From assembly GCA_902777005.1 (NCBI GenBank), contig CACYSB010000003.1, positions 10,614 through 74,613 on the forward strand: a DNA stretch of 64,000 nt. The letters are read 5' to 3'. Positions within the stretch are counted from its first letter, which is position 1. Each line of letters opens with the position of its first letter. The position numbers and the translations under genes were made by a program. The stretch comes from an uncultured Bacteroidota bacterium (GTDB lineage: Bacteria > Bacteroidota > Bacteroidia > Bacteroidales > P3). Of the stretch, positions 1 to 64,000 are shown piece by piece. Below the pieces are notes generated by a model. It saw only the letters and a program-made list of their open reading frames with translations. It did no database searches and was not told the origin of the DNA.

Positions 1-970
1 GGATGACACCCTTTCTGTGCAACGTGGTCTCGTAGAGGTTGTCCAGACTCTCGTAGTTCACCACGCGGCGTATAGCCTCGGCTAGCAGCCAGTCGCAGCT
101 GAGCACGTGAATCTTCGAGCTCTCACGCTTCAGCGGGATAGTGTCGGTGGTCACCAATTCCTCGAGCTCGGATGCCTCAACCTTCTCGATGGCGTTGCCA
201 CTGAGCACGGGATGGGTAATCATGGCACGCACGCTGAGAGCGCCGCTTTCCTTGATGATGCCGGCTGCCTTGCAGATGGTGGTACCGGTATCAATGATAT
301 CGTCAAGCAGGATGACATGCTTGCCCTTGACATCGCCAATGAGGCGCATCTCGCCAATCTCGTTGGGCTTGTTGCGGTGCTTGTAGCAGATAACGAAGCT
401 GTTGTTGAGCGTCTTGGCATACATGCCGGCGCGCTTGCTGCCTCCCATGTCTGGGCTGGCGAACATCACATCCTCGATGTTGAATTTCTCGCGGATATAC
501 GGCATGAAGAGACTCGAGCCGTAGAGGTGGTCGACGGGCAGGGTGAAGAAGCCCTGAATCTGGTCGGCATGGAGGTCCATGGTGATGACGCGGTCGACAC
601 CGGCGGTGGTAATCATGTCGGCGATGAGGCGCGATGCGATGGGCACATGGGGCTTATCCTTGCGGTCCTGACGGGCGAAACCGTAGTAAGGTATCACGGC
701 GACAATCTTCTGTGCCGATGCGCGCTTGGCGGCATCAATCATCATAAGCAACTCAAAAAGGTTGTCGGTCGGCGGAATGGTCGACTGGATGATGAACACT
801 ATACCGCCACGGATAGTCTCCTCGTACGAGGGTTGAAACTCGCCGTCAGCATACTGAAAAACGGTGGAATTGCCGAGCGGAATGCCATAGATTTCCGCCA
901 CGCGGCTTGCCAAGTCCTTGGTAGCGCGGCCGGCAAAAATGAATACCTTATCAGAACGTGTGTCGCTCAT
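1..970 (-). CDS. prs: ribose-phosphate pyrophosphokinase (3' end runs off the window)
   Basis: Own translation of the minus strand from ATG at 970-968: MSDTRSDKVFIFAGRATKDLASRVAEIYGIPLG... It carries the motifs DLHADQIQGFF and VILLDDIIDTGTTI. It is absent from the ORF track because no stop lies in the window. The + ORF 107..988 is its antisense shadow. Confidence 0.9.
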   Translation of the reverse strand, partial: MSDTRSDKVFIFAGRATKDLASRVAEIYGIPLGNSTVFQYADGEFQPSYEETIRGGIVFIIQSTIPPTDNLFELLMMIDAAKRASAQKIVAVIPYYGFARQDRKDKPHVPIASRLIADMITTAGVDRVITMDLHADQIQGFFTLPVDHLYGSSLFMPYIREKFNIEDVMFASPDMGGSKRAGMYAKTLNNSFVICYKHRNKPNEIGEMRLIGDVKGKHVILLDDIIDTGTTICKAAGIIKESGALSVRAMITHPVLSGNAIEKVEASELEELVTTDTIPLKRESSKIHVLSCDWLLAEAIRRVVNYESLDNLYETTLHRKGVI

Positions 971-1035
971 TATTATATTTATTTATAGTTCTTTACAATG
1001 ATTTACCAGGCTTTTAACCTCTTGTTTTTCGTGTG

Positions 1036-1043
1036 CAAAGATA
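1036..1043 (-). promoter_or_regulatory. Bacteroidota -7 promoter box (TATCTTTG) for prs
   Basis: The reverse complement of caaagata matches TAnnTTTG, about 65 nt upstream of the prs ATG. Confidence 0.5.
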
Positions 1044-1095
1044 CACATTTTTAGGCTTCTGACAAAAAAAATTTTACCATATCAAAAAAAGTGTG

Positions 1096-1103
1096 TACTT
1101 TTG
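1096..1103 (+). promoter_or_regulatory. Bacteroidota -7 promoter box (TACTTTTG) for tRNA-Leu
   Basis: TAnnTTTG match 30 nt upstream of the tRNA 5' end. Confidence 0.5.
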
Positions 1104-1132
1104 CACCCGCTTTTCGAGAGAAGAATGGCGAT

Positions 1133-1215
1133 GCCCTGGTGGTGGAATGGTAGACACGGTAGACTCAAAATCTGCTGCTCGCAAGGGCGTGAGGGTTCAA
1201 GTCCCTCCCGGGGTA
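1133..1215 (+). tRNA. tRNA-Leu (anticodon CAA), class II with long variable arm
   Basis: GCCCTGG acceptor pairs with CCGGGGT. D-arm is GGTGGAATGGTAGACAC. The anticodon loop is CTCAAAA. The variable arm is long (TGCTGCTCGCAAGGGCGTG). T-arm is GAGGGTTCAAGTCCCTC. Very similar to E. coli tRNA-Leu architecture. Confidence 0.9.
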
Positions 1216-1220
1216 CAAAA
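1202..1220 (+). repeat. attL core: 19-bp direct repeat TCCCTCCCGGGGTACAAAA (3' end of tRNA-Leu)
   Basis: Identical 19-mer recurs at 20350-20368. Confidence 0.85.
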
Positions 1221-1221
1221 C

Positions 1222-1248
1222 GGCGGTCGCAAGGCCGCCTTTCTTTTT
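1222..1248 (+). terminator. intrinsic terminator after tRNA-Leu (element-borne)
   Basis: GGCGGTC/GGCCGCC stem with GCAA loop, followed by TTTCTTTTT. Confidence 0.65.
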
Positions 1249-1341
1249 GCCATAAATTACACATTTTAAGCATATTATAAGCATAACTGACGCATTATCA
1301 ATAGTCACGTTATTACCCATTTTTACCCGTTATTTACACCC

Positions 1342-1377
1342 TTTTCCTCAAAATGTTTTCCAAATGTTTTCCACGGA
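1342..1377 (+). repeat. subterminal repeat block (putative integrase arm-type sites, ATGTTTTCCA words)
   Basis: TTTTCCTCAAAATGTTTTCCA recurs perfectly at 1476-1496. CTCAAAATGTTTTCCAAATGTTTTCCACGG matches 20285-20313 at about 27 of 30 positions. Confidence 0.6.
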
Positions 1378-1475
1378 AAACAATTACCAAAAACAACATT
1401 ATGCATTTGGATAACATTGAGTAACAACGAGTAATGAACATTTCAAATACCACCAGATTGTTTCATATTGAATCA

Positions 1476-1496
1476 TTTTCCTCAAAATGTTTTCCA
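1476..1496 (+). repeat. second copy of the 21-bp TTTTCCTCAAAATGTTTTCCA repeat
   Basis: Perfect 21-bp direct repeat of 1342-1362. Confidence 0.7.
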
Positions 1497-1512
1497 TATC
1501 GTTTATTTTTCG

Positions 1513-1520
1513 TAATTTTG
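1513..1520 (+). promoter_or_regulatory. -7 promoter box (TAATTTTG) for integrase
   Basis: TAnnTTTG match 30 nt upstream of the ATG at 1550. Confidence 0.45.
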
Positions 1521-1549
1521 CAACCCTGAAAGACATAAAATAGATAATT

Positions 1550-2722
1550 ATGGCAAAGAGTAAAAGTATCCTGATCAGCGGTAATCCTTTTGTGCAGATT
1601 CGCGACACAAAAGAGGGTGACAAGTATACTATGCGCCTTGTGTACAATCTTGGCGACATATATGAAATGGATGCCGATGGCAATAGGAAACGTCACCAGC
1701 AATGGAAATATGAGAAGCTGAACTTGTGGCTTTGGAACAAGAAACACCTCTCCCCTGCCGAAAGCGAGCATAACCGCGTGGCAAAGGAAGCCGCAAAACT
1801 TGTTCGCGAAGAGCGTGAACGACAATTCTTAAGCAAAACCCAGGGATACACTTTTGCCGTTGACCGCAACAAGATAAACCTCTACGACTGGATGGAGGAT
1901 TACATCAAAGAGTATGTCAAAGCCGATGAAAGGGTAATTAGACTCTCCACAAAACGTTTCCGCGCGTTCATTGATAGTAATAAGAGATACGCCATCTTCT
2001 CAAAATGCATACATCCCGACCAGCTCACGCCAGAAATGGTAGAAGCTTTCGTCGACAAATTGGAAGCCGACTGTCGGGGTGAAGGGGCGAAAACACTCTA
2101 CAAGCGATTTAAGAAGATTATCACCGCAGCCACAAAGCAGGGAATATTCCTCGACAATCCGTGCGATGGTATATCCGCGAAAGTGGAAGATGAAGGAAGA
2201 TTGAAAAAGGATGTGCTGACAGCCGATGAAATCACACGGCTCATCCAATGCAAATTCGACCGTCAGAGCGACGATGTACGACGAGCATTCCTATTGTCGC
2301 TTTTCACAGGATTGCGATACTGTGACGTGAAAGAGCTTCGCTATCGCAACATCAACTACGAGGAATGCACCCTCACATTCCAACAACAGAAGACCAAACG
2401 TACCAACACTGTACCTCTGAGGCATGACCTCATCGCCCTGATAGGTCGCGGAGAACCCGACCAGCTTCTTTTCCACGTAGGCAGCCCTACCGCCTGCAAC
2501 AAGGCATTGCAACATTGGGTCGAACGTGCTGGCATCAACAAGCATATCACATGGCATTGCGCCAGACATTCATTCGGGGCACTCACCTACTATAATCTCA
2601 AAGACCTCCGCGCCACCAGCGAGCTCCTCGGGCACGCCGACACCAAAGTCACCCAAATCTACACCAAGGTATTCGACGACCGTAAGAGAGAACTGGTCGA
2701 TAGTCTTCCTGCCATTGAATAG
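1550..2722 (+). CDS. tyrosine site-specific integrase
   Basis: C-terminal catalytic region WHCARHSFG...LLGHADTKVTQIYTKV (R, H-x-x-R, H, Y). Lies next to tRNA/attL. Confidence 0.9.
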   Translation: MAKSKSILISGNPFVQIRDTKEGDKYTMRLVYNLGDIYEMDADGNRKRHQQWKYEKLNLWLWNKKHLSPAESEHNRVAKEAAKLVREERERQFLSKTQGYTFAVDRNKINLYDWMEDYIKEYVKADERVIRLSTKRFRAFIDSNKRYAIFSKCIHPDQLTPEMVEAFVDKLEADCRGEGAKTLYKRFKKIITAATKQGIFLDNPCDGISAKVEDEGRLKKDVLTADEITRLIQCKFDRQSDDVRRAFLLSLFTGLRYCDVKELRYRNINYEECTLTFQQQKTKRTNTVPLRHDLIALIGRGEPDQLLFHVGSPTACNKALQHWVERAGINKHITWHCARHSFGALTYYNLKDLRATSELLGHADTKVTQIYTKVFDDRKRELVDSLPAIE

Positions 2723-2895
2723 CCTCCCATTTTCTGTAAAAATGCTCTACAAACAGTCTTTTTGCAGAAAAAAGAGAGGCTGTTCCCTATGTAAAAATTA
2801 GTTAAAAAAAGCGTTTTTTTTGACGTTTTTCGCACTTTGTTTTGGATGAAAAATAATCATCCAATCTGCATCTATTTGTTTTCCAAATTAATGTG

Positions 2896-2903
2896 TACTT
2901 TTG
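2896..2903 (+). promoter_or_regulatory. -7 promoter box (TACTTTTG) for the xis-like gene
   Basis: The GTGTGTACTTTTGC context is nearly identical to the tRNA promoter context at 1091-1104. Confidence 0.45.
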
Positions 2904-2957
2904 CCGCCGACTTAACATCAATAGGCAACAATAATCAACAACCAAAAATAACACATT

Positions 2958-3188
2958 ATGGAAGACATTATGACCTTTTCGGCAGCGTGTGAGTTTCTAG
3001 GCATCACCTCAAGACAGATGTACGGTTACACTGGGCGAAAACTCATCCCTTACTACAAACCGACCGGACGGCACATCTATTTCCGCAAATCCGAGCTTGT
3101 AGAGTTCGTGACCGCCAACCGCATTGCCACCGCAGCCGAGGTGGAAGCACAAGCACAGCAACTGGCACGTAAACCCGCTGCGGTATAA
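2958..3188 (+). CDS. excisionase-type (MerR/HTH_17-like) DNA-binding protein
   Basis: A 76-aa protein with FSAACEFLGITSRQMYGYTGRKLIPYYKPTGRHIYFRKSELVEF, typical of Bacteroidales mobile-element Xis/HTH proteins. Lies next to the integrase. Confidence 0.65.
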   Translation: MEDIMTFSAACEFLGITSRQMYGYTGRKLIPYYKPTGRHIYFRKSELVEFVTANRIATAAEVEAQAQQLARKPAAV

Positions 3189-3230
3189 TCGTCCTGTGGC
3201 ACTCATTCCGCACATCATATCGGTAGACGG

Positions 3231-3273
3231 TACCCAAAAGGTGTGTACCCAAAGTACCCAAAAAGTGTGTACC
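3231..3273 (+). repeat. iteron-like direct repeats upstream of rep
   Basis: TACCCAAAAGGTGTGTACC (3231-3249) and TACCCAAAAAGTGTGTACC (3255-3273) have a 24-bp period and one mismatch. An extra GTACCCAAAG lies between them. Confidence 0.6.
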
Positions 3274-3347
3274 TTTCAGTCATACCATCACCTATCGTCA
3301 ATTATAATGTACACGCGCGAACGTATGCACCCAATAATAATGTCAAA

Positions 3348-4352
3348 ATGATAGACACGCTAAATATGATGATTGGGAGCAAATTGATGAGCGGAATGAG
3401 TCCGTTGTCGATTGATAAATATATCTCGATGGATAAAACGGGAATATATGTGCGAAAAGGGACTCCGTATATAGTTGGTCACATAAACAACTACCGAGTG
3501 TATGCCGACGACAATGGAATCCGCCTCTCCGGCAGCATCGCCAAGTTGAGCAAGGGAGAAAATGTGTCCACCCCAACACATAAGGACATCGACAATGGCC
3601 TCCAGTTACTGTCAGACACATTACATCTCGACGTTGGTATGGCCTCGGTTCTAAGAATCGACATTGCTTGTACCTTTGGAATGAGCAACCCCGTTGCCAA
3701 CTACTTAAACTTATTGACATCCATACCAGGATATGAACGCGCATCCGTTGGAGACAATTCCCTCTACTTTTATTCTCCAAATCGCAAACTGTACTTTTAC
3801 GACAAGCGAGCCGAATTGTATAGCCGTGGGGAACGTATTCCTCGCACATGGTTGAACATACCCAATCTGTTGCGTTATGAGATGAGATTCAACTGGACGG
3901 TGGGGAAGCAAATTGTTCAAGACACACTCAAAGTCTCCTGCCTCCGAGAGCGCCAGCCGATGGCGCGGCTGGCGAAGTTGTGGGCGCAGGGGTATCAGCA
4001 TATCGCGAAAAAGCAGGACAATCCATTCTTGAAGGTGATGACTCCTAAAGATGCCATAAATGTAATGCTTATTGACCTGTTGCGGAATGCGCCCGACAAT
4101 TATCTTGACAATGTGGATGAAATACTAAAGCAATCAGGCAATCTCGACAAAAAGCGACGATACCGGATGCGACAACAAATTGAGGGGAAGATGAGATTAT
4201 ACAATAATCCTTTAATAAACGAACTTGATGCTGAGATAGAATCGGCAAAAGCAAGTAGTTACCAGTCCAAACGCGCACGCGCGCGAGGAAAGAAACACCA
4301 AAACACAATATACAACCATGCCAAACAAGCCATACAAAAAACCGACCCTTGA
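3348..4352 (+). CDS. putative rolling-circle replication initiator (phage/plasmid gene II/X or Rep_trans-like)
   Basis: N-terminus MIDTLNMMIG resembles the MID-x-L starts of gene II/X Reps. LRIDIACTF and LYFYSPNRKLYFYDKRAELY are Rep_trans-like blocks. Start chosen at the internal ATG at 3348 because 3243-3347 overlaps the iterons. Confidence 0.45.
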   Translation: MIDTLNMMIGSKLMSGMSPLSIDKYISMDKTGIYVRKGTPYIVGHINNYRVYADDNGIRLSGSIAKLSKGENVSTPTHKDIDNGLQLLSDTLHLDVGMASVLRIDIACTFGMSNPVANYLNLLTSIPGYERASVGDNSLYFYSPNRKLYFYDKRAELYSRGERIPRTWLNIPNLLRYEMRFNWTVGKQIVQDTLKVSCLRERQPMARLAKLWAQGYQHIAKKQDNPFLKVMTPKDAINVMLIDLLRNAPDNYLDNVDEILKQSGNLDKKRRYRMRQQIEGKMRLYNNPLINELDAEIESAKASSYQSKRARARGKKHQNTIYNHAKQAIQKTDP

Positions 4353-4725
4353 GCAGTTGGAAACTGTTCTTAAAGTCACAGGTGGCATCCTTTCAAGGAC
4401 TGCCGAGATACTGGGATGCTGCCGCCTCACCCTCCGCCGTTGGATACGAAGTGACCCTGAATTTGCCGATGCTATTTACGATGCTCGGATGCGCTCCTTT
4501 GACAGTTGCCTTTCCTCGGCACAACTTTTAGCATTTGGCGTTCCAATCACGGAAAACGGTCAACTGAAGGGATGGAAGATTAGACCCGATGTACCAATGC
4601 TGATATTCCTCATGAAGAAGTTAGGCCGCGAAGAAGGTTTCGATCCCGACAATCCCATAAAACCAAAGAACCGTCAGCAAACAGATATGGAGCGATGGAT
4701 TGAGCAGGAGATGAACAGAAAGTAA
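4318..4725 (+). CDS. small HTH protein resembling a phage terminase small subunit
   Basis: TLEQLETVLKVTGGILSRTAEILGCCRLTLRRWIRSDPEFADAIYDAR followed by RPDVPMLIFLMKKLGRE. The pattern is recalled from TerS-type proteins and no HMM was run. Confidence 0.35.
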   Translation: MPNKPYKKPTLEQLETVLKVTGGILSRTAEILGCCRLTLRRWIRSDPEFADAIYDARMRSFDSCLSSAQLLAFGVPITENGQLKGWKIRPDVPMLIFLMKKLGREEGFDPDNPIKPKNRQQTDMERWIEQEMNRK

Positions 4726-4787
4726 TGGCTGAAATGTGATACAACACAACAGAACTGACTAAAAAATAGGTAGATAAACATCCCTAG

Positions 4788-4812
4788 AATTGTGGGTATA
4801 CAAACCACAATT
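4788..4812. terminator. hairpin between convergent genes
   Basis: AATTGTGG / CCACAATT 8-bp stem with a 9-nt loop. Confidence 0.4.
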
Positions 4813-4982
4813 AAATAAGCGGTAATGACAAAAAAATTTATTTCCATAGCCTTTCGGGGGAAACATTTGAACTATCACGCATGGCCGTCCCTCTTCACAT
4901 AAAAAAAGTTATTCGCTGGATTGTCATGATTTATAAGGTGTTCATTGTCTCCGGCATATGAAAAACCATTATCTCAATAGGG

Positions 4983-7900
4983 CTACATCAGGCTATTAAT
5001 CTCGTCGAGCATATTCTGGTAGCTGGTGACTTCGTGGTAGCGGACTTTATTGGTGGAGATGTTGTTGAAGAGCTTCTTGGCGCACTCAATCTTGGCCTTC
5101 TCGGCACCTTTCAGCTGCATGGAGTCCATGCTGCCTTTGGTCTCGGCAATGAAGAAGACATGCTTCACTCCAGCATTGTCGTTGAAGGCGATGGCCCAGT
5201 CAGGGGCATAGTTGCCCACAGGTGTCGGTATCTGGAACGACCGCGGCAGCTTGGCATAAACACACACTTCCTCGGCTTTGTCCAGCTCTTCGGCAAAGGT
5301 ACGCTCGCCTTGGCTGTCGGCAAACACATAGTCGAGAATGTGTTTCTTGGCCTCGTAGGCTTTGTCGATGGTCTGCCGGCTCTTCTCCTGAGTGAAGATG
5401 GCAGAGTCATATTGGTTTTCTGTGCGGTTGTAGCTGATATGTTCCACAATCATCGTGGCTTTCTGTTCACGGATGATATGGCTCACCTTGCGGATGAACT
5501 CTTCGGGGTTGTTCTTGAACATATACAGTTTCGACAGCTGTATCCCCTTGAGTATTCGTACTACCGTCCGACGGGTCAACGTGGCGGCTTTGGCGATGTC
5601 GCCCACCAGGTCGTAGGGTACGTTGCTGGTCGACACTTCACGCAGTTCCCTTGTTCGTGTACTCTGCTCTCCTGTAAAGTCCAATTCATCTTCGCCTTGT
5701 GTTCCTGTGGTGACCACATATTTCAGCTGTGTGACATTCAGGTCTCTGTCGATGGCACCAACGGACTTTTGAATCAACTCTTCGCTGTCATAGTGTACCG
5801 TATAGACATAGCGATGGTTGATTTCATTCCATAGGGCCTTGAACTCCTTCTTCTCGGCATTGTCGTTCAAGTGGTCGTTCACCACCTCGGCCTTGTCGTT
5901 GGCATCTTCCACCATATCCACCAAGGCGGTGGGGTCGAAGATGCTTTGTATCATCTTGTGTACCTGTTCCTCGATGGGTTGTAGTTTCTTGCTCATGGGG
6001 GCAAGTGTGCCATTCTCCAAGTCGGTATGGTAACCCTGCCGTATGTTGCCCTTCTCGTCGATATAGTCGTTGTCGAACAGATAGCTGACAATGCTGGCAG
6101 CTTCCTGTTCCGAGATGGTGTGCAACCCGCCATCCACCTTGAGGGTAATGTCCTTAAAGTAGTCCACAGTGGCCTGTGTCGGTCGCTCGCGAAGGGTTTC
6201 TTTGGTCTCTTTCTGTAGTGCGTCGACAAATGAGCTGTAGTTTTCGTTGGCGATGACGGTCAGTTTGTTGGTATCGTGTACGGCATCACCTAGACGTTCT
6301 TTGTCCATACGGTTGCCCTCTTTATCCACGCAGATACGTAGGCCGCGCCCTACCTCTTGCCGTTTGGTTGTGGCACTGTTGGCATGACGCAATGTGCATA
6401 TCTGGAACACATTGGGATTGTCCCAGCCTTCTCGCAGGGCGGAGTGGGAGAAGATAAAGCGTGTCGGTTCGTCGAAGCTCAACAGGCGCTCTTTGTTTTT
6501 CAATATCAGGTCGTAGGCCGAGATGTCGTCCGAGGTGTCTTTGCCCCGTTTCACTTCACTATTGACCGAGTGGCCTTTCTTGTCTATGGAGAAGTAGCCG
6601 TTGTGTACTTCGGTGGCTGGGAAACGCCGCAGATAATCCTGATAGTCGTCCTCAAACAGCGTCAAGTTCTCGTTCAGATAGCGGTTATATTCATCTTCGA
6701 ACATCTGCCACAGTGGTCCCTTCACCTCGTTCCCTTCACTGTCGTAACTTTTGTAGTTGGCAACCTCGTCGACAAAGAACAGCGACAGGGTCTTAATGCC
6801 CTGCTTGAACAGGGCTCGCTCTTTCTCGAAGTGCGACTTGACGGTCTCACGGATTTGTATCTGCTGTATGGCTTTCTCGCTCACGTCGCCCATCACCTCA
6901 CCCTGGTGAAGTGACTGACCATTCTGGAAGTGGATGGTGTTGGTGCGAGGATTGATTTCAGTTATGACGAACTCCTTGTAGGCTGGAAGCCCTGAAGCAT
7001 CGTAAAGTGAATCGTTCTGTCTAAACTTGCAGGTCTGACGGCGTGGACTTGCTGCGCCTTTCACTTCAATCTCTAGCCGCACCTCGGGGGCTTTGTTCTT
7101 CGAGAGGATGATGCTGTCGAAGTAGATATAGCTTTGGTTGCCCAGCAGGTTTTGTACGGTGATACCTTTCACCTGTATCTTCTTCACCAGGCGCTGCCTG
7201 TAGGCATCGTATGCATCGAGGGCATAGATGCAGTTGTGCGAGGTCTTGTGGGTGGCCGAGTAGTTGAGCACGAAGAGCGGCTTGAAGTTGCGCAAGGCTT
7301 TCTGGGTGGCTTCGCCTTCCATCTTCTGCGGCTCGTCCATTATGATGATGGGGCGGTTGGCGGCAATCACGTCGATAGGGCGACGGCTCTGAAAGTCGTC
7401 ACGTTTGGAGTAGATGATGCGCGCCTCTTTGTTCTTGGCATCTTCCTTGAACGAGGTATTGAAGGCCTGCACGTTGATGATCATCACGTTGATGCTGGCA
7501 TCGCTGCTGAACGAGTCTATCTGCGTGAGGTTGTTGCTGTTATAGATAAAATAGCGGGCTTTCTTGCCATACTGCTCCATGAAGTGTTCGTCGAGCATCG
7601 TGAAACTCTTATATACACCTTCACGGATAGCGATACTGGGCACCACCACGATGAATTTCGACCAACCATAACGCTTGTTCAATTCAAACATGGTCTTGAT
7701 ATAGACGTATGTCTTACCGGTACCGGTCTCCATCTCGATGTCGAGTGAGCAGGCTCCCAGCCCGACAGGCTGACTCAGCGTCGGCGACAAAGGTATGTCG
7801 CCAGTCACCTGTTGCTGGTGGATATTGTCTAATAGTTGCTGTCCCGTCAGCTCCACGTCGCTGTTGCGCCAGCCGACTTCCTCCTCATACACCTCGCCAC

Positions 7901-8054
7901 TGTCAACGTCAAAGGCCTTTACCTGCTTGCCTTTCCGACGGCCTAAGTCACGACGGTACTGTGCGTTGGCCTTCGACGGCTGCCCGGCAAACACATCCAC
8001 CGTGCTTTCCACCGCATCGGTCTGGTATTGCTGTATCTTGAATTTGAACTTCAT
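4983..8054 (-). CDS. res: Type III restriction endonuclease Res subunit (SF2 helicase plus PD-(D/E)xK nuclease)
   Basis: Starts MKFKFKIQQYQTDAV. Motif I is ETGTGKTYVY, motif II is IIMDEPQKM. The C-terminal nuclease is APDWAIAF...FFIAETKGS. Start taken at the second Met (8054), 8 nt after the upstream stop. Confidence 0.85.
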   Translation of the reverse strand: MKFKFKIQQYQTDAVESTVDVFAGQPSKANAQYRRDLGRRKGKQVKAFDVDSGEVYEEEVGWRNSDVELTGQQLLDNIHQQQVTGDIPLSPTLSQPVGLGACSLDIEMETGTGKTYVYIKTMFELNKRYGWSKFIVVVPSIAIREGVYKSFTMLDEHFMEQYGKKARYFIYNSNNLTQIDSFSSDASINVMIINVQAFNTSFKEDAKNKEARIIYSKRDDFQSRRPIDVIAANRPIIIMDEPQKMEGEATQKALRNFKPLFVLNYSATHKTSHNCIYALDAYDAYRQRLVKKIQVKGITVQNLLGNQSYIYFDSIILSKNKAPEVRLEIEVKGAASPRRQTCKFRQNDSLYDASGLPAYKEFVITEINPRTNTIHFQNGQSLHQGEVMGDVSEKAIQQIQIRETVKSHFEKERALFKQGIKTLSLFFVDEVANYKSYDSEGNEVKGPLWQMFEDEYNRYLNENLTLFEDDYQDYLRRFPATEVHNGYFSIDKKGHSVNSEVKRGKDTSDDISAYDLILKNKERLLSFDEPTRFIFSHSALREGWDNPNVFQICTLRHANSATTKRQEVGRGLRICVDKEGNRMDKERLGDAVHDTNKLTVIANENYSSFVDALQKETKETLRERPTQATVDYFKDITLKVDGGLHTISEQEAASIVSYLFDNDYIDEKGNIRQGYHTDLENGTLAPMSKKLQPIEEQVHKMIQSIFDPTALVDMVEDANDKAEVVNDHLNDNAEKKEFKALWNEINHRYVYTVHYDSEELIQKSVGAIDRDLNVTQLKYVVTTGTQGEDELDFTGEQSTRTRELREVSTSNVPYDLVGDIAKAATLTRRTVVRILKGIQLSKLYMFKNNPEEFIRKVSHIIREQKATMIVEHISYNRTENQYDSAIFTQEKSRQTIDKAYEAKKHILDYVFADSQGERTFAEELDKAEEVCVYAKLPRSFQIPTPVGNYAPDWAIAFNDNAGVKHVFFIAETKGSMDSMQLKGAEKAKIECAKKLFNNISTNKVRYHEVTSYQNMLDEINSLM

Positions 8055-8062
8055 CACATACA

Positions 8063-9862
8063 CTATTCTGATATAATCACCCAATGACCACCTCTTTTGG
8101 CAGGCCCCTCTCTCTTTATCTGATTATTAAACTTAAGTTTGTTTATATGATTTTGTATGGCGGTAGTTGATATACCTATTCTTGAAGAGAGTTCTTTTTT
8201 GGTTATATAGGGGTTTTCTTGTATGAGTGACAGTATCGTTGATATTGTTAATTCAGAATCGTTTGGCCCATTAGACAACCCATTAGGCAACCCATTAGAC
8301 AACCCATTAGACAACCCATTAGACAACCCATTAGACAACCCATTAGACAACTCTTGGTGATTGAACTCAGTATTAATCTTGTATGTCGTCCCCCTTCCTT
8401 TGCCAGTAGGAATTAACAACTCTATACCCGTCAAGTATTTTAGTGTCTTTGCCACTTCCAGGGAGTTCTTTTCCATAAGTGTCTGAAGTCGCTGATTGGT
8501 CACCTCTTTCTCCACATAAGCCACCGATAGAGCCGATAGCGCATCACTGTCTAACTTGTTATATCCGTCGCCTAAAAAGTTATGCAAAAAAACCTCAACC
8601 TCTTTAGGGTACATGGAAATCATCCATAGTTTCAATTGGACTTCTTTCAGTTCGGTCACCTCATCCAAGTCGGGTTTTCGCCATTTCTCCGTTTTACAGG
8701 CATTGAGAATGGTAGGGAAACCTGAACCGAGGTTCTCACCATAACCAATCATCCGTAGCATATTCTGTATCCGAGGGTTCCTCGCCTTCGAACTTCCGCC
8801 TTCATAAATTTGAGCAACCGGAAGTTTCAAAGTTCCAGGGTTTCTAAAGCAGAAACATCCATCGTGTTTTTCGATTCTCAATATGCCACCAGATATGAAG
8901 AAATCAGCGTGAATGATACTGTTGGTAAAGGACTCGCGGATGGCTTTGTGTGCAGGTGTGTCATCGTCTCTTTGCATCCCTTCCAATCGGAATGGGCGTT
9001 TTAGGTCACTGGATAGCTTTACCAATACACGGCGGAAGAAATTATACAGGTTGTTTTCCCATGTTCCATCATAAGTCAACCGATCGCTATAACGCATATC
9101 ACCTTGCAAATCGGTCATATCTATATAGTCCATCCTGAAGTTTGAGAAACGCTCCCTTACAGATAGGCCTTTGCCAAACATCAGAAGTCCAGCGAGTGTC
9201 AGTCCCTCTTTTCCGGTGGCACGGTCTATTGTATAACCTCCGAGTTGTTTTAGAAATTCTTTGTCGTCCAGCTGATTGTACACATGCCCGATATTCCTGT
9301 TTTCAAACTCGTTCCTGTAACTCTTCAAGGTAGGCATGTCGATGTCATCCATCGTATAGTAGTCTATAAGATTCCCGTCGTTCCCGTCTTCATTGGCATC
9401 ACGTATCATGGCCTTGACTTCGCTCTCATCGCAATGATAGTCGCCCTCATGATTGCGCTTGAAAGTCCCCTTATACACATTGCCGTTGATATAGACAGGC
9501 TTATTACGATATATGGCTTGGGGTATATGGGCAACAAGCAACACAGTTGTATCATCATACTCTACAACTTGCACATCTTCATCTTTCAACAAATTGGAAC
9601 TTACCTTCTCGCTATTAATGGTATTCCAGAAGTCCTTCCGTTGGCGTTCCGCATGGTTGATGCCATAAATAGTGAAACGTTCGTCGAAAGTTTCAGCATT
9701 CAGATTCTCTTCGATACCTAGTATAATATAGCCCCCATTGGTGTTGGCAAATGCGGAATATGTTTCCCAGATAGACTTAGGGATACTATTTTCGGACCTT
9801 TTGCACTCCAACGTAATGCGTTCTCCGTAATTTAATAGTTCGTCTATAAATGTCTTGTCCAT
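8063..9862 (-). CDS. AlbA_2 (Schlafen-like divergent AAA) / HATPase_c_4 / C-terminal wHTH protein
   Basis: ECKRSENSIPKSIWETYSAFANTNGGYIILGIEE is AlbA_2-type. FTNSIIHADF is HATPase_c_4-type. The C-terminal wHTH is ITKKELSSRIGISTTAIQNHINKL. Confidence 0.7.
   Translation of the reverse strand: MDKTFIDELLNYGERITLECKRSENSIPKSIWETYSAFANTNGGYIILGIEENLNAETFDERFTIYGINHAERQRKDFWNTINSEKVSSNLLKDEDVQVVEYDDTTVLLVAHIPQAIYRNKPVYINGNVYKGTFKRNHEGDYHCDESEVKAMIRDANEDGNDGNLIDYYTMDDIDMPTLKSYRNEFENRNIGHVYNQLDDKEFLKQLGGYTIDRATGKEGLTLAGLLMFGKGLSVRERFSNFRMDYIDMTDLQGDMRYSDRLTYDGTWENNLYNFFRRVLVKLSSDLKRPFRLEGMQRDDDTPAHKAIRESFTNSIIHADFFISGGILRIEKHDGCFCFRNPGTLKLPVAQIYEGGSSKARNPRIQNMLRMIGYGENLGSGFPTILNACKTEKWRKPDLDEVTELKEVQLKLWMISMYPKEVEVFLHNFLGDGYNKLDSDALSALSVAYVEKEVTNQRLQTLMEKNSLEVAKTLKYLTGIELLIPTGKGRGTTYKINTEFNHQELSNGLSNGLSNGLSNGLSNGLPNGLSNGPNDSELTISTILSLIQENPYITKKELSSRIGISTTAIQNHINKLKFNNQIKREGPAKRGGHWVIISE
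8267..8350 (-). repeat. 7 tandem copies of a 12-bp unit (CCCATTAGACAA on +) encoding (LSNG)x7 linker
   Basis: Read directly. One copy has G for A (8279-8290). The array is in frame and lies between the HATPase_c_4 and wHTH domains. Confidence 0.95.
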
Positions 9863-9864
9863 AA

Positions 9865-10002
9865 TTATATGTTTTTCTCCTTACGACTTGCCTTACAATA
9901 GTCACCTGCACTCCTTGTCATATTATATTCGCCCGACTCCCTGTCTTGCAGCAACTGCTCCAAGACAGGTTGCAAGTCTTCGTATTCGTAGATTCGCTTC
10001 AT
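9865..10002 (-). CDS. possible 45-aa ORF (MKRIYEYEDLQPVLEQLLQDRESGEYNMTRSAGDYCKASRKEKNI)
   Basis: Own translation, below the track threshold. Its stop is 5 nt before the AlbA_2 ATG. It contains a 9-bp inverted repeat (9940-9948 / 9961-9969). Coding status is uncertain. Confidence 0.2.
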   Translation of the reverse strand: MKRIYEYEDLQPVLEQLLQDRESGEYNMTRSAGDYCKASRKEKNI

Positions 10003-10088
10003 AACCAAATTATTCTTTCTCAACTTGTTTTTCTATACAAACAACAGTCTCGGTCTTGTATTGTTATATTTTGAATTTATCCCATGCT

Positions 10089-10124
10089 TTATTTAGACAA
10101 CCTATTAGACGACCCATTAACAAA
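10089..10124 (-). repeat. degenerate copies of the same 12-mer (scar)
   Basis: TTATTTAGACAA, CCTATTAGACGA and CCCATTAACAAA compared with CCCATTAGACAA. Lies in the intergenic gap. Confidence 0.5.
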
Positions 10125-10173
10125 CGCCCGATTATTAAGACTAATTATTCTCATTTTCAAACCTTTAAATGCA

Positions 10174-11126
10174 TCAAAACATTGTTTCAACCAAGGGAGT
10201 TGTGACTTCTCCATTTCCAATAAAATGTAGAGTCATGGTAATTAGTGATAAACATCTATTATAAAAATAGTCATAGTATCTATCATCTGTAATGTCAACC
10301 TTGTCAGTTTCATGATGCCTTATTCTAAATTTATTGCCTATATCTGTAAGAGCCTTATATTCCGTGTTAAATAGTACCTGAAATTCAGCACTTCCATTAG
10401 ATATTGCAGTGATTAACATTTCCGAAGAACGCTTTTTGTCTATTCCATCCGCAACATAGATAGTTTTGATTCTCTCTAAAGCATCCCATATTTTTCAGTA
10501 GCTATCTTATGGTTTGCAGGGTATGGGCTTTTGTAAAAGGCTATAGATTCTTCGACTAATTCCCTCAGACCTGGTTCTTCAAAGCCAGATACAGTTTCCT
10601 GCGCCTCATTAACGATTGTGTCCATCTCAGTAATGCGTTCAATCTGCTTGTTCTCAGTCATCGTATAGGCTAAACCTGCCATTTGGAACACTTCATTTAA
10701 TCCGTTCCTAAAATCCAGAAACGCACTATTATCATCACTAAAAGACAAGTGATAATGTTGGAAATACTCATGATACTTCCCCTCTCTAACGGTCTTTACA
10801 TATCTTGCAATATACTCTATAAAATCAAGCAAAGCGTACTGCTGAGCCTCATTCGGTTCCACATATGGTACAATCTGAATTCCATCATATCCATCCGAAT
10901 AAAATAAATCGGGAATGCGAACGTGCACATATTGAAAAAACTTTTTCAAATCAACGCCACAAACAACCATATTATAGTCTGAACAATATTCAGGGAACAC
11001 ACTCGCAAGATTATTATAGTATCTACTACAGAAATCAACAATAATTTGATATTTGTCACGTGTAATTGTTGATGTAGAAATCACATTACTACGTAGATAA
11101 TGGCGTTCTGTGTACAATTCTTTCAT
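10174..11126 (-). pseudogene. frameshifted gene for a two-domain protein with a HEPN-like (AbiJ-type IRH motif) C-terminus
   Basis: ORFs 10476..11126 and 10174..10419 are contiguous. The downstream frame is open from 10494. One extra A in the A5 tract (T5 at 10491-10495 on +) fuses them: ...ATEK IWDALERIKTIYVADG...GNKFRIRHHETD... Confidence 0.6.
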
Positions 11127-11129
11127 AAC

Positions 11130-13127
11130 TTAGATGATTCTTCTGATTGTATCTTTACTGTATTCTTCCCAGATTTGTTCGAAGTTATCGGCGACTTGAT
11201 CGGTGGCGAGGCTGGCGTCGCGGAGGACGAAATAGTAGGGGTGCTGTTTGGCGATGGCTTTGATGGCGGTCTCGTTGACATCTTTGTCGAAGCAGGCCAT
11301 GAGGTAGCCTTCGGCAACATTCCAGACGGCCTTGCCTGCAATCTCTTGTTTCTCAATCTTGGCCGATAGTTCGATGCCCAGTTCTATCATCGCCTGGAAG
11401 AGCAGGTCTTCGTCCGTGCGGTCAGATTTGATATTGTCAGCAAATGCTTCCAGCTGTTTCCCGTCGAACTCCGCAGGGGTGTAGTAGACATCCTGCATAT
11501 TCGAGCTGTCGAGTTTCAGCACACGGAAACCCACATCCAGTTTCTTCTGCTCTCCGCTGAACAGGTCGCCCTGCTTGGCTTTCTGCTCTTCGAGAATCTT
11601 CTTGCCAGCACGACGGATACGCTCCTTGCCGAGCTCACATATATTCAAAGGGCGTTTTTTTATGCTTAAGAAATCAATTGCATTTTGTATTATTTCCTTT
11701 TGACTTTTACTCTTTGAACTCTCAAGTGCTTTTGTCAAATCCTCTTGTATTTGAACCAAAATAAATTTGACTTTATTCCTGTTTAAATCTATATTGTATT
11801 GCAATGCTGCTTCAGCAGAAGTTGCTGACCCAGAATAGAAATCAAGGATAATAAAGTCATTGTCATCATTATCATTGAATCCCATTAAATATTTCACCAA
11901 ACTTACCGGCTTCGGGAAATTAAATACTTTCTTATCAAATAGTTTAAGTTGATATTCTCCTGCGTTTTCATTAGTTCCAACCCCCACCTTGCTATTGATA
12001 AGATTTGTTGGTACCTCTGGTGCATACTCTGTTTTATCGTAGGAGGGGCTAAATTTCATTGTGGGAATATTGATAATGGTACCATTTTTTATCTCATTAT
12101 CAAGGTAAGACTGTTGCCATTTAAACTTTGCCCTCAAGGAAAAATCTTGAACAAATAAACCTTTCTTTACTTCAACATCATTAAGCAATTCTACATCGTA
12201 AGCATCTGTACCGTACATCCCAGCTGGTATTATCCCATCTGGAATATTTGTATGAACAACATTTGCCTTAAATTTTAATATGCCAACGGGATTAGGTTGA
12301 TTCAGCAAACCATTTGAACTTGACGAAGATTTTCTTATTCCTCTGAATTTCTTATCGTCTTTGTTCTTTTGGTAACACAATACATATTCTATGATTTGAC
12401 GACTCTTTATTGATAGGTTTTCAGGTGTTTCCGTTTTGGCCCAGTTATAGATATCAATAAATGATTTGGAACCAAAGACTTCATCACAAACTTTTTTTAG
12501 ATTTGAGACCTCGTTATCGTCTATAGAAATAAAGATAACGCCACCATCACAGAGTAAGTCCTTTGCTACTTTTAAACGAGGATAGATATTGTTCAACCAT
12601 TCGGTATGAAACCGTCCTTCAGTTTCTGTAATTTCATACATTCGATTGCCAGCATTGTCGTACTGCCCGCTATTGCAAACATACACTTCTTTATCTATCG
12701 AGAAGTCGTCTGGATAAATAAAATCCTTTCCAGTATTGTAAGGCGGGTCGATATAAATCATCTTCACCTTGCCCAGGTAGTTCTCGCGCAGCAGTTTCAG
12801 CACTTGCAAGTTGTCGCCCTCGATATAGAGGTTCTGCGTGTTGTCGAAGTCCACACTCTCCTCCCTACAGGGACGCAGGGTGTCGGTGGTGGGTGCATTG
12901 GCCAAGCGGATGGCGTTGCGTTTGTCGGGCCAAGTGAACTGATAGCGTTCTTCCGGACCTTCCACGATGTCCTTCGACAGTTCTTGCCGCAGCTGGTCGA
13001 AGTCGATAGCCACCTCCGGCCATCCGTTCTCGTCCAGCCGCTCCGTCAAACAGTTCGGGAACAACTCCCCAATACGTTTTATATTTTCATCCACCACATT
13101 GGCGGTCTGCATCTTCAGTTTCTCCAT
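11130..13127 (-). CDS. mod: Type III restriction-modification methyltransferase Mod subunit (N6-adenine, beta class)
   Basis: MIYIDPPYNTGKDF is motif IV. IILDFYSGSATSAEA is motif I. Motif IV precedes motif I. Confidence 0.9.
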   Translation of the reverse strand: MEKLKMQTANVVDENIKRIGELFPNCLTERLDENGWPEVAIDFDQLRQELSKDIVEGPEERYQFTWPDKRNAIRLANAPTTDTLRPCREESVDFDNTQNLYIEGDNLQVLKLLRENYLGKVKMIYIDPPYNTGKDFIYPDDFSIDKEVYVCNSGQYDNAGNRMYEITETEGRFHTEWLNNIYPRLKVAKDLLCDGGVIFISIDDNEVSNLKKVCDEVFGSKSFIDIYNWAKTETPENLSIKSRQIIEYVLCYQKNKDDKKFRGIRKSSSSSNGLLNQPNPVGILKFKANVVHTNIPDGIIPAGMYGTDAYDVELLNDVEVKKGLFVQDFSLRAKFKWQQSYLDNEIKNGTIINIPTMKFSPSYDKTEYAPEVPTNLINSKVGVGTNENAGEYQLKLFDKKVFNFPKPVSLVKYLMGFNDNDDNDFIILDFYSGSATSAEAALQYNIDLNRNKVKFILVQIQEDLTKALESSKSKSQKEIIQNAIDFLSIKKRPLNICELGKERIRRAGKKILEEQKAKQGDLFSGEQKKLDVGFRVLKLDSSNMQDVYYTPAEFDGKQLEAFADNIKSDRTDEDLLFQAMIELGIELSAKIEKQEIAGKAVWNVAEGYLMACFDKDVNETAIKAIAKQHPYYFVLRDASLATDQVADNFEQIWEEYSKDTIRRII

Positions 13128-13135
13128 AAGACAAC

Positions 13136-13414
13136 CTATAATAAATTTGCAACCAATTCAATCCAGAACTTACTATCTTCAAAGATTGACGGGTCTTTTA
13201 ACTTGGGATTCTCAAACAAATATGCCTTTGCTGTAGGAGTTAACCTGTAGTCGAGGTATCCTCCAAATTCACATTTAATTCCTTTGCCTAATCCGATATA
13301 TTCCAAATGCTCCAATTCTGCAAAGTCACTTGAACTGTTGTCCAACTTATAGTTCTTGGATGCTAATAAAACAATAATTTCTTTTTCTCTTTTTGTCAGA
13401 TGAACTTTGTCCAT
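13136..13414 (-). CDS. hypothetical 92-aa protein
   Basis: ATG start, tightly packed between the DUF4391 gene and mod. No recognisable motif. Confidence 0.5.
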   Translation of the reverse strand: MDKVHLTKREKEIIVLLASKNYKLDNSSSDFAELEHLEYIGLGKGIKCEFGGYLDYRLTPTAKAYLFENPKLKDPSIFEDSKFWIELVANLL

Positions 13415-13415
13415 A

Positions 13416-14016
13416 TTATATTTGTGCTTTTAATTTTACAAGTTCTTGGTGCAATTCATATTTCTTGTGCGTTTGTTTCTCCAACCGGCATTTCTTTTCG
13501 AGGACTTCAATCTGTCGGAGCAGCTTCTCTTTCTGTTCACGGTTGATTATCTGCTGTTCGATGGTTTCTTCCGAAGAGGCATCAAGGCTTCCAATGCTTG
13601 CCACAATGTTGTTCCATACATCATCGAGATTCAAACCTTGAAGATGAATAGCAGTTTCTTCCGTAGGCATCCAAGCCGACTGTTGCAGCCGGGTGTGGAA
13701 GATACAAAGTTGCGTTTTGTCTTCATGCTGCAAGGCAAATACGATATTCTGGGGTATCAACTTATGGAGCAAGAGAATGTTCTTTGGGTCATACTCCTTG
13801 CGCTTCAACACGACCTGCAAGACATATATGCCTTTTATTTCGTTTCCATCCGTCAGCGCTGGTACAGTCGCCGGAGAGATGCGAGCCACAAGAACCATCC
13901 TGCTAATGTCAGCATCGAACCGTTCACGCTCCGACGCCTTGAGATTGAATTTCTCAAAGACGGCCTTTTTCGATAGCGGCTGACTGATGGCGGTGGCAAC
14001 GGGTAGTCCAAACATA
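13416..14016 (-). CDS. DUF4391-like protein
   Basis: MFGLPVATAISQPLSKKAVFEKFNLKASERERFDADISRM... is recalled as the DUF4391 type that accompanies helicase/MTase/Res cassettes. Start at ATG 14016, since the track start is TTG. Confidence 0.5.
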
Positions 14017-14020
14017 GGTA

Positions 14021-17000
14021 TCACTTGATTACAAGGAAACAAATAAGTTCGAAGTCGTCCAAGCCCGAAATATGCTCTTTGAACAACTCACCCTGCACAC
14101 CATCAAGGAAACTGTCAATGTCCGATTTCTCCTTGACGTTGATAATTGAGTTAATGGCTTTGCTGAGCAAGTCAGAATACTTATCCATGCGTAGGCCGTC
14201 GCGGGTCTCTTTGTTGAAGGTGCTGCAGAGTTTTATGTCTGGCTGATCCATGGGCTTGCAGAGCAGTCGCATCTTGTCGAGGAGGTCCTTGGGGTGCAGG
14301 TGATCAACCATCACCTCGCCATCATCTTGGATGTAGACCATATAGAACGGGTGCAGCTGGTTCTTGTGGTCGATATTGACACCGGCGGTTCTGTTTTTCA
14401 GCACGAAGACTGTGCCCGCAGGCGCCTGCTCGTTGCCACGCACCACAGCATGAAGACCAAAGGGGGTATGTTCAATATCGTGGTTGCCCTGCATATATTC
14501 CAAGAGATCCAACCGGAACTCATTCAGGCCAAGGTCCATGATGCTGACACCTGTATTCATCTCTTCAAGGTCGACGACATCCTCTTTCAGACGTTCCAAC
14601 TGCCGACGGCGGTATTCGAGGTCGTCCTTCTCCTCGGGCGAGAGGAGATTGTCGTCGCCGGTGGCAGTCATCACGGTCACTTTCATGCGGGCTTCGACAC
14701 GACCTTTGAGGTTGATATACTCGTCGAGCGTCATATCGGGCCAATAGTTGACCAGCTGTATTTTTGTATTCTTGGAGCCTATACGGTCGATACGGCCGAA
14801 ACGCTGGATGATACGCACGGGATTCCAATGGATGTCGTAGTTGATAAGGAAGTCGCAGTCCTGCAGATTCTGACCCTCGCTGATGCAGTCGGTGGCGATT
14901 AGCACGTCAATCTCCTCGTGCAGATGAGGATAGACAGCGTCACGCTCCTTGGACACAGGAGAAAACAAGGTAAGCACCTTGTTGAAGTCAAGCCTTTCGC
15001 GTAGTTTCATAGTACTTCTGGCCTCCACGTCGCCGGTGACAAGAGCCACATTCAAGCCATACTTGGATTTGATGGCATCAGCCAGGTTTTTATACAGATA
15101 TTCTGCCGTGTCGGAGAAGGCCGTAAATACAAGTACCTTCTTGTTGCCATTGTTTATGGGAGTGACGAACTTAGACTGGAGATCCGCCACAAGCTGTTGC
15201 AACTTACTGTCATGCTCGGGGGTGATAGGCTCAAGTTGGGAGAGAAGGTTGTGGATGATATTGAGGTCAGCCTTAATTTCCTCCTGCCACGAGAGATAAT
15301 CCATATCCTCCAGCCGAATACGGTTCTTCTTCTTACCGATGGTGAAGTCCTGCTCGTCCTCGTCGGCATCCACACCCTCGTAGTCATCGACAGACACCAG
15401 CACGTCGCCCTGTCTGAATCTGGCTATTGTATCAAGGGTTTCCTGCATATAGTCGCGGATGCGGCCCAGGGTGAGTCGGAAGGAGTTGACAGAAGACTCC
15501 AATCGTTTCAGCAACTGCATATTCATCAGTCGCTGGATGCCGCGTTCGCGCTCCTCGATACTCAAGCGGTGGCCCGATGAGCCTTCTTCCTCCGTGTATT
15601 TCCACAGCTGGCTGGGTTGGATGAAGGCAGAAGGAGCATAGATAGCAAGATGAAGCAACTGCAATTGTTCGAATATCTCGTTGTAGTTGATGGCTGTATC
15701 GAGGTCGGTCAGATGAGGTTGACGTGAGATAGGTTTCAGTCGTTCGGGGAAAGTGCCGATGTCAGAAGTGTCGTAATATTGTTGGATGTGCTTGCGGCTG
15801 CGGGCGATGGTGACGGCATCGAGCAGACGGAAGAAATCGAAGTCAAGCATACGGAGCAGTCGCTCGGTGGTGCGTTCCTGCGGAGGCAGATTAGCCCACA
15901 TGTTATAAGCCCCTTGGGCTTGACGGAAGATGTCGTCGATGCCTTTATTGGTAGGCAACAACTGGTCGAAGGCTTTGGATTCCCCTTCGTAGGCCAGCTG
16001 CAGTTGGTTCTTGAGGTCGTTGAAGCGGTTGTTTACGGGTGTGGCCGAGAGCATCAGCACCTTTGTCTTCACACCAGAGCGGATGACCTTGTTCATCAAT
16101 CGTAGGTAGCGGTTGTCACGTGGATTCTCGCCATCCTCGTCGGTCGACACCTTGCCGCCGTTGCGGAAGTTGTGACTCTCGTCGATTACTACCAGGTCGT
16201 AGTTGCCCCAGTTGACACGCTCCAAGTCAAGGTCGTTGCTCTGCCCATGGTCACGGCTGAGGTCAGTATGATATAGCACATCGTAGTTCAGACGGTCTTT
16301 GGCCAAGGGGTTGTTGGTGTAATTCTGGCGGTAGGTGTTCCAGTTCTCATATAGTTTCTTAGGACATAGCACCAAAATGGTGCGGTTGCGGCTCTCGTAG
16401 TATTTGATGACAGAAAGGGCCGTAAACGTCTTACCGAGCCCCACGGAGTCGGCAAGGATGCAACCGTTGTACTTCTCCAGCTTGTTGATGATGGCCAAGG
16501 CGGCATCACGCTGGAAGTTGTAGAGTTTGTTCCAGATAATGGAGTTCTTGAATCCAGTAGCCTCATTGGGCAGCTCGTCCTCGCTGATGTCTTCTAGAAA
16601 CTCGTTGAAGATATTGTATAGAGCTACAAAGTAAAGGAACTCTGGAGCGTTCTCTTTATAGGCGTTTCCGATGCTATCGATGACTTCGTCAGTCACTACC
16701 TGCATACGGGATGAATCATTCCAAAGCTGGTTGAAGAGGTCGATATAAGCCTTCGAGAATGGAGCTTCGGACTTTTGAATCATAGTATAGGCATGATTCC
16801 CTTTCTCGCAGCCGAGGTCGACGGTTGTGAATCCGTCAAGCGGGGAATAACTATTGTCATCGAGCGTAATAAACCCCATCATCTGTTCGTTGGTACGATT
16901 GGATTTAAAACAGACCTTCTGACGAATCCACTCGGCACACTCGCGGGCAATAGCCTTTTGGGTTAGTTCATTACGGAGCTTCACCTCAAACTCAGAGCCA

Positions 17001-17320
17001 TATAAGGTACGTTCCCTGTCCAGACGAGGAATATAGAATTCCCGCTGTTGTTTGGGTGTTTTTTCGGTGGTGAAGGTTGGCGAGGTAAAGATGAAGCGCA
17101 GCTCCTTGATATCCTTTAGCGCCTCTTTCAACTCCTGATAGGCATAGATGGAGAAACAGGAGGCTGCTATCGAAAGACGACTATCCGGCTTGATTTGTTG
17201 CATCAAGTCGTCACGTAGGGTCTTGTTTATGTTGTTAATCAGCTCCATCGTGCGAAATGCGCCTTGAGGTTTGTGCTCCAAAGCCTCCAACGGAGCGGTT
17301 TTACCCAATAAGAAAGGCAT
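14021..17320 (-). CDS. SNF2-family helicase with N-terminal PLD-like (degenerate) domain
   Basis: Motif I is LADSVGLGKTFTAL, motif II LVVIDESHNFRN, motif III LMLSATPVNN, motif VI QRFGRIDRIGS. The N-terminus SIAASCFSIYAYQELKEALKDIKELRFIF is typical of this helicase class. An alternative start is at 17248. Confidence 0.85.
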   Translation of the reverse strand: MPFLLGKTAPLEALEHKPQGAFRTMELINNINKTLRDDLMQQIKPDSRLSIAASCFSIYAYQELKEALKDIKELRFIFTSPTFTTEKTPKQQREFYIPRLDRERTLYGSEFEVKLRNELTQKAIARECAEWIRQKVCFKSNRTNEQMMGFITLDDNSYSPLDGFTTVDLGCEKGNHAYTMIQKSEAPFSKAYIDLFNQLWNDSSRMQVVTDEVIDSIGNAYKENAPEFLYFVALYNIFNEFLEDISEDELPNEATGFKNSIIWNKLYNFQRDAALAIINKLEKYNGCILADSVGLGKTFTALSVIKYYESRNRTILVLCPKKLYENWNTYRQNYTNNPLAKDRLNYDVLYHTDLSRDHGQSNDLDLERVNWGNYDLVVIDESHNFRNGGKVSTDEDGENPRDNRYLRLMNKVIRSGVKTKVLMLSATPVNNRFNDLKNQLQLAYEGESKAFDQLLPTNKGIDDIFRQAQGAYNMWANLPPQERTTERLLRMLDFDFFRLLDAVTIARSRKHIQQYYDTSDIGTFPERLKPISRQPHLTDLDTAINYNEIFEQLQLLHLAIYAPSAFIQPSQLWKYTEEEGSSGHRLSIEERERGIQRLMNMQLLKRLESSVNSFRLTLGRIRDYMQETLDTIARFRQGDVLVSVDDYEGVDADEDEQDFTIGKKKNRIRLEDMDYLSWQEEIKADLNIIHNLLSQLEPITPEHDSKLQQLVADLQSKFVTPINNGNKKVLVFTAFSDTAEYLYKNLADAIKSKYGLNVALVTGDVEARSTMKLRERLDFNKVLTLFSPVSKERDAVYPHLHEEIDVLIATDCISEGQNLQDCDFLINYDIHWNPVRIIQRFGRIDRIGSKNTKIQLVNYWPDMTLDEYINLKGRVEARMKVTVMTATGDDNLLSPEEKDDLEYRRRQLERLKEDVVDLEEMNTGVSIMDLGLNEFRLDLLEYMQGNHDIEHTPFGLHAVVRGNEQAPAGTVFVLKNRTAGVNIDHKNQLHPFYMVYIQDDGEVMVDHLHPKDLLDKMRLLCKPMDQPDIKLCSTFNKETRDGLRMDKYSDLLSKAINSIINVKEKSDIDSFLDGVQGELFKEHISGLDDFELICFLVIK

Positions 17321-17565
17321 GAGACTTATGTGCTCATGTCCGTCTACTTGTGGGTTTCGGCTACCTCTGAAGGAACGGAATAAAAACCATCAGGCTTTTT
17401 CCATGGAACAAATTTCACGCCTGAAGGTATGCTGATGAGAATAGCATACACAACAAGCGAAAGCAAAATGCTCCGTCCTCCTTCATGAAATTTGCCGAAT
17501 TTACAAGTAGGGACAGTTATTAGCAATGCTTTTCTTGCAAAGCTTACAACGCGCGTAAGCAGTTG

Positions 17566-17573
17566 CAAAAGTA
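17566..17573 (-). promoter_or_regulatory. -7 promoter box (TACTTTTG) for the helicase/RM operon
   Basis: Reverse complement of caaaagta. It implies a leader of about 240 nt before the helicase ATG. Confidence 0.4.
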
Positions 17574-17704
17574 CGAAGATTTTCTGGAATAGCCAAATTT
17601 ATTTATTCGCGTGTGCGTGATAATGCATAGTATTTATACGCGAACAGGTGTTTTTTCAAAAGAAGAAACCACACCAAAAAACTCACAGAAAACCATTAGT
17701 AACA

Positions 17705-18375
17705 TTACACATTTTGACATACAACATGTGATGCTGGCAGATGTCGATTGTCGTATCCGTCTACATTATAGAATAAGGGTGTTGCCTTGTTTTTGCCGTA
17801 GATGGGCTTGTTGAACATATGGGCGTTTTGTAGGACATACTTGATGCCGTCGACACCGCAGCCCCAAGGCGAGGCGACATCGCCATAAGTAACTTCTTTT
17901 ATATCCACATAGCCGATGATGGCACCAGTTGGCCATTGCTCATAAGGTGGTAGTATGCCTTTGGCTATATATCCATTCACCACGTCCAGCAACTGGCCAT
18001 CGAGCACTTCATCCAGTCGTTTGGCATCGCGGGTCTTGCTGGCGGCGATAAGGAACCGCTTGCAAGGTGGCACCAGTTTATCACGGCACTCTATATCTTT
18101 TATACCTGCAGCAATCAGCGTTGCCCACGGCTGACGTATGGCGAGACATTTCATCTGGCGGCTGCGGTTTGGTGCTTTATTCTTTTTTGCAATACGATGG
18201 GTGATACCAGACGCACGTTTTGTATTACGTTCCGCTGCGGTATGGTTCAGTTCTCTATACAGCAGATTATTCACGTCAGCCTTTGTGAGTCCGAGGGAGA
18301 GCAGATGCATAGTCTTCGCCTCAAACCCCATGTCGGCAAGAGCGATGTGCTGCACCTGTTCTCTGAAACTGTCCA
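17705..18375 (-). CDS. ASCH (PUA-like) domain protein
   Basis: MKCLAIRQPWATLIAAGIKDIECRD is an ASCH signature. Start at ATG 18375, 22 nt downstream of a minus-strand TATCTTTG box (18397-18404). The track start is TTG. Confidence 0.7.
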
Positions 18376-18528
18376 TAGCATTAGCTGTATCTCTTTGCAA
18401 AGATACAACTTTTTAATAAAACTGAGAGTAAAAAAGTGATGTTTTTTGATAAAACCGAGACGAATAAATGCATAAATAATCAGCGAGTGATTATTTATGC
18501 TTATATTTGACAAAAAATGTTATAACTC

Positions 18529-19803
18529 TCAATCCTTCAAACATCCAATTGGCACCACATAAATTCCATCCTCACGACGATAGGCGAACTTGCCGACAGC
18601 AGTAAGTATCATTCTGAATGCAGGAGCCTTCATCTTAGTGGTGTCAATCTTGCCTGTCAAGTCATTTAACGCTCGTACGCCATCTTCTATCAATTCCTCA
18701 CCTCCAAGTTTAATCTCTATCAGGCCATATGAGCCGTTGCGCAAATGTACTACAGTGTCGCACTCCAAACCATTCTTGTCTCGATAATGGTATACTTGTC
18801 CATCAATAGAATCCGCAAATACCCTTAAATCGCGTACGCACAATGTTTCAAATAACAGGCCAAACGTATTCAGGTCGTTCATAAGGTCGTTTGGCCCCAG
18901 TCCGAGAGCAGCTGTTGCAATGGAAGGGTCTGTAAAATAACGATTGTCTGATGTCCGTATTGCTGTCTTTGAGCGCAAGTTGGGATTCCATGCCGCCATA
19001 TCCTCGATGACAAATATTTTTTTTAGTGCTGCCACATAAGAATATACAGTCTTGTCGTCCACGCTGTCCACATCATTCGCCCTAATGTCAGCTGCAATAG
19101 TGCTTATAGGAATCTGTGATCCTTGATTGCGAGCATACGATTGCATAATACGGCGTGTACGTTCCGAATCTCTTTTCACACCATCCACACGAGAAATATC
19201 TCTTTTTATCACAGCATCAAAATAATCAAATGCCCTTCCCAAAGCGACATCTTTTTTTTGCAGGGTTGCTCTTGGCCATCCTCCTCGACAGGTCAAATAT
19301 GCGATGTCTTCCAGATTCAGTGTATTTTCCGCAAACAGTTGCTCGGGAGCATTGAATAGTTCTCTCATGCTCACACTCCCATTCGATTCTCCCGATTCCC
19401 ACAAGCTCATCGTTCTCATTGTAAGCCATGAAACACGTCCGGTACCCGTGTGCCTCAATTCTTTATCATCTACAGGAACCGCCGACCCTGTCAGAATAAA
19501 CTGTCCATCATCATCTCTATGGTCAACTTCATATCTAACAGCATCCCATAGAATAGGAACGGACTGCCATTCATCAATAAGTCTAGGTGTCTCCCCAGTA
19601 AGAACTCCTTTGGGGTTCAATATGGCTAGTTGATGCCAGTTTGTTCCTTCCTCAGGATCGTCCATATACACCACACTTTTAGCCTGCTGCTCAGCAGTCG
19701 TGGTCTTTCCGCACCATTTTGGTCCCTCTATGAGGACGGCTCCTGTACCTTCTAGCTTCTTTTCCAGAAGTTTATCGGCAATTCTTTGTTTGTACTTCTT
19801 CAT
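18529..19803 (-). CDS. AAA+ ATPase (AAA_14 plus DUF4143 type)
   Basis: Walker A is LIEGPKWCGKTTTA. The architecture is common in Bacteroidales. A minus-strand TACTTTTG box lies at 19826-19833. Confidence 0.8.
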   Translation of the reverse strand: MKKYKQRIADKLLEKKLEGTGAVLIEGPKWCGKTTTAEQQAKSVVYMDDPEEGTNWHQLAILNPKGVLTGETPRLIDEWQSVPILWDAVRYEVDHRDDDGQFILTGSAVPVDDKELRHTGTGRVSWLTMRTMSLWESGESNGSVSMRELFNAPEQLFAENTLNLEDIAYLTCRGGWPRATLQKKDVALGRAFDYFDAVIKRDISRVDGVKRDSERTRRIMQSYARNQGSQIPISTIAADIRANDVDSVDDKTVYSYVAALKKIFVIEDMAAWNPNLRSKTAIRTSDNRYFTDPSIATAALGLGPNDLMNDLNTFGLLFETLCVRDLRVFADSIDGQVYHYRDKNGLECDTVVHLRNGSYGLIEIKLGGEELIEDGVRALNDLTGKIDTTKMKAPAFRMILTAVGKFAYRREDGIYVVPIGCLKD

Positions 19804-19873
19804 TTAGCATCATATTTTCACGCTGCAAAAGTACAAAATAAATTTCATATAGATAGAATTTTATAAAAATTTG

Positions 19874-19940
19874 TTTCCAAAGTTGGCTGAATTTCATTTC
19901 CAAAGTTGGCCGAATTTTATTTCCAAAGTTGGCCAAATTT
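19874..19940 (+). repeat. three direct repeats, 23-bp period (TTTCCAAAGTTGGCYRAATTT)
   Basis: Copies at 19874-19894, 19897-19917 and 19920-19940. Each contains the CCAA-ag-TTGG half-palindrome. Confidence 0.9.
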
Positions 19941-20004
19941 TAATGCCATTTAGACATTTCCTTATTCGAAGATATGGAATTCACCCCAACATGAAGTTGC
20001 GTGT

Positions 20005-20150
20005 CGTTCGTTTGTCGCTTGTTTGTCGTTTGTTTGCCAGATTGCTTGTCGCTTAATCTCCAGTATTCTGCGCAAAACATTCGTTTCCATTTATTTGGAA
20101 ATGCCATTTGTTTGCCGTTTTGTTTGTCGTTTTTCTGTTGGTTGGCGCAT
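20005..20150 (+). repeat. two clusters of degenerate TTGTTTGYCG words flanking a TTCCA-n7-TGGAA palindrome
   Basis: Read directly. The segment is strongly T/G-skewed and non-coding. Confidence 0.6.
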
Positions 20151-20207
20151 TGCCTATGTTTTAGAAGAGTTTTTCCCCTTTCTTGCCTATGAATTAGAAA
20201 AAAGTTG

Positions 20208-20215
20208 TATCTTTG
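20208..20215 (+). promoter_or_regulatory. outward-facing -7 promoter box (TATCTTTG) at the island's right end
   Basis: TAnnTTTG match. Transcription would cross attR and stop at the 20372-20407 terminator. Confidence 0.4.
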
Positions 20216-20284
20216 CAAACGAAACGGTCGAAGATTGGGGTGTGTGGTATGCAAAAAAGGGACGTAATATTGTGCGTTAGTGAC

Positions 20285-20313
20285 TCAAATTGTTTTCCAT
20301 ATGTTTTCCACGA
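20285..20313 (+). repeat. right-end copy of the subterminal repeat (CTCAAATTGTTTTCCATATGTTTTCCACG)
   Basis: About 27 of 30 positions identical to 1348-1377, in the same orientation. Confidence 0.6.
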
Positions 20314-20349
20314 GGCACATAACAATATGATTATCAGTATACATACGAT

Positions 20350-20368
20350 TCCCTCCCGGGGTACAAAA
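20350..20368 (+). repeat. attR core: 19-bp direct repeat
   Basis: Identical to 1202-1220. Confidence 0.85.
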
Positions 20369-20371
20369 AGA

Positions 20372-20407
20372 GAGCCTGTTTTTCAACAGGCCCTCTTCTT
20401 TTTTTTT
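20372..20407 (+). terminator. intrinsic terminator (probably the native tRNA-Leu terminator)
   Basis: GCCTGTT-tttc-AACAGGC stem followed by a long T run. Confidence 0.6.
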
Positions 20408-20506
20408 ACCGTTTTAATACACCGTACCAACACTGGAATCCAGGTTGGTACGGTGAAATAGACAGGACAGCGGAGGCCTGCAACGCAGGCACATCCTCAA
20501 TACATC

Positions 20507-20776
20507 CTACCACCCGCTGCCGAAGTAATTGTCGTCTTCCTCCCAGATTTCCTGGGCCTGCGTGTTGTAGTCGGCGTCGTAATCATCGCCAAAGAGTATT
20601 AAGTCCTGGAACAGACGCACGCTACTCATGGCATAGCCTTGTTCCATTTTGAAACTGACCACAAACAGCGTCTTCTGCAACCGGCCGGGGATGTCTTTCT
20701 ACATGAAAAACACAAACGCCGACCCCAACATGGTGCCCACAAAAGGCAATAGTATTCCTATAACATGAGCTCTCAT
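20507..20776 (-). pseudogene. remnant of a ZIP-family metal transporter gene
   Basis: Own translation: MRAHVIGILLPFVGTMLGSAFVFFM-TAG-KDIPGRLQKTLF... matches ZIP/ZupT-type N-termini. There is an in-frame stop at 20699-20701, and the sequence then diverges and ends at 20507. The ATGA overlap with the upstream gene is preserved. Confidence 0.45.
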
Positions 20777-21063
20777 CTGTTTTTTCTTTTGGGATTAGAC
20801 GGGAACCAACCCTTCTTCACACGATCGCGCTGCTTGAAGAGTTCAAGGATGGACCAAAGGCTGGAGAAAGCCACCACGCCGAGGATGGTCGACGGTATAG
20901 TCGCTGCCGCCAGCAGCGACCCAGCAATGCAGCCCAGCGCCACCACGAGGAACACCCACCAGCAGCGCACGCCGAAATAATACTCAGCCTTGATGACGAT
21001 GGGGTGAAATAGACCTATGCACATGAAGGATGATATCCCGATGATTATACCTATAAAATTCAT
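20773..21063 (-). CDS. small multi-pass membrane protein (DUF4491-like by recall)
   Basis: A 96-aa protein with three hydrophobic segments. A minus-strand TATCTTTG box lies at about 21113-21125. Confidence 0.55.
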   Translation of the reverse strand: MNFIGIIIGISSFMCIGLFHPIVIKAEYYFGVRCWWVFLVVALGCIAGSLLAAATIPSTILGVVAFSSLWSILELFKQRDRVKKGWFPSNPKRKNR

Positions 21064-21244
21064 TGTCTGTCTGTTTGCCTGATTGTTTTAATACTTGAGC
21101 ATTGCTGTTTCTCGTTGCAAAGATACACATAATCTGCAAAACGGGGAGTAACCAATGTTGGCTATTGCATTATAATAAATACAATGTACCAACGTTATTG
21201 CCAGCCGCACAGGCAACCGGTCCTACATAATATATATACACCGG

Positions 21245-21370
21245 CTCCGCTTCGTATCCGCTCCGATTGTTCTACGGTTGTTCTACTGTTGTTCAACGGT
21301 TACAAAGCGGGAAACAAGCGTTAAACAGACGTAGAACAGACGGAGAAGAGACGGAGAGGCTACGGAGAGG
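21245..21370 (+). repeat. CTCCG/CGGAG imperfect palindromic element, copy 1
   Basis: The left half is rich in CTCCG words and contains GTTCTACGGTTGTT. The right half is its approximate complement (CGTAGAACAGACGGAG...CGGAGAGG). Confidence 0.7.
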
Positions 21371-21433
21371 TGACAGACCGAAGGCTGTTGAAAGCGGTTG
21401 AAAAAATAATTTTTGCGGGTTGTTTTTATTTTG

Positions 21434-21441
21434 TATATTTG
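21434..21441 (+). promoter_or_regulatory. -7 promoter box (TATATTTG) for korAB
   Basis: TAnnTTTG match 45 nt upstream of the ATG at 21486. Confidence 0.5.
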
Positions 21442-21485
21442 CACTTTCAAAAAACAAATAATAATAAATTAAACATATAAATAAC

Positions 21486-23327
21486 ATGTCAGAGAATCAG
21501 ATAGTTAATAAAGAGGACCTTGTGGTCCGATTTGCTGGCGACTCGGGTGACGGCATGCAGCTCAGCGGCACGCTCTTCAGCGACGCCTCAGCACTGACCG
21601 GAAACGACATTGCCACGTTCCCCGATTATCCCGCCGAAATCCGTGCCCCGCACAACACCATTGCCGGCGTGAGCGGCTATCAGGTGCATGTGGGCAACCA
21701 CATCTACTCGAGCGGTGACAAGTGCGACATCCTCGTCGCCATGAACCCCGCTGCATTCAAGAGCCAGTTGAAATGGGCCAAGAAGGGTGCCACCGTCATC
21801 GTCGACATCGACACCTTCACCGAGGAAGCCATGGAGAAGGCCGGCTACAAGGAGAACCCCTTCACCGACGAGTTGGAGCGCGCCTACACCATCATCAAGG
21901 CCCCCATCACCAGCTTCACCGAGAAGATCGGCGACGCCCAGGGCGTCGACAAGAAGACCGCCGACAAGAGCCGCAACATGTTCGCCCTCGGCATCATCTT
22001 CTACGCCACCCACAAGACCTTAGACCATACTTTTGCATATCTGGAGCGCAAGTTCGCCAAGAAGCCCGCTGTCATCACGCTGAACAAGGCTGTGCTGACC
22101 GAGGGTTATGAATATGCCGACAAGCTGGAGGTGATGCACTCGCACATCTTCGAGGTTGCCCACGCCGACAAGATGGAGAAGGGTCGCTACCGCAACATCA
22201 CCGGTAACGTGGCCACCGCCTGGGGTCTGCTGGCCGCCAGCGAGAAGAGCGGTCGCCGTCTCTTCCTGGGCTCCTACCCCATCACCCCCGCCACCGACGT
22301 CATGGTCGAGCTGGCCAAGCACAAGAGCCTCGGCGCCCGCGTGTTCCAGGCCGAGGATGAGATTGCCGGTGTCTGCTCCGCCATCGGCGCCAGCTATGCC
22401 GGTGCACTGGCCTGCACCAGCACCTCCGGCCCCGGTCTGTCGCTGAAGAGCGAGGCCCTGGGTCTTGCCGTGATGACCGAGCTGCCGCTCGTCGTCGTCG
22501 ACGTGCAGCGCGGCGGCCCCTCGACGGGTCTGCCCACCAAGACTGAGCAGAGCGACCTCGACCAGGCCCTATACGGCCGCAACGGCGAGGCTCCCCTGGT
22601 GGTTGTCGCCGCCAGCAGCAGCGCCAACTGCTTCTACTGGGCCTTCAACGCCGCCAAGATCGCCCTTGAGCACATGACCCCCGTCATCCTGCTCACCGAC
22701 GGCTATCTGGGCAACGGCAGCCAGCTGTTCAAGATACCGAGCATGAAGGACATGCCCGAAATCAAGCCGCGCCTGGCCAAGGAGAACGACCCGAACTACC
22801 GTCCGTTCCGTCGCGACGAGGAGAAGTTCGCCCGCGAATGGGCCCTGCCCGGAATGGAAGGCCTGAGCCACCGCGTGGGCGGCCTCGAGAAGTGCCCCGA
22901 CGGTCCCCTGAGCACCGACCCGGAGAACCACGCCCTGATGACCAAGAACCGTCAGGAGAAGGTGAACCGCGTGGCCAACTACATCCCCGACCAGGAGGTG
23001 ACCGGCAACCCCGACGCCGACCTGCTCGTGGTTGGTTGGGGCGGCACCAGCGGTGCCCTCACCCTTGCCGTAGAAGAGATGAACAACGAAGGCAAGAAGG
23101 TGGCCTACACCCACTTCAACTACATCTGCCCGCTGCCTAAGAACACCGGCGACATACTGCGCAAGTACAAGAAGATTGTGGTCTGCGAGCTGAACAACGG
23201 CCAGTTCGCCGGCTACCTGCGCACCCAGTTCCCGGAGTGCCCCATGACCCAGTACAACAAGGTGATGGGCCTGCCCTTCGAGGTTGGCGAGCTGAAAGAA
23301 CACTTCACCAAACTTCTTGAGAAATAA
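21486..23327 (+). CDS. korA: 2-oxoacid:ferredoxin oxidoreductase subunit alpha
   Basis: A 613-aa protein. VVRFAGDSGDGMQLSG, YPITPATD and DVQRGGPSTGLPTKTEQSDL are typical of KorA. Confidence 0.9.
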   Translation: MSENQIVNKEDLVVRFAGDSGDGMQLSGTLFSDASALTGNDIATFPDYPAEIRAPHNTIAGVSGYQVHVGNHIYSSGDKCDILVAMNPAAFKSQLKWAKKGATVIVDIDTFTEEAMEKAGYKENPFTDELERAYTIIKAPITSFTEKIGDAQGVDKKTADKSRNMFALGIIFYATHKTLDHTFAYLERKFAKKPAVITLNKAVLTEGYEYADKLEVMHSHIFEVAHADKMEKGRYRNITGNVATAWGLLAASEKSGRRLFLGSYPITPATDVMVELAKHKSLGARVFQAEDEIAGVCSAIGASYAGALACTSTSGPGLSLKSEALGLAVMTELPLVVVDVQRGGPSTGLPTKTEQSDLDQALYGRNGEAPLVVVAASSSANCFYWAFNAAKIALEHMTPVILLTDGYLGNGSQLFKIPSMKDMPEIKPRLAKENDPNYRPFRRDEEKFAREWALPGMEGLSHRVGGLEKCPDGPLSTDPENHALMTKNRQEKVNRVANYIPDQEVTGNPDADLLVVGWGGTSGALTLAVEEMNNEGKKVAYTHFNYICPLPKNTGDILRKYKKIVVCELNNGQFAGYLRTQFPECPMTQYNKVMGLPFEVGELKEHFTKLLEK

Positions 23328-23413
23328 AGTTTTTAATCTCAATCAGATTGTAAAAGAAATCTACGCAATCAACGAATCTTTTACAATCTGATTGAAAAAG
23401 AAAAAAGAAAGAT

Positions 23414-24393
23414 ATGGAAAAGCATTTTGTTCCCAAAGCGGATAAAGAATATACCAAGGCTGATTTCCAGAGCGACCAGATGGTGAAGTGGTGCCCCGGT
23501 TGTGGCGACCACGCCATCCTCGCCGCCCTGCTGGCCACATCGGCTGCTCGAGCCGTATCCCCTACTACGTGGACACATACGGTTTCCACAGCATCCACGG
23601 CCGTGCCTGCGCCATCGCCACGGGTGTGAAGCTCGCCAACCCCGCACTGAGCGTGTGGGTGAACATGGGCGACGGTGACTCGATGGCCATCGGCGGCAAC
23701 CACCTCATCCACGCTGTGCGCCGCAACCAGGACCTGAACATCACCATCTTCAACAACGAGATCTACGGCTTGACCAAGGGCCAGTACAGCCCCACCACCA
23801 AGTTCGGCCAAATAACGAAGACCTCGCCCTACGGCACCATCGACTACCCGTTCAACCCCGGCGAACTCGTCATGGGCGCCCAGGGCACCTTCTTCGCCCG
23901 CACCCTCGACTGCGTGCCGCAGCTGAGCACCGACTGCATGACCCGCGCCGCAAAGCACGACGGCTGCAGCGTTGTTGAGGTGCTGCAGAACTGCGTCATC
24001 TTCAACGACAAGACGCATGCCGCCATCACCGACCGTGCAGTCCGCGACGACCGCACCATCGTGCTTGAGCACGGCAAGCCCATGCTCTTCGGCAAGAACA
24101 AGGAGAAAGGTCTGCGCTTCAACGGCCGCCAGCTGGAGGTTGTCACCCTCGGCGAGAATGGCATCACGCTGGACGACATCATGGTGCACGACGAGACCAC
24201 CGAGGACACCGGCATCCACATGATGCTGGCCCACATGGGCGGCGACCTGCCCGTGGCCCTCGGCGTTATCCGCAACGTCAAGAAAGTCAGCTACACCCAG
24301 CTCTACGAAGAGCAGATGGACGAGCAGATGGCCTCCGGCAAATACAAATGCATGGACGACCTGCTCAACAGCGGCGACACCTGGGAAGTATAA
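23414..24393 (+). pseudogene. korB: 2-oxoacid:ferredoxin oxidoreductase subunit beta, disrupted by an out-of-frame internal deletion
   Basis: The N-terminal part ...WCPGCGDHAILAAL is in one frame. GHIGCSSRIPYYVDTYGFHSIHGRA...GDGDSMAIGGNH is in another. The junction is near 23531-23540, and about 12-16 residues normally separating these motifs are missing. Confidence 0.7.
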
Positions 24394-24416
24394 CCGCAGT
24401 TAGCCGTCAGTTAATA

Positions 24417-24459
24417 GTTAAGAGGCTGGGAAACCGGCCTCTTAACTTTTTCTTTTTTT
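24417..24459 (+). terminator. intrinsic terminator after korB
   Basis: 13-bp stem GTTAAGAGGCTGG/CCGGCCTCTTAAC with a GAAA loop, then a T run. Confidence 0.8.
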
Positions 24460-24476
24460 CATTCTAAAAAACTTCG

Positions 24477-24484
24477 TATATTTG
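24477..24484 (+). promoter_or_regulatory. -7 promoter box (TATATTTG) for the S8 peptidase gene
   Basis: TAnnTTTG match 25 nt upstream of the ATG. Confidence 0.5.
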
Positions 24485-24508
24485 CATTTTGTATATAGTA
24501 CCTAATTT

Positions 24509-26638
24509 ATGAAAAGAATAATCCTTACACTATTAGCAGTGAGCCTTTTAGCCACACTGTCGGCACAAACGGCAAAATGTGGCATAGACACTAAAGCGCT
24601 TGTGCGCGAAGAAGTGGCCGCAGGTGCAAAGACCATCAGTTTCCTTGTGAAGGTAGTACCGGACTTCGACCGTGCGGTGTTCGAGAAGGCTGGCGTCGTC
24701 ATTGGTGCGCAGGGTGGCCCTATAGTCACCATGCGCGTGCCGGTGGAGAGCCTGGGTCTGCTGGATAGCAGCAAGGAGGTGGTGCAGTACAGCATCTCGC
24801 ACCGCGTGGGCGGAATGGACTGCGACAAGGCACGTGCAGACACGCGCGCCGACAGTGTACAGAACGGCCTGGGTACCATCGATGGAATACACATCGATGG
24901 TGAGGGTGTGCTAATAGGCATCACCGACTGGGGCTTCGATTATTCGCACCCCAACTACAACGGCCAGACCTCGAGCAACTGGCGTATGGAGCGTGCCTGG
25001 GACCACTTCAAGAAGAGCGGTCCTGCACCGGCAGGCTACAACTACGGCACAGAAACCATCGGAGCCTATGAACTTGCCGATGCACACGGCGACACGTCGA
25101 ACCTCTACGGCTACGGCACGCACGGCACACATGTGGCGGGTATTGCCGCTGGCAGAGGCAAAAGCGGCAAATACCGTGGGATGGCCCCCAAGGCACGTCT
25201 GCTCTTCTGCTCCTTCGGATTAGGTGAGGCCGAATGGATAGATGCTGTAGACTGGATGTACCGCGTGGCCAAGGAAGAAGGCAAGCGACTGGTAATCAAC
25301 AGCAGCTGGGGCATGTACTCGTTCAGCACCCTTGACGGCACTTCGCTGCTTTCTCAGCACATCAACAGTCTTTCCGACTCTGGCATAGTGTTCTGCACCA
25401 GTGCGGGCAACAACGGCGACGCCAACTTCCACGTCAGCAAGACATTCATTGACACCGTGGCGGACACGCTACGCACCATCGTCAAGGCCGCCAGCGAAAT
25501 ATACGTCATCCAGGAGACCGGGCAAGCCCTTATCATGTGGGGCGAGGTCGGCCACGATTTCGAAGCCACCGTGCGCATCAAGAACGGTAACAACATCTGG
25601 ACTGCTCCTTTCTACAGCACTGCCAACGACACCGTGATATATGACACCATGATATGCGGAGAGGATACCGTCAAGTGGCGCGTAATGATGGAGCACAGCA
25701 ACCCTTGGGATAACAGGCCTCACATGCAGCTTGACCTCGACAAGACTCCTCTTGAGAAGCAACTGCTCATAACCGCCGAGAGCGGCACGGTGCACGCATG
25801 GAACGTGGCCAACAAAGAGAACCACGCCGGCAATGAGGGCTGCTACTTTATCAGCGACAGTCGCGAAGGCTTCACGGCTGGTGACAACAACTACGGCATC
25901 GGCGAGCCTGCCTGTGCCGAGAAATGCATCAGCGTAGCCGCCCACATGTCCGACTCGTGGAACGTCACCACCCATGAATGCCGTACAGGCGACCACGCCT
26001 CTTTCACAAGCTACGGCCCCCTCATCAACGGGGAACAGAAGCCAGAGATATCAGCCCCCGGACAAGCAATAATATCATCCATCAGTGTATGGTCAGACGA
26101 CAGCCGCAACACAGCCAGCGAAAGCATGATGGACCTCACTGTGAACGGCCACACCTACCGCTGGGCAGCCATGAGCGGCACTTCTATGTCGTGTCCGGTG
26201 GTGACAGGCATCACCGCCCTTATCCTCCAAGCCAATCCCGACCTAAGCGTCACCGACATACGCCACATAATCACCAGCACCGCCCGCAACGACGACAAGA
26301 CCGGTCCGCTGGTAGCCAACGACAGTGCCGATGTTCGTTGGGGATGGGGCAAGATTGACGCTCTGCGCGCCGTCAACGCCGCCATGGATTATGTGAGCAT
26401 CCAGCAGGCCGAGAAGTACCGTCTGCCGCTGCACGTGTATCCCAACCCCACCACAGGCAAGCTGACGATAAACACTGGCTGCGGCGAGAAACAGACTGCC
26501 GAAATCATGAGCATCGACGGCAGAAAAGTGATGGAGATGCCCGTGACGCTTGAAGCTTCAATAGACGTCAGCGGAATGTCCAAAGGGGTGTACATTCTGC
26601 GCGTCGGCTCCCGAACCGAGAAAATCATAGTCAAGTAG
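24509..26638 (+). CDS. S8 (subtilisin-like) serine peptidase with T9SS C-terminal sorting domain
   Basis: Has a signal peptide. Catalytic residues are D (GITDWGFD), H (HGTHVAGI) and S (GTSMSCPVV). The C-terminus is YPNPTTGKLTI...GVYILRV...EKIIVK. Confidence 0.85.
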   Translation: MKRIILTLLAVSLLATLSAQTAKCGIDTKALVREEVAAGAKTISFLVKVVPDFDRAVFEKAGVVIGAQGGPIVTMRVPVESLGLLDSSKEVVQYSISHRVGGMDCDKARADTRADSVQNGLGTIDGIHIDGEGVLIGITDWGFDYSHPNYNGQTSSNWRMERAWDHFKKSGPAPAGYNYGTETIGAYELADAHGDTSNLYGYGTHGTHVAGIAAGRGKSGKYRGMAPKARLLFCSFGLGEAEWIDAVDWMYRVAKEEGKRLVINSSWGMYSFSTLDGTSLLSQHINSLSDSGIVFCTSAGNNGDANFHVSKTFIDTVADTLRTIVKAASEIYVIQETGQALIMWGEVGHDFEATVRIKNGNNIWTAPFYSTANDTVIYDTMICGEDTVKWRVMMEHSNPWDNRPHMQLDLDKTPLEKQLLITAESGTVHAWNVANKENHAGNEGCYFISDSREGFTAGDNNYGIGEPACAEKCISVAAHMSDSWNVTTHECRTGDHASFTSYGPLINGEQKPEISAPGQAIISSISVWSDDSRNTASESMMDLTVNGHTYRWAAMSGTSMSCPVVTGITALILQANPDLSVTDIRHIITSTARNDDKTGPLVANDSADVRWGWGKIDALRAVNAAMDYVSIQQAEKYRLPLHVYPNPTTGKLTINTGCGEKQTAEIMSIDGRKVMEMPVTLEASIDVSGMSKGVYILRVGSRTEKIIVK

Positions 26639-26640
26639 CA

Positions 26641-27633
26641 ATGCTCAACCTGTTCCGCAAAAACATGGCCGTTCAGGTGCTGCTCATAGTAGTGGCACTG
26701 GTTCTGCTATGGTTGCAACCGCTTATCACACCGCCGCCAATGACAGCGAGTCCCGACACCGACGGCGTACTCTACTCTCTGCTGGTCAACTGGCTCTCAG
26801 GAGTTTCCCGTCTGGCAGTCATCATAGCCATGATACTTGTGCTTGCGGAAGGGTTGCTACTCAACATACTGCTGTCGGACATAGGCCTCGTGCCACAGAC
26901 GACACTGCTGCCGACTCTCCTCTACATCACCATGATGAGCGCAACGGCCACCACACTGACCCCCATAGTACCTGTCTCTGCTGCACTCATCGGCTGCACC
27001 TACCTGCTGATGCTGCGCGGCACGCTGCTCACCATACCCACCAGCCGTATCTGCAGCGCCACAGCGCTGATAGGCCTCTGCTCGCTCTTCTACCTGCCTG
27101 CGCTGGCCATCCTCGTCAGCTACCTGTTCGTTGCCATTAGCTTCCGCCTCTACAACTGGCGCGACATCGTGGCGCTCCTGTTGGGCTTCCTTGCTCCCTA
27201 CGTGCTGCTCGTCACCGTGCTCTTCATGACCGACGGACTGGCCGAATGGTGGAGCGCAACGGCAGCCTCACTGGGCGGTTTCTCTTTCCATATTGCAGCC
27301 ACGGAACCGCTTCCGCTCATAGCCAACATACTACTGGCTCTCATCGTCGCCGCCTCCATCTTCATGCTTTGGGGCAAACTCGGCGAACACCCCGTAATGT
27401 GGCAGAAGAACGCCTCCACCGTGATGCTGCTCTCCATCGGCGCCATCATCATGCTCTTCTACTCCCACCTGCTGCCCGTCGACCTCTCCTTCTTCGCCAT
27501 TCCTTTCGCTCTCTGCGGCACACACATGCTGCTCCCCAAGCGCAACGGCAACATAATCGGTCACCGCAAACAGCGCCTCTGGATATACGACGTGTTATTC
27601 ATCCTAACCTTTGTTGCCGCTCTCGTATGCTGA
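26641..27633 (+). CDS. polytopic membrane protein, function unknown
   Basis: A 330-aa protein with many hydrophobic segments. Its stop overlaps the rnhB start. Confidence 0.6.
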   Translation: MLNLFRKNMAVQVLLIVVALVLLWLQPLITPPPMTASPDTDGVLYSLLVNWLSGVSRLAVIIAMILVLAEGLLLNILLSDIGLVPQTTLLPTLLYITMMSATATTLTPIVPVSAALIGCTYLLMLRGTLLTIPTSRICSATALIGLCSLFYLPALAILVSYLFVAISFRLYNWRDIVALLLGFLAPYVLLVTVLFMTDGLAEWWSATAASLGGFSFHIAATEPLPLIANILLALIVAASIFMLWGKLGEHPVMWQKNASTVMLLSIGAIIMLFYSHLLPVDLSFFAIPFALCGTHMLLPKRNGNIIGHRKQRLWIYDVLFILTFVAALVC

Positions 27634-28226
27634 AACCCTGGCTCATAGAAGGCCGCCGCGAGGCAGGATGCGATGAGGCTGGGCGCGGACCTCTGGCAGG
27701 CCCTGTGGTAGCTGCCGCCGTCGTGTTGCCACCCGACTACCGCAACGACATCCTCAACGACTCCAAGCAACTCACCGAGCGCCAACGCAACCTGCTACGC
27801 GCCGACATCGAGGCCAATGCCCTCGCTTGGGCCGTGGCCGTGGTTAGCCCCGAAGAAATCGACCGCCTCAACATCCTGCATGCATCGACCCACGCCATGT
27901 GCCTCGCCGTCCAGCAACTCCAAGGCCCTAAACCCGACTTCCTGCTCATCGACGGCAACCGCTTCTACAACGAGACCGACATCCCCTACCAGACCTTCGT
28001 CAAAGGCGACGCCACCTTCATGAGCATCGCCGCCGCCAGCATCCTCGCCAAAACCCACCGCGACGAGATTATGATCAAACTACACGAAGAGTTTCCGGAA
28101 TACGGATGGGACCGCAACAAAGGCTACCCCACCGCAGCACACTATGAAGCGATAGAGAAACACGGAGTGACACCGCACCACCGCCGCTCATTCAACCTTT
28201 ACAGACAACATACATTATTCGAATAG
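27627..28226 (+). CDS. rnhB: ribonuclease HII
   Basis: GCDEAGRGPLAGPVVAAAV and DSKQL motifs. Start at the ATG at 27627 (MLKPWLIEG), not at the track's 27246. Confidence 0.9.
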   Translation: MLKPWLIEGRREAGCDEAGRGPLAGPVVAAAVVLPPDYRNDILNDSKQLTERQRNLLRADIEANALAWAVAVVSPEEIDRLNILHASTHAMCLAVQQLQGPKPDFLLIDGNRFYNETDIPYQTFVKGDATFMSIAAASILAKTHRDEIMIKLHEEFPEYGWDRNKGYPTAAHYEAIEKHGVTPHHRRSFNLYRQHTLFE

Positions 28227-28229
28227 ACC

Positions 28230-28775
28230 ATGCTAGACTTCATAAAAGAAATACGTCGCCGCAACATCATCCGCGACCTCAAGGCCGCACCGCGGGAGAA
28301 GAAGATTGACAACCTCGAGGAGGTTCGCACCATAGGCCTCATCTGCCGTCTCGGCGATGAGAACTCATGGAACATCCTCCACCACTTCACCAAAGTGATG
28401 GAAAACCAAGGCAAAAGCGTCCACATCATGGCTTTGCTGCCGAAAGAACAGGATCTGGGCTTCGTGATAACCCACACAAACACCTACATCTGCCGCAGCA
28501 AGAATGACATCAATTTCTGGGGGTTACCGTCGGACGACAGCATTCAGCCTTTCATAGAGCGCCACTACGACCTGCTCATCGACACCATCGGAGACGAGAA
28601 CTTCTTTGCCCAGTACATAGCGCTGCGCACAGACGCCAGCCTCAAAGTGGTCTATGCCACCCCCTCCGAGGACCCCTCAGAAGTCTTCGACCTCATCATC
28701 CGCGGCGACGGCCAGGTGGAGCTCAAGGATTTCTTCAATAACATCGTCAAATACCTCAGCAAGATACAGAAATGA
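28230..28775 (+). CDS. conserved hypothetical protein
   Basis: A 181-aa protein, translationally coupled to dapA. Confidence 0.55.
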   Translation: MLDFIKEIRRRNIIRDLKAAPREKKIDNLEEVRTIGLICRLGDENSWNILHHFTKVMENQGKSVHIMALLPKEQDLGFVITHTNTYICRSKNDINFWGLPSDDSIQPFIERHYDLLIDTIGDENFFAQYIALRTDASLKVVYATPSEDPSEVFDLIIRGDGQVELKDFFNNIVKYLSKIQK

Positions 28776-29662
28776 AACAGCCCCTCTTCACGGGCACCGG
28801 CGTGGCCCTCATCACGCCCTTCCGTCGCGGCCAGGAGACCGTCGACTTCACCAAGCTCGAGGCTCTCATCGAGCACATTGTCGCCTCCGGCGTCGACTAT
28901 ATAGTGGCCCTCGGCACCACCAGCGAAGCCGCCACACTCACCGACAGCGAGCGTGCCGCCGTCCAGGAGTTCATCGTGGAGACCGTAAACGGTCGCATCC
29001 CCATCATGCTCGGCCTCGGCGGCAACAACACCCTCGCCCTCACCGAGACCATCTCCCGCACCAACTTCGAGGGCATCAGCGGCCTCCTCTCAGTAACACC
29101 TTTCTACAACAAGCCCAACCAGCGCGGCATCATGGCACACTACCGCATCGTGTCCGAAACCTCACCGGTGCCCGTCGTCATGTACAACGTGCCCGGCCGC
29201 ACCGGTGTCAACATCACCGCCGACACAGCCCTCGCCATCGCCGCCGAATGCCCTAACATCATCGGCATCAAGGAGGCTTCCGGCAACCTCATGCAGGTAA
29301 TGGAGCTCCTGCGCAACCGCCCTGCAGGCTTCCGCGTCATCAGCGGCGACGACGCACTCACCTACCCCATGCTCGCACTCGGCGCCGACGGCGTCATCTC
29401 TGTCATCGCCAACGCGCTCCCGAAAGAGACTTCCGACATGGTACGCTTCGCACTCAAGGGTGACTACAAGCACGCTCTGCCCCTCCACTACCGTCTCCTG
29501 CCCCTCATGCACGCCATCTTCGACGAAGGCAACCCCACCGGCATCAAGGCTCTCCTCGAAACCCAGGGGCGCATCACCAACGCTCTCCGACTCCCACTCG
29601 TAAAAGCCTCCAAGCAGCTCTCCAACAAGATTGCAACCCTCTACAATGAATTTGGAGCCTAA
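28772..29662 (+). CDS. dapA: 4-hydroxy-tetrahydrodipicolinate synthase
   Basis: GTTSEA, YNVPGRTG and IIGIKEASG are DapA motifs. Confidence 0.9.
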   Translation: MKQPLFTGTGVALITPFRRGQETVDFTKLEALIEHIVASGVDYIVALGTTSEAATLTDSERAAVQEFIVETVNGRIPIMLGLGGNNTLALTETISRTNFEGISGLLSVTPFYNKPNQRGIMAHYRIVSETSPVPVVMYNVPGRTGVNITADTALAIAAECPNIIGIKEASGNLMQVMELLRNRPAGFRVISGDDALTYPMLALGADGVISVIANALPKETSDMVRFALKGDYKHALPLHYRLLPLMHAIFDEGNPTGIKALLETQGRITNALRLPLVKASKQLSNKIATLYNEFGA

Positions 29663-30365
29663 CATCGAACAGGTGCGGCAAGAATACCTCCGCCGCGTGA
29701 CCGGCGGCAACGGCGCGCTTCTCCATGATGTGCAGGCTCACATCGCCTCACGCATGGGCAAGATGCTGCGCCCCAGGCTGACACTCCTCGCTGCCGCCAC
29801 CCTCGGCGATGACCACCTCAACTCACGTCGCACCTTGCTCCTCGCCGTAGCCGTCGAGATGCTCCACAACGCCTCACTCCTCCACGACGACGTCATCGAC
29901 CGCGCCAACACCCGACGCGGTATCCCATCCGTCAACGCACGCTGGGGCAACCCCGTAGCCGTACTCGTCGGCGACTACCTTCTGGCTCAGATCATGAACC
30001 TCCTCGACGAGGTCGACGACCGCGACGCCACGCGCCTCATCAACAGCACCGTCATCCAAATGGTTCAGTCCGAGCTTCTACAACAGGAGACGGCAGTCAG
30101 CGGTCAGCAGACAGCAGACAGCAACAACCGCCAGCAGCTAACCGCCAGCAGCTACCTCGCCGTCATCGACGGCAAGACCGCCCGTCTCTTCGCCACCGCC
30201 TGCGCCCTCGGCAACCCGCTCTACGAGGACTTCGGCCTCCATTACGGCCGCCTCTTCCAGATGCGCGACGACATAGCCGACGGCGAGGCGCCCGACTTCG
30301 TAAACGAGCTAATCGAGCGTGAAACGCAAGAAATCAACAACCTGAAATACATATTATCGATATGA
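29646..30365 (+). CDS. polyprenyl synthetase family protein (unusually short)
   Basis: LLHDDVID is the first Asp-rich motif and QMRDDIAD the second. Only about 35 residues follow the second motif. Carries a low-complexity insert, AVSGQQTADSNNRQQLTASS. Confidence 0.65.
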   Translation: MNLEPNIEQVRQEYLRRVTGGNGALLHDVQAHIASRMGKMLRPRLTLLAAATLGDDHLNSRRTLLLAVAVEMLHNASLLHDDVIDRANTRRGIPSVNARWGNPVAVLVGDYLLAQIMNLLDEVDDRDATRLINSTVIQMVQSELLQQETAVSGQQTADSNNRQQLTASSYLAVIDGKTARLFATACALGNPLYEDFGLHYGRLFQMRDDIADGEAPDFVNELIERETQEINNLKYILSI

Positions 30366-30856
30366 AAAAAATCATACTTACCCTCATGGGCCTCGTCATG
30401 GCCGCCGGCCTCATGGCCCAGAACGCCAAGATGCCGCAGAACATCACCCTCAAGAGCATCGACGGCCAAAGCGTACAGTCGTCCGTCATCCAGAACGACG
30501 GCAAGCCCGTCATCATCAGCTTCTGGGCCACATGGTGCAAACCCTGCAACCGCGAGCTCAACAACATCAAGGAGGTCTATGAAGAGTGGCAGGAGGAGAC
30601 CGGCGTCAAGCTGGTGGCCATCAGCATCGACGACGCCCGCAGCGCCGCGCGCGTGAAACCCCACGTCGACGGCAACGACTGGCCCTACGAGGTCTACCTC
30701 GACCAGAACTCCGACCTCAAACGCGCCATGGGCGTGGTCAACGTGCCCCACACTTTCATCCTCAACGGCGACGGTGAGATAGTGTGGCAACACGCTGGCT
30801 ACCAAGACGGTGCCGAGGAAGAAACCATCGAAGAAGTACGTAAGTTGCTGAAATAA
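30362..30856 (+). CDS. TlpA-like thiol:disulfide oxidoreductase (redoxin)
   Basis: Signal peptide plus the FWATWCKPCNRE CxxC motif. Confidence 0.8.
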   Translation: MKKIILTLMGLVMAAGLMAQNAKMPQNITLKSIDGQSVQSSVIQNDGKPVIISFWATWCKPCNRELNNIKEVYEEWQEETGVKLVAISIDDARSAARVKPHVDGNDWPYEVYLDQNSDLKRAMGVVNVPHTFILNGDGEIVWQHAGYQDGAEEETIEEVRKLLK

Positions 30857-30875
30857 GGCTTTTTCAGCGTAGCCC

Positions 30876-30963
30876 CTCCGTACCCGCTCCGTACCCGCTC
30901 CGACTGTTCTACGGTTGTTTAACGGTTTTTTGTCGAACAGCAGTCGGAGCGGGTACGGAGAGG
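30876..30963 (+). repeat. CTCCG/CGGAG palindromic element, copy 2
   Basis: Perfect 18-bp inverted repeat CCGTACCCGCTCCGACTG (30889-30906) / CAGTCGGAGCGGGTACGG (30941-30958). The loop contains GTTCTACGGTTGTTTAACGG. Confidence 0.8.
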
Positions 30964-31005
30964 CATCGTAGCGGATGCGTAGAGTGATAGATACAGATTG
31001 TAACA

Positions 31006-32004
31006 ATGACAACAATATTGGCCATAGAGTCGAGTTGCGACGACACGTCGGCGGCGGTGCTGCGCGACCGTGTGGTGCTTAGCAACGTAATCGCCAGCCA
31101 GAAGGTACACGAGCAGTACGGCGGCGTGGTGCCAGAGCTCGCCAGCCGCGCCCACCAGCAGAACATCATACCGGTTGTCGACGCCGCCATCAAGCAGGCC
31201 GGCATCGCCAAGGAGGAGATTGACGCCGTGGGCTTCACGCGCGGCCCGGGACTGCTGGGCTCGCTGCTCGTGGGCGTCAGCTTTGCCAAGAGCTTCGCCA
31301 CAGCCATCGACCGCCCTCTGATAGAGGTCAACCACCTGCAGGCCCATGTGCTGAGCCACTTCATCGACCGCGGCGAGCCGATGCCGCAGTTCCCCTTTAT
31401 CTGCCTGCTTGTCAGCGGCGGACACACACAGATACTGCTGCTCAAAGACTATTTCGACATCGAGTGCCTCGGCACCACCATCGACGATGCCGCAGGCGAA
31501 GCCATCGACAAAGCCGCCAAGATCATGGACCTCGGCTACCCCGGCGGCCCCGTCATCGACCGCCTGGCCAAGGAGGGCGACGCCGACGCCTACCGCTTCG
31601 CCACGCCGCACATCGCAGGCTACGACTACTCCTTCTCGGGCATAAAGACCTCGTTCCTCTACTTCCTGCGCGACCGGCTGAAGGAAGATCCCGATTTCAT
31701 CGAGAAGCACAAGGCCGACCTCTGCGCCAGCATCCAGAAGACCATCGTGGACTTCCTGATGAAGAAGGTGGAGCGCGCCGCAATAGACCACAAGGTGCGC
31801 CAGCTGGCCATAGCCGGAGGCGTGAGCGCCAACAGCCTGCTGCGCAGCGAGCTGCAGCGCATCTGCCAGAAACACCACTGGCAGGCCTTCATACCACCCT
31901 TCAGCTTCTGCACCGACAACGCCGCCATGGTGGCCATAGCGGCCCACTTCAAGTATCTCAAAGGAGAGTTCGCCGACATCAGCCTGCCGCCGTACACAAG
32001 GTAG
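31006..32004 (+). CDS. tsaD: tRNA N6-adenosine threonylcarbamoyltransferase
   Basis: LAIESSCDDTS, HxxxH-type region and AGGVSAN motifs. Confidence 0.9.
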   Translation: MTTILAIESSCDDTSAAVLRDRVVLSNVIASQKVHEQYGGVVPELASRAHQQNIIPVVDAAIKQAGIAKEEIDAVGFTRGPGLLGSLLVGVSFAKSFATAIDRPLIEVNHLQAHVLSHFIDRGEPMPQFPFICLLVSGGHTQILLLKDYFDIECLGTTIDDAAGEAIDKAAKIMDLGYPGGPVIDRLAKEGDADAYRFATPHIAGYDYSFSGIKTSFLYFLRDRLKEDPDFIEKHKADLCASIQKTIVDFLMKKVERAAIDHKVRQLAIAGGVSANSLLRSELQRICQKHHWQAFIPPFSFCTDNAAMVAIAAHFKYLKGEFADISLPPYTR

Positions 32005-32023
32005 AAGACAATGCATCTTTACC

Positions 32024-33034
32024 ATGAAGACAAGAATGACAAGAAAGACATATTGGACGAAAGGTGTATTCATTTTGTCTTTCTTTTCTTTCTTTTCGTT
32101 CGACATAAAAGCGCAGGACATACATTTCTCGATGTTCGACCTTGACCCGCTGCTCTTCAACCCCGCCTACAGCGGCTTCTTCGACGCTTCGGCGCGCTTC
32201 GGGGCGGTGTATCGCAACCAATGGGCCTCGGTGAGCACACCGTTCCAGACGGTCAGCGCCACCGCCGAGGTGGCCTTCCTGCGCAGCCAGCGCAACCGCA
32301 ACGGCCTCAACGGCGGCCTGTGGGTGAGCAACGACCGCGCCGGCACCCTCGGCTACGGCTCCACCACAGCGTCGGCCATCGTCAGCTACTTCCAGGGGCT
32401 GGGCGACGGCAGCAACATCCTTTCCATAGGCCTCGAAGGTGGCATCGGGCAGGTGGGGTTCAGCACCGACGGCATCGAGATGGCCGACGGCACCGAGAGC
32501 TTCAACCGCACCAAGGTATTCTACCCCACCCTCGGCGCCGGAATAGCTTGGTACTGCCAGGTGAGCGACGCTGTCTACACCAAGCTGGGCCTCTCAATGC
32601 GCAACATCAACGAGCCGGACATCAGCTACACGGGCATGAGCGCCGACACGCGGCTGAGCCGCCGCTTCAACATCTATGGGCGCGCCGAGTGGCGCTTCGC
32701 CGACAGCTGGGGACTGCTGCCTGTGGTGGGCTACCAGCGACAGCGCAACTTCAACGAGCTGGTCTACGGCGGCGACGTGCGCTGGTACCTCAACGAAGAG
32801 CCGCACAACTATTTGGCCTTCAGCGCCGGTATCATAGGGCGCCACGCCGATGCGGCGGCCATAAACCTCGCCGTGATGTGGCGTGAGTGGACCTTCGCCT
32901 TCTGCTACGACGCCAATGTGTCGCGTCTGGCAAGGGCCAGCCACACCATCGGTGCCTTCGAGGTGGGCATAGTATACCTGATGAGCAAAAACAACAAGCG
33001 GCAACGCAAAGCAATACAATGCCCCATCTTTTGA
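32024..33034 (+). CDS. PorP/SprF-family T9SS membrane protein
   Basis: AQDIHFSMFDLDPLLFNPAYSG is the PorP/SprF signature. Confidence 0.75.
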   Translation: MKTRMTRKTYWTKGVFILSFFSFFSFDIKAQDIHFSMFDLDPLLFNPAYSGFFDASARFGAVYRNQWASVSTPFQTVSATAEVAFLRSQRNRNGLNGGLWVSNDRAGTLGYGSTTASAIVSYFQGLGDGSNILSIGLEGGIGQVGFSTDGIEMADGTESFNRTKVFYPTLGAGIAWYCQVSDAVYTKLGLSMRNINEPDISYTGMSADTRLSRRFNIYGRAEWRFADSWGLLPVVGYQRQRNFNELVYGGDVRWYLNEEPHNYLAFSAGIIGRHADAAAINLAVMWREWTFAFCYDANVSRLARASHTIGAFEVGIVYLMSKNNKRQRKAIQCPIF

Positions 33035-34575
33035 CCATACTGCTGCTTTTGTTACTGCCGCTCTCCCTACAGGGGCAATATAAAGTGACGCATCTCGAGA
33101 AGCCCATCAACACCACGGGCAGCGAGACAGGGGCTGTGCGCGTGGGCGACACGGTGCTTGCCTACAGCACCATGCCGCCAGAAGTCGGGGGCAACAAGAT
33201 GTTCGGCTTCAGCAGTGCACAGATGCAGGTGTGGCAGGCCCGCATAGCACGCAGCGGCAAGCTGGCGCGGCCGAAGCCGAACCGCTGGGGGCTCAACACC
33301 CGGCGCGAGCACACCGGCAACCTTGCCCTCGACCCCTACACCAATGACCTCTACTTCACGCGCTGCCGCGTGGGTGACCCCGACCTGCGGTGCGAGATAT
33401 TTTGGGCAAAGAAACAGCGACGCGGCTGGAGCAAACCGCAGCCCTTGCGCGGCAAGGTGAACACAGACAACTACACGGCCACCCACCCCGCCGTGGGACG
33501 GCTGGCTGACAGCACGGTGATACTCTACTTCGTCAGCGACCGCGAAGGGGGCATGGGCGGCATGGATATATGGTACACACTGGTGAAGAACGGCGTGGCG
33601 GGCGAGTGCGTAAACCTCGGTCCGCAGGTCAACAGCCCTGCCGACGAGATAACCCCCTACTACGACCAAGTGAACGGCGTGCTATACTTCAGCAGCGACC
33701 GCACGGGCGGAAAAGGCGGCCACGACATCTACTGCGCCGTGGGCCAGCGCAACACCTGGCAGAAAGCCGAAGCCGTGTGCCAATGCATCAACAGCGAGCA
33801 GAACGACATTTACTTCACCATCAGCCAGCGCGACTCCGCCACCGGCATACCCGTCAGCGGATACCTCAGCAGCAACCGCGCCGACAGCTACTTCCTCAAC
33901 GACTCCATGTGCTGCAACGACATCTACCAGTGGCAACTGGATAGCACCATGCTGCCCTCCAGAGATACCGTCGTCGCCATCGATACCACAACTCCTAACT
34001 CAGAACTCACAACTCATAATTCAGAACTCAAAACTCAGAACTCCTTCATGTTCCCCCTGTTCCTCTACTTCCACAACGACGAACCAGACCCCATGAGCCG
34101 GCAGGCCACGACGGCGACGAGCTATCAGGAGTGCCAGCGGCGCTATGCACAGCTGCGCGGCGAGTACCTAAGCCATCAGACCTCGGCCATCGACTCGGCC
34201 ATGATGCAGCTGTTCTTCGACACCTGCGTGGTGGGCAACTACGAGCGCGTGGAGGCCCTGTTCGACTATGTCGAGGAGCAGCTCGACGAAGGCCACCGCG
34301 TGGTGCTGACCATCGCCGGCTATGCCTCGCCGGTCTTCCAGAGCGAATACAACCAGCTGCTTTCGGAGCGAAGGATTGCCTCCTTCGTCAACATGCTGCG
34401 CGCCTGGCGCGGCGGCATGTTCGCCGACGCCATGGACGACGGTCGCCTCACCATCGTGCAGAAGCCCCATGGTGCCGTTGCGCCCACTACCGAAAGCCTC
34501 TCCAAAGACCCCGTCTACGGCCTTCCCGCCGCCATCTCCCGCAGGATAGAAGTGCTCTCCTGCGAGGTGAAGTAG
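33019..34575 (+). CDS. OmpA-family protein with TolB/PD40-like repeats
   Basis: Start at MPHLLTILLL (signal peptide). Has repeated Y(F/Y)(T/S)SDR blocks. The C-terminal OmpA-like region is TIAGYASPVFQSEYNQLLSERRIASF. Confidence 0.7.
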   Translation: MPHLLTILLLLLLPLSLQGQYKVTHLEKPINTTGSETGAVRVGDTVLAYSTMPPEVGGNKMFGFSSAQMQVWQARIARSGKLARPKPNRWGLNTRREHTGNLALDPYTNDLYFTRCRVGDPDLRCEIFWAKKQRRGWSKPQPLRGKVNTDNYTATHPAVGRLADSTVILYFVSDREGGMGGMDIWYTLVKNGVAGECVNLGPQVNSPADEITPYYDQVNGVLYFSSDRTGGKGGHDIYCAVGQRNTWQKAEAVCQCINSEQNDIYFTISQRDSATGIPVSGYLSSNRADSYFLNDSMCCNDIYQWQLDSTMLPSRDTVVAIDTTTPNSELTTHNSELKTQNSFMFPLFLYFHNDEPDPMSRQATTATSYQECQRRYAQLRGEYLSHQTSAIDSAMMQLFFDTCVVGNYERVEALFDYVEEQLDEGHRVVLTIAGYASPVFQSEYNQLLSERRIASFVNMLRAWRGGMFADAMDDGRLTIVQKPHGAVAPTTESLSKDPVYGLPAAISRRIEVLSCEVK

Positions 34576-34605
34576 AAAATATTTTGCCCATATAAAAAAA
34601 CTTTG

Positions 34606-34613
34606 TATCTTTG
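34606..34613 (+). promoter_or_regulatory. -7 promoter box (TATCTTTG) driving the islet leader
   Basis: TAnnTTTG match, about 285 nt upstream of the methyltransferase ATG. Confidence 0.5.
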
Positions 34614-34619
34614 CACTCC

Positions 34620-34865
34620 GAAAGACATAGGCTTATCGAGAGTGGATAAGCCATATAATATTAACAAAGCATTACTATTATTTCGCGTGACCGAAAAACC
34701 CGGCAAAGTTTCACGGAGATAAACACGATTAATAATAGTGAGGTTCCGATTAGGAATCTGTAATATCATAGTAGAATGCTCGCTTTATGTGAGCTTCTTA
34801 GGATATTACAGGTCTCCTTGCCGGGTTGCCTGGGTCCGCGAATAAGAAGCTCTCTTCTTTTTCGC
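34620..34865 (+). ncRNA. highly structured leader or ncRNA of unknown class
   Basis: Hand-found helices: 34630-37/34645-52 (8 bp); 34674-82/34731-39 (9 bp) plus 34686-89/34724-27; 34758-67/34802-11 (10 bp) plus 34752-55/34815-18; 34774-83/34889-97-type inner hairpin at 34774-83/34789-97. A 10-bp pseudoknot pairs 34697-34706 with 34818-34827. The terminal hairpin is 34838-34865. Confidence 0.4.
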
Positions 34866-34898
34866 ACGATTGATAGCAATGCACAAAAGTTATCAATC

Positions 34899-35981
34899 AT
34901 GCCTGACAATGTAAATCTTCACGCAGCAATGCGTGCAAAAAAAGATGAGTTCTATACTCAACTTGTAGATATAGAAAACGAGCTGAAACACTACCGAGAA
35001 CACTTTCGGGGTAAGACGGTGCTATGCAACTGCGACGACCCTCGCGTCAGCAATTTCTTCCACTATTTTAGTTATAACTTTGAGCAGTTGGGTTTAAAGA
35101 AACTTATCACTACCTGCTACAAGAACCAAGAACGAGACCTATTTAGCCAGCATGATTCTGAACGTGCTATTTTGCTCGAATACACAGGCGACCACAACGG
35201 CAACCGTATACCTGATCCTGAAGAAATAGGCATCAATTATCTACAGGGCGATGGTGACTTCCGTTCCGCTGAATGTATAGAACTGCTAAAGCAGGCTGAC
35301 ATCATTGTCACGAACCCGCCATTCTCATTGTTCCGAGAATATGTTGCACAACTTATTGAATACAATAAAAGATTTGTCATTATTGGCAATCAGAATGCCA
35401 TAACAAATAAAGACTTCTTTCCTTTAATAAGAGACAATAAGGTATGGATGGGTGCAAGTATTCATAGCGGAGATAGAGAGTTTGGTGTACCCGACGATTA
35501 CCCACTTAATGCTGCAGGATGGAGGCAAGATGAAAAAGGCAATAAGTTTATTAGAGTAAAAGGTGTTCGTTGGTTCACAAATCTTGATTACAAAGAAAGA
35601 CATGAAGATTTAATACTTTACAAAAACTATTCTCTAGAAGAGTATCCAAAATACGACAACTATGATGCAATAAATGTCAATAAGACATCAGATATTCCAA
35701 TGGATTATTATGGTGCAATGGGAGTACCTATCACTTTTATGGACAAATATAACCCTGAGCAATTCGAAATCATCGGAATATGTGCCGGGAATAGCAGACT
35801 GAACAAGTTTTACGGAGATATTACATATACACCTCATCCCGAAGACAGAGGCGGTTGTGCAGTATTAAATGGACAGCGTGTATATAGCCGCATCCTTATC
35901 CGACGTCGACGCCGAACAATTCCCTATACCGTAGGCGATGAGAATCCACTGCCAATAGCTGCAGAAACAGATAATAATTAA
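34899..35981 (+). CDS. EcoRI-methylase-family N6-adenine DNA methyltransferase
   Basis: KKDEFYTQLVDIENEL...VLCNCDDPRVSNFFHYF...IIVTNPPFSLF (NPPF). Start at ATG 34899, because the track start at 34776 lies inside the structured leader. Confidence 0.8.
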   Translation: MPDNVNLHAAMRAKKDEFYTQLVDIENELKHYREHFRGKTVLCNCDDPRVSNFFHYFSYNFEQLGLKKLITTCYKNQERDLFSQHDSERAILLEYTGDHNGNRIPDPEEIGINYLQGDGDFRSAECIELLKQADIIVTNPPFSLFREYVAQLIEYNKRFVIIGNQNAITNKDFFPLIRDNKVWMGASIHSGDREFGVPDDYPLNAAGWRQDEKGNKFIRVKGVRWFTNLDYKERHEDLILYKNYSLEEYPKYDNYDAINVNKTSDIPMDYYGAMGVPITFMDKYNPEQFEIIGICAGNSRLNKFYGDITYTPHPEDRGGCAVLNGQRVYSRILIRRRRRTIPYTVGDENPLPIAAETDNN

Positions 35982-35985
35982 AACC

Positions 35986-37068
35986 ATGGAGATAAAACTA
36001 CACCAAATAAAGGTCCGCGACCTTGTGAAAGACTACTGCGACAATGCAGAAAACGGCGTCCGTGCCTATAGCGGACAACTCGACGTGCGCCCACCATACC
36101 AACGCGAGTTTGTATACAAAGACAAGCAACGCGACGCCGTGATTGAGACCCTCACGCAGGGATTTCCTCTCAATGTGATGTACTGGGCAGTGCGCGAAGA
36201 CGGCACCTATGAGATTATCGATGGCCAACAGCGCACCATCAGCATCTGCCAGTATGTGACGGGCGACTTTGCCTATATGTTTCGCTACTTCCACAACCTC
36301 GCCGACGACGAGCAGCAGCAGATACTCGATTACGAGTTGCAGGTGTATCTATGCTCTGGCACCGACAGCGAAAAGCTAAGGTGGTTCAAGACAATTAACA
36401 TCGCCGGCGAGGAATTGACCGACCAGGAACTGCGCAACGCCGTCTATGCAGGTAGCTGGCTGGCCGACGCCAAGCGTTACTTCAGCAAAGGCAATTGTGC
36501 CGCCTACAACATGGCCAGCAAGTATGTGAGCGGTGAGGTGAACCGTCAGGCTTACCTCGAGACTGCTATTCGCTGGATTAGTGAGGGTAACATAGAGACC
36601 TATATGGCAAAGCATCAGCACGACGCTGGCGCCGTGGCGCTATGGAACCACTTTAGCAATGTCATCAGTTGGGTAAAGGCCATATTCCCAAAATACCGCA
36701 AAGAGATGAAAGGTGTTGACTGGGGTACGCTGTACCGTCTACACCATGACAGAGATCTCGATGCACAGAAACTGGAGACTGAAGTAGGACGTCTCATGCA
36801 AGATAGCGACGTGCAGCGCAAACGTGGCATCTACGAGTATGTACTCGATTATGACGAGAGGCACCTCGACCTACGAGCTTTCGATGACAACACTAAAAGA
36901 GAAGTCTATGAACGGCAACTTGGTATTTGCCCTGTATGTGGAAAACATTTCGCCATCGAGCATATGGAGGCAGACCATATCACCCCATGGTGTCAAGGTG
37001 GCCGTACAACAGCTGATAACTGCCAAATGCTTTGCAAAGAGTGTAATAGACGCAAGTCGGGCAAATAG
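35986..37068 (+). CDS. DUF262 (ParB-like NTPase/nuclease) protein with C-terminal HNH endonuclease
   Basis: PPYQREFVY and IIDGQQRTISI are DUF262 motifs. CPVCG...ADHITPW...NCQMLCKECNRRKSG is the HNH domain. Confidence 0.8.
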   Translation: MEIKLHQIKVRDLVKDYCDNAENGVRAYSGQLDVRPPYQREFVYKDKQRDAVIETLTQGFPLNVMYWAVREDGTYEIIDGQQRTISICQYVTGDFAYMFRYFHNLADDEQQQILDYELQVYLCSGTDSEKLRWFKTINIAGEELTDQELRNAVYAGSWLADAKRYFSKGNCAAYNMASKYVSGEVNRQAYLETAIRWISEGNIETYMAKHQHDAGAVALWNHFSNVISWVKAIFPKYRKEMKGVDWGTLYRLHHDRDLDAQKLETEVGRLMQDSDVQRKRGIYEYVLDYDERHLDLRAFDDNTKREVYERQLGICPVCGKHFAIEHMEADHITPWCQGGRTTADNCQMLCKECNRRKSGK

Positions 37069-37138
37069 ACGATTGCCCGAAGTGTTAAAGTTTAGTTAAA
37101 AAAGGCTCTTCCGCCCGGAAGGGCCTTATATTATATAT

Positions 37139-37172
37139 GCGCCGCTTTTCTTGTGGGGAGGAAAAGCGGCGC
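37139..37172. terminator. bidirectional hairpin terminator
   Basis: Perfect 12-bp stem GCGCCGCTTTTC / GAAAAGCGGCGC with a 10-nt loop, between convergent genes. Confidence 0.6.
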
Positions 37173-37211
37173 GAGGGTTCTTTGAAATGCTGAGAAGATT
37201 GGTCAAATAAG

Positions 37212-38072
37212 TTATTGTGCACCGAAATGGGCTTTGAGCTGGTCGAGCTTGCGCTGCTTGCGGCGGTCCCAGATTTCGGTGATGAGCTTCTTGGTGCTGA
37301 GGGGGAAGTCGGACTTCATCATCCAGTCGTAGTAGGAGGGTTCCTGCTCAAAGACTTCGACGACGGTCTTGCCCTTGTGCTTGCCGAAGTTGAAGACCTC
37401 GCGGTGCTTGGCGTCGTAGCCTATGTGGCCCACGAGGTCGGCCCACTGGCTGTTGGCGGTGAAGCGGCTCAGGGCTGCGATGTCGTTGACGACGGGCTGG
37501 CTCACCTTGCCGGAGCGGTCCTTGTAGTCGACACCCTGGTAGCGGTCGAGCTGCGCCTTGAGGACCTCATAGGTGGCTATGGTGTCGGCTGCAGCGGAAT
37601 GGGCATTCTCGAGATCTTTCTGGCAGTAGAACTTGTAGGCGGCCACGAGGGTGCGCTGTTCCATCTGGTGGAAGATGTTCTGCACGTCGACGAGTCGGCG
37701 GCAGCGGAGGTCGAAGTCGATGCCTGCGCGGAGGAACTCCTCGACGAGCAGCGGCACGTCGAACTTGTTGCTGTTATATCCGGCGAGGTCGGCGTCGCCG
37801 ATGTACTCCAGCAGGCTGGGGGCCAGCTCGCGGAATGTGGGCTTGTCGGCCACGTCGGCGTCGGTGATGCCGTGCACGGCGGTGGTAACCTCGGGGATGT
37901 GGATGGTCTTGCCCTCGGCGTCGGCGGGGCGCACGCGCTCCACGCGGGTGTCGGTGGTGCCGTCTGGCATCACCTTGTGGAGGCATATCTCAACGATATG
38001 GTCGTGACCTACCTGCACGCCGGTGGTCTCAAGGTCAAAGAAGATTATGGGTTTGGTGAGGTTGAGCTCCAT
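37212..38072 (-). CDS. DnaQ-like 3'-5' exonuclease domain protein
   Basis: FFDLETTG is Exo I and HSAAADT is Exo III. Confidence 0.8.
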   Translation of the reverse strand: MELNLTKPIIFFDLETTGVQVGHDHIVEICLHKVMPDGTTDTRVERVRPADAEGKTIHIPEVTTAVHGITDADVADKPTFRELAPSLLEYIGDADLAGYNSNKFDVPLLVEEFLRAGIDFDLRCRRLVDVQNIFHQMEQRTLVAAYKFYCQKDLENAHSAAADTIATYEVLKAQLDRYQGVDYKDRSGKVSQPVVNDIAALSRFTANSQWADLVGHIGYDAKHREVFNFGKHKGKTVVEVFEQEPSYYDWMMKSDFPLSTKKLITEIWDRRKQRKLDQLKAHFGAQ

Positions 38073-38079
38073 TGGGTGT

Positions 38080-38901
38080 TCAGTTTAGTTTGTTTATCGT
38101 CTGGCGGATGGCCACAAGGTGTTCCAGCAGTCCTTCGGCAATGTCGAGGCGTAGCATGTTGGCGCCGTCGCTTTTGGCGCGAGCCGGGTCGGGGTGTGTC
38201 TCCATAAAGATGCCGTCGGCACCCACAGCGATAGCGGCGCGGGCGATGGTCTCTATCATGTCGGGGCGGCCGCCGGTGACGCCGCAGCCCTGGTTTGGCT
38301 GCTGCAGTGAGTGGGTGATGTCGACAACCACAGGTACAGAGTTCTTCTGCATAGTGGGCACGCCACGGAAGTCGACCACAAGGTCCTGATAGCCGAAGGT
38401 GGTGCCGCGCTCGGTGAGCATGAAGTTGTTGCTGCCGAATGCACGCATCTTGCCAGCCACCTGCTCCATAGCCTCGGGCGAAAGGAACTGCCCCTTCTTG
38501 ACGTTGACGCAACGTCCGGTCTCGGCGGCGGCCTTCAGCAGTTCCGTCTGACGGCACAGGAAGGCGGGTATCTGCAGCACATCGGCATAGTCGGCCGCCA
38601 AGCGAGCCTCTTCGTTGGTATGTATATCGGTTACAATGGGCACGCCGTATTTCTCCCCCACCTCGCGCAGCACACGTAGCGCCTCAAGGTCGCCGATGCC
38701 AGTGAAAGAGTTTACGGATGTGCGGTTGGCCTTGCGGTAGCTGGCCTTGAAGAGGAACGGTATCTGTAGGCGGTCGGTTATTTCCTTAAGCCGCTGGCAC
38801 ACCACGAAGGGGTTCTCGTGGTCCTCTACAACACAAGGACCGGCAATTAGGAAGAAATTGCCGGTCTCTGTGTAGTTTATGTTCTTTATTTTCGGATACA
38901 T
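38080..38901 (-). CDS. kdsA: 3-deoxy-8-phosphooctulonate synthase
   Basis: FLIAGPCVVE, FKASYRKANRTS and DITHSLQ motifs. Confidence 0.9.
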   Translation of the reverse strand: MYPKIKNINYTETGNFFLIAGPCVVEDHENPFVVCQRLKEITDRLQIPFLFKASYRKANRTSVNSFTGIGDLEALRVLREVGEKYGVPIVTDIHTNEEARLAADYADVLQIPAFLCRQTELLKAAAETGRCVNVKKGQFLSPEAMEQVAGKMRAFGSNNFMLTERGTTFGYQDLVVDFRGVPTMQKNSVPVVVDITHSLQQPNQGCGVTGGRPDMIETIARAAIAVGADGIFMETHPDPARAKSDGANMLRLDIAEGLLEHLVAIRQTINKLN

Positions 38902-39353
38902 TAGTATGACATTTCGTCGTTGCTGCTGTAGTCGTCGGGCTCGGCATCACCGTCGCCACGCATCTGACGGCGCTCAGCAGAACGCTGCAGGCTGATGATG
39001 AGGGCGCCAAGCATGCGTGTGAGCTCCATGAGGAGTTCGCGCGACTGCTCCTTCTGCTCGGGCGTGAACATACCGAGGTTGGCTGCCACTTCGGTATACA
39101 CGACACACTCACGGATGGCCGTTTTGGCTATCTTCAAGTAGTGGTCGAACTGGCTTTTGCTGCGGCTGGAGCCCTCGGCTATGTTGAGGGCGATGTCGTA
39201 GGCCGAGTGGCAGAAAGCGCCCACGAGGGACTTGTGCTTTTCGTCGCCAGCGACATTGGCGGTCACCCAAGTGGCGTAGTCAGTAGCTTTGGCATAGACG
39301 CGCAGGTCTTCGAAGCGGAAAAAGCTGACGGTCTTTTCTTCTTGCTGTTCCAT
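38901..39353 (-). CDS. four-helix-bundle protein (23S rRNA intervening-sequence-type)
   Basis: FEDLRVYAKA...IALNIAEGSSRSKSQFDHYLKIAKTAIRE. Its stop overlaps the kdsA start by 1 nt. Confidence 0.7.
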   Translation of the reverse strand: MEQQEEKTVSFFRFEDLRVYAKATDYATWVTANVAGDEKHKSLVGAFCHSAYDIALNIAEGSSRSKSQFDHYLKIAKTAIRECVVYTEVAANLGMFTPEQKEQSRELLMELTRMLGALIISLQRSAERRQMRGDGDAEPDDYSSNDEMSY

Positions 39354-39393
39354 TGTAAGTAATGTTTAATGGTTTATGGTTTATGAATTAGAC

Positions 39394-40377
39394 TTATGAT
39401 ATTTCGGCAAAATATTTCATAAACTGGGTACGCATGGCGACGGAAGCCTTGTCGGTGGGCTGCACGGCCAGCTTGCCACGGAAGGCGGCGATGTTTTCGT
39501 ATCCCTTTTTCTGCATCCATGCCTGCAAGCCTGCGTTGAGTTCCTTGAGGGTATCGATGCCGTTCTTATATAGGCAGCTCACCACCTGCACGCTGCTGGC
39601 TCCGGCGAGGAGCATCTTCACCACATCGTCGGCGGTGTAGACACCCGTGGAGGCTGATATGTCGCAGCGCATCTTCTTGCTCATCAGAGCCACCCAGCGG
39701 AGCGTTTTGTACATATCCTCATGGGTTGACAGGTAACTGGCGTTCTTCATAGTCTCACTATCGGTGTCTATATCCACCTCGACACTCTTATTGAACATGG
39801 TGACACCCTGTATACCCATCCAGCTTATCTGCTGGAGTGTTTTGGCCATGTCGGTGAAGTAAGTGCCCAACTTGATACTGATAGGTATGGTGATAGACTT
39901 GCGCAACGTATTGATAATCTGCGTATAGGTACGCTCGATATCATCGGCGGAGAGGTTGGTCTCATAGGGCAGAATAGCCATATTGAGTTCCAGCGCGTCA
40001 CAGCCGGAATCCTGGAAACGCTTGGCATAGTTGAGCCAGTTCTCATAAGAGAAGCAGTTGATGCTGCCAATCACGGGGATGGTCAGCTTGCGCTTGGCTT
40101 CACGGATCATGCCGAAGTGCTTCTCCAGCGAGTCGTCGGCCACATGCATGGCTATGTACTCGTAACTTACACCGTAGTTGTCGGTGGGGGCAAACATGTG
40201 GGTGTTGCGCTTTATGTCGTGGATAATTTGCTCCTCGAAGACCGACTTCAGCACCACGGCGCCGGCACCAGCCTGTTCCATCTGCACCATTTTGTCGACA
40301 TCAGCGGTCAGTCCGCAGCTTCCCACCACGATGGGGCTCTTCAATTCAAGACCCAAATATTTGGTTTTTGTATCCAT
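39394..40377 (-). CDS. dihydroorotate dehydrogenase-like protein
   Basis: YLGLELKSPIVVGSCGLT...AGAGAVVLKSVFEEQ. A minus-strand TACTTTTG box lies at about 40412-40419. Confidence 0.8.
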   Translation of the reverse strand: MDTKTKYLGLELKSPIVVGSCGLTADVDKMVQMEQAGAGAVVLKSVFEEQIIHDIKRNTHMFAPTDNYGVSYEYIAMHVADDSLEKHFGMIREAKRKLTIPVIGSINCFSYENWLNYAKRFQDSGCDALELNMAILPYETNLSADDIERTYTQIINTLRKSITIPISIKLGTYFTDMAKTLQQISWMGIQGVTMFNKSVEVDIDTDSETMKNASYLSTHEDMYKTLRWVALMSKKMRCDISASTGVYTADDVVKMLLAGASSVQVVSCLYKNGIDTLKELNAGLQAWMQKKGYENIAAFRGKLAVQPTDKASVAMRTQFMKYFAEIS

Positions 40378-40511
40378 AATTGTTCGATTTTTTTCCTATC
40401 AATAATCTTTGCAAAAGTATGTAAAATATATTTATAAAAAAAATATTTCTTTCCATTTTTTAATATTTATTTCATACACCACTGATAATCAGCGCACACA
40501 AAAATCATCAC

Positions 40512-40546
40512 AACCTGTAACCTGTAACCTGTAACCTGTAACCTTT
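40512..40546 (+). repeat. heptanucleotide tandem array (AACCTGT x4, then AACCTTT)
   Basis: Read directly. Lies between divergent promoters. Confidence 0.95.
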
Positions 40547-40622
40547 CACTTTTTTCACTTCCATTTCATAAAAAAGTTGTATTTTTGCACTCGTTTTTAA
40601 AGAAGAAAATAAAGATTCAGAT

Positions 40623-41297
40623 ATGGAAAAACAGATTGAAGAAAAGAACACCGAGATGGGCAGCGTAATCACCCGCTCGGAGGAATTCATCCAGAAGAAC
40701 CAGAAGACCATCATCATTTGCGTGGTGGCAGTTCTCATTGTCGTGCTCGCCATCTTTGGCCTGCGCAAGTGGTACTTCCAACCCCGCGAGGTACGCGCCG
40801 CAGAGGAGATGTTCGCCGCCGAGCAGTGGTTCGCCCAGGGCGACTACGAGAAAGCCCTCAACGGCGACGACACCTTCCGTGGTTTCCTTGGTGTCATCGA
40901 CAGCTACAGCTGCACCAAGGCTGGCAACCTGGCCAAGTACTATGCCGGTATGGCCAACCTGCGCATGGGCAACTATGACGAGGCCGCCAAATGGCTCGGC
41001 AAGTACAGCGGCAAGGATCTCTTTACCGCTCCCCTCGCCGTTATGGCCGAGGGCGATGCTGAGATAGAACTCGGCAACACTGAGAAAGCAGTGAACCTCT
41101 ACCTCAAAGCCGCCAAGATGAACGACAACTACATCACCTCGCCCTCCGCTTGGTTCAAAGCAGGTCTGGTTTATCTGACCATGGGTAACAACAGCAAAGC
41201 CCTCGACTGCTTCAAGAACGTCAAGCAGAACTACCCTGAAGCCACCGAGTGGCAGGATATTGACAAGTATATCGCCCTTGCCGAAGCTGCTGAATAA
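40623..41297 (+). CDS. membrane-anchored TPR-like protein
   Basis: N-terminal TM segment. A TATTTTTG box lies at about 40573-40580. Confidence 0.6.
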   Translation: MEKQIEEKNTEMGSVITRSEEFIQKNQKTIIICVVAVLIVVLAIFGLRKWYFQPREVRAAEEMFAAEQWFAQGDYEKALNGDDTFRGFLGVIDSYSCTKAGNLAKYYAGMANLRMGNYDEAAKWLGKYSGKDLFTAPLAVMAEGDAEIELGNTEKAVNLYLKAAKMNDNYITSPSAWFKAGLVYLTMGNNSKALDCFKNVKQNYPEATEWQDIDKYIALAEAAE

Positions 41298-41312
41298 GCG
41301 CGAATATACGAC

Positions 41313-41346
41313 AAAAAAAAGCCTCCGCGATGCGGAGGCTTTTTTT
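41313..41346. terminator. bidirectional intrinsic terminator
   Basis: A8-GCCTCCGC-gat-GCGGAGGC-T7, between convergent genes. Confidence 0.8.
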
Positions 41347-41360
41347 GTTTATCGTCGGTG

Positions 41361-42041
41361 TCAACCCAGCATCTTCTCTAGGGCGGCAACCATATTCTCG
41401 GCACCGGCAAAAATCTCGCTGATGCGTGAAGCTGCCATGTAGGCTGGAGTGGTGAGTACTTTGCGCTCATCGTCTACACAGACGTCGGTAGGGCCACAGG
41501 CCTTCACCTTGCAGCCGAACCCCTTGGCCACCTGCGACGCCTGGTTGTCGTCGGGGCCCAAGGTCAGCTCCACCTCATAACGTCCCAGCACCTTGGCCAG
41601 CACCATGGGGGCTATGCACATAGCAAGCACCGGCTTCTCGGCGCGGAAAGTGGCGAGGATGGCATCCTGCACACTGTCTATGACCTCCATGCGAGGGCCG
41701 TCGAAGGCGAAGGTGCTCAAGTTGCGAGCTGCACCCATACCGCCTGGCAGCGCCAACGCGTCGTAGTCGGCGGGGCTGTACTGCTCCAACGGCAGCAGGT
41801 TGCCACGGGCTATGCGCGCACTCTCCACGAAAATGTCGCGCTGCTCCATGTCCAGCACCGTCCCCTCTTCCTCGTCGTCCTGCACGTCGATGTGGGGCAC
41901 CACCTCGAACATGCCTTCCGGCGCGAAGCACTGGTACTGCCAACCACGGCGGTCGATAGCGAGCAGGAGAGACAAGCTCTCCTGCAACTCGCTACCGTCG
42001 CGGTTTCCGCAGCCACTCAATATAACTGCTATTTTCTTCAT
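41361..42041 (-). CDS. elbB: DJ-1/PfpI-family protein (ElbB-like)
   Basis: MKKIAVILSGCGNRDGSELQES... is an ElbB-type N-terminus. Confidence 0.75.
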   Translation of the reverse strand: MKKIAVILSGCGNRDGSELQESLSLLLAIDRRGWQYQCFAPEGMFEVVPHIDVQDDEEEGTVLDMEQRDIFVESARIARGNLLPLEQYSPADYDALALPGGMGAARNLSTFAFDGPRMEVIDSVQDAILATFRAEKPVLAMCIAPMVLAKVLGRYEVELTLGPDDNQASQVAKGFGCKVKACGPTDVCVDDERKVLTTPAYMAASRISEIFAGAENMVAALEKMLG

Positions 42042-42042
42042 A

Positions 42043-43248
42043 TTACTTGTTGAAAGCGTCCACGCTCTCTTTAATGAGCTGGAAAGTAGCCTCGATGTCG
42101 TTGTCCAGACCCATGCTGAAGCGGATGAGGCCTTCGCTCATACCCATCTCCTTCTGGATGTCCTCAGGAACCTCGCTCGACGTGCTCTTGCCGCTGTTGC
42201 TGAAGAGGGTCTTGAAGTAGCCAAGGCTGACGGCCAGGTAGCCGACACCCTTCTGCTGCATCAGCTCCATGATCTTGCTGGCGCGGTCGGCAGTGCCCAT
42301 GTCGATGCTGATCATGCCGCCGAAGCCATAACCCTCGTTCATCATGCTGCAGAACAACTCGTAGTCAGGATGCTCGGGCAGACCGGGGTAGTTGTATTTG
42401 AAGCCAACCTCTTTGAAGCGTTTGGCCAAGTACATGGCGTTCTCGCCGTGCTTCTTCATGCGGATGTGGAGCGTATGGAGATTCTTGTTGATGGAGGCGC
42501 TGCGCATGGGATCCAGGACGGGGCCGAGGAGCATGCAGGTACCGTTGTTGACATCAATCAGGCTGTTGATGTACTCGGCGCTGCCGCAGATGGCACCGGC
42601 CACGCAGTCGTTAGTACCGTTGATGTACTTGGTCATTGAGTAGACAGTGACGTCGGCACCCAGACGGCAGGGGCTGAAAATCATCGGGGTGAAGGTGTTG
42701 TCGACGATGAGTTTGGCACCGGCGGCATGGGCCATCTTGCTCAGCTCGGGAATATTGGCGATGCGGAGCAGAGGATTGTTCATGGTCTCGGTGTAGACAA
42801 CTTTGGTATTGGGATGCTCGGCGAGAGCCTTCTTAACGGCGTCAAGGTTCTGCATGTTCACAAAGGTAGTGTTCACGTTGAACTTCTTGAGGTAGTTGGC
42901 CATGAAGGCGAAGGTGCCACCATAGGTGGTCATGCTGGCCACGATGTGGTCGCCGGCGTTGACTTCGTGCAGCAAGGCGCTGGTGATGGCGGCAAGGCCG
43001 GAACCAGTGACCCAAGCCATCTCGGTGCCTTCCATTGCTGCGAGGCGCTGGCAGAGGGCGAGGTTGGAGGGGTTCCAGTGGCGGCTGTAGAGGAAGTAAC
43101 CCTCGGTCTCACCGTGGAAAGTCTCGGTCATGAGGTGTGCCTCGGGGAAGGTGAATGTGGCGCTGTCGCAGATTGCGGGGTTAACGCCACGGTTGGCATC
43201 GCGGCCATCAATACGCTGAATAGCGGTTGCGGGATCAAATTTGCTCAT
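42043..43248 (-). CDS. Cys/Met-metabolism PLP-dependent enzyme (gamma-lyase/synthase family)
   Basis: SMTKYINGT contains the PLP lysine. The fold-type I trans-sulfuration family pattern is present. The exact reaction is not assignable. Confidence 0.8.
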   Translation of the reverse strand: MSKFDPATAIQRIDGRDANRGVNPAICDSATFTFPEAHLMTETFHGETEGYFLYSRHWNPSNLALCQRLAAMEGTEMAWVTGSGLAAITSALLHEVNAGDHIVASMTTYGGTFAFMANYLKKFNVNTTFVNMQNLDAVKKALAEHPNTKVVYTETMNNPLLRIANIPELSKMAHAAGAKLIVDNTFTPMIFSPCRLGADVTVYSMTKYINGTNDCVAGAICGSAEYINSLIDVNNGTCMLLGPVLDPMRSASINKNLHTLHIRMKKHGENAMYLAKRFKEVGFKYNYPGLPEHPDYELFCSMMNEGYGFGGMISIDMGTADRASKIMELMQQKGVGYLAVSLGYFKTLFSNSGKSTSSEVPEDIQKEMGMSEGLIRFSMGLDNDIEATFQLIKESVDAFNK

Positions 43249-43340
43249 GTTTGTCTGTTATTTAGTTTTTTTACTTATTAAAATTTGGAACTGCAAAAAT
43301 ACAACATATTTTCGACATGACAAAAAAAATGTTTTATCGC

Positions 43341-43481
43341 CTCCCCGACAATTCTACGACACCCCTCACTATCCTCTACGACTGTTCTACGGTTGTTTAC
43401 CGCCTGTTCGCCGGTTTATTACGTTAAACAACCGGTGAACAAGCGGAGAACAGGCGGAGAGGAGTCGGAGAGATAGCGGAG
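43341..43481 (+). repeat. CTCCG/CGGAG palindromic element, copy 3
   Basis: Shares CGACTGTTCTACGGTTGTTTA with copy 2 (about 22 nt identical). The right half is AACCGGTGAACAAGCGGAGAACAGGCGGAGAGGAGTCGGAGAG. Confidence 0.7.
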
Positions 43482-43554
43482 TGCCACTGGCGCTCCTGTG
43501 GAGAGACTCTGTTTTAAAAATATTCTTTTTTATGCTTTTTGCGAAATTATTTGT

Positions 43555-43562
43555 ATATTTGC
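43555..43562 (+). promoter_or_regulatory. -7 promoter box (TATATTTG) for the RND operon
   Basis: TAnnTTTG match 38 nt upstream of the ATG at 43600. Confidence 0.5.
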
Positions 43563-43599
43563 ATTTTAAAATTGAAACCTTAACTAAATATATGAGACT

Positions 43600-44643
43600 A
43601 TGAAACAAACCATTACCATTATTGCGGCGGTGGCGATGCTTCTGTGGTCGTGCGGGGGCAAGCGTAATGCCGATACGGGGTGGAGCGATTCAACACCCGT
43701 GAAAATCATGGTTATCGACAACATGGACGCCGCTACGGAGCGCAACTATGTGGGCGACGTCTCCTCGGAGAAAGATATCAGCCTGTCGTTCACTTTCGGC
43801 GGCACCATCACCAACGTGTACGTCAGCAACGGACAGTATGTCACCAAGGGGCAGGTGATAGCCACCATCGACAGTGCGTCGGCGGCGAGCCTGCACGCCA
43901 CCGCTGTGGCGACCTTGCGCCAGGCCGAGGATGCCTACCGCAGGCTGGAGCCCGTCTACAAGGAGGGCGGCCTGAGCGAGGTGCGCTGGATGCAGATGGT
44001 GACGGACCTTGAGAAAGCACGCCAGGCGGAGCTGAGCAGCCGCCGCCGTGTGGACGATTGCACCATGCGCGCCCCCTTCAGCGGCACCGTGTCGTGCTCA
44101 GCCCACCACGTGGGCGAAGAGCTGCGCCCGGGCGAGGTGTACTGCAAGATACTTGACATGAACAAGCTGCGAGTCTCCTTCTCAGTGCCTGAGCAGGAGA
44201 TGACCCGCATAGCCATAGGCGGGGCGGCGAAGGCTGTGGTGCCGTCGCTCGACAACCGCGAGCTGAAGCTGCGCATCAGCGACAAGAGCCTTATTGCAAA
44301 CCCGCTGGGCCACACCTACCGTGTGCATGCCTCGGTCGTGGAGGGCGACGTGAAGGACCTGCTGCCGGACATGGTGACCAAGGTGACCGTGGCCAGCGAG
44401 GTGAAAAACGATGACAGCGAAGAGCGCCGCGTGGTGATGCCGTCGAACTGCATACACACGATGCCGCAGGGCCAGATAGTGTGGGTGATAGAGAACGGCG
44501 CCGCCAAGCAGCGTACCGTGACGGTGGGCGACTTTGTGAAGAGAGGCGTGCTGATCACCGACGGCCTGACGCAGGGCGACACCGTGATTACCGAAGGCCA
44601 CCAGAAGATGTACACTGGAGCAAAGGTGAAAGTAATTGAATAA
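43600..44643 (+). CDS. RND efflux periplasmic adaptor subunit
   Basis: Lipoprotein-like N-terminus with a barrel-sandwich/coiled-coil pattern. First gene of a three-gene operon. Confidence 0.85.
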   Translation: MKQTITIIAAVAMLLWSCGGKRNADTGWSDSTPVKIMVIDNMDAATERNYVGDVSSEKDISLSFTFGGTITNVYVSNGQYVTKGQVIATIDSASAASLHATAVATLRQAEDAYRRLEPVYKEGGLSEVRWMQMVTDLEKARQAELSSRRRVDDCTMRAPFSGTVSCSAHHVGEELRPGEVYCKILDMNKLRVSFSVPEQEMTRIAIGGAAKAVVPSLDNRELKLRISDKSLIANPLGHTYRVHASVVEGDVKDLLPDMVTKVTVASEVKNDDSEERRVVMPSNCIHTMPQGQIVWVIENGAAKQRTVTVGDFVKRGVLITDGLTQGDTVITEGHQKMYTGAKVKVIE

Positions 44644-44647
44644 GGCT

Positions 44648-47600
44648 ATGGCACGAAGGACTAATATCATAGAGGCGGCGATGCGGAGTTTTCCGATGCT
44701 GGTGTTCACCCTGCTGGTGGTGATCGGCATCGGCATCTACGCACTGCCGAACCTGAACAAGAACGAGTTCCCCAACGTGGCCATCAGCCAAGGCGTGGTA
44801 GCCGTGGTGTACCCCGGCGCCACCGCCGAGGAGATAGAGGAGCAGGTGGCCGGCAAGGTGGAGGACTACCTGTTCACCTACACCGACGTTGACAAGACGA
44901 AGACATACTCGTACAGCAAGAACGGCATGCTGTATATCTTTGTGACACTGGTGAAGTCGGACAGCGACCCGAAGATTACCTGGTCGCGCATCCGCGAAGG
45001 GCTGTCGCTGTTCCGCATGACGAACCTGCCGCAGGGTGTTGTGGCCACGGCCGTCGTCGACGACTTCGGCAACGCGTCGTCGCTGCTGCTGGCCATAGAG
45101 AGCAATGAGCGGTCGCCGCGCGAGCTCGAGGAGATGGCCAAAGGCCTCTCGACCCGATTGCGCACCATACACGAGATGGGCAAGATAAGCATCGTGGGCA
45201 GCCAGCGCGAAGAGATAGCTGTGCACATGGACCAGATGAAGCTGACGCAGTACGCCATATCGCCGGCGGCAGTGCAGGCCGAACTGGCGGCACACGGCTT
45301 CCGCACCATATCGGGCAAGATAAGCAGCCAGGATGGCAACGCCCTGGTGCATGTGTCGATACCCTACGGCAGCATCTACGACCTGGGCGAGCTGGTCATC
45401 TTCGCCGACCCGATAACGGGGCAGACGCTGAGGCTGCGCGATGTGGCACGCCTGGAGTCGCGCTACGAGCTGTCGAAGCCGCACATCAAATACTCCGACA
45501 AGAACGTAAAGGACAACCCATGCCTGATGCTCTCGATAGAGATGCGCCCCGGCAACAACGTGGTGGCCTTCGGCAAGAAGGTTGACAAGATAATAGCCGA
45601 ATACTCCAAGACCATCACTCCGGACATCAAGATACACCGCATCACCGACCAGCCGCAGGTGGTAGACCGCTCTGTGCGCTCGTTCATGAAGGACCTGATA
45701 GAGGCTATACTGGTGGTCATCATCGTCATGCTGATGCTCTTCCCGATACGCACAGCCCTGGTGAGCTCGACGTCGGTGCCCATATGCATCGCGGCGACGC
45801 TGGGCATCATGTACTTCCTTGGCTTCGAGATGAACACCGTGACCCTGGCCGCCCTCATCGCCGTGCTGGGTATGATAGTGGACGACTCGGTGGTGGTGAT
45901 TGACGGATACACCGACCTGCTGCATGCGGGCCACTCGCGATGGTACTCGGCGGCAGTGTCGACGAGCAAGCTTGCCAACTCGATGCTCTTCGCGACGGCA
46001 TCGATAGCCATGATGTTCTTCCCGGCGCTGGCCATCTTCAGCGACAACATGATGGGCGACTTCGTGAAGCTGTTCCCGTGGACAATACTGATAGCGCTGG
46101 CATGCAGCTTCCTGTACGCCATACTTGTGATACCCTTCCTGTCGTCGCACCTGATAAAGACCAAAGCCAACAAGCAGCCTTCACGCTTCGAGAAGATACA
46201 AGAGAACTTTTTCGGCGGTCTGCAGAACGGCTACAAGTGGCTGCTCGACCGATGCTTCCGCCACAAGAAGCTGACACTGGGCATAGGCGTCGCATCGGTG
46301 GTGGTCGGCGGATTGCTCTTTGCACTCATCAACATACAGGTGCTCCCCAAGGCCGAGCGCAACAGCTTCGCTGTGGAGATTCACCTGGCGGCAGGCTCGA
46401 CGATAGCAGAGAGCAGCAGGGTGGCCGACTCGCTGACGCACATGCTGCAGAAAGACCCGCGAGTGGAGAGCATCACGACCTTTGCCGGAATGTCGTCGCC
46501 GCGCTTCCACATGATGTATGCACCACAGCTGGCATCGGACAACTACGCGCAGTTCATCGTTATCACCAAGAGCGACAACGCCACGAAGGAGATGATTGCC
46601 GAGTACGCACAACGCTACGAGAACATCTTCCCCAACGCGCAGATACGCTTCAAGCAGATGGACTACCAGTTCTCACCCTCGCCGATAGAGTTCTATGTCA
46701 AGGGTGACGACTACAGCAAGATAGCACCAATACGCGACACCCTGATAAGGCTGATGAAGGAGAACCCCAACTTCTTCTATGTGCACTCGGACTACGACGA
46801 GACAGAAGAGATGCTCGACATAGTGATGAAGACCGATGAGGCGAACCGCCTGGGCATCACCCAGTCGACGCTGTCGGTGTACCTGAGCGGCGCTCTTACG
46901 GGCACGCGCCTGTCATCGCTGTGGGACGGCGACTACAACATACCGATATCCGTCTACTCCGAAGGCAAGGAGGAGATGGACTACGGCGAGCTGGGCGACC
47001 TGCTGGTGCCCTGTGCGCAACCCGGCGTGTGGGTGCCGCTGCACCAGGTGGCCGACATAGTGCCGAGGTTCCAGCACAACAACATGCCGCACCGCAACGG
47101 TGTGCGCTGCGTGACGGTGTCGGCCGACGTGGTGGCCGGTGCCGGTCAGATAAAAGAATTCTGGAAGATAGCCAAACAGCTGAACAAGATAGAGATGCCA
47201 GAAGGCGTCACCTGGGAACCCGGTGGCACGGTGGCATTCTCGGCAGAAGTCTTCCCCTCGTTGATGCTGGCGGTGCTGGCAGCCGTGGTGGTGATGTTCA
47301 TTGTGCTCATCATACACTACGGGAGGATAGGCATCTCGCTGCTGTCGATATCGATGGCTGTACTGTGCATCTTTGGCGCCAACTTCGGCCTATGGATTTT
47401 CGGGCTGGACTTCTCCATCACGGCAACGCTGGGCTTGATCTCCCTCGTGGGCATCATCGTGAGGAACGCAATTATCATGTATGACTACGTGGCCGAGCTA
47501 AGGAGCAAGTACCTGCTGTCGGTGACGGAGGCTGCCTATCAGGCCGGTCTGCGCCGCATGAGGCCCATCTTCCTCACCTCGGCGACGACAGCCTTGGGTG

Positions 47601-47773
47601 TGGTGCCGATGATTATGGCCGGCACACTGCTGTGGATGCCCATGGGTGTAGTGATATGCTTCGGCACTATCTTCACGCTTCCGCTGGTAATCACCATACT
47701 GCCTGTGGCCTATTGCGTGGCCTTTGAGAACAAGAAACGCCAGAACTTCCGTCCGTTGAATATGGCTAACTAA
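44648..47773 (+). CDS. RND efflux permease (AcrB family)
   Basis: About 1040 aa with a 12-TM AcrB-like layout. ATG at 44648, since the track start is TTG. Confidence 0.9.
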   Translation: MARRTNIIEAAMRSFPMLVFTLLVVIGIGIYALPNLNKNEFPNVAISQGVVAVVYPGATAEEIEEQVAGKVEDYLFTYTDVDKTKTYSYSKNGMLYIFVTLVKSDSDPKITWSRIREGLSLFRMTNLPQGVVATAVVDDFGNASSLLLAIESNERSPRELEEMAKGLSTRLRTIHEMGKISIVGSQREEIAVHMDQMKLTQYAISPAAVQAELAAHGFRTISGKISSQDGNALVHVSIPYGSIYDLGELVIFADPITGQTLRLRDVARLESRYELSKPHIKYSDKNVKDNPCLMLSIEMRPGNNVVAFGKKVDKIIAEYSKTITPDIKIHRITDQPQVVDRSVRSFMKDLIEAILVVIIVMLMLFPIRTALVSSTSVPICIAATLGIMYFLGFEMNTVTLAALIAVLGMIVDDSVVVIDGYTDLLHAGHSRWYSAAVSTSKLANSMLFATASIAMMFFPALAIFSDNMMGDFVKLFPWTILIALACSFLYAILVIPFLSSHLIKTKANKQPSRFEKIQENFFGGLQNGYKWLLDRCFRHKKLTLGIGVASVVVGGLLFALINIQVLPKAERNSFAVEIHLAAGSTIAESSRVADSLTHMLQKDPRVESITTFAGMSSPRFHMMYAPQLASDNYAQFIVITKSDNATKEMIAEYAQRYENIFPNAQIRFKQMDYQFSPSPIEFYVKGDDYSKIAPIRDTLIRLMKENPNFFYVHSDYDETEEMLDIVMKTDEANRLGITQSTLSVYLSGALTGTRLSSLWDGDYNIPISVYSEGKEEMDYGELGDLLVPCAQPGVWVPLHQVADIVPRFQHNNMPHRNGVRCVTVSADVVAGAGQIKEFWKIAKQLNKIEMPEGVTWEPGGTVAFSAEVFPSLMLAVLAAVVVMFIVLIIHYGRIGISLLSISMAVLCIFGANFGLWIFGLDFSITATLGLISLVGIIVRNAIIMYDYVAELRSKYLLSVTEAAYQAGLRRMRPIFLTSATTALGVVPMIMAGTLLWMPMGVVICFGTIFTLPLVITILPVAYCVAFENKKRQNFRPLNMAN

Positions 47774-47789
47774 CAAAGGAGGATTTGAA

Positions 47790-49154
47790 ATGAAACTCAA
47801 GATAAAAGGGACCGGACTACTGAAAGCACTGCTGTGCGTCAGCCTACTGACAGCCTACGGTACACAAACGTCGGCCCAGACGCTGACCTTGGACAGTTGC
47901 CTGGCATTGGCGCGTAAGCACAACGCCGACATACGGACGTCGCAGCTGGAGGTGATGAAAGCGCAAGAGGTCAAGAGGCAAGCATTCACCAAATATTTCC
48001 CGCAGCTGCAGTTGGGAGCCTTCGGTTACTATGCCGCAGAGCCGCTGATTCGCTTCGGTCTGGAAGACATCCAGTCGAACGACATGCGCGAACTGCTAGA
48101 ACTGATATACGAAATAGCAGAGACCTCCACCGATGTCAAAAAGGAGTTGACGCTGATGAAGAAAGGAGCCAGCGTGTCGGGCACCGTGGTACAGCCCATA
48201 TTTGTCGGCGGACGCATAGTGAACGGCAACCGGCTTGCCAAGCTGGGCGTGGAGGCTGCAGAACTGCAGGCGACGGCGGAGATGCGCGACGTGATGGAAA
48301 ACATCGAGTCGTCGTACTATCTCGTCACAGGCTTGCAGCAGAAAGTGGCCACACTGGAAGCGGCCCTCAATCTGATAGACTCGCTGGACCATACCGTGGA
48401 TGTGGCGCTGGCCAACGGCTTGGTGACCAAAGCCGACGCCCTGCAGGTGCAGCTGAAGCGCAACGAGATGCTCGCCAACCAGCAGATGCTGACCAGCGGC
48501 ATACGCCTGTCGAAGAGACTGCTCTGCCAACAGATAGGTATTGAGTACTCGGACGACATAGTCTTCGAGGAGCCCTCCTCCCCCAGCCTGCCGCCCCTCA
48601 ACTTCAACAAAACGCTGCAACCCGACAGTCTGCGTCCGGAGATGCAGCTGCTGCGCATCAACGTGGAAGCCGAGAAGCTGAAGAAAAAGATGACCATCGG
48701 TGAGCAGCTGCCGCAGATAGCCTTCATAGGCATCGGCTTCTACGGCAACATCATCAAGACCGACCCCTCGGCCAACGGTATAGCGATGCTCTCGCTGCAA
48801 GTTCCGCTGACAGCCTGGTGGGAGAACGCCCACAAGATACACCAGCACAACATAGCCATAGAAGAAGCTCAGATAATGCGTGACAACTACACCAACCTGA
48901 TGTCGCTCGAGGAAGAAAAGGCCTACAGCGACATGGTGGACGCCTATATGCTGATGAAGTCGGACAGCTCGGCGCTGGAAGTGGCGCAGGAGAACTACCG
49001 GCTGGCCAACCTCAACTATGAAGCCGGCAACGCCACCCTCTCGGAGGTGCTGCAGGCTCACGCCCTGCTGCTGCAGGCCGAGAACGCCATCACGGACCGT
49101 CGCACGACGTATGTAGTGGCGCGCCGACGTCTGCTTGACCTGAGAGAGAACTAA
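47790..49154 (+). CDS. TolC-family outer-membrane efflux protein
   Basis: A 454-aa protein with a signal peptide and duplicated coiled-coil repeats. Third gene of the operon. Confidence 0.85.
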   Translation: MKLKIKGTGLLKALLCVSLLTAYGTQTSAQTLTLDSCLALARKHNADIRTSQLEVMKAQEVKRQAFTKYFPQLQLGAFGYYAAEPLIRFGLEDIQSNDMRELLELIYEIAETSTDVKKELTLMKKGASVSGTVVQPIFVGGRIVNGNRLAKLGVEAAELQATAEMRDVMENIESSYYLVTGLQQKVATLEAALNLIDSLDHTVDVALANGLVTKADALQVQLKRNEMLANQQMLTSGIRLSKRLLCQQIGIEYSDDIVFEEPSSPSLPPLNFNKTLQPDSLRPEMQLLRINVEAEKLKKKMTIGEQLPQIAFIGIGFYGNIIKTDPSANGIAMLSLQVPLTAWWENAHKIHQHNIAIEEAQIMRDNYTNLMSLEEEKAYSDMVDAYMLMKSDSSALEVAQENYRLANLNYEAGNATLSEVLQAHALLLQAENAITDRRTTYVVARRRLLDLREN

Positions 49155-49184
49155 CTAAAAGAAGAATAAACAAAACACACTATA

Positions 49185-50537
49185 ATGAAGAAAAGCATTT
49201 TTATCGCTGCACTAACAGTGCTCTTCGCAATGGGCACCCAAGCACAGAAACCTGTGTTTGAGAGCGCCACACAAACTTTCGGATACAAGAACGACAACGG
49301 AACATGGAAGCTGATGCCACAGTACCAGCGCGCCGGCGAGTTCGAGGGTAATGTCAGACGATGGGCACCGGTGAAAGTGGACGGCAAATGGGGCTGCATA
49401 GACATCGACGGCAACATGGTGTGCCGCAACATGTTCCCCAGTAAAGAAGTGGCTCAAGAAGCCGGACACCAATGGGAGAATCTGGTTGAACCTGGCAAGT
49501 GGGTGTACCCCGCCCGCAACGCAAGCGACGGTCGCTGGGGTTTTGTGGACTACTACGGCCGCTGGAAATACCAGCCGATTTATCAAGCCGCCAACCCCCA
49601 CCAGGGGCGCGATCCGAAGAGTTACGCCTCGGTCAAGAAAGACGACCGCTGGGGCTGCATAGACGGACGCGGTGTGCTGGTTGTCAACAATATCTTCCAC
49701 AGCGCAGAGCAGGCGGAAGAGGCCGGTGCACAGTGGGCCGTTGGCCGTAACTACTACACATGGCGCGTGCCCGTCACCAATCCCAAGAATGGTCTTTGGG
49801 GATTTGTTGACTATCTGGGGCGCTGGGCGGTACAACCATTGTACGAAGAAGTCACCCCTATGGGTAGCGACAACAACTACCCATACACACAGGTGAAGCA
49901 GGAAGGACGCTGGGGCAACATCGACCGCAACGGCAACATCGTCAGCACCCCCATATTCTTCACGCAGGAAGAGGCCGCTGACGCCCTGCTGCAGTATGAG
50001 CACGGACGCAGCCTCGAAGGATGGCGCTATCCCGTAAGCAATCCCGTAAGCGGCAAGTGGGGCTGGGTCGACTGGAGTGGCGAGTGGCGCATACAGCCCA
50101 AATACGAGGCCGCCACACGATTTGCCAACGATACAGGACTCTTCGCCACAGCCAAACTGGATGGCAAATGGATGGTGGTCAGCGACACCGGCGACGACCT
50201 CTCGCGCAACGTCTTCACGCTTAGTAGCGAGGCCTGGCTTGCTGGCGACCAGTGGGACCGTGGCGAGGAGCTGGGTCATTGGCTCTACCCCATCATGGAC
50301 CCCGGCACACAAGCTTGGGGATACGTCGATTACAAAGGCGAATGGGTCATTAAGCCAACGCTCGAGGATGCTAAGCTTTTCACCTATGTATGGAACGACC
50401 GTGTGGCTCCTGCCAAGATGGACGGCAAATGGGGCTGCATCGACCACACAGGACAGTTCGTGGTAAAGAACCAATACAACACCTCAGCCGAAGCGCAGAT
50501 TGCCGGACGTCGTTGGGCAGAAGGACGAAAATTCTGA
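49185..50537 (+). CDS. secreted WG-repeat (KWG) protein
   Basis: At least ten repeats of the W/K-WGFVDY-G-W type. Confidence 0.75.
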   Translation: MKKSIFIAALTVLFAMGTQAQKPVFESATQTFGYKNDNGTWKLMPQYQRAGEFEGNVRRWAPVKVDGKWGCIDIDGNMVCRNMFPSKEVAQEAGHQWENLVEPGKWVYPARNASDGRWGFVDYYGRWKYQPIYQAANPHQGRDPKSYASVKKDDRWGCIDGRGVLVVNNIFHSAEQAEEAGAQWAVGRNYYTWRVPVTNPKNGLWGFVDYLGRWAVQPLYEEVTPMGSDNNYPYTQVKQEGRWGNIDRNGNIVSTPIFFTQEEAADALLQYEHGRSLEGWRYPVSNPVSGKWGWVDWSGEWRIQPKYEAATRFANDTGLFATAKLDGKWMVVSDTGDDLSRNVFTLSSEAWLAGDQWDRGEELGHWLYPIMDPGTQAWGYVDYKGEWVIKPTLEDAKLFTYVWNDRVAPAKMDGKWGCIDHTGQFVVKNQYNTSAEAQIAGRRWAEGRKF

Positions 50538-50541
50538 TATC

Positions 50542-51858
50542 ATGAGGACTTTGATAAATAATGCGACCATCGTCAACGAGGGTCGCATTTTCAATGGTTC
50601 GGTACTCATAGAGGGTGACCAAATAGCCGATATTGTTGAAGGCAACTGCCATATCGAAACAGGAAACACTGTTGATGCGACCGGATTACTGCTGCTGCCC
50701 GGCGTAATTGACACTCATGTACATTTCCGCGACGGCGGCATGAGCGAAAACCCAGCCGGTAACTTCTACACAGAGAGCCGAGCAGCACGTGCTGGTGGTG
50801 TGACATCGGTGATAGACATGCCCAACACCAATCCACAGACTACCACCCTTGAAGCTTTGGAGGCCAAGGAGGCACTCGCTGCTCGAGACAGTGCCGTCAA
50901 CTATGGCTTCATGCTCGGCGCCACAAACAAAAACATAGATAGCTTGCTGGCCATAGAGCCTACACGCTATGCCGCAATAAAGCTTTTCCTGGGCTCTTCG
51001 ACGGGCAACATGCTTGTCAATGACCGGGAGCAGCTCGACCGCCTCTTCCGCGAAGCCCGCAAGCTCATCGTGGCACACTGTGAGGAGGAGCGCGTCATCC
51101 AGGCCAATATGGCTAATGCCAAACTACAATATCAGGGCACTCCAGAAGAGACTGCAGCACTACATCCCAAAATACGCAACAGCGAGGCTTGTTTTCTAAG
51201 CACTTACCACGCCATAGAGCGTGCTCGGAAATACGGCACACGATTCCATGTGGCACATATCTCAACAGCAACGGAGCTCAGTCTGCTCAGCAACTTCGAT
51301 TTGGGGAGAAAGAACATCTCCGCAGAAGTGACACCTAACCACCTGTGGTTCGACGACCGTGACTATGCGGAGTTGGGCAACCTCATTAAGTGCAATCCTG
51401 CCATCAAGAGCAACGACGACCGGCTGGCACTATGGACAGCCCTTGAAGACGACATAATAGACACTATAGCCACCGACCATGCACCACACCCACTGGAAGC
51501 AAAACACAAGCCATACTTCGACGCACCGAGCGGCATACCATCGATACAACACTCTCTGCAGATGATGCTGGAGGCAACCATCAACAACGATGAACTGCTT
51601 ACAATGATAATACAGAAGATGTGTCATAATCCAGCGGTACTCTTCGGCATAAAGGATCGTGGCTTTATCCGCAAAGGGTATAAAGCAGATTTGGTGCTGG
51701 TGCGCACTGGCGTGGAAGAGACCGTCACCAAGGAATCATTGCTGAGCAAGTGCGGATGGAGCCCCTTGGAAGGTCAGACCTTCCACTCTCGCATAGAGTC
51801 TGTATACGTGAACGGCGGCACCGATGGCACCGCCGAACAACTGGTCTTTTGTAAATAA
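50542..51858 (+). CDS. pyrC: dihydroorotase-type amidohydrolase
   Basis: DTHVHFRDGG (HxH) and ATDHAPH. Start at ATG 50542 (MRTLINN). Confidence 0.8.
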   Translation: MRTLINNATIVNEGRIFNGSVLIEGDQIADIVEGNCHIETGNTVDATGLLLLPGVIDTHVHFRDGGMSENPAGNFYTESRAARAGGVTSVIDMPNTNPQTTTLEALEAKEALAARDSAVNYGFMLGATNKNIDSLLAIEPTRYAAIKLFLGSSTGNMLVNDREQLDRLFREARKLIVAHCEEERVIQANMANAKLQYQGTPEETAALHPKIRNSEACFLSTYHAIERARKYGTRFHVAHISTATELSLLSNFDLGRKNISAEVTPNHLWFDDRDYAELGNLIKCNPAIKSNDDRLALWTALEDDIIDTIATDHAPHPLEAKHKPYFDAPSGIPSIQHSLQMMLEATINNDELLTMIIQKMCHNPAVLFGIKDRGFIRKGYKADLVLVRTGVEETVTKESLLSKCGWSPLEGQTFHSRIESVYVNGGTDGTAEQLVFCK

Positions 51859-51860
51859 TG

Positions 51861-53702
51861 CTATTTGATGCCAACAACAAGCTTAATCTTGTCGATGGAA
51901 GTTTCACGCTTCAAACTCGTATCGATATCCTTCGCTGAGGGACTCTTCTGAACCTCAATAAATGTTTCCTGAAGGTTGATGATACGGTCGCACTGACGAC
52001 TGTAGCGGCGCAAGTCCTCGAGATTCGTAATCTCACTGACATCGCTGTAGGCTTTGTACATGCGGCTATATGCCTTCACGATATTGCGGAAAGGGTTCTC
52101 CTTAAAGTCAATCATTGCCTCATTGCGCTTTATCTGGTCAAGTTTCTTCTTAGTAGTGAGGCAGAGGTTCTGCATTTCGATGTGTGCATTGAGCATGTCG
52201 ATGAAACTGCGGCCACGTTCCACTGTGGCGAAACTAGGTCTAAGATCTGTCTGTTTACGTAGAAGTTTATAACCATTGGCGAGAGTTCGGTCGAGCTTCT
52301 TAACCGATGTGATTGTATCGTCGTTACGGGCTATCGTAGTGCGCAGCGTGAGAACGTCCATATAACACTGTTGCACGTGACGCACCTCTTCAAGCTGCGC
52401 CCCGTAAACCTTGGCGCCCTCGGGATCACGGAAAGTAGGCGGGGGTATGAGGTTCTCGTTTATCTCACGGTATGCTACCACCACATCGTACAACTGCTTA
52501 TTAGCAGTGCCTCGATTCATGATGGTGTCGGAACGCTGCGTAATCTCCTCCAACTGGCTGAAGTAATCAACATACAGCTGTTGAGCAGCCACAAAGTCCT
52601 CAAGACTCTGTATGAAGAGTAGACTCTCGGCGTTGGTGGTGAAGGACGGCGTCTGGTTCAACCCTTTCAGTACTTCTTTGTACGAGCCAACCACTTGGCG
52701 GTATTTCTTTCCATACTGGTTACTTATGGCATCAGTACCGCTAACGATAGTGGCACGCAGGTCGATGGTCTGCATGTAACGCTGTTGCACATTGATGACG
52801 GTACGCATGCGGTTTATATATTCCTCATATTCCTTCACGTCGGCAAACGATACTGGCACCGAAGTATGTTTGAAGACTTTGGTGTAACTGCGGTATACGT
52901 CACTATTTTCTTTCTCGCAGCGTACCTTTAACACATTCTTGAAGTTCTCTATTTGGAATGGCAGAGAGTTGTTGCCAAGCACATTCTCCAGCATGTCATT
53001 CTGAAAAGCATTAAGTTCGTCCAGCTTGGCTATACTCCCATTTGTAGCATTGCCTACCGACAAGTCATACTTGTTGTACACCATCAGATAACTGTAGTAG
53101 AGGTCCTTTAACTCTTTAAGTTTCACCTTGTCAGTTACACCAGCGCCATCACATTTCTCTATGATTGCCCTATGGTGCAACTCAATGTTTGAACGCAAAT
53201 CCGAAGCAATACGGTTACGTTCCTCTTGCAGACGGCGGGCCTCTTCTATGGCACGCTGACGTGCTGCCTCCCTCTCGGTCTCTATGCGCTGTTGCTCTAG
53301 ACGGCTGTAACGTATACTCATCTTGCCCATCAAGTCAGCCAGCAGACGCAGACGGTACTCGTATATAGGGTAGTCGGCCAGCACCGTGTTGCTATCAAGC
53401 CAAATAAGGCTGTCACGAAACTCATAATCGTTCTCTATCGAGCTGATGGCATTCTGGGCTTTAGTGCGGATTGAAACGCAAAGGTTAGTGAGCGCCACAT
53501 AATCCTCAGGCTGTTCTGCAAGGTAGGCCATCGCAGCCGCTGTGTCGTTGACCCAAGCTGAATCCAGACCGTAGTTCCCCAGTATCTCCCCCACACTGAG
53601 TACAGTTGGCGGCTGTATCGGCTTTGGTTTTACCTTCGGCCTCTGGGCGACTGCAGTACCACAAAACACAATGGCTATCAGGAGCAATAGCAGACGTTTC
53701 AT
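51861..53702 (-). CDS. secreted repeat/coiled-coil protein, function unknown
   Basis: Signal peptide, a charged coiled coil (EREAARQRAIEEARRLQEERNR), and about three internal repeats of roughly 110 aa with a VQQxYMxxxxLRxTI core. Confidence 0.6.
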   Translation of the reverse strand: MKRLLLLLIAIVFCGTAVAQRPKVKPKPIQPPTVLSVGEILGNYGLDSAWVNDTAAAMAYLAEQPEDYVALTNLCVSIRTKAQNAISSIENDYEFRDSLIWLDSNTVLADYPIYEYRLRLLADLMGKMSIRYSRLEQQRIETEREAARQRAIEEARRLQEERNRIASDLRSNIELHHRAIIEKCDGAGVTDKVKLKELKDLYYSYLMVYNKYDLSVGNATNGSIAKLDELNAFQNDMLENVLGNNSLPFQIENFKNVLKVRCEKENSDVYRSYTKVFKHTSVPVSFADVKEYEEYINRMRTVINVQQRYMQTIDLRATIVSGTDAISNQYGKKYRQVVGSYKEVLKGLNQTPSFTTNAESLLFIQSLEDFVAAQQLYVDYFSQLEEITQRSDTIMNRGTANKQLYDVVVAYREINENLIPPPTFRDPEGAKVYGAQLEEVRHVQQCYMDVLTLRTTIARNDDTITSVKKLDRTLANGYKLLRKQTDLRPSFATVERGRSFIDMLNAHIEMQNLCLTTKKKLDQIKRNEAMIDFKENPFRNIVKAYSRMYKAYSDVSEITNLEDLRRYSRQCDRIINLQETFIEVQKSPSAKDIDTSLKRETSIDKIKLVVGIK

Positions 53703-53731
53703 ATTCTATATTATTATCATTTATCTCTTTT

Positions 53732-55156
53732 TCAATCCCCATAGGAAGAAGCATCAAAGCAGTGCGTACAAATGCTCTCCTTTGGCAGGCCTATGGCCTC
53801 ACAGACATCAGCCACGGTGTTGAACTTTAGGGTGTCCACACCTACATGCTGACGTATAACCTCCACCATATCGGCATACTGTTTCGTATCTGCGTTCTGG
53901 TATAAAGCAAGCTGCTCTTTTGGAAGCCGAGCGGCGGGCGTGCCCTCAAGTTCCTCTATAACGCGACGTGTTATGAGTTCACGGTCGGTCTTGCTTTCAC
54001 TGAAATTGAGGAAAGTACAGCCATGCACCAGCGGAGGACAACTGATGCGCACATGCACTTTCTTGGCACCATAGTCGTAAAGCATCTTCACGTTGTCGCG
54101 GAGTTGCGTGCCACGCACTATCGAGTCGTCACAAAAGACCACCTCCTTGCCCTGAAGCACGGCACGGCTGGGGATGAGCTTCATCTTGGCCACCAGGAAA
54201 CGGTCGGCCTGGCTAACCGGCATAAAACTGCGGCTCCATGTGGGGGTGTACTTCAAGAGGCCACGCTTGTAAGGTATCTGGCGACCATTGCTGTAGCCCA
54301 GCGCCATACCGATACCACTGTCGGGTATGGGACTCACAAAGTCCGGAGTGATGTCATCGCGCTGACCCATAATGCGACCCAAATTATAGCGCACCTCTTC
54401 GGCATTGATACCCTCATATTCGGTGCAAGGATAGCCATAGTATATCCAGAGGAACGAGCATATCTGGTTCTTCTTCTCTGCCTGGCGCAATACCTTGATA
54501 CCGCCGTCCACAGTGACCTTTACAATCTCACCTGGACCCACGAAACGACAGGTCTCATAGCCGAGATTAATATACGAGTGACTCTCGCTGGCCACAGCAT
54601 AATCATTGCCCCTGCGGCCTATAACTATGGGGGTGCGGCCATAGCGATCACGGGCCGCAATAATGCCGTCAGGCGTCAATATCAGCATCGAACAACTACC
54701 TTTCACCCTATTGTACACATTCTCGATACCGTCCACAAAGTCCTTACCCTGAGAAATAAGCAGTGCGACAAGCTCCGTGGGGTTTGTCTTGCCGCGACTC
54801 AAGTCTGTGAACTGCTGGTGACGTTCCAGACAGTCCTGCTCCAGCTCATCGATGTTGTTAATCTTACTCACCGAGGTAATAGCGAAACGACCCAAGTGCG
54901 AATTCACCATCACCGGCTGCGCCTCGGTGTCACTGATGACACCGATACCCACATTACCTGTCATCTCACCCAAGTCCTTGGAAAACTTAGGGCGGAAATG
55001 CGAGTTCTGGATGTTGTGGATGTTCTGGTGTGCCTGACCATTATCAAATGTTGCCAGACCAGCACGTTTAGTGCCAAGGTGCGAATGATAATCTGTTCCG
55101 TAGAACAAATCGGAGATACAAGGGCGTTCACTTACTACGCCAAAGAAACCGCTCAT
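53732..55156 (-). CDS. amidophosphoribosyltransferase-like protein (class II GATase plus PRTase, MSGFFG variant)
   Basis: The PRPP loop is VVFCDDSIVRGTQL. The N-terminus lacks the usual Cys1 (MSGFFGV), as in the second Bacteroides paralog. Confidence 0.75.
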   Translation of the reverse strand: MSGFFGVVSERPCISDLFYGTDYHSHLGTKRAGLATFDNGQAHQNIHNIQNSHFRPKFSKDLGEMTGNVGIGVISDTEAQPVMVNSHLGRFAITSVSKINNIDELEQDCLERHQQFTDLSRGKTNPTELVALLISQGKDFVDGIENVYNRVKGSCSMLILTPDGIIAARDRYGRTPIVIGRRGNDYAVASESHSYINLGYETCRFVGPGEIVKVTVDGGIKVLRQAEKKNQICSFLWIYYGYPCTEYEGINAEEVRYNLGRIMGQRDDITPDFVSPIPDSGIGMALGYSNGRQIPYKRGLLKYTPTWSRSFMPVSQADRFLVAKMKLIPSRAVLQGKEVVFCDDSIVRGTQLRDNVKMLYDYGAKKVHVRISCPPLVHGCTFLNFSESKTDRELITRRVIEELEGTPAARLPKEQLALYQNADTKQYADMVEVIRQHVGVDTLKFNTVADVCEAIGLPKESICTHCFDASSYGD

Positions 55157-55306
55157 AATGCTTTTTGATTTTTTAATTATATTAGAATATATTGATAACG
55201 TTTACGTTGCCTATCCCAATAACATAATATTAAAGTGCAAAGATACACTTTTTCCTATTATCATTTATAAAAAGTTACCAACAAGATTTCACCGCACCGA
55301 CAACAG

Positions 55307-56155
55307 TCAGTATTTGAGGAATTCTGCGACCTCTCGCTCACTAATATTGCGATAGTGGTAGGTAGCCTGTGGCTCACCGTCAGCTATCAGCATTATCAGC
55401 GGCCTGTTGCCATATGTAATGCCCATAAAGCGTTCGTTACCTATGTCGGCAGGCTCCAGATATACTATATCCGTGGTGTCGAGATTATGCCTTTTAGCAA
55501 TTGAACCAATCTTCTCGCGACTCATGCGGCAGTAGGGACATCCGGGAGTGACAAAAGCCACTAATTTGTGTCCTTCAGAAAGTTGACGTTCATCGAGGGT
55601 CTCGTGCAGCAAAGCCTTGTCATAGAGCATATCTTCGTCGCCAAACATCCAGCTGTCTGGCACAGATATGGTGAAAACCGCCACTAGCACAGCCACCACC
55701 AGTCCAGCAGTAATCAACACTTTTTTTCTGTTCGTAAGGCATCCACGGTCTTCACCATTATTTACCAGTCGCATATACAACAGCACCAATACTATAAGCA
55801 CTGCGTTCTTCAGCAGCGACACCGCCGGAGACATATCGGCCAACCGACCCATGCACTGACACGAGTCCGTGCGTCCTATCAAAGCAGCGTAGCAGAGGAA
55901 GATGCTAAATAGCAGAAGCATCGCCATTGCAGCGAGATTAACCCACTTGCGCCACCAACCTATAGCGATGAGGACTCCCAGCAAAAACTCAGCAGCTATA
56001 CATATACGCGTGGCAATATATGTCAGCGTGAGCGGCATAAAACCGAAAGAAAAGACGTAAAGTTCAAAGTCATCTATGGCCACAAGCTTGGCCACAGCAG
56101 ACAAAATAAACAGTGCGGCAAGCAAAACCCGCAATGCAATCCTACTTGCGGCCAT
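55307..56155 (-). CDS. MauE/DoxX-type membrane domain fused to a thioredoxin-fold (CxxC) domain
   Basis: LSAVAKLVAIDDFELYV is the MauE/DoxX-like N-terminal half. The C-terminal half has TPGCPYC. ATG at 56155. Confidence 0.65.
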   Translation of the reverse strand: MAASRIALRVLLAALFILSAVAKLVAIDDFELYVFSFGFMPLTLTYIATRICIAAEFLLGVLIAIGWWRKWVNLAAMAMLLLFSIFLCYAALIGRTDSCQCMGRLADMSPAVSLLKNAVLIVLVLLYMRLVNNGEDRGCLTNRKKVLITAGLVVAVLVAVFTISVPDSWMFGDEDMLYDKALLHETLDERQLSEGHKLVAFVTPGCPYCRMSREKIGSIAKRHNLDTTDIVYLEPADIGNERFMGITYGNRPLIMLIADGEPQATYHYRNISEREVAEFLKY

Positions 56156-56408
56156 ATTCACGACACGAGACCTTGTGAATATCAACACGTGTCAGCGAAT
56201 GCGTCGGTGGCGTAGAGTTACTGTCGGTGATATGTTTTTCCTCGGCAAGTTCGGTGATGCTTTCGCATTTCATGCCACCGTCGACATAGATGAAACGGAG
56301 CGTGTTGTCCTCTTCAACGTCGTTGTATACACACTTGCACTGGCGTTCCTTGTTGCAGGAAACAAGCATCAGCATCGCGGCGGAGACTATAAGCAATATC
56401 TTTTTCAT
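56142..56408 (-). CDS. small Cys-rich lipoprotein (paralog 1)
   Basis: MKKILLIVSAAMLMLVSC lipobox, then C-x5-C-x-C...C. Start at ATG 56408. Confidence 0.5.
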   Translation of the reverse strand: MKKILLIVSAAMLMLVSCNKERQCKCVYNDVEEDNTLRFIYVDGGMKCESITELAEEKHITDSNSTPPTHSLTRVDIHKVSCREYGRK

Positions 56409-56415
56409 GGCATTA

Positions 56416-56673
56416 CTATTCTTCAAAGATGGAGTCAATACGGAACTCATAGTCGGTACAAAGCAGCGGCTCAAGCCATATAGAGTCAAGCTCGTCGTGA
56501 GACTCATAGTACCTCAGCGATGTGCATTCGCCTTTGTCTATCTTGACAACACGCACGAGCGATGAACCCGCGCCTCGCACAATGCAGCGGCACGTTTTCT
56601 TTTTCGAACATCCCACTGCTGTCAGCAGCAGCACGACACCTGCCAGTATCAATATCTTGCGTTTCATAATCAT
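56416..56673 (-). CDS. small Cys-rich lipoprotein (paralog 2)
   Basis: LLLTAVGC lipobox with the same Cys spacing. ATGA overlap with the ftsK stop. Confidence 0.5.
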   Translation of the reverse strand: MIMKRKILILAGVVLLLTAVGCSKKKTCRCIVRGAGSSLVRVVKIDKGECTSLRYYESHDELDSIWLEPLLCTDYEFRIDSIFEE

Positions 56674-59237
56674 AATGATTTCAATAATTCTTCGAGGCTC
56701 ACCTCGTCGTGTATCAGCACGTCGCGTGGCTTCGAGCCGTTGCTTGGTCCCACAATGCCTGCGGCCTCCAACTGGTCTATTATGCGACCAGCACGGTTGT
56801 AGCCGAGCTGCAGCTTACGCTGCAAGAGGCTGGTGCTGCCGAACTGCGACGCAACCACCAAGCGGGCGGCATCATTAAAGAACTCGTCCTTGCTCTTGGC
56901 ATCAAACTCCTTGTTGGGTTCTTCATTCTCATCCAGATATTCCGGCAACTCGAAGCCGTCGGGATAGCCGCGTTGATCTCCTATATATTTGACCAACTTG
57001 TCAATCTCCGGTGTGTCTATCAAGGCACACTGCAGACGTATCATATCCTTGCCGGCCAACGAAATAAGCATATCGCCGCGGCCTATCAGTTGCTGTGCAC
57101 CACCGGTATCGAGGATGGTCTTGCTGTCGATGCCGCTGGTAACGCGGAAGGCCACACGCGCTGGGAAGTTGGCCTTGATGGTACCAGTGATGATGTTCGT
57201 CGTCGGACGCTGGGTGGCTATGATAAGGTGTATACCAACGGCGCGTGCCAGCTGTGCCAGACGCGCTATCGGCAATTCCACTTCCTTTCCGGCCGTCATG
57301 ATAAGGTCACCAAACTCATCTATAACCACCACTATGTACGGCAGGTAGCGGTGTCCGTTGGCCGGACTCAGCATCCGCTTGCAGAACTTGTCGTTGTATT
57401 CTGTTATCTTGCGCACCTTGGCCTGTTTCAGCAAGTCGTAGCGCGAATCCATCTCTATGCAGAGGCTGTTGAGCGTGCGCACCACCTTCTTGACGTCGGT
57501 TATAACGGGCTCCTCGTCGCCAGGCATCTTGGCCAGATAATGGCGCTCCAACGCCGAGTAGAGGCTAAATTCAACCTTCTTGGGGTCAACAAGCACCAGC
57601 TTAAGCTCGCTGGGGTGCTTGGTGTAGAGCAGGCTCGCCAGCACGGCGTTCAGACCCACACTCTTACCGGTACCAGTGGCACCGGCCATCAGCAGATGCG
57701 GCATCTTGGCCAGGTCGGTGACGAAACATTCGTTGCTGATGGTCTTGCCGAAAGCCACAGGCAGCTCCATCTTCGCCTTAGCGTTCTGGAAGGCTTCGCT
57801 TTCGAGCATGGTCTTCATGGCCACTATCTGCGGCTTGGCGTTAGGCACCTCGATGCCGACGTTGCTCTCGCCAGGTATCGGGGCTATGATACGTATGCCG
57901 AGGGCGGCCAGCGAGAGGGCAATGTCATCCTCAAGATTCTTAATCTTGCTGATGCGCACACCTGGGGCAGGCTTAATCTTGTATAGGGTCACCGTAGGAC
58001 CCGGCGTAGCGGTAATCTCGGTAATCTCTATGCCGTAGTCGCGCAAGGTCTGCACGATACGGTCTTTGTTTGCCACGAGTTCTTCCTTGGAAACACGCAC
58101 ATTGGAAACCTCCCAGTCTTCCAGCAGTGCCGTCTCGGGCATCACATAGTCGCTCAGATCCAGATGCGGGTCGTAGGGCTCGTCGATACCGTAGTGGCGG
58201 CGATAGTCGTCGTCATCCAGTTCCTCGGGAGTCTCTTCTTCCTGAGGTTCCGGTTCCTGCAGGGCCTCGCCGCCGGTGGGCTCTTCTATCGTGAAACTCA
58301 CATCGCCGGATGTGGGCTCGCCGGTCTCAGGGACGCTGACATCAGCGTCGAGGGCAATCTCCGCCCCTTGCGCTCTGGCGTTGATGCGGGCGAACTCGTC
58401 GTCGATGCTGAAAGCGGGCTCTTCGTCCACCGGAAGCTCATCTTCGGGCTGAAGCTGCACCGGCTGGCGGAAAAGCTTAAGTGCCTCCTCCTCAAAATCG
58501 GCATCCACGCCCTCGTCTTCCTCTTGGCGGACGGCATCAACTGCCTCAGCCGACCGTTCACCTTTCACCTTTAACCTTTCACCTTCATCCTCAGTCGCCA
58601 CAGACTCAATCTCGTGCCCCACAACCTTAAGGCCCTTCACCATCTCTTCTTTCAACTTCTCACCAGTTTCCTTAATTTTCTCACCTTCCACTTTGGGCAG
58701 CTCAACCTTGTGCACGAGCACCAGGAACAGTACGGCCACAAACAGCAGGGCCACGAGCGTCCACCAGCTCATAAGCCTATGCAGAGGTTCGGCCATCTGC
58801 AGGCCTATGCCGGCGTAGCTCTCGAAGCCTGCGCTCTTGACCCACGCGCCGCCGATATAGCCCAAGGTAAGCGAACACCAAAGCATCCAGAAGACGGTGC
58901 TGCCGAAGGTCTTCCACCAAGGCATCACCACTACGTCCCACAGCCGCATGCCGTAGACGAAGAAGAGCAGCGAGAAGCCCAGGCTGCCGATGCCGAAAAG
59001 GTTGACGGCGAAGAATTCCGCCACCCCCTTGCCCAGCGAGCCGGCCCATCCGCCGCGCGCGTCAGTGACATAGTAGCCCGTCATGGCCACAACAAGGAAG
59101 ACGGAGAATAGCACGTAGAACGCCCCACGGATATGGGCGAAACGCTTGCTGCGCAGGAACGCCACGAAAGCTGCCGCACGGCTCTTGCCTGCGGCGCCCT
59201 TGCCTTTGGCTGTCGTTTTCTTTTTACCCTTGCCCAC
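56670..59237 (-). CDS. ftsK: DNA translocase FtsK
   Basis: N-terminal TM segments. Walker A is AGATGTGKSV and Walker B is VVVIDEFGDL. The gamma domain is SLLQRKLQLGYNRAGRIIDQLE. GTG start. Confidence 0.9.
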   Translation of the reverse strand: MGKGKKKTTAKGKGAAGKSRAAAFVAFLRSKRFAHIRGAFYVLFSVFLVVAMTGYYVTDARGGWAGSLGKGVAEFFAVNLFGIGSLGFSLLFFVYGMRLWDVVVMPWWKTFGSTVFWMLWCSLTLGYIGGAWVKSAGFESYAGIGLQMAEPLHRLMSWWTLVALLFVAVLFLVLVHKVELPKVEGEKIKETGEKLKEEMVKGLKVVGHEIESVATEDEGERLKVKGERSAEAVDAVRQEEDEGVDADFEEEALKLFRQPVQLQPEDELPVDEEPAFSIDDEFARINARAQGAEIALDADVSVPETGEPTSGDVSFTIEEPTGGEALQEPEPQEEETPEELDDDDYRRHYGIDEPYDPHLDLSDYVMPETALLEDWEVSNVRVSKEELVANKDRIVQTLRDYGIEITEITATPGPTVTLYKIKPAPGVRISKIKNLEDDIALSLAALGIRIIAPIPGESNVGIEVPNAKPQIVAMKTMLESEAFQNAKAKMELPVAFGKTISNECFVTDLAKMPHLLMAGATGTGKSVGLNAVLASLLYTKHPSELKLVLVDPKKVEFSLYSALERHYLAKMPGDEEPVITDVKKVVRTLNSLCIEMDSRYDLLKQAKVRKITEYNDKFCKRMLSPANGHRYLPYIVVVIDEFGDLIMTAGKEVELPIARLAQLARAVGIHLIIATQRPTTNIITGTIKANFPARVAFRVTSGIDSKTILDTGGAQQLIGRGDMLISLAGKDMIRLQCALIDTPEIDKLVKYIGDQRGYPDGFELPEYLDENEEPNKEFDAKSKDEFFNDAARLVVASQFGSTSLLQRKLQLGYNRAGRIIDQLEAAGIVGPSNGSKPRDVLIHDEVSLEELLKSL

Positions 59238-59275
59238 TTAACGTATCACTTAACGCTTCACACTTAACTCTCCCA

Positions 59276-60028
59276 CTACTCTTCCTGCAGCAGCTCAAGC
59301 TCTTCCTGCAGCTGGGTGCCGAGGGTCTCGAGTTCCTCCTCGCTGAGGGTGTCGTAGCCGTCGGGCAACAGGAAGTCGGCTTCCTTGACCTTGCCCTTCA
59401 CCACCTCGGTGGCGGTGTAGGTGATGGCTTTGCCTTCACCGGCATCGACAGTGCACTGCAGGGGCATACCCTTGATGCCGTTGAAGAGGATGTTGATGCG
59501 CGGGCCTATTTCGTCGCTTATCCACATCTCTGTCGGATGGTCGGTGCCCTCCTCGTCGTAGCGGTGCTGTATGAGCTTCTTGGCTGTCACGCCGGCGATT
59601 TCCTTGGTCTCACTGGTGTACTCGAAGTAGAAATGGCCGGGCTCTGTGTCGACAATCTCGAGGCTGTCGAAGGCGCTGGCCTCCACTGTGTTCTTGATAA
59701 TCAGCTTGCCGTCGCCCTGATAGTCGAACTCCGAGCCCTGGTTGCGGAGGTAGCTCAGCAGCATGCCGTAGTTCTCGCAGCGGGTCATGGTGAGGTTCTG
59801 CACGAGCACGCACTCCGAGAAGGGTGACTGGAAAAAGATGGCGCTCTTGGTGTACATGTCGTTGCCAGAGACCTTGATCTCGGCAGTGGCGGCCTCTTCG
59901 GGAATCTGCATGGCCACCTGGCCGGTGGATTCCACCTTGTACTTCACAATGCCCTTAAAGCTGTTCTGGGCACTCAACATACTGGCAGTCATAAGCACTG
60001 CGGCAGCGATAGCAAAGATTTTCTTCAT
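59276..60028 (-). CDS. secreted hypothetical protein
   Basis: Signal peptide MKKIFAIAAAVLMTASMLSAQ. Lies upstream of ftsK. Confidence 0.6.
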   Translation of the reverse strand: MKKIFAIAAAVLMTASMLSAQNSFKGIVKYKVESTGQVAMQIPEEAATAEIKVSGNDMYTKSAIFFQSPFSECVLVQNLTMTRCENYGMLLSYLRNQGSEFDYQGDGKLIIKNTVEASAFDSLEIVDTEPGHFYFEYTSETKEIAGVTAKKLIQHRYDEEGTDHPTEMWISDEIGPRINILFNGIKGMPLQCTVDAGEGKAITYTATEVVKGKVKEADFLLPDGYDTLSEEELETLGTQLQEELELLQEE

Positions 60029-60126
60029 CTTATATACTCTTTTTTAAATATTATCAATTATGACAATAACACCGCCCTGCCGTTTTTATTGTGTGAACGA
60101 CACATTTTTTTTACGCCTTTCATTAT

Positions 60127-60248
60127 CCTCTCCCACTCCGCACCGTCATTCCTCCGTCCGTATAACGGTTGTTTACCGGTTGTTTAGCGATTAAAATCGG
60201 AGAACAACCGGTAAACAACCGGTGAACTATCGGAGAGGGGACTGAGGG
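60127..60248 (+). repeat. CTCCG/CGGAG palindromic element, copy 4
   Basis: Perfect 19-bp inverted repeat CGGTTGTTTACCGGTTGTT (60166-60184) / AACAACCGGTAAACAACCG (60203-60221). CTCCG words lie on the left and CGGAGAGGGG on the right. Confidence 0.8.
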
Positions 60249-60354
60249 ATTGCGAAGTACCACCGGCATTACAGTGAAGCGGGGTGGATTGACTGGTTCT
60301 GTATCATTCCGGCAGGTCTTTTTAAGCTTTTTTTTGTACATTTTATAAAAAGTC

Positions 60355-60362
60355 GTATCTTT
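60355..60362 (+). promoter_or_regulatory. -7 promoter box (TATCTTTG) for the HDIG gene
   Basis: TAnnTTTG match 22 nt upstream of the ATG at 60384. Confidence 0.5.
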
Positions 60363-60383
60363 GCAAATTGTAACATTGACGCC

Positions 60384-62369
60384 ATGAGCAATATATTAAC
60401 CTCTACGGTAAAGCGTTTACCGTTGCTATACAAGGTGTTGGCGATGCTGATCACGGCAGCCGCCATCGTGGTCATCTTCCCGCATACGCGCCACGGTGTG
60501 CACTACGACTACAAGGTTGGAGCAGTGTGGCGCGGAGCCGACCTGGTGGCTCCGTACGATTTCGCGGTGCTGAAATCGGCCGACGAGATACGCGACCAGG
60601 AGGAGATCGAGCGGCAGCGCGCGATACTGTACTACAGGGTGGATTCCACAGCCCGCGAGACGGCTGTGAGGCGTCTGGATAAGACCCACAGGCATCTCGA
60701 CGGCACCGAGCGCCGCAGGTTGCGCCGCCAGATCGACAGCATCTACCGCATAGGCTACATAGCGCTGCCCGAGGGCTACACCGACATTCAGGGGCATGAG
60801 GTGGTGGTGCTACAGGGCAACGTGGGCAGCATGCACAGGGGCAGCGAGTATGTGAGTGCCGCCGACCTCGACGCGGGCCTGCTGCGCGACAGCCTGCTGG
60901 TGCCGAGCCTGGTGCCCGACGAAGCGCGCACGGCGCTGGAGCTTGAGAGCCGTCTGTCGCAGATAAGCTACAGCAGCCAGATGGTGATGGCGGGGGACCA
61001 CATTGTGAGTAAAGGCGAGGAGGTGAGCGAGGAGAAGGCTTTGGTAATACGCAGTCTGGAGGCGGAGAACGACCGCCGCTTCAGCGATTCGTTCAGCCTT
61101 GCCGGCCAGATGGCGGGCCAACTGCTGCTGGCGGTGATAGCCTTCGTGGCCCTGTACATGTTCCTGAAGAACACGAGGCATCCGATACTGGAGGATAACC
61201 GCAAGGTGACCTTCGTCATGCTGCTGATACTGCTGATGTCGGCCGTGGTGGCACTGGTGACGAGGGTGAACCCCGACTGGGTGCTGCTGGTGCCGCTGTG
61301 CATTGTGCCCATTCTGATGCGAGTCTTCTTCGACATGCGGGTAGCGCTCTACATACACCTGACGACGGTGATAATACTGGCCAACCTGGTGCCTAACTCG
61401 TTTGAGTTCATCTTCTACCAGCTGATAACGGGCATGATGAGCATAATAGCGGTGAGGGACTTGGAACGCCGCAGCCAGTTTTTCATATTGGCACTGGTGA
61501 TATTCCTCAGCTACTCGTTCATATACACGGCCGGCGTGCTCAGCCAGGACACTAACCTGCATGCGCTTACGCTGAACCGCTACCTGATGTTCTTCCTGAA
61601 CGCGATATTGACTTTGCTGGCCTACCCGCTGATATATCTCTTCGAGAAGTTCTTCGGCATCACGACCAACCTGACGCTGCTGGAACTTAGCAGCACGGGG
61701 CATCCGGCACTTCGCGAGCTTTCGCGCCGGGCGCCGGGCACTTTCCAACATTCGATGCAGGTGGCCAACATCACGGAGGACCTGATGGGCGACATAGGCG
61801 GCAACGCGCTGTTGGCGAAAGTGGGAGCCCTGTATCACGATATAGGCAAGACGCGCAACCCTTTCTACTTCACGGAGAATCAAAGCTCGGATTTCAACCC
61901 GCACGAGGAGCTGGACTATGCGGAGAGCGCACAGATAATCACCTCGCACGTCACCGACGGTCTTGAGCTGGCGCGCCACTACCACCTGCCAACGGAGGTG
62001 CAGGACTTCATTCGCACACACCACGGCACCACCTACACGGGCTACTTCTACGCCAAAGAACTGGAGCGCCACCCTGATGGGGACTTCGACGCGAGCCTGT
62101 TCCGCTACCCCGGACCGCGCCCCTACAGCCGCGAGACAGCGGTGGTGATGATTGTGGACACGGTTGAGGCTGCCTGCCGCAGCCTTAAGGTGCACAGTAA
62201 GGAGGCCACCGACAAGATGGTGGACCAGCTGATAGACGGCAAGATACAGGCCGGGCAGCTGGACAACTGCGACCTCACCTACGGCGACATTGCCCGCATC
62301 CGCCGGATGCTCAAAGAGAAGATGATGAGCATCTACCATGTGCGCGTCGAATACCCGACGGTGAAATAA
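60384..62369 (+). CDS. 7TM-HD (HDIG) membrane phosphohydrolase, PgpH-like
   Basis: Central 7TM block followed by an HD domain (HSMQVAN...LYHDIGK...RTHHGT). Confidence 0.85.
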   Translation: MSNILTSTVKRLPLLYKVLAMLITAAAIVVIFPHTRHGVHYDYKVGAVWRGADLVAPYDFAVLKSADEIRDQEEIERQRAILYYRVDSTARETAVRRLDKTHRHLDGTERRRLRRQIDSIYRIGYIALPEGYTDIQGHEVVVLQGNVGSMHRGSEYVSAADLDAGLLRDSLLVPSLVPDEARTALELESRLSQISYSSQMVMAGDHIVSKGEEVSEEKALVIRSLEAENDRRFSDSFSLAGQMAGQLLLAVIAFVALYMFLKNTRHPILEDNRKVTFVMLLILLMSAVVALVTRVNPDWVLLVPLCIVPILMRVFFDMRVALYIHLTTVIILANLVPNSFEFIFYQLITGMMSIIAVRDLERRSQFFILALVIFLSYSFIYTAGVLSQDTNLHALTLNRYLMFFLNAILTLLAYPLIYLFEKFFGITTNLTLLELSSTGHPALRELSRRAPGTFQHSMQVANITEDLMGDIGGNALLAKVGALYHDIGKTRNPFYFTENQSSDFNPHEELDYAESAQIITSHVTDGLELARHYHLPTEVQDFIRTHHGTTYTGYFYAKELERHPDGDFDASLFRYPGPRPYSRETAVVMIVDTVEAACRSLKVHSKEATDKMVDQLIDGKIQAGQLDNCDLTYGDIARIRRMLKEKMMSIYHVRVEYPTVK

Positions 62370-62370
62370 A

Positions 62371-62398
62371 GGTTACTGGTTACAGGTTACAGATTACA
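62371..62398 (+). repeat. heptanucleotide array GGTTACT GGTTACA GGTTACA GATTACA (reverse complement of the 40512 unit)
   Basis: Read directly. Starts 2 nt after the stop codon. Confidence 0.9.
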
Positions 62399-62427
62399 AA
62401 TTTATAGAATAGAAACAAACAGATAAT

Positions 62428-64000
62428 ATGAAGAAGAAGATACTGATTCACGCGGGACTTATACTTGCCATGCTGGCAGTAGCCTGCATTTATATGTCAC
62501 CGGTGCTCCAGGGCAAGGACATTGTGCAGGGCGATACACTGAAATGGAAGGCCATGGCCAAGGAGCAGCACGACTTTCACGACAAGACGGGCGAGTACAG
62601 CACATGGACCAGCTCTATGTTCGGCGGCATGCCGTCATACCAAGTGACCACGCCTCCAAACAAGTCGTTTTTTTACAAGACATTCCAGTTTCTTAACCTA
62701 AATATTCTGGGACACGACAATAATATCGGCATCATCTTCCTATACCTCCTAGGATTCTATGTCGCATTGATAGCAATTGGGCTCTCCCCATGGCTCAGTT
62801 TCCTTGGAGCACTGGCCTTCGGACTTGGCAGTTACAACATCATAATCATAGAAGCGGGGCATATCACAAAGGCCTACGCGATGTCAATGATAGCTCCCAT
62901 CTTCGGAGGTATGCTCTTGATACTGCGAAGGAGGAAGTATGTCTGGGGCGGCATTCTCTTTGCAATGGCATTGGGCATCCAAGTGGCCAGCAACCACATC
63001 CAGATTACCTACTACACGATGATAGGAGCCATAATCCTTGGCATTGTGTATTTCATTTACGCCATCAAGGACAAGACGATGAAACCCCTGCTGACAGGAT
63101 TATGCATCATGTTGATAGGAGCGCTGTTCGCCATAGGGGTCAACGCTCGCATGTTCGTGAACCAAGAGTATGTGAAATACACTATGCGTGGCGGCAACGA
63201 GCTGACGGTGACAGCGGAGGACCTGTACCATGAGCAGAATGCCACTGCCAGCCAGAACACCAGCACAGGACTTGACAAAGGATACGCTTTTGCATGGAGC
63301 TACGGCGTGGGAGAGACATACACACTGCTGGTACCGGGCGCTTATGGCGGCGGCAGCGGCGAGAAGGTCAGCACAGAGAGTGCATTCTACAAGACCTTCC
63401 ACAGCAACCAGGCACCGCTATACTGGGGCAACCAGCCGTTTACCAGCGGACCCGTATACTTTGGAGCCATCATAATATTCTTGTTTGTCATGGGTCTTTG
63501 GGTAGTAAAGGGCCCGGAACGCTGGTGGCTACTTATCGCCACCATTCTGGCGATACTGATGTCGTGGGGCAAGAACCTGATGGGCCTAAATGGCTTTCTG
63601 TTCGACCACTTGCCGATGTACAACAAGTTCCGCACGCCATCCATGAGTTTGGTGATTGCCAACGTAACCATGGTAATAATGGCTGTACTGGCGCTGAAAG
63701 CCATCTTTGACAAAGACAACCCTGTGGAGCAAAAGAGACTGAACCTTGGTTTGTATTTCTCCTCAGCCATCACAGCAGGGTTTATACTTCTGATGATGGT
63801 CTTCTCAGGAAGCTTTTCATTCTCTGGTGCAAGCGACATACAAATGGCATCACAATACGGTGCGCAGTGGAATATGATCCAGGATGTGCTCATCAAAGAC
63901 CGCAAAGCGCTTTTTATGGCCGATTCCTGGCGCTCAATAATACTGATTCTGATTGCCGCCGCGTTCCTGTGGCTGTATATCAACCGAAAAATAAAGAACA
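62428..64000 (+). CDS. large polytopic membrane protein (YfhO-like), 3' end beyond the window
   Basis: Own translation from ATG 62428 stays open to the window end: MKKKILIHAGLILAMLAVACIYMSPVLQGKDIVQGDTLKWKAM...SMFGGMPSYQV... Not in the ORF track because it has no stop. Confidence 0.7.
   Translation, partial: MKKKILIHAGLILAMLAVACIYMSPVLQGKDIVQGDTLKWKAMAKEQHDFHDKTGEYSTWTSSMFGGMPSYQVTTPPNKSFFYKTFQFLNLNILGHDNNIGIIFLYLLGFYVALIAIGLSPWLSFLGALAFGLGSYNIIIIEAGHITKAYAMSMIAPIFGGMLLILRRRKYVWGGILFAMALGIQVASNHIQITYYTMIGAIILGIVYFIYAIKDKTMKPLLTGLCIMLIGALFAIGVNARMFVNQEYVKYTMRGGNELTVTAEDLYHEQNATASQNTSTGLDKGYAFAWSYGVGETYTLLVPGAYGGGSGEKVSTESAFYKTFHSNQAPLYWGNQPFTSGPVYFGAIIIFLFVMGLWVVKGPERWWLLIATILAILMSWGKNLMGLNGFLFDHLPMYNKFRTPSMSLVIANVTMVIMAVLALKAIFDKDNPVEQKRLNLGLYFSSAITAGFILLMMVFSGSFSFSGASDIQMASQYGAQWNMIQDVLIKDRKALFMADSWRSIILILIAAAFLWLYINRKIKN

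Follow-up and report, generated by a model that had tools for sequence, protein, structure and literature searches.

A tRNA-Leu-integrated mobile island of rumen Bacteroidales with a conserved core, a TerS homologue and exchangeable defence cargo

The 64-kb stretch of DNA analysed here (the window) contains a 19.1-kb site-specific integrative mobile element of an uncultured rumen Bacteroidales, composed of a 3.5-kb conserved core and exchangeable defence-gene cargo. The core carries four genes on the plus strand, which encode an integrase, an HTH_17 protein, a replication initiator (Rep) and a TerS-like protein, and all are under purifying selection. Related rumen MAGs share this core at 98.5% identity but the chromosome next to it at only 80-87%, and four different types of cargo follow the core; the island is therefore a vehicle for defence genes that has been spreading horizontally in recent times. 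The initial annotation had proposed a Bacteroidales phage satellite. The layout is indeed satellite-like, and satellite status is the best inference as to lifestyle.

The island is bounded by a perfect 19-bp direct repeat, TCCCTCCCGGGGTACAAAA, one copy of which lies at the 3' end of a tRNA-Leu(CAA) gene (attL core, 1202-1220) and the other at 20350-20368 (attR core), as had been claimed. An exact-match search returned exactly these two copies in the 64 kb, with none expected in shuffles even when two mismatches are permitted. The tRNA gene, which is the integration target, occupies positions 1133-1216 of the plus strand (ARAGORN; Rfam tRNA, 52.6 bits), so that attL coincides with its 3' end, and this end is restored by island sequence. 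At attL, identity to related loci jumps from 80-87% to 98.5%. An island-borne intrinsic terminator (1222-1249, plus strand), with a 7-bp stem containing six GC pairs, a GCAA loop and a T-run, takes the place of the tRNA gene's own terminator, a plus-strand hairpin and T-run at 20374-20408 that is now 19 kb away from the gene. Arm-type repeats near attL (1342-1504; repeat families D1 and I9-I11) include copies of TGTTTTCCA starting at 1354, 1365 and 1488 and an inverted copy at 1375-1385. In the non-coding right arm (19804-20349), repeat analysis identified a 23-bp unit in three tandem copies (19867-19948), repeats of the TTTGTCG type (19996-20144) and, at 20291-20310, two TGTTTTCCA copies in tandem. 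Eight copies of this motif are found in the 64 kb against 0.64 expected, six of them inside the island, and tandem pairs adjoin both att cores. The segment is also AT-richer than its surroundings, as noted earlier, with a GC content of 45.1% compared with 52.5% in the left flank and 55.0% in the right flank.

The first core gene, just inside attL, encodes a tyrosine integrase of 390 amino acids (1550-2722, plus strand) that matches Phage_integrase (5e-18, above the Pfam cut-off), Phage_int_SAM_5 (2.5e-8) and phrog_1 (1e-43) and evolves at a dN/dS of 0.10-0.27. On the same strand follows a DNA-binding protein of 76 amino acids (2958-3188), previously described as an Xis-type HTH. It passes the Pfam cut-off for HTH_17 (1.2e-10), matches phrog_66 at 4e-4 and scores 26.2 bits against the TIGR01764 'excise' domain, just short of the 28.8-bit cut-off, and on these matches is a candidate excisionase or AlpA-type activator.

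The third gene encodes Rep, with 334 amino acids from a conserved ATG at 3348 (3348-4352, plus strand); the mechanical ORF starts at GTG 3243 (3243-4352). A gene II/X-like Rep had been suggested here, and the profile search agrees, as the protein scores above the gathering cut-off of Phage_CRI (PF05144, 4.4e-10). Two motifs are conserved among 30 homologues: in FYDKRAE the Y, K, A and E are invariant, and in LLRYExR the L, R, Y, E and R. The AF2 model (pLDDT 82) has RepDE (4cwc) and RepSTK1 (4cij) as its top PDB folds (E 3e-6), at only 13% identity to solved Rep structures, and a sequence search of the PDB gave no match. Rep begins directly at the beta-sheet core with no HTH at the N-terminus, and its dN/dS is 0.11-0.18. 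The Pfam match and the predicted fold together identify it as a rolling-circle initiator of the Rep_trans/Phage_CRI fold. Initiator fold, family and Tyr motif are shared with pT181/pSTK1-type plasmids and with filamentous-phage gene II and TLC 'Cri' proteins, unlike which the Rep gene described here belongs to an integrated island. A single weak match to Rep was obtained in plasmid records, and no relative of it turned up among 50,697 phage records or 2.9 million contigs of IMG/VR.

The iterons reported before Rep are real repeats but comprise only two tandem, dyad-symmetric 20-nt units (3229-3273; repeat family D4, 95% identical). They are located at 3230-3249 and 3254-3273, each with internal dyad symmetry of the form GGTAC..GTACC, and are conserved in a related locus (L068). 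In relatives integrated at tRNA-Val, whose Rep is 44% identical, this position is taken by another pair of dyad units that differ in sequence and are stronger, which shows that the feature is real, and the repeats co-vary with the Rep lineage. They may serve as a double-strand origin or as the site at which Rep binds.

The last core gene (4318-4725, plus strand) encodes a protein of 135 amino acids with an N-terminal HTH, a long helix, a beta-hairpin and a further helix. Its direct HMM matches are weak (HTH_8, 4e-4; HTH_17, 6e-3; terS phrog_4044, 2e-3), that to phrog_4044 not being significant, and neither is the TerS-like 2ao9 in a PDB fold search (E 0.2). The resemblance to a terminase small subunit proposed for it is nevertheless borne out indirectly. 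A full HMMER scan gathered 528 representative relatives; 72 of 105 relatives match terS phrog_4044 (best E 9e-13), 49 match phrog_309 and 38 match phrog_2538. Fold matches in BFVD are mostly annotated 'Terminase small subunit', near full length and down to E 6.5e-6. In two IMG/VR contigs, L024 and L025, the gene of a homologue with 40-44% identity immediately precedes that of a Terminase_3 TerL, which is followed in L025 by an SPP1-type portal. Homology to the phage proteins regarded as TerS by position covers residues 1-108 or 1-120 of the 135, well past the HTH. The gene has a dN/dS of 0.10 at a dS of 0.45-0.58. A TerS-like gene 61-68% identical to it is also present in small elements of another type, which have an integrase but a DnaD-like or DUF7833 replication gene; in one of these (L052), defence cargo lies downstream of the TerS-like gene. 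Transitive profiles, fold and position in phage contigs thus identify the protein as a real but distant TerS homologue.

All genes between 4983 and 19803 lie on the minus strand and most match defence models (PADLOC), in agreement with the opposite-strand defence cargo first described. A type III restriction-modification system is formed by the endonuclease Res (4983-8084, 1033 aa; PADLOC REase_III, 7e-293; ResIII and RE_endonuc domains; NF012027 at 1e-113, under its curated cut-off) and the methyltransferase Mod (11130-13127, 665 aa; PADLOC MTase_III, 8e-195; N6_N4_Mtase, 3e-25). Between mod and res, as an insertion, sits a gene for a Schlafen/AlbA_2-HATPase_c_4-winged-HTH protein of 599 amino acids (8063-9862; Pfam; phrog_12156, 6e-62), with a GC content of 42% against 51.5% for res. 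An AbiJ-like gene (10174-11126; AbiJ_NTD4, 1e-10; PDC-S32) is split into two ORFs, 10476-11126 and 10174-10419, corresponding to positions 2-211 and 235-299 of the 301 in the PDC-S32 profile, and is probably a pseudogene. Upstream of mod, the region 13136-17320 encodes a 92-aa ORF, a DUF4391 protein (13416-14042; 2e-34) and an SNF2-family helicase (14021-17320; SNF2-rel_dom and Helicase_C; PADLOC C3a139 'HKD+Snf2', 7e-126). Beyond these are a 74-aa ORF and an ASCH-domain protein of 231 amino acids (17344-18400; ASCH, 5e-5; phrog_3193, 8e-23) and an AAA_14/DUF4143 ATPase (18529-19803; DUF4143, 1e-33; AAA_14, 6e-13), the PADLOC candidate defence gene PDC-S01 (1.5e-63).

The junction between core and cargo was mapped to 4726-4982 from blastn end points. 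Sister islands remain homologous up to 4714-4731, no more than about 5-10 bases from the stop codon of the TerS-like gene, and the content just 3' of this codon is replaced wholesale between sister islands. The four cargo types are type III restriction-modification with accessory genes (here), BREX-like, SecB/HEPN and HNH/XRE. A sister lineage at tRNA-Val, whose Rep is 43-46% identical, consists of complete elements of 5.6-7 kb with the same gene order; the TerS-like gene is absent from these, so the wider family can do without TerS. HMM searches of all island proteins confirmed the reported absence of capsid, tail, relaxase and T4SS genes and gave no match to portal or TerL either. None of these six is found in the window or in about 40 related loci, so that no homologous island with relaxase or T4SS genes speaks against the satellite reading.

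The definition of PICIs for SatelliteFinder and their core list, as well as accessory genes after terS, have been described, and more than 99.9% of detected PICIs are from Proteobacteria or Firmicutes (PMC10085698). Like PICIs (SaPIs and the Gram-negative int-alpA type), the island has a terminal integrase, an AlpA/Xis-type regulator, a replication gene with repeats and terS on one strand, accessory (here defence) genes after terS, short flanking att repeats, and no tail, holin, portal or TerL. It differs in its host phylum, Bacteroidota, in its size of 19 kb (about twice the PICI median), in its unusually large cargo of 15 kb, and in having no capsid-morphogenesis or packaging-interference gene. 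By the strict published definition it is not a PICI, because a Rep_trans/Phage_CRI rolling-circle initiator stands in the place of a primase-replicase as its replication module. PICMIs, the minimalist satellites found in Vibrionaceae, carry a distal defence hotspot (PMC10803314). They resemble the island in their very small core (int, alpA-type HTH and one replication gene) and in having a single distal hotspot for swapped defence systems, including R-M, and the tRNA-Val sister elements are of PICMI size. PICMIs, however, have a DUF3987/DUF5906 primase, lack terS and are integrated next to fis, whereas the island has a rolling-circle Rep, a TerS homologue and a tRNA-gene target.

Helper-phage dependence, a PICI-like lifestyle, is probably the mechanism at work and is the best supported; that a helper phage packages this mobile element by way of the element's own TerS has, in our estimate, about an even chance of being correct. 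Such recruitment of the helper terminase is the mode of spread of pac-type PICIs and SaPIs. The island would excise by means of Int and the HTH_17 protein, and Rep would nick the dyad repeats and amplify the island by rolling circle. TerS would then recruit the helper's Terminase_3-type TerL, so that island DNA would be packaged in capsids of the helper, a tailed phage, while the cargo would protect the host from other phages and in this way the island as well. The attP junction and an empty attB, which it had initially been proposed to look for, were found neither in IMG/VR (attP) nor in JGI metagenomes (attB); homologues of the flanking genes elsewhere occur in non-syntenic contexts, and the island has no capsid-size, packaging-interference or repressor genes.

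A somewhat unlikely reading is that of a defence island or integrating rolling-circle plasmid without dedicated transfer apparatus, which Int and Xis would move, Rep would maintain as a circle and generalized transduction, transformation or vesicles would spread. In this case the 135-aa protein, whose direct family matches are only to HTH models, would be a phage-derived HTH transcription factor; the tRNA-Val sister elements manage without it, and neither helper, pac site nor virome copy was found. Its homology to phage TerS nevertheless extends past the HTH through the long helix, hairpin and helix, small elements with an integrase have kept its gene beside replication modules of two unrelated kinds, and a near-identical core across species implies efficient transfer.

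An integrative mobilizable element is a doubtful explanation, in which the Rep_trans-fold protein would nick the dyad region as oriT, a co-resident Bacteroidales conjugative transposon would provide coupling protein and pore, and the TerS-like protein would bind DNA as an accessory factor or regulator. Mobilizable elements of the NBU1 type, from Bacteroides, likewise have a host in the Bacteroidales, encode a tyrosine integrase and integrate at a tRNA-Leu 3' end, but unlike the island they possess a primase and, together with oriT, a Mob relaxase. Clear movement between species, yet with no virome copy, is consistent with this explanation, as is the Rep fold of the predicted model, since the MOBT relaxases of Firmicutes ICEs and IMEs are Rep_trans-related proteins (PMC11389934). 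With MOBT-type elements the island shares a nicking protein of this fold in an integrative element that has no transfer apparatus of its own. MOBT relaxases are, however, defined by an N-terminal HTH fused to Rep_trans (PMC11389934), which Rep lacks, and are reported from Firmicutes, not Bacteroidota. Mob, coupling-protein and Tra or T4SS genes are found nowhere in the island family, and a TerS homologue under purifying selection is left unexplained. A decayed prophage remnant, tailed or filamentous, fixed in the chromosome as a defence island after loss of its structural genes, would agree with Phage_CRI being the gene II family of filamentous phages, with the TerS-like gene and phage-type integrase, and with one related locus (L018) having no attR within 13 kb, but is very improbable given a compact, intact core under purifying selection that is far more similar across hosts than its flanks, intact att sites with arm-type motifs, complete sister elements of the same gene order, and no Zot, coat, capsid, portal or tail remnants in any relative.

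Horizontal movement of the island between species is newly shown: a conserved core has recently moved with different sets of anti-phage genes aboard.

The window contains exactly two copies of the 19-mer TCCCTCCCGGGGTACAAAA, at 1202-1220 (attL) and 20350-20368 (attR), and no extra copies at two or fewer mismatches were found in the window or in shuffles. The attL copy is the 3' end of tRNA-Leu(CAA) (1133-1216), where the initial annotation had placed a perfect 19-bp repeat. A strong terminator supplied by the island (1222-1239, with a T-run) lies directly after attL, and the original tRNA-Leu terminator (20374-20391) now stands after attR. The 9-mer TGTTTTCCA is present in 8 copies in the 64 kb against 0.64 expected, 6 of them inside the island: tandem pairs with 11 nt spacing are found beside attL (1354 and 1365) and attR (20291 and 20302), and single copies at 1488 and 2877, the second of these upstream of the HTH gene. 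This arrangement is the pattern expected for arm-type recombinase sites, which these copies may be. The island, described earlier as richer in AT than its surroundings, indeed has a GC content of 45.1%, lower than that of the left (52.5%) and right (55.0%) flanks. With its tRNA 3'-end repeat, adjacent tyrosine integrase and deviant composition, it belongs to the tRNA-integrated genomic islands.

The predicted attP junction of the excised circle, CAGTATACATACGAT-TCCCTCCCGGGGTACAAAA-CGGCGGTCGCAAGGCCGCC, is absent from IMG/VR, and the predicted empty attB, GAGGGTTCAAG-TCCCTCCCGGGGTACAAAA-AGAGAGCCTGTTTTTCAACAGG, searched as an exact 38-nt tRNA-plus-right-flank pattern, has no match in JGI metagenomes. 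Contigs with an identical downstream oxidoreductase all carry the island, and those with 90-92% identical homologues of the flanking gene are not syntenic. Two sets of repeats are located towards the right end, three tandem 23-bp repeats of the TTTCCAAAGTTGGCYRAATTT type (19867-19948) just upstream of the PDC-S01 gene start and clusters of TTTGTCG-like short repeats (19996-20144) in the non-coding right arm; both may represent an operator, a pac site or an origin.

As had been anticipated, the core begins just inside attL with the tyrosine integrase (1550-2722, + strand), which matches Phage_integrase (5e-18) and phrog_1 (1e-43) and possesses a SAM_5 domain. The following protein (2958-3188, +) was taken for an Xis-type HTH; it is an HTH_17 protein (PF12728, 1.2e-10) and falls just below the cut-off of the excisionase domain model. 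Its predicted role is regulatory, corresponding to the alpA, merR or stl homologue of the PICI regulation module, and PF12728 is among the AlpA profiles of the PICMI model in SatelliteFinder (PMC10803314).

The rep ORF (3243-4352, +) matches Phage_CRI (PF05144, 4e-10), and the start of Rep is placed at ATG 3348, where 30 homologues begin at a MIDTLN motif. Residues of the FYDKRAE and LLRYExR motifs are invariant in these homologues. No match to solved structures was obtained with the Rep sequence profile; in Foldseek, the AlphaFold model (pLDDT 82) matches two rolling-circle initiators, RepDE (4cwc) and RepSTK1 (4cij), with E values of 3e-6 to 2e-5. The gene II/X-like assignment is thus supported by both profile and fold, and Rep is predicted to be a rolling-circle initiator of the Phage_CRI/Rep_trans fold. 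It would be no more than a functional analogue of a primase-replicase, no primase or helicase domain having been found in the island core. The repeats reported as iterons ahead of rep are real but consist of two 20-nt dyad units (3230-3249 and 3254-3273), both with GGTAC..GTACC symmetry. The dyads are kept in a relative (L068) whose Rep and TerS-like proteins are 71% and 64% identical to those of the island, as is the order integrase, HTH_17 gene, dyads, rep, terS-like gene. In relatives with 44% identical Rep, the same place is taken by a stronger dyad of another sequence (GGTAACGCAAAACNCGTTACC), likewise present twice. Dyads that change together with the Rep lineage would look like a cognate origin or operator, and they are regarded as a putative one.

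The 135-aa protein (4318-4725, +) had been likened to a terminase small subunit (TerS). Direct scans do not bear this out, giving weak HTH matches and a non-significant terS PHROG match (2e-3); the likeness emerges from its relatives, its fold and its genomic position. A 7-sequence profile, run as a full HMMER scan, retrieved 528 representative relatives, and among the 105 aligned, the terS family phrog_4044 was matched by 72 (best 9e-13), phrog_309 by 49, phrog_2538 by 38 and Pfam Sf6_terminase by 9. The structural model contains an HTH (11-45), a long helix (47-73), a beta-hairpin and a further helix. Its best match in PDB is the TerS-like nonamer 2ao9, which is not significant, and BFVD yields many matches near full length, down to E 6.5e-6, to proteins with the annotation 'Terminase small subunit'; the sequence profile gives marginal matches to solved structures (2ao9, 7e-3; Sf6 gp1, 0.09). 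The most telling evidence is position: in two IMG/VR phage contigs (L024 and L025), the gene directly upstream of a Terminase_3 large subunit (TerL) gene encodes a homologue 40-44% identical, with alignments spanning residues 1-108 or 1-120, and in L025 an SPP1-type portal comes after TerL. Because of the terS matches of its relatives, the BFVD folds and this position upstream of TerL, the protein is considered a genuine, distant TerS homologue, with a predicted role as TerS.

The phage contigs with the closest TerS homologues, L024 and MT839454.1 (L069), also contain PAPS-reductase-domain genes, and the latter an ASCH-domain gene. Both domains recur in the island family, ASCH at 17705-18400 in the window and PAPS_reduct in the BREX-like cargo of a related island (L001). 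MT839454 (4.3 kb, human faecal 'Bacteriophage sp.', 38%-identical homologue) was considered as a packaged satellite and rejected; it has the appearance of a phage fragment, with genes for PAPS reductase and ASCH proteins.

The region 4983-19803 is occupied by opposite-strand defence cargo, in agreement with the initial annotation. It includes a Mod and Res helicase-nuclease pair (PADLOC MTase_III, 8e-195; REase_III, 7e-293) that defines a type III restriction-modification system, with predicted activity. Genes for an SNF2 helicase, a DUF4391 protein and a 92-aa ORF lie upstream, a Schlafen/AlbA_2-HATPase_c_4-wHTH gene and a split AbiJ-like gene lie between mod and res, and an ASCH protein and the AAA_14/DUF4143 candidate defence gene PDC-S01 are also present. 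The cargo genes range in GC content from 35% to 51.5%, which makes the cargo a mosaic in its own right. Inserted genes totalling about 3 kb, including 8063-9862 (-), part mod (11130-13127) from res (4983-8084); the Schlafen/AlbA_2 ATPase-wHTH gene has 42% GC and the AbiJ-like gene 35%, the lowest of the island, against 51.5% in res, and the two are a nested insertion inside the defence operon. The AbiJ-like (PDC-S32) gene (10174-11126, -) is divided into two ORFs covering profile positions 2-211 and 235-299 of 301 and is probably a pseudogene.

Relatives of Rep are scarce, with 31 clusters in 5.8 billion proteins, 20 metagenome loci, and 6 loci in 185,579 species genomes, all in uncultured Bacteroidales MAGs from rumen or ruminant gut. 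None was found in viral collections (IMG/VR by single sequence and by alignment; phage records), and plasmid records yielded one weak match, in a Parabacteroides distasonis record. The tRNA-Leu site and the four-gene core are shared by eleven loci (L001-L008, L018, L019 and L029). Compared with the window, related loci are 80-87% identical in the chromosomal left flank (1-1132), 99-100% in the tRNA, 98.5% in the island core (1221-4200), 80% in a patch at 4201-4600 covering the rep 3' end and the terS 5' part, and 89-95% at 4601-4730. Homology with the related islands stops at 4714-4731, beyond which the cargo is BREX-like, with BrxL, BrxC/PglY and PAPS reductase (L001-L007), SecB-like plus HEPN (L018), HNH_3 plus XRE (L029 and L019), or the type III restriction-modification set (the window and L017). 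Ratios of dN/dS are 0.10-0.27 for int, 0.11-0.18 for rep and 0.10 for the terS-like gene. Because of these low ratios, the contrast in identity between core and flank, and the change of cargo at 4714-4731, the core is a selected unit that has recently moved between hosts roughly species-level apart, swapping cargo at one junction.

The 4201-4600 patch, which takes in the first two thirds of the terS-like gene, differs to the same degree from all sister islands and contains an indel through which the window Rep alone gains a C-terminal extension that runs into the terS-like start; recombination seems to have replaced the terS allele here. In the BREX-type islands the retrievable flank stops short of the right end, and the attR of L018 was not found within 13 kb of the island core, even at 3 mismatches. 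In L018, ARAGORN also predicts a tRNA-Val(TAC) (14917-15004, -) within the region of an ORF for a BspA-type LRR protein; this prediction is probably spurious or a fragment.

A sister lineage with 43-46% identical Rep (L011, L014, L015, L020 and L021) is integrated at tRNA-Val(CAC), bounded by 15-25-bp repeats of its 3' end, as complete elements of 5.6-7 kb. These contain int, an ORF of about 210 aa, HTH_17, an HTH_39-like ORF, Rep and three small uncharacterised ORFs, and PHROG scans of their small ORFs were uninformative; they carry no cargo, and no TerS-like gene was detected by tblastn or profile search. HipBA and other genes lie just outside attR in L015. A second type of small integrase-bearing element in rumen Bacteroidales (L049-L052, L056 and L057) has a TerS-like protein 61-68% identical to that of the island, and its replication gene is DnaD-like or DUF7833 (L051, L056 and L057). 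Downstream of the TerS-like gene, L052 encodes AbiEi/AbiEii, RhuM, Fic, DUF1016 and a Dcm methylase. In the cultured species Parabacteroides distasonis, a locus at 52-60 kb of NZ_OY725790.1 comprises int, a 399-aa ORF, an HTH gene, a Rep-like gene (26% identity, profile E 2e-23) and eight small hypothetical ORFs, on a 278-kb 'plasmid' with housekeeping-type genes; it is possibly a tractable distant relative.

The comparisons show that the island is mobile, a site-specific integrative element in which a minimal conserved core is joined to a hotspot for defence cargo. PICIs, as defined in SatelliteFinder, combine an integrase, an alpA-type regulator, replication genes, terS and accessory genes after terS, without virion genes; more than 99.9% are found in Proteobacteria or Firmicutes, and 'Type B' PICIs lack the capsid morphogenesis gene (PMC10085698). 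The PICI layout claimed earlier is that of the island, the replication gene excepted. The integrase (Phage_integrase, 5e-18), the predicted regulator and, through distant homology, a putative small terminase are present, and the genes 'forbidden' in PICIs (tail, holin, portal, connectors, TerL) are absent from the island and related loci. In place of a primase-replicase module there is a rolling-circle initiator, and no head or packaging family other than the TerS-like one is matched. In PICMIs, a three-gene core with a distal defence hotspot suffices for a satellite (PMC10803314). For 'hitchers', terminase genes indicate mobilisation by phages and relaxases indicate conjugation (PMC11389934). 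Because of this guide, the PICI-like layout and the PICMI precedent, a helper-phage-dependent lifestyle is ranked first, with about an even chance of being correct; the island would then be excised, replicated and packaged. The proposal of a Bacteroidales phage satellite is upheld as regards the satellite-like core and the relatives free of relaxase and T4SS genes; searches for the attP junction, for the empty attB and, in IMG/VR and phage records, for a virome copy lent it nothing, and no helper phage was found. An integrating rolling-circle element without a dedicated transfer route is the main rival to this helper-phage lifestyle.

A conjugatively mobilised IME would draw on the Rep_trans-related catalytic domain that the modelled fold of Rep shows (4cwc and 4cij). 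In MOBT proteins, however, the Rep_trans domain is preceded by a fused HTH domain at the N-terminus (PMC11389934), and neither the alignment of 30 homologues nor the AlphaFold model of Rep has an HTH ahead of the core: the model opens with beta-strands at residue 2, and MIDTLN is part of the core fold. This reading is further weakened in that none of the 10-kb neighbourhoods examined contains Mob, coupling protein or T4SS genes, although a helper may lie elsewhere in the genome. Relaxase, T4SS, capsid, portal, tail and TerL genes are missing from loci of every type, which extends to the whole family the lack of capsid, tail, relaxase and T4SS genes noted for the island. A decayed prophage is unlikely, a tailed one being rejected on a core that is intact, under selection and recently transferred, and an inovirus prophage on the absence of Zot/pI ATPase and coat genes beside the gene II-type Rep.

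The most fitting label for the island is that of a PICI/PICMI-like hitcher of Bacteroidales whose initiator has the Rep_trans fold. Bacteroidota dominate gut and rumen communities, and the host of the island is uncultured. To our knowledge, almost all known satellites come from Proteobacteria, Firmicutes and a small number of further groups, and literature searches found no described Bacteroidota satellite. Tentatively, and with somewhat less confidence than the helper-phage lifestyle itself, the island may represent the first recognisable phage-satellite family of Bacteroidota, a minimal int / AlpA-like / rolling-circle Rep / TerS chassis that parasitises the Terminase_3-type tailed phages infecting rumen Bacteroidales. 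Whole defence systems (type III restriction-modification, BREX-like, toxin-antitoxin) would be shuttled between species through a single hotspot immediately after terS, and the TerS module would pass between chassis whose replication genes are unrelated, perhaps as a way of changing helpers. Satellite or not, the island is shown by the data to be a vehicle for defence genes that has been spreading recently. If it is one, it would add a rolling-circle (Rep_trans-fold) initiator to satellite replication strategies and provide a concrete, very small chassis (3.5 kb) with a defined cargo junction, which together would explain the movement of large defence systems between Bacteroidales species.

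Follow-up and report, generated by a model that had tools for sequence, protein, structure and literature searches.

Why the mod and res genes of a Type III restriction-modification (RM) system are separated by two other genes, and why further genes precede them, is the question raised by a gene string in a gut or rumen Bacteroidales genome. The original prediction had left two options, a Type III RM system with embedded effectors or a larger multi-component system. In the window, which is the whole stretch of 64,000 nt that was analysed, co-oriented ORFs fill positions 4983-17320 of the minus strand, as had been noted. The domain content assigned to them was recovered with Pfam and PADLOC and comprises SNF2/Helicase_C, DUF4391, a 92-aa ORF, N6_N4_Mtase, AbiJ_NTD4, SLFN_AlbA_2 with HATPase_c_4 and a winged HTH (wHTH), and ResIII with RE_endonuc. 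The distances of 1 nt between the DUF4391 stop and the orf92 ATG, 3 nt between the mod stop and the ATG of a "HEPN-like" gene (here called AbiJ-like), and 8 nt between the stop of the AlbA_2 gene and the res ATG (8054) were the same on recheck, but the helicase stop and the DUF4391 ATG are 5 nt apart instead of the claimed 4 nt. However, spacing is not tight throughout the string, since a non-coding spacer of 311 nt (9863-10173) separates the AbiJ-like gene from the AlbA_2 gene. The idea that each of these two genes is translationally coupled to one RM partner agrees with their spacing, but one of the two is frameshifted. A terminator scan returned 8 sites versus 12.4 expected from shuffled sequence, which is in line with a possible single transcript.

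The first gene of the string (14021..17248, minus strand) encodes an SNF2-like helicase/translocase of 1075 aa. Its ORF reaches ATG 17320, but every homologue aligns from residue ~25 and the DNA homology between loci starts 6 nt upstream of 17248, and therefore ATG 17248 is most likely the start. The putative promoter box of the Bacteroidota -7 type, TACTTTTG, is indeed present on the minus strand at 17566-17573, and with this start it would be located ~318-325 nt upstream of the helicase gene. The sequence TANNTTTG was counted 49 times in the window versus 27 expected, the distance of TAnnTTTG boxes in related loci varies from -41 to -389, and the region upstream of the helicase revealed no conservation between the compared loci.

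To which genes the system is confined was deduced from ~130 related loci (46 genome and 80 metagenome loci). The order helicase-DUF4391-mod-res, with or without genes in between, is kept in all complete loci of this set. Judged from gene content and order, the conserved core is made up of the SNF2-like helicase, the DUF4391 protein, the Type III Mod and the Type III Res, and the string of seven genes is not a fixed system. The recurrence of this combination, stated in the original prediction, holds for Bacteroidales loci and also for Acinetobacter plasmids, in which the identity is 53% for the helicase, 48% for Res, 41% for Mod and 21% for DUF4391. Plasmid pYFY27.1 carries the four core genes with spacers of 2-16 nt and free of cargo, and in pMsp65 the order of the four genes is unchanged, with an IS1-family element inside mod. 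A larger multi-component system thus exists, but it consists of four genes, and the other three are optional cargo. Similarly, effector genes are embedded as cargo, but their host is the four-gene core and one of the effector genes is broken. A functional study of the four-gene combination was not found in the literature.

The third and fourth core genes (mod, 11130..13127; res, 4983..8054; both minus strand) correspond to a beta-class N6-adenine methyltransferase (PADLOC MTase_III, E 8e-195) with a DPPY motif at residue 127, and to a protein of 1023 aa (PADLOC REase_III, E 7e-293; Pfam ResIII and RE_endonuc) with the helicase motifs GTGKT, DEPQ, SAT and QEVGR and the C-terminal nuclease motif PD...ETK. 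Comparison with the EcoP15I structures (Mod versus 4zcf_A, E 5e-45; Res versus 4zcf_C, E 1e-71) shows that at the sequence level their homology to the EcoP15I proteins is genuine, and the catalytic motifs of both are intact. As in the Type III systems EcoP15I and StyLTI, a DPPY-type Mod is encoded upstream of an SF2 ATPase Res with a C-terminal PD-(D/E)xK nuclease, and among solved structures the EcoP15I subunits are the best match. Unlike in those systems, mod always follows the genes for the SNF2 helicase and DUF4391, and cargo of as much as 4.7 kb often lies between mod and res. With 381 bits, Res does not reach the NCBIfam equivalog cut-off of 564 bits for PRK15483, and it therefore represents a distinct subfamily. 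The central target-recognition part of Mod differs from locus to locus, and Mod is only ~54% identical where helicase and Res of the same loci are ~80-88% identical.

The helicase contains the motifs GLGKT, DESH, SATP and QRFGR and matches SNF2-rel_dom, ResIII and Helicase_C in Pfam, which gives no match for the N-terminal ~235 aa and the C-terminal ~200 aa. It matches PADLOC PDLC01075 "HKD+Snf2" over its full length (E 7e-126), and the HxK(x)4D motif was looked for in it and is absent. Genetic coupling of an SNF2-family helicase to a DNA methyltransferase is shared with class 1 DISARM (DrmD and DrmMI) and Hma (HmaA with methylase and ATPase), but DrmA, DrmB, DrmC, HmaB and HmaC are absent here. 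The DrmD and HmaA models match the helicase only at its C-terminal lobe (residues ~590-865), with a score far below the cut-off (155 versus 610 bits for DrmD). The DUF4391 protein of 199 aa (13416..14015, minus strand; PF14335, E 2e-34) belongs to a family with 1236 representative clusters. Its AlphaFold2 model (pLDDT 95.2, pTM 0.83) predicts an alpha/beta domain followed by a helical hairpin at the C-terminus. A catalytic motif was not recognised, a search of the PDB with the sequence gave no match, and neither did Foldseek with the model against PDB and BFVD (best E 0.09 and 0.05, respectively; TM-scores relative to the query did not exceed 0.29).

The operon is carried by an integrative island of ~19.2 kb (1202..20368), bounded by the 19-nt direct repeat TCCCTCCCGGGGTACAAAA at 1202-1220 and 20350-20368, the left copy of which is located at the 3' end of a tRNA-Leu gene (1133-1216). 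The island also harbours genes for a tyrosine integrase (1550-2722), HTH_17 (2958-3188), a Phage_CRI-like Rep (3243-4352), ASCH (17705-18400) and AAA_14/DUF4143 (18529-19803). Its GC content is 0.36-0.52 versus 0.57-0.64 past 21.5 kb.

Do the helicase and DUF4391 belong to the RM genes at all? They could be a defence or repair module of their own, adjacent to an ordinary Type III Mod and Res, the whole being neighbours and hitch-hikers. The further defence-like genes of the island (ASCH and AAA_14/DUF4143) are consistent with this, as are the GC content within the operon (~0.51 in helicase and res, 0.36-0.43 in the middle part) and the two halves being rarely contiguous. We nevertheless regard it as unlikely, because order and co-occurrence are kept from Bacteroidales to Acinetobacter despite the low identity of DUF4391, and all complete DUF4391 loci have a Mod/Res pair, the exceptions being the decayed or truncated loci L013, L033 and L051. 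In addition, helicase and Res show parallel conservation (~85% and ~78% identity; 80-94% for the helicase in Bacteroidales loci), and the homology between loci forms a single block that starts at the helicase ATG and ends with res. Order and co-occurrence are strictly kept across two phyla, and at the genetic level the SNF2-like translocase and DUF4391 are taken as obligatory partners of this Mod/Res lineage.

Two variable slots exist in the core, slot A at the DUF4391/mod junction and slot B at the mod/res junction. Of 41 genome loci, 36 have one or more ORFs in slot A, and among 57 metagenome loci this slot is longer than 60 nt in 56. Slot B is filled in 19 of 35 species-level genome loci and in 18 of 25 metagenome loci. 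The frequencies for both slots may reflect shared ancestry because the Bacteroidales loci are from one order and mostly from rumen or gut MAGs. As slot A is almost never empty, helicase-DUF4391 and Mod-Res could be two co-travelling modules. In the other 16 species-level genome loci mod directly adjoins res, with spacers of 4-47 nt in 15 cases and of -1 nt in L026. The inserted ORFs, ~80 in 39 clusters, are nearly all co-oriented with the operon, including the slot B genes of the 19 filled loci (e.g. Kiwa, RhuM, TIR, AbiJ, PIN and Schlafen genes). Among the cargo are a complete Kiwa system (KwaA and KwaB), PDC-S05/RhuM, PDC-S66/TIR, AbiGi, AbiJ_NTD3 with Abi_C, PIN_8, a YhcG PD-(D/E)xK protein, Fic with Bro-N, HEC-01A-like and AAA_21 ATPases, and AlbA_2. 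The last cargo gene overlaps the res start by ATGA, often with AAGGAG upstream, in 18 of the 23 distinct loci that are occupied, and such cargo would therefore be co-expressed with res. The AlbA_2-res junction of the window is without this overlap.

In slot A of the window, orf92 (13136..13414, minus strand) encodes 92 aa without a match in Pfam, PADLOC or NCBIfam even at E 10. It was found in only four locus types, and homologues at this position are confined to L002-4, L010 and L049; other loci have unrelated genes there. The first gene in slot B, with AbiJ_NTD4 and an AbiJ-type HEPN domain (PADLOC candidate PDC-S32; 10174..11126, minus strand), is not intact. It is split by a 1-nt deletion in the A-run 10491-10495 (A5 versus A6 in an intact allele of 317 aa and 97% identity) into ORFs of 216 aa (10476-11126) and 81 aa (10174-10419), which jointly span positions 2-211 and 235-299 of the 301 profile positions. 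The frameshift is common to the independent assemblies L001 (the window) and L005. Intact alleles are located 3 nt past mod in L055-57 and L058-59, and the gene is present in few locus types. Type I RM systems contain distant homologues between hsdS and hsdR.

These data bear on the possibility that all seven genes form one obligate system with the AbiJ-like, AlbA_2 and orf92 products as integral subunits. The genes are co-oriented and closely spaced, the neighbourhood check proposed earlier detected AbiJ_NTD4 and AlbA_2 genes between mod and res again in L055-57, and in many loci an AlbA_2 gene overlaps the res start. However, many loci lack slot B genes and the pYFY27.1 core is free of cargo, the 39 clusters found in the slots are unrelated and comprise autonomous systems (e.g. 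Kiwa), a frameshift disrupts the AbiJ-like gene in an otherwise intact operon, and AlbA_2 also occupies slot A (L015, L017, L055). We consider an obligate seven-gene system highly improbable.

How the slots acquired their contents is evident from closely related loci. L001 and L002 are 99.9% identical over a stretch that begins 6 nt ahead of the helicase ATG and ends with the mod stop, then slot B is unrelated, and 95.3% identity resumes exactly at the res ATG. With L055 the window shares 95.5% identity over mod, over the AbiJ-like gene and over ~74 nt at the start of the former AlbA_2 gene, after which homology is absent up to the res ATG. According to blastn against related loci, the 311-nt spacer (minus strand) contains the first ~24 codons of a common-type AlbA_2 gene (10003-9929; judged also by the consensus N-terminus of the AlbA_2 cluster), a res-5'-like fragment (10078-10044) and a degenerate (SNGL)-repeat fragment of the repeat family D1 (10125-10089), and by these matches it includes leftovers of earlier cassettes. 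Together, locus comparison and scars show that unrelated defence genes were swapped in both slots between backbones which are otherwise 90-99.9% identical.

The second gene in slot B (8063..9862, minus strand) encodes a "Schlatpase-HTH" protein of 599 aa, in which a Schlafen (AlbA_2) domain is followed by a GHKL ATPase (HATPase_c_4), an (SNGL)n linker and a winged HTH. The E14/E19/K21 triad and the GHKL motifs are intact, and the gene matches the N-terminal part of PADLOC SLFN-pAgo. In the alignment of the AlbA_2 cluster the triad is conserved as E-x4-(D/E)-x-K and is the counterpart of E17/D22/K24, the catalytic triad defined in the tRNA endonuclease CbCash (PMC13462974). The family is present in ~10 of ~40 loci, and the window gene shares only 37% identity with the AlbA_2 gene of the common type at the same place elsewhere. 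As in Cash (PMC13462974) and SLFN-pAgo/"Schlatpase" proteins (bioRxiv 10.64898/2026.05.29.728809), the AlbA_2 domain carries the E-(D/E)-K triad; the GHKL ATPase directly downstream and the C-terminal HTH correspond to the majority "Schlatpase" architecture, for which RM association was reported. Here, however, a Csx15/CARF-like or Argonaute sensor is missing, the linker consists of (SNGL)n repeats, and the gene is located between a Type III-like mod and res.

Such a gene could act as a guard of the PrrC type. HEPN genes within RM operons are known, PrrC being the paradigm (PMC3710099), and the Schlafen protein, formerly together with the AbiJ/HEPN protein, might be held inactive by binding to Mod/Res and fire upon a phage anti-restriction factor or upon restriction-made DNA ends, in which case the cargo would depend on RM. 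The recurrent ATGA junction with res and the occurrence of PDC-S32 homologues in two RM types (after mod, and between Type I hsdS and hsdR) are in line with this. Further, Schlafen-ATPase-DNA-binding proteins were reported to be tightly RM-associated, over half of the Schlafens associated with defence have a link to RM or to other nuclease systems, and it was speculated that they sense DNA-cleavage products (PMC13462974). With PrrC and RloC the locus shares an NTPase-regulated RNase gene within an RM operon as a plausible second defence line, but the RNase is a Schlafen (plus a dead AbiJ HEPN), not a PrrC-type HEPN with an ABC ATPase, and the host is Type III-like and not Type Ic. Moreover, the slot takes many unrelated families which work alone elsewhere (Kiwa, TIR, RhuM), and AlbA_2 paralogues of 37% identity interchange beside a 95%-identical res, which disfavours a finely co-evolved interface. 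A guard of this kind is possible but doubtful.

Based on these observations, the locus is probably a four-gene, Type III-derived RM system which doubles as a cassette platform for defence genes. The Mod-Res complex most likely methylates an asymmetric site in host DNA and would cut unmodified invader DNA after ATP-driven communication along the DNA. With its alpha/beta domain and helical hairpin and without conserved catalytic residues, the modelled DUF4391 protein could, as a guess, be a non-enzymatic adaptor tethering the SNF2 motor to the RM complex, and it is tempting to speculate that the motor helps to load on, to scan, or to clear protein off target DNA. Both slots would be recombination-permissive and filled with unrelated, mostly autonomous defence genes, exchanged probably through homologous recombination within the flanks, where helicase and res are conserved. 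In the present copy, slot B seems to pair a dead AbiJ/HEPN RNase gene with a live Schlafen-GHKL-wHTH gene, whose product, by analogy, may be a tRNA- or RNA-cleaving second-line effector of the abortive-infection type when restriction fails.

Defence genes embedded in methylase-containing systems have precedents in Payne et al. 2024 (bioRxiv 10.1101/2024.01.29.577857) and in the Hma hotspot (PMC11232893). There too, diverse co-oriented defence genes, in the cargo described here largely of PADLOC PDC/HEC families (PDC-S32, PDC-S05, PDC-S66, HEC-01A-like), are located inside a multi-gene methylase-containing system, which in Hma has an SNF2-type helicase. In contrast, the present host is a Type III-like RM system with DUF4391, outside the analysis of that study, and has two defined slots, a stereotyped ATGA junction between cargo and res, and replacement scars. 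Since embedding and the association of Schlafens with RM are already published, the embedded effectors are the less novel part. The new part is the host system of SNF2, DUF4391, Mod and Res, unnamed and unstudied. In several relatives (L009, L013, L051, L055, L058) its Res is split or truncated, and therefore restriction may often be lost while the cargo is kept.

Family scans and the ORF listing confirmed that a single co-oriented gene string is present on the minus strand of the window, as stated in the original prediction of a seven-gene composite defence operon. It starts with the gene of an SNF2-like helicase (14021-17320; the likeliest true start is the ATG at 17248, giving 1075 aa), followed by a DUF4391 gene detected by family scan (13416-14015), orf92, a 92-aa ORF without family (13136-13414), and the gene of a Type III Mod (11130-13127; PADLOC MTase_III, E 8e-195). 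Further downstream are the genes of an AbiJ_NTD4 protein of 216 aa (10476-11126), of a 599-aa protein with Schlafen/AlbA_2, HATPase_c_4 and winged-HTH domains (8063-9862), and of a Type III Res (4983-8054; PADLOC REase_III, E 7e-293; Pfam ResIII and RE_endonuc). Mod and res are thus separated by 3,075 nt harboring two genes. Three of the four distances proposed between neighboring genes were correct, while the gap between the helicase and DUF4391 genes is 5 nt and not 4 nt. The string is also not uniformly tight as had been assumed, since a 311-nt spacer (9863-10173) parts the AbiJ-like gene from the Schlafen gene. A promoter-like box, TACTTTTG, is located at 17566-17573 on the minus strand, and a putative untranslated leader of approximately 318 nt (17249-17565) separates this box from the start of the helicase gene. 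Conservation between related loci sets in only 6 nt 5' of the helicase ATG, and therefore the upstream region is seemingly supplied by each genomic context. A sigma-70 promoter scan was disregarded, because the sigma-70 model is not meaningful for Bacteroidota.

The proposed recurrence of the helicase-DUF4391-Mod-Res combination was confirmed in Bacteroidales loci and in Acinetobacter plasmids. A scan of species-representative genomes revealed 46 loci, all in Bacteroidales, with MAGs of rumen and gut Bacteroidales as the closest relatives. According to tblastn mapping, the gene order in these 46 loci is invariant: helicase, DUF4391, slot A, mod, slot B, res, where slots A and B are the junctions in which additional genes (cargo) can be lodged. 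Identity of the Bacteroidales proteins to those of the window is about 85% for the helicase, about 78% for Res, about 70-79% for DUF4391 and about 54% for Mod, in which the target-recognition part is variable. In a tblastn search against plasmids, DUF4391 matched eight Acinetobacter plasmids. Both Acinetobacter loci which we examined keep the four core genes in the same order, with 53% (helicase), 48% (Res), 41% (Mod) and 21% (DUF4391) identity to the window proteins. In pYFY27.1 they form a tight four-gene array without cargo, and in the locus of pMsp65 from Acinetobacter sp. NEB149 (L053) an IS1-family element interrupts mod (locus positions 12302-13003), a C-terminal mod fragment resuming after it. 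A search seeded with the Acinetobacter DUF4391 protein yielded only matches with at least 93% identity, and the scan of viral contigs yielded zero relatives. Judged by gene order and similarity, the core can be regarded as a cross-phylum unit.

Type III restriction-modification (RM) systems are characterized by hemimethylation of an asymmetric site and by ATP-dependent cleavage, which needs two inversely oriented unmodified sites. At the level of sequence, the enzymes of the window correspond to this type. Mod has the features of a beta-class N6-adenine methyltransferase homologous to EcoP15I Mod, with an intact motif IV (DPPY at residue 127) N-terminal to the AdoMet motif (DFYSGSAT near residue 450); its nearest solved structure is the EcoP15I subunit 4zcf_A (E 5e-45). 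Res combines an SF2 helicase-like ATPase with a C-terminal PD-(D/E)xK endonuclease, as its homologue EcoP15I Res does; its motifs GTGKT, DEPQ, QEVGR and PD951...ETK973 are intact, and the nearest solved structure is the EcoP15I subunit 4zcf_C (E 1e-71). With 381 bits, Res stays below the cut-off of 564 bits of the NCBIfam equivalog PRK15483. The architecture, however, is not that of an adjacent two-gene mod/res unit without other obligatory partners, and in each of the complete loci this Mod/Res clade is found together with the SNF2 helicase and DUF4391. In several relatives (L055/56, L058/59, L009, L013, L033, L051) res is either broken into two ORFs or shortened, some of these loci being fragments only; decay of the restriction gene seems to be common while cargo stays. 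Homology ends at 5005 near the res 3' terminus, and a discrete mobile end at this site was considered and rejected, since the Res C-termini vary over the last seven or so residues.

The helicase has intact GLGKT, DESH, SATP and QRFGR motifs. An HKD nuclease was considered for this protein because of the name of its best PADLOC model; this was rejected, and no nuclease domain is claimed, since neither an HxK(x)4D motif nor a PLD Pfam match is present. The helicase termini gave zero Pfam matches at E values up to 10. Two known systems with SNF2-type helicases were compared with the locus. DISARM differs in that DrmA, DrmB and DrmC are absent from the window locus, and the helicase scores 155 bits against DrmD, for which the cut-off is 610. 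Hma, which also contains an SNF2 helicase and a methylase and is likewise an insertion hotspot (PMC11232893), has no other component in common with the locus: HmaA with its NOV_C nuclease, HmaB and HmaC are absent, and the HmaA match is limited to helicase residues 605-851.

For DUF4391, PF14335 or IPR025503 we found no functional literature. The family comprises 1236 representative clusters (50% identity; E 0.001 or better). An AlphaFold2 model based on a 116-sequence alignment of representatives at the 50% level reached a pLDDT of 95.2 and a pTM of 0.83; an earlier run with 20 sequences of at least 75% identity (pLDDT 58) was discarded. The model shows an alpha/beta domain at residues ~9-145 followed by a long helical hairpin at residues 152-198. 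Foldseek searches with this model revealed nothing significant in the PDB (best E 0.09, TM-score at most 0.28) or in BFVD (best E 0.05), and a DUF4391 profile had no match among PDB sequences. Columns conserved in at least 90% of the 116 diverse members are mostly hydrophobic or structural, in addition to an N-terminal M-x-G-L-P-x-x-T, and no obvious catalytic constellation is found among them. Based on this and on the lack of a structural neighbor, we propose that DUF4391 could act as an adaptor.

Slot A, between DUF4391 and mod, contains at least one ORF in 36 of 41 genome loci, and among 80 metagenome loci its gap exceeds 60 nt in 56 of 57. Slot B, between mod and res, is occupied in 19 of 35 genome loci (625-4660 nt) and empty in the remaining 16 (2-50 nt); in the metagenome loci it is occupied in 18 of 25. 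Empty slot-B spacers hold short iterated motifs, ttgataattgacaattga and ggttataggttaaaggttattggtta (L022, L034, L036, L038; L027, L039), which might be recombination or regulatory sites. The approximately 80 inserted ORFs, nearly all co-oriented with the operon, fall into 39 clusters, about half of them without Pfam or PADLOC match. Among the others are a complete Kiwa system (KwaA and KwaB), RhuM/PDC-S05, TIR/PDC-S66, AbiGi, AbiJ_NTD3 with Abi_C, PDC-S32, PIN_8, a YhcG/DUF1016 nuclease, Fic with Bro-N, AAA_21 and HEC-01A-like ATPases, AAA_14/DUF4143, DUF4238, TPR, pentapeptide and ORF6N proteins. The largest cluster is the AlbA_2 family, found in about 10 loci, mostly directly before res, and in slot A in L015 and L017. 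Homologues of orf92, for which Pfam gave zero matches at E values up to 10, occur in four locus types only; thus, orf92 belongs to the cargo and not to the core. The exact DUF4391 protein of the window is found both on contigs with the window arrangement and on contigs that have a TPR gene and another AlbA_2 gene behind mod. The nested genes therefore vary between homologous loci and are enriched for known or candidate defence families, which corresponds to the embedding of defence systems from which the PADLOC PDC families originate (Payne et al. 2024, bioRxiv 10.1101/2024.01.29.577857). Type III-type systems were outside that analysis, whereas the present host is of this type.

The first cargo gene of slot B was originally labelled HEPN-like. 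According to Anantharaman et al. 2013 (PMC3710099), AbiJ-family proteins join AbiJ-NTD domains to an HEPN RNase at the C-terminus, and thus the family was recognized correctly, but the reading frame is disrupted. Of the 301 positions of the PDC-S32 profile, 2-211 are matched by the 216-aa ORF and 235-299 by an 81-aa ORF further downstream (10174-10419), so that both parts are there, yet not in one polypeptide of ~300 aa: a frameshift severs the sensor-like N-terminal domain from the HEPN part. DNA alignment with the intact allele P0121 (317 aa, 97% identical) revealed that a single A is missing from a homopolymer, which is A5 at 10491-10495 in the window and A6 in P0121. A sequencing error as the cause was rejected, because the same A5 frameshift is present in the independent metagenome assemblies L001 (the locus of the window) and L005; it is thus a real allele. 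By its reading frames, the gene is a pseudogene of the AbiJ/PDC-S32 family; the A5/A6 run may also reflect phase variation. It had been asked whether such a gene and an AlbA_2 gene co-occur between mod and res elsewhere. The AbiJ_NTD4 and AlbA_2 pair indeed recurs in L055-57, where the AbiJ-like gene is intact. Distant PDC-S32 homologues are found in Type I RM systems, with hsdS on one side and hsdR on the other; this family thus habitually resides in RM operons of different types.

The second cargo gene of slot B encodes SLFN_AlbA_2 (residues 14-144), HATPase_c_4 (residues 339-402) and HTH_24 (residues 543-577) Pfam domains. It carries E14-x4-E19-x-K21-R22, where K21 and R22 were taken from the sequence of the window itself. 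In the alignment of AlbA_2 cargo genes, all members share E14 and almost all share E19, and N314 of the GHKL N-box and the G-boxes are invariant. The counterpart of this triad in CbCash, E17/D22/K24, cleaves tRNA loops, and Schlafen-ATPase-DNA-binding proteins are reported to be tightly associated with RM and BREX, their triggers being given as unknown (PMC13462974). The SLFN and GHKL unit was named Schlatpase; it mostly has a C-terminal HTH and is swapped between pAgo and RM contexts (2026 preprint, bioRxiv 10.64898/2026.05.29.728809). In domains and residues, namely an AlbA_2 domain bearing the E-(D/E)-K triad, then a GHKL ATPase and a C-terminal HTH, the window gene corresponds to a typical Schlatpase, a predicted RNase situated within a Type III-like operon. 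An (SNGL)n linker between GHKL and wHTH is encoded by about 8 copies of a 12-nt tandem repeat, CCCATTAGACAA, at 8255-8363, and slippage could change their number. Linkers of comparable 4-residue repeats are also present in common-type AlbA_2 genes, and a degenerate copy of the 12-nt repeat lies at 10089-10125 in the upstream spacer.

Comparison of closely related loci points to exchange of cargo. The window and L002 are 99.9% identical from 6 nt 5' of the helicase ATG through the mod stop, slot B is unrelated, and 95.3% identity is regained exactly from the res ATG. With L055, a stretch of 95.5% identity comprises mod and the AbiJ-like gene as well as the intergenic region and ~74 nt at the 5' end of the L055 AlbA_2 gene; there homology is lost and comes back at the res ATG. 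The divergent AlbA_2 gene of the window, with 37% identity to the common type, has thus displaced the body of an earlier AlbA_2 gene. In the spacer between the AbiJ-like and Schlafen genes lie ~24 codons from the start of a common-type AlbA_2 gene (10003-9929), a piece similar to the res 5' end and a degenerate piece of (SNGL) repeat, and the same AlbA_2 5' remnant precedes unrelated cargo in L009 and L023.

The junction between cargo and res is itself conserved. In 18 of 23 distinct loci with occupied slot B, the last cargo gene and the res start share an ATGA overlap, independently of the cargo family (AlbA_2, RhuM, YhcG, TPR and unknowns). Direct mod-res junctions have gaps of 4-47 nt without overlap, the exception being L026 (-1 nt). 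We read this as probable selection for translational coupling of res to any upstream gene. The window is an exception, with an 8-nt gap before res and no AAGGAG. A Shine-Dalgarno-like AAGGAG(G) is found 8-10 nt 5' of res within the 3' ends of unrelated cargo genes (L002, L007, L011, L014-16, L020, L023, L024, L032, L042), resulting in similar C-terminal tails (...KE-x3-4), and is missing where mod directly precedes res. Shine-Dalgarno sequences are rarely used in Bacteroidota, and this motif was thus unexpected.

The operon is part of an island of approximately 19.2 kb, the borders of which are marked by a 19-nt att-like sequence from the 3' end of tRNA-Leu, repeated perfectly and in direct orientation (1202-1220 and 20350-20368). 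The tRNA-Leu gene (1133-1216) is followed by genes of a tyrosine integrase, an HTH_17 protein and a Phage_CRI-like Rep (3243-4352). The GC content is 0.36-0.52 within the island and about 0.6 beyond 21.5 kb, and the window also encodes a T9SS sorting domain, which together with the nearest relatives identifies the host as a member of the Bacteroidota. Repeats of 29 nt near both island ends (1347-1375, 1481-1509 and 20284-20312) may be arm-type sites of the integrase. An ASCH-domain gene (17705-18400) and an AAA_14/DUF4143 ATPase gene (18529-19803) lie directly 5' of the operon in the same orientation. They are not conserved beside the system in other loci, and a DUF4143 ATPase is slot-A cargo in L022; the island may thus carry both genes as additional defence cargo. 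Three copies of a 23-nt tandem repeat and 11-nt repeats of the TTGTTTGTCG type (19867-19948 and 19997-20137) are located 5' of the DUF4143 gene, near the island end.

Taken together, the host is probably an unnamed four-gene system derived from Type III RM, with a subunit of predicted novel fold and a platform of two cassette slots. The cargo of the copy in the window would be a live Schlafen effector, a dead AbiJ/HEPN gene and a small gene without family. A more far-reaching reading, which we put forward only tentatively and hold to be rather doubtful, is that SNF2-DUF4391-Mod-Res constitutes a distinct restriction class ("Type III-plus"), in which the SNF2 translocase and the novel-fold adaptor would be obligatory, the cassette platform would have evolved as such, and cargo RNases such as Schlafen-GHKL-wHTH would be translationally coupled to res and functionally gated by the RM complex. 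In RM-guard systems of the PrrC/RloC type, physical contact with the RM complex holds the RNase inactive until anti-restriction factors set it free; the window resembles them by genetic embedding alone. If true, Type III-type restriction would possess a guard layer resembling PrrC that is both general and exchangeable.

These observations matter for several reasons. The helicase-DUF4391-Mod-Res set is widespread, and as we found no functional work on it, it is an unstudied system to characterize. Its small subunit is confidently modelled and has no known structural relative, and a concrete target is the question why a Type III-like enzyme needs an SNF2 motor. Further, guilt-by-embedding is extended to Type III-type RM, which widens the hunting ground for defence genes. 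Near-identical backbones with differing cargo and scars record cassette swapping and offer natural isogenic comparisons for experiments. Last, the locus is a compact test case for what triggers RM-linked Schlafen proteins, a question raised in recent papers.

Follow-up and report, generated by a model that had tools for sequence, protein, structure and literature searches.

Type II restriction–modification systems with HNH (ββα-metal) endonucleases, such as KpnI, Hpy99I, NlaIII and PacI, encode the methyltransferase and the endonuclease as separate, adjacent genes. The nucleases GmrSD, BrxU and SspE, which are about 550–700 amino acids long, carry an N-terminal DUF262 domain with a DGQQR motif and a C-terminal His-Me-finger nuclease. 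Expression of restriction–modification genes is controlled by C (controller) proteins, by autoregulation of the methyltransferase or by antisense RNAs, as in EcoRI or Eco29kI. The presumed purpose is to limit or time the expression of a potentially toxic enzyme pair.

Here we analyse an islet in which a methyltransferase gene and a DUF262–HNH nuclease gene follow a structured 5′ leader. It lies within a window of 64,000 nucleotides, the whole stretch of DNA analysed, from contig CACYSB010000003.1 of an uncultured Bacteroidota bacterium. Whereas the gene pair is one more member of a very common family, the principal finding is the leader. The best explanation of the whole, which we consider probable, is that the islet represents a Type II restriction–modification operon gained by horizontal transfer. 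A single Bacteroidetes promoter would drive both genes, and their transcript would begin with a 5′ leader of about 285 nucleotides serving as a cis-regulatory RNA switch. Its presumed purpose would be that of the known controls. Unlike them, it would act through a structured leader in cis that is common to unrelated restriction–modification types; neither a C-protein gene nor a helix-turn-helix extension is present in the islet (ORFs and Pfam).

The enzymes themselves resemble the described HNH Type II systems in having separate, adjacent genes, in matching PADLOC Type II models and in their mobile, patchy distribution, which includes plasmids. The nuclease also shares the C-terminal CxxC...DH...N...CxxC arrangement of HNH endonucleases. 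It also has, however, a ParB/DUF262 domain at its N terminus in which DGQQR is intact, and no such domain is described for the textbook HNH restriction enzymes that the 2008 and 2017 classifications list. This domain, followed by a C-terminal His-Me-finger nuclease, it has in common with GmrSD, BrxU and SspE, from which it differs in that a PF01844 HNH domain replaces DUF1524, in its fixed neighbouring methyltransferase (77 of 80 loci) and in its size, 360 amino acids being about half of theirs (the chain in the BrxU structure has 587 residues).

A strain-specific islet

The islet and its genes are as follows.

34586–37221, plus strand: strain-specific islet with promoter, leader, methyltransferase (M) gene, nuclease (R) gene and predicted terminators (blastn breakpoints, L324 gene content, GC)
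34899–35981, plus strand: EcoRI-family N6-adenine DNA methyltransferase, 360 amino acids (Pfam PF13651, PADLOC MTase_II, motif IV)
35986–37068, plus strand: DUF262 (ParB-like)–HNH nuclease, 360 amino acids (Pfam, PADLOC, invariant residues, weak Foldseek matches)
37102–37127 and 37138–37173: two GC-rich hairpins inside the islet (read from the sequence)

A first-pass annotation had recognized an AT-rich segment here and placed it at 34590–37172. The segment is confirmed, with a GC content of 0.447 over 34586–37221 compared with 0.61 in the left flank and 0.567 in the right flank, but its coordinates required correction. Synteny with the sister strain L324, the flanks of which are 96–98% identical to those of the window, ends at 34585 and restarts at 37222 (blastn), and the islet therefore extends from 34586 to 37221. 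Within it, GC content is 0.40 in the leader, 0.40 in the methyltransferase gene and 0.51 in the nuclease gene. At the same site L324 has an ECF-sigma cassette instead of the islet, and ten further strains have other cargo. The genes flanking the islet in the window are shared by none of the approximately 200 other loci compared. In agreement with the first reading, a search of the islet ends for flanking repeats found none, and no recombinase gene was found at the islet. The hairpins previously taken as its right-hand boundary are present but map inside the islet, not at its edge. They would form the end of the M–R operon; read on the minus strand, the hairpin at 37102–37127 precedes a T run and might serve as terminator of the convergent exonuclease gene.

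A conserved, structured leader RNA

Upstream of the methyltransferase gene lie a promoter and a leader, the parts of which are listed below; X and Y denote the two strands of P6.

34583–34613, plus strand: Bacteroidetes-type promoter, with −33 TTTG at 34583–34586 and −7 TATCTTTG at 34606–34613
34630–34652, plus strand: hairpin GGCTTATC...GATAAGCC of the 5′ variable part, not conserved in other loci
34654–34898, plus strand: conserved structured leader RNA (nhmmer E = 9e-51, alignments A2 and A4, covariation, fold)
34669–34683, plus strand: near-invariant 5′ box GCATTA(G)CTATTATT (invariant columns in alignments A1, A2 and A4)
34683–34690 with 34834–34841, plus strand: long-range helix P1 (compensatory changes in 5 of 6 pairs)
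34697–34705 with 34819–34827, plus strand: long-range helix P2 (compensatory changes in 9 of 9 pairs)
34683–34841, plus strand: within P1/P2, P3, hairpin P4 (34743–34758) and arm P5 (34758–34811) (minimum-free-energy fold)
34776–34794, plus strand: apical hairpin P6, with 5′ strand X, AUGCUCGC, and 3′ strand Y, GUGAGC (34789–34794); 96% paired
34845–34863, plus strand: terminator-like hairpin P7, AGAAG CUCU CUUCU and then a U run (pairs covary)
34864–34902, plus strand: hairpin P8, GAUUGAUAG N11 UUAUCAAUC (inverted repeat, minimum-free-energy fold)

The promoter is where the first-pass annotation had put it, the −7 motif TATCTTTG being found exactly at 34606–34613 with the −33 TTTG 19 nucleotides upstream. 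Of 125 homologous loci, 88 have TAnnTTTG at most 160 nucleotides ahead of the conserved box in the leader, compared with 8.6 ± 2.7 in shuffles, and the motif is enriched in a zone 45–91 nucleotides upstream of that box. The 5′ untranslated region extends from about 34620 to 34898 (about 280–285 nucleotides). A structured region of this length had been described from the window alone, together with a spacing of 4 nucleotides between the genes; both are present, the nuclease starting 4 nucleotides downstream of the methyltransferase stop codon.

Using nhmmer profiles to collect leader copies, we found the leader kept in more than 130 loci, comprising 120 distinct sequences. Conservation upstream of homologous gene pairs, proposed earlier as a check, is borne out: 52 of 80 such loci have one full-length copy that ends at the methyltransferase ATG. 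RNAalifold on a MAFFT alignment returned only part of the structure and was replaced by fold voting and explicit pair counts. For 45 pairs on the 120 sequences, 94.1% of cells are paired, compared with 34–45% when the register is slid; the structure was obtained by voting over single-sequence folds of the same sequences, a procedure that raises the percentage paired artificially and leaves the double-change counts unaffected. Compensatory changes are seen in 32 of the 45 pairs, and double-change cells number 394, compared with 123 ± 8 in shuffles, a value reached by none of 500 shuffles. An alignment of 53 sequences gave a similar result for pairing and covariation. P8 is 95.7–97.6% paired across alignments, with compensatory GGAUAAUGG/CUGUUAUCC variants. 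The minimum free energy of 34655–34905 is −89.8 kcal/mol (z = −7.5), the leader fold z-scores being −7.5 and −6.3. The frequent G–U pairs on the plus strand indicate a sense-strand RNA. Searched against the 4227 families of Rfam 15, the window leader gave no match (the best, Histone3 with 20.6 bits against a gathering cut-off of 34, is a chance one), and eight further leader loci gave none at E ≤ 1.

A proposed switch between two helices

The leader looks like a genetic switch. Covariation in it supports both an antiterminator helix and a terminator hairpin, which cannot form at the same time. The sequence X′, consisting of the 5′ half and loop of P7 (about 34848–34854), can pair with Y, and this pairing would create the antiterminator. 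The alternative helix Y:X′ is 94.8% paired and has 87 double-change cells, compared with 13.5 ± 3.1 in shuffles; an unbiased scan of all column pairs returned only P1, P2, P6 and Y:X′. It would be a pseudoknot if P1 and P2 remain formed. A U-rich tail follows P7 in 84% of sequences. The median duplex energies of the family are −15.1 kcal/mol for X:Y and −16.6 kcal/mol for Y:X′, and the median for the P7 hairpin is −7.4 kcal/mol. The window's own P7 (−3.3 kcal/mol) and Y:X′ (−7.0 kcal/mol) are weaker than these medians. The suggestion in the first-pass annotation that the genes might be controlled by RNA is thus strongly supported and also extended, the leader being a conserved RNA with structure, covariation and alternative helices.

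We propose that, by default, the apical hairpin P6 (X:Y) would form, P7 would be free to act as a terminator and most transcripts would end before the methyltransferase gene. Were strand X occupied by some effector (a small ligand, a protein or an RNA), Y would pair with X′ inside P7, and the resulting Y:X′ antiterminator would allow RNA polymerase to read through. We infer both the direction of this switch and the existence of an effector. P8 may constitute a second gate. In the window, pairing between GCA and the UGC at the AUG start lengthens it, and the start codon at 34899 would thereby be occluded. This gate may be opened by pairing of the P8 5′ strand with the invariant 5′ box, which is complementary to that strand plus the loop, and also to AAUAAUAG at 34731–34738 (an inverted repeat). 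The median energy of the putative box:P8 duplex is −12.6 kcal/mol, compared with −5.2 kcal/mol for shuffled partners and −13.4 kcal/mol for P8 itself; the box and its P8 partner are both invariant, and this pairing hence gives no covariation signal.

In these respects the leader is similar to riboswitch-type attenuators, with which it shares a large conserved domain, covarying long-range helices, a predicted terminator hairpin with a U tract, a covarying alternative helix that overlaps it and a hairpin over the start codon. It differs from them in that the switch strand, Y, is in an apical hairpin and not in P1, in matching none of the Rfam families and in governing restriction–modification genes.

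Some features of the element would also suit a role other than regulating the genes downstream. It comes with a promoter-like motif and a terminator-like hairpin plus U tract of its own, and it is portable, at least nine different gene types having it in front of them. The islet has neither repeats nor recombinase, and one 3.1-kb contig consisting of leader, M and R looks circular. The element might accordingly be a small RNA gene of about 200 nucleotides that ends at P7 and has a function of its own, an element for self-cleavage or processing, or a single-stranded DNA structure for cassette movement. We consider this unlikely, as the element always ends 0–16 nucleotides before a start codon, on the gene's own strand, with P8 abutting or covering the AUG. 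Furthermore, the overlap of the covarying antiterminator with the terminator is typical of expression platforms, the G–U pairs fit a sense-strand RNA only, and no known ribozyme or other Rfam family was matched. The matches listed in searches of IMG/VR were chance ones, with no leader copy among the first 120 matches to the 5′ box motif.

As a cis-regulatory switch, the leader would serve more than the gene pair of the window. It is fused to four other kinds of restriction–modification genes and to a few surface-protein genes, with approximately 9% of leaders preceding genes other than restriction–modification ones. In gut and rumen Bacteroidales it precedes other restriction systems, including single-polypeptide enzymes. 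It is conceivable, although we advance this only tentatively, that the leader represents a new riboswitch class or a factor-responsive attenuator through which one sensed signal would gate a regulon of defence and cell-surface genes in Bacteroidales of the gut and rumen. Transcription and translation of many unrelated restriction–modification systems (Type II, MmeI-type and Type ISP), together with those of some genes for surface lipoproteins and glycosyltransferases, would then be under common control, a previously undescribed way of switching restriction on and off. A large, covarying 5′ RNA switch common to five unrelated kinds of restriction–modification genes would add a new level to the known controls. 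By implication, Bacteroidales may tune or phase their restriction barrier to a signal, which would matter for phage susceptibility and for gene transfer in gut and rumen communities.

The gene pair is best read as a Type II system

The domain assignments of the first-pass annotation hold. The methyltransferase matches Pfam PF13651 (EcoRI_methylase) over profile positions 1–344 of 345 (E = 8.9e-149; 495.9 bits against a gathering cut-off of 26.4), has motif IV NPPF at residues 139–142 and matches PADLOC MTase_II PDLC03297 (E = 1e-129); a PDB sequence search gave no match. The full-length, 496-bit profile match and NPPF place it with M.EcoRI, whereas its partner is not an EcoRI-like PD-(D/E)XK enzyme. 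In the nuclease, the N-terminal part matches GmrSD_N/DUF262 (PF03235, E = 5e-20, residues 33–154) and the C-terminal part HNH (PF01844, E = 2e-13), with no Pfam match to DUF1524 (PF07510) and a middle region without domain match at residues ~155–300. Its catalytic motifs are intact and invariant: DGQQR (residues 79–83) is invariant in 40 homologues, and the HNH residues comprise CPVC 315, DH 330–331, N345 and CKEC 350, which include two CxxC pairs. The predicted structure of the nuclease is poor (pLDDT 65.9, from an alignment of homologues of at least 76% identity only), and Foldseek with this model gave weak matches to ParB and Srx (sulfiredoxin) folds and to a Gme HNH structure. Matches in PDB sequence searches were confined to the HNH part, and the BrxU structure 7p9k shows negligible sequence similarity (E = 0.49).

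Of 80 loci from GTDB species representatives, 77 have the methyltransferase gene directly upstream of the nuclease gene and in the same orientation; of the other three, two are contig ends and one is a different case. The genes often overlap or lie a few nucleotides apart. Carriers of the pair include Bacteroidales, Flavobacteriia, Neisseria, Kingella, Sphingomonas, Sulfurovum, Planctomycetes and Anaerolineae, and the pair is also annotated on plasmids of Aeromonas, Sulfitobacter, Mammaliicoccus, Gordonia, Variovorax and Lactobacillus relatives, a patchy, mobile distribution. In PADLOC, the restriction–modification models of which derive from REBASE, the nuclease matches REase_II PDLC03418 end to end (E = 2.3e-134, profile positions 1–372 of 372). 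Given these full-length Type II matches, the pair belongs to a known, common kind. The earlier proposal that the two genes form a linked module is therefore sustained by the co-occurrence count, but its description of them as an unconventional module, the parts of which are not classical partners, is contradicted by the linkage across phyla and on plasmids and by the PADLOC matches. A match to a characterized Type II system had been named as evidence against that description; the match found is to catalogued Type II models.

The gene pair is thus ordinary and widespread, and is best read as a Type II restriction–modification system. The EcoRI-family enzyme would methylate adenine within its recognition site, and the ParB/DUF262–HNH nuclease would cut the same site when unmethylated. 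We found no described DUF262–HNH Type II enzyme or named prototype in the literature on DUF262, HNH, PF13651 and the Type II and His-Me classifications. In public records the nuclease family is called merely 'DUF262 domain-containing protein', and its homologues in Neisseria, Flavobacterium and Sulfurovum are named only 'DUF262' or 'HNH endonuclease' in their source records; recognizing the family as a Type II nuclease would improve the annotation of thousands of genomes.

Reviews describe DUF262 nucleases such as GmrSD, BrxU and SspE as modification-dependent or modification-sensing. The window nuclease could by analogy be a modification-dependent (Type IV, GmrSD/BrxU-like) or accessory defence enzyme beside an independent or decoy methyltransferase that is not its protective partner, a reading to which its GmrSD_N match, the nucleotide-binding motif DGQQR in its N-terminal domain, its weak PADLOC matches to NsnA, PD-T4-2_A and mREase_IV and the ParB/sulfiredoxin folds all lend something. 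This seems to us quite improbable, because the full-length match is to a Type II endonuclease model, whereas the Type IV model scores only E = 3e-5 and is limited to the HNH part, and because gene order and strand are strictly kept across phyla and on small plasmids. The nuclease is, moreover, a protein of 360 amino acids with a classical zinc-finger HNH and not DUF1524, and a nuclease that requires methylation would, next to an active adenine methyltransferase, attack its own host.

Public gene calls extend the methyltransferase to 401 amino acids from an ATG at 34776, reaching into the non-coding leader, and although that frame is open into the methyltransferase gene in the window, and an AUG in an A/U-rich context is present in 108 of 120 leaders, we reject as very improbable both this start and an attenuation mechanism in which a leader peptide is translated from the invariant AUG of strand X, since leader indels are not multiples of three, no ORF is conserved (that from the AUG runs for 3–51 codons, with stops spread across 24 alignment columns in a manner similar to the two remaining frames) and the PF13651 match begins at residue 6 of the 360-amino-acid form.

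For the recognition site of the Type II pair, several candidates were tried and rejected. GATC is strongly depleted in the window, yet not in proteobacterial carriers, and avoidance of ATGCAT, of GTAC-core sites and of GAATTC, the last in genomes carrying the window-type pair, is not notable. The most depleted hexamer in the Bacteroidales carrier loci is CATATG, with 34 occurrences compared with 166 expected, a depletion that we take as a lead to the recognition site and not as proof of it.

The islet and its genomic setting

The window is part of a rumen metagenome scaffold from an uncultured member of the Bacteroidales. Between a PD40/OmpA-like gene and an RNase_T exonuclease gene, the GC content, about 0.60 in the flanks, drops to 0.36–0.43 over 34600–36000 and to about 0.50–0.53 over 36000–37100. 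This low-GC islet (0.447 overall, compared with 0.61 in the left flank and 0.567 in the right) contains two ORFs on the same strand. Taken together, a restriction–modification pair and a structured RNA leader are a likely explanation of the islet, and we hold the Type II reading of the pair and the reality of the RNA structure, each on its own, with more confidence than the combination. The pair is ordinary; the leader is the interesting part.

Features of the islet (+ strand, apart from the two GC-rich hairpins listed last)
34586–37221, islet
34606–34613, Bacteroidetes promoter −7 motif TATCTTTG, with TTTG 19 nt upstream
34669–34683, invariant box of the leader (leader GC 0.40)
34683–34690 with 34834–34841, helix P1
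34697–34705 with 34819–34827, helix P2, enclosing P3, hairpin P4 and arm P5
34776–34794, apical hairpin P6, with 5′ strand X (AUGCUCGC) and 3′ strand Y (GUGAGC)
34845–34863, terminator-like hairpin P7 with a U run
34864–34902, hairpin P8, pairing with part of the AUG
34899–35981, methyltransferase gene, 360 aa, GC 0.40
35986–37068, nuclease gene, 360 aa, GC 0.51
37102–37127 and 37138–37173, two GC-rich hairpins

The first-pass annotation had described such an AT-rich two-gene islet, with its promoter, a structured untranslated region of about 285 nt and strong right-hand hairpins, and all of these are borne out; its limits, put at 34590–37172, needed revision. In a sister strain (L324), the exonuclease of which is 98% identical to that of the window, the DNA is collinear with the window, at 96–98% identity, as far as position 34585 and from 37222 onwards. 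In the interval, L324 has a different cassette, 2,640 bp in place of 2,636 bp, with genes for an ECF sigma factor, an OMP-like protein of 425 aa and a 67-aa protein. The islet therefore spans 34586–37221. The corresponding gap (34576–37221; L324:6852–9491) is a hypervariable hotspot across L324–L337: in L325, which is more distantly related, and in ten strains (L328–L337) of a further close lineage it holds yet other cargo, including ECF sigma/anti-sigma/OMP cassettes or DUF6266, LRR, WG_beta_rep and Flg_new_2 genes, and the restriction–modification pair is absent from it. Given these synteny breaks and the cargo of other strains, the islet is one among many alternative cassettes at a recombination hotspot. 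The flanking genes of the window were found in none of about 200 other loci bearing the pair or the leader. The islet ends have no direct or inverted repeats and the islet no recombinase gene, as the first-pass annotation had also reported, and exchange most likely proceeds by homologous recombination in the conserved flanks. Two other short AT-rich dips occur in GC-rich surroundings in the window (40200–40800 and 43200–43600, GC about 0.38–0.39), the first coinciding with the intergenic region of divergent genes.

A probable Type II restriction–modification pair

The methyltransferase matches the whole Pfam EcoRI_methylase profile (E = 8.9e-149), with the catalytic motif NPPF at residue 139; a sequence search of the PDB returned no match for it. 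The nuclease consists of a GmrSD_N/DUF262 domain (residues 33–154, DGQQR at 79–83) and a zinc-finger HNH domain (residues 315–358; CPVC, DH, N, CKEC), and the DGQQR and HNH motif residues are invariant in 40 homologues. Its PDB sequence matches are HNH relatives only, with negligible similarity to BrxU. The AlphaFold model of the nuclease is poor (pLDDT 65.9, shallow alignment); its best Foldseek matches, all weak, are ParB-CDP, Noc and sulfiredoxin for the N terminus and Gme HNH and McrA for the C terminus, consistent with the domain assignment.

The nuclease family comprises at least 8,000 clusters at 90% identity; the closest relatives among the matches listed are 77–93% identical and publicly named only "DUF262 domain-containing protein". 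Relatives are encoded in 447 stretches from GTDB species representatives. In 77 of the best 80 of these, the gene directly preceding it, in the same orientation, encodes an EcoRI-family methyltransferase; contig ends account for two of the three exceptions. The 80 loci come from Bacteroidales, Flavobacteriia, Neisseria perflava, Kingella, Sphingomonas, a Bordetella-labelled MAG, Sulfurovum, Helicobacteraceae, Planctomycetes, Anaerolineae and Gastranaerophilales, with nuclease identity across these groups still 64–69%. The pair is also carried by plasmids of many genera, where the annotated neighbour is the same, and only rarely by phages. PADLOC assigns the methyltransferase to MTase_II (1e-129) and the nuclease, end to end, to REase_II PDLC03418 (2.3e-134, positions 1–372 of 372). 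Given the linkage, the plasmid copies and these full-length matches, the pair appears to fit a Type II restriction–modification system, of a family already catalogued as such, and would be a further member of those with an HNH endonuclease.

A modification-dependent nuclease is suggested by the domain make-up, which overlaps that of GmrSD, BrxU and SspE. However, the protein lacks DUF1524 and has a fixed methyltransferase partner, so that the pair fails the defining features of those nucleases; the PADLOC Type IV model reaches only 3e-5, on the HNH part alone, and such an enzyme would be self-destructive beside an active methyltransferase. The first-pass annotation was right to treat the two genes as one module, and its interpretation stands in part; its "unconventional module" gives way, on the point it had itself raised of a match to a known Type II system, to the linkage and the PADLOC assignments. 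In a composition unusual for textbook HNH restriction enzymes, this putative Type II nuclease has a ParB-like NTP-binding domain fused to HNH, which makes a nucleotide requirement conceivable. The literature and the source names of homologues yielded no characterised prototype or recognition site for the pair.

The operon (34899–37068) is a mosaic. Its nuclease shares 93% identity with the one in locus L001, the methyltransferase of which is only 69% identical; the closest methyltransferases (82–89%) accompany nucleases only 63–69% identical (L001, L037, L264 and L272 compared). Together with the GC contents of the two genes, these discordant identities suggest that the modules are shuffled among isospecific systems. 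A Fic-domain gene separates the two genes in about ten loci, either with HTH_17 (L013:5021–5947, L017, L019, L022 and L036) or with DUF4172 (L041:4878–5984 and L046); in a few others the intervening gene encodes a small lipoprotein, and L077 has an IS element at this position. Metagenome contig OMBD01002651.1 (L204; 3,106 bp) contains the leader, both genes and a 149-aa ORF without a Pfam match, and nothing else; its two ends share the same 19 nt and its sequence is circularly permuted, so it could be either a circular element of 3.1 kb or an artefact of assembly.

A conserved RNA leader

The 323 nt from the upstream gene to the ATG, used as a blastn query, unexpectedly gave matches ahead of the methyltransferase gene at many loci whose proteins are only 60–70% identical to those of the window. 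The alignments contain a near-invariant box, GCATTA(G)CTATTATT, indels of lengths not divisible by three, and visible compensatory changes. In a profile search, 52 of the 80 loci, all of Bacteroidales type, had exactly one full-length sense-strand copy ending at the methyltransferase start codon, so that the conservation raised by the first-pass annotation is real; none was found in loci of other phyla among the 80, and the window holds a single copy. A more divergent copy in a Paludibacter sp. MAG (L069:469–671), detected by a larger profile only (E = 2e-6), indicates that the family probably extends further.

The window leader folds at −89.8 kcal/mol (z = −7.5), and a divergent copy (L008) has the same architecture (z = −6.3). 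Pair counts establish the helices, with compensatory changes in all nine pairs of P2; frequent G–U pairs on the + strand identify the structure as sense RNA.

Table. Pairing in MAFFT alignments unfitted to any structure (53 sequences; 120 distinct sequences)
Pairs tested: 43; 45
Cells paired: 92%; 94.1%
Cells paired after sliding the register: 38–45%; 34–45%
Pairs that show compensatory changes: 34; 32
Double-change cells observed: 243; 394
Double-change cells in shuffles: 73 ± 10; 123 ± 8
Shuffles at or above the observed count: 0/500; 0/500

In 88 of 125 loci (8.6 ± 2.7 in shuffles), a canonical −7 motif precedes the box by 45–91 nt, which places the box within the transcript and gives a 5′ UTR of about 280–330 nt. 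No Rfam 15 family matches the leader of the window (E ≤ 5) or of eight other loci (E ≤ 1); as far as Rfam 15 and a literature search can show, the family is undescribed.

A putative attenuator

The sequence of X recurs in the loop and 5′ stem of P7 (segment X′), so Y can pair with either X or X′, and Y:X′ pairing would block formation of the terminator. The Y:X′ helix has independent support: it is 94.8% paired (26–61% when slid), with 87 double-change cells compared with 13.5 ± 3.1 in shuffles, and an unbiased scan of all column pairs returned four helices only: P1, P2, P6 and Y:X′. The box approximates the reverse complement of the P8 5′ strand and loop, a candidate pairing that might act as a translation switch; both partners are invariant and so carry no covariation signal.

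Table. Median energies of leader pairings (kcal/mol)
X:Y (P6): −15.1
Y:X′ (antiterminator): −16.6
P7 hairpin: −7.4
Box with P8 5′ strand and loop: −12.6
Box against a shuffled partner: −5.2
P8 hairpin: −13.4

The leader thus resembles cis-regulatory attenuators and riboswitches in general kind: its architecture is riboswitch-like, with a terminator, an antiterminator, an anti-antiterminator and a hairpin occluding the start codon. The helices are shown by the comparisons; we infer an effector and a direction of switching, and give the specific switch logic about an even chance. The invariant box CUAUUAUU (34674–34689) is also complementary to a conserved internal-loop segment, AAUAAUAG (34724–34739), a possible pseudoknot or third alternative pairing in which the invariant box gives no covariation signal.

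Classical leader-peptide attenuation, for which X offers an invariant AUG, is unlikely, because that AUG opens no conserved frame (ORFs of 3 to 51 codons, with scattered stop codons). In public gene calls the methyltransferase begins at ATG 34776 (401 aa), and the 41 extra codons (34776–34898) fall in the conserved non-coding leader, from P6 to P8. As the leader AUG opens no conserved reading frame, this call is over-extended, and the comparisons support ATG 34899 as the start.

Cargo of the leader

Metagenome contigs, scanned with the 5′ box and first bases of P1 only, yielded at least 82 full-length leaders, every one with a gene start 0–16 nt past its end. Restriction–modification makes up about 86% of the identified cargo among the matches listed.

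Table. Genes following the leader (number of leaders)
EcoRI-family methyltransferase, then DUF262–HNH nuclease where the contig allows: at least 60–61
MmeI-family enzyme: at least 3
812-aa enzyme with NPPY motif: at least 3
m5C methyltransferase, then R.HaeIII: at least 2
Type ISP enzyme: at least 1
211-aa lipoprotein, then OMP-barrel gene: at least 4
555-aa lipoprotein: at least 1
Family-2 glycosyltransferase: at least 1
DUF2334 protein: at least 1

No leader was found in IMG/VR among the matches listed (first 120 box matches). Because the cargo includes single-polypeptide enzymes, which do not face the "methylate first, restrict later" timing problem, the leader more likely exerts conditional or dosage control than acts as a methyltransferase-before-nuclease timer. 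Restriction–modification systems are known to be controlled by C proteins, methyltransferase autoregulation and antisense RNAs; to our knowledge, control by a structured leader has not been described for them.

A candidate recognition site

Palindrome counts, made in carriers alone without a non-carrier control, point to CATATG as a candidate site, which is only a lead. It is the most depleted palindromic hexamer in the window and carrier loci.

Table. Palindrome counts (observed; expected)
CATATG, 52 Bacteroidales carrier loci: 34; 166
CATATG, 28 carrier loci of other taxa: 37; 61
CATATG, window: 8; 17
GATC, window: 44; 221

GATC, heavily depleted in the window, shows no depletion in proteobacterial carriers. 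CTAG occurs 18 times in the window, compared with 100 expected.
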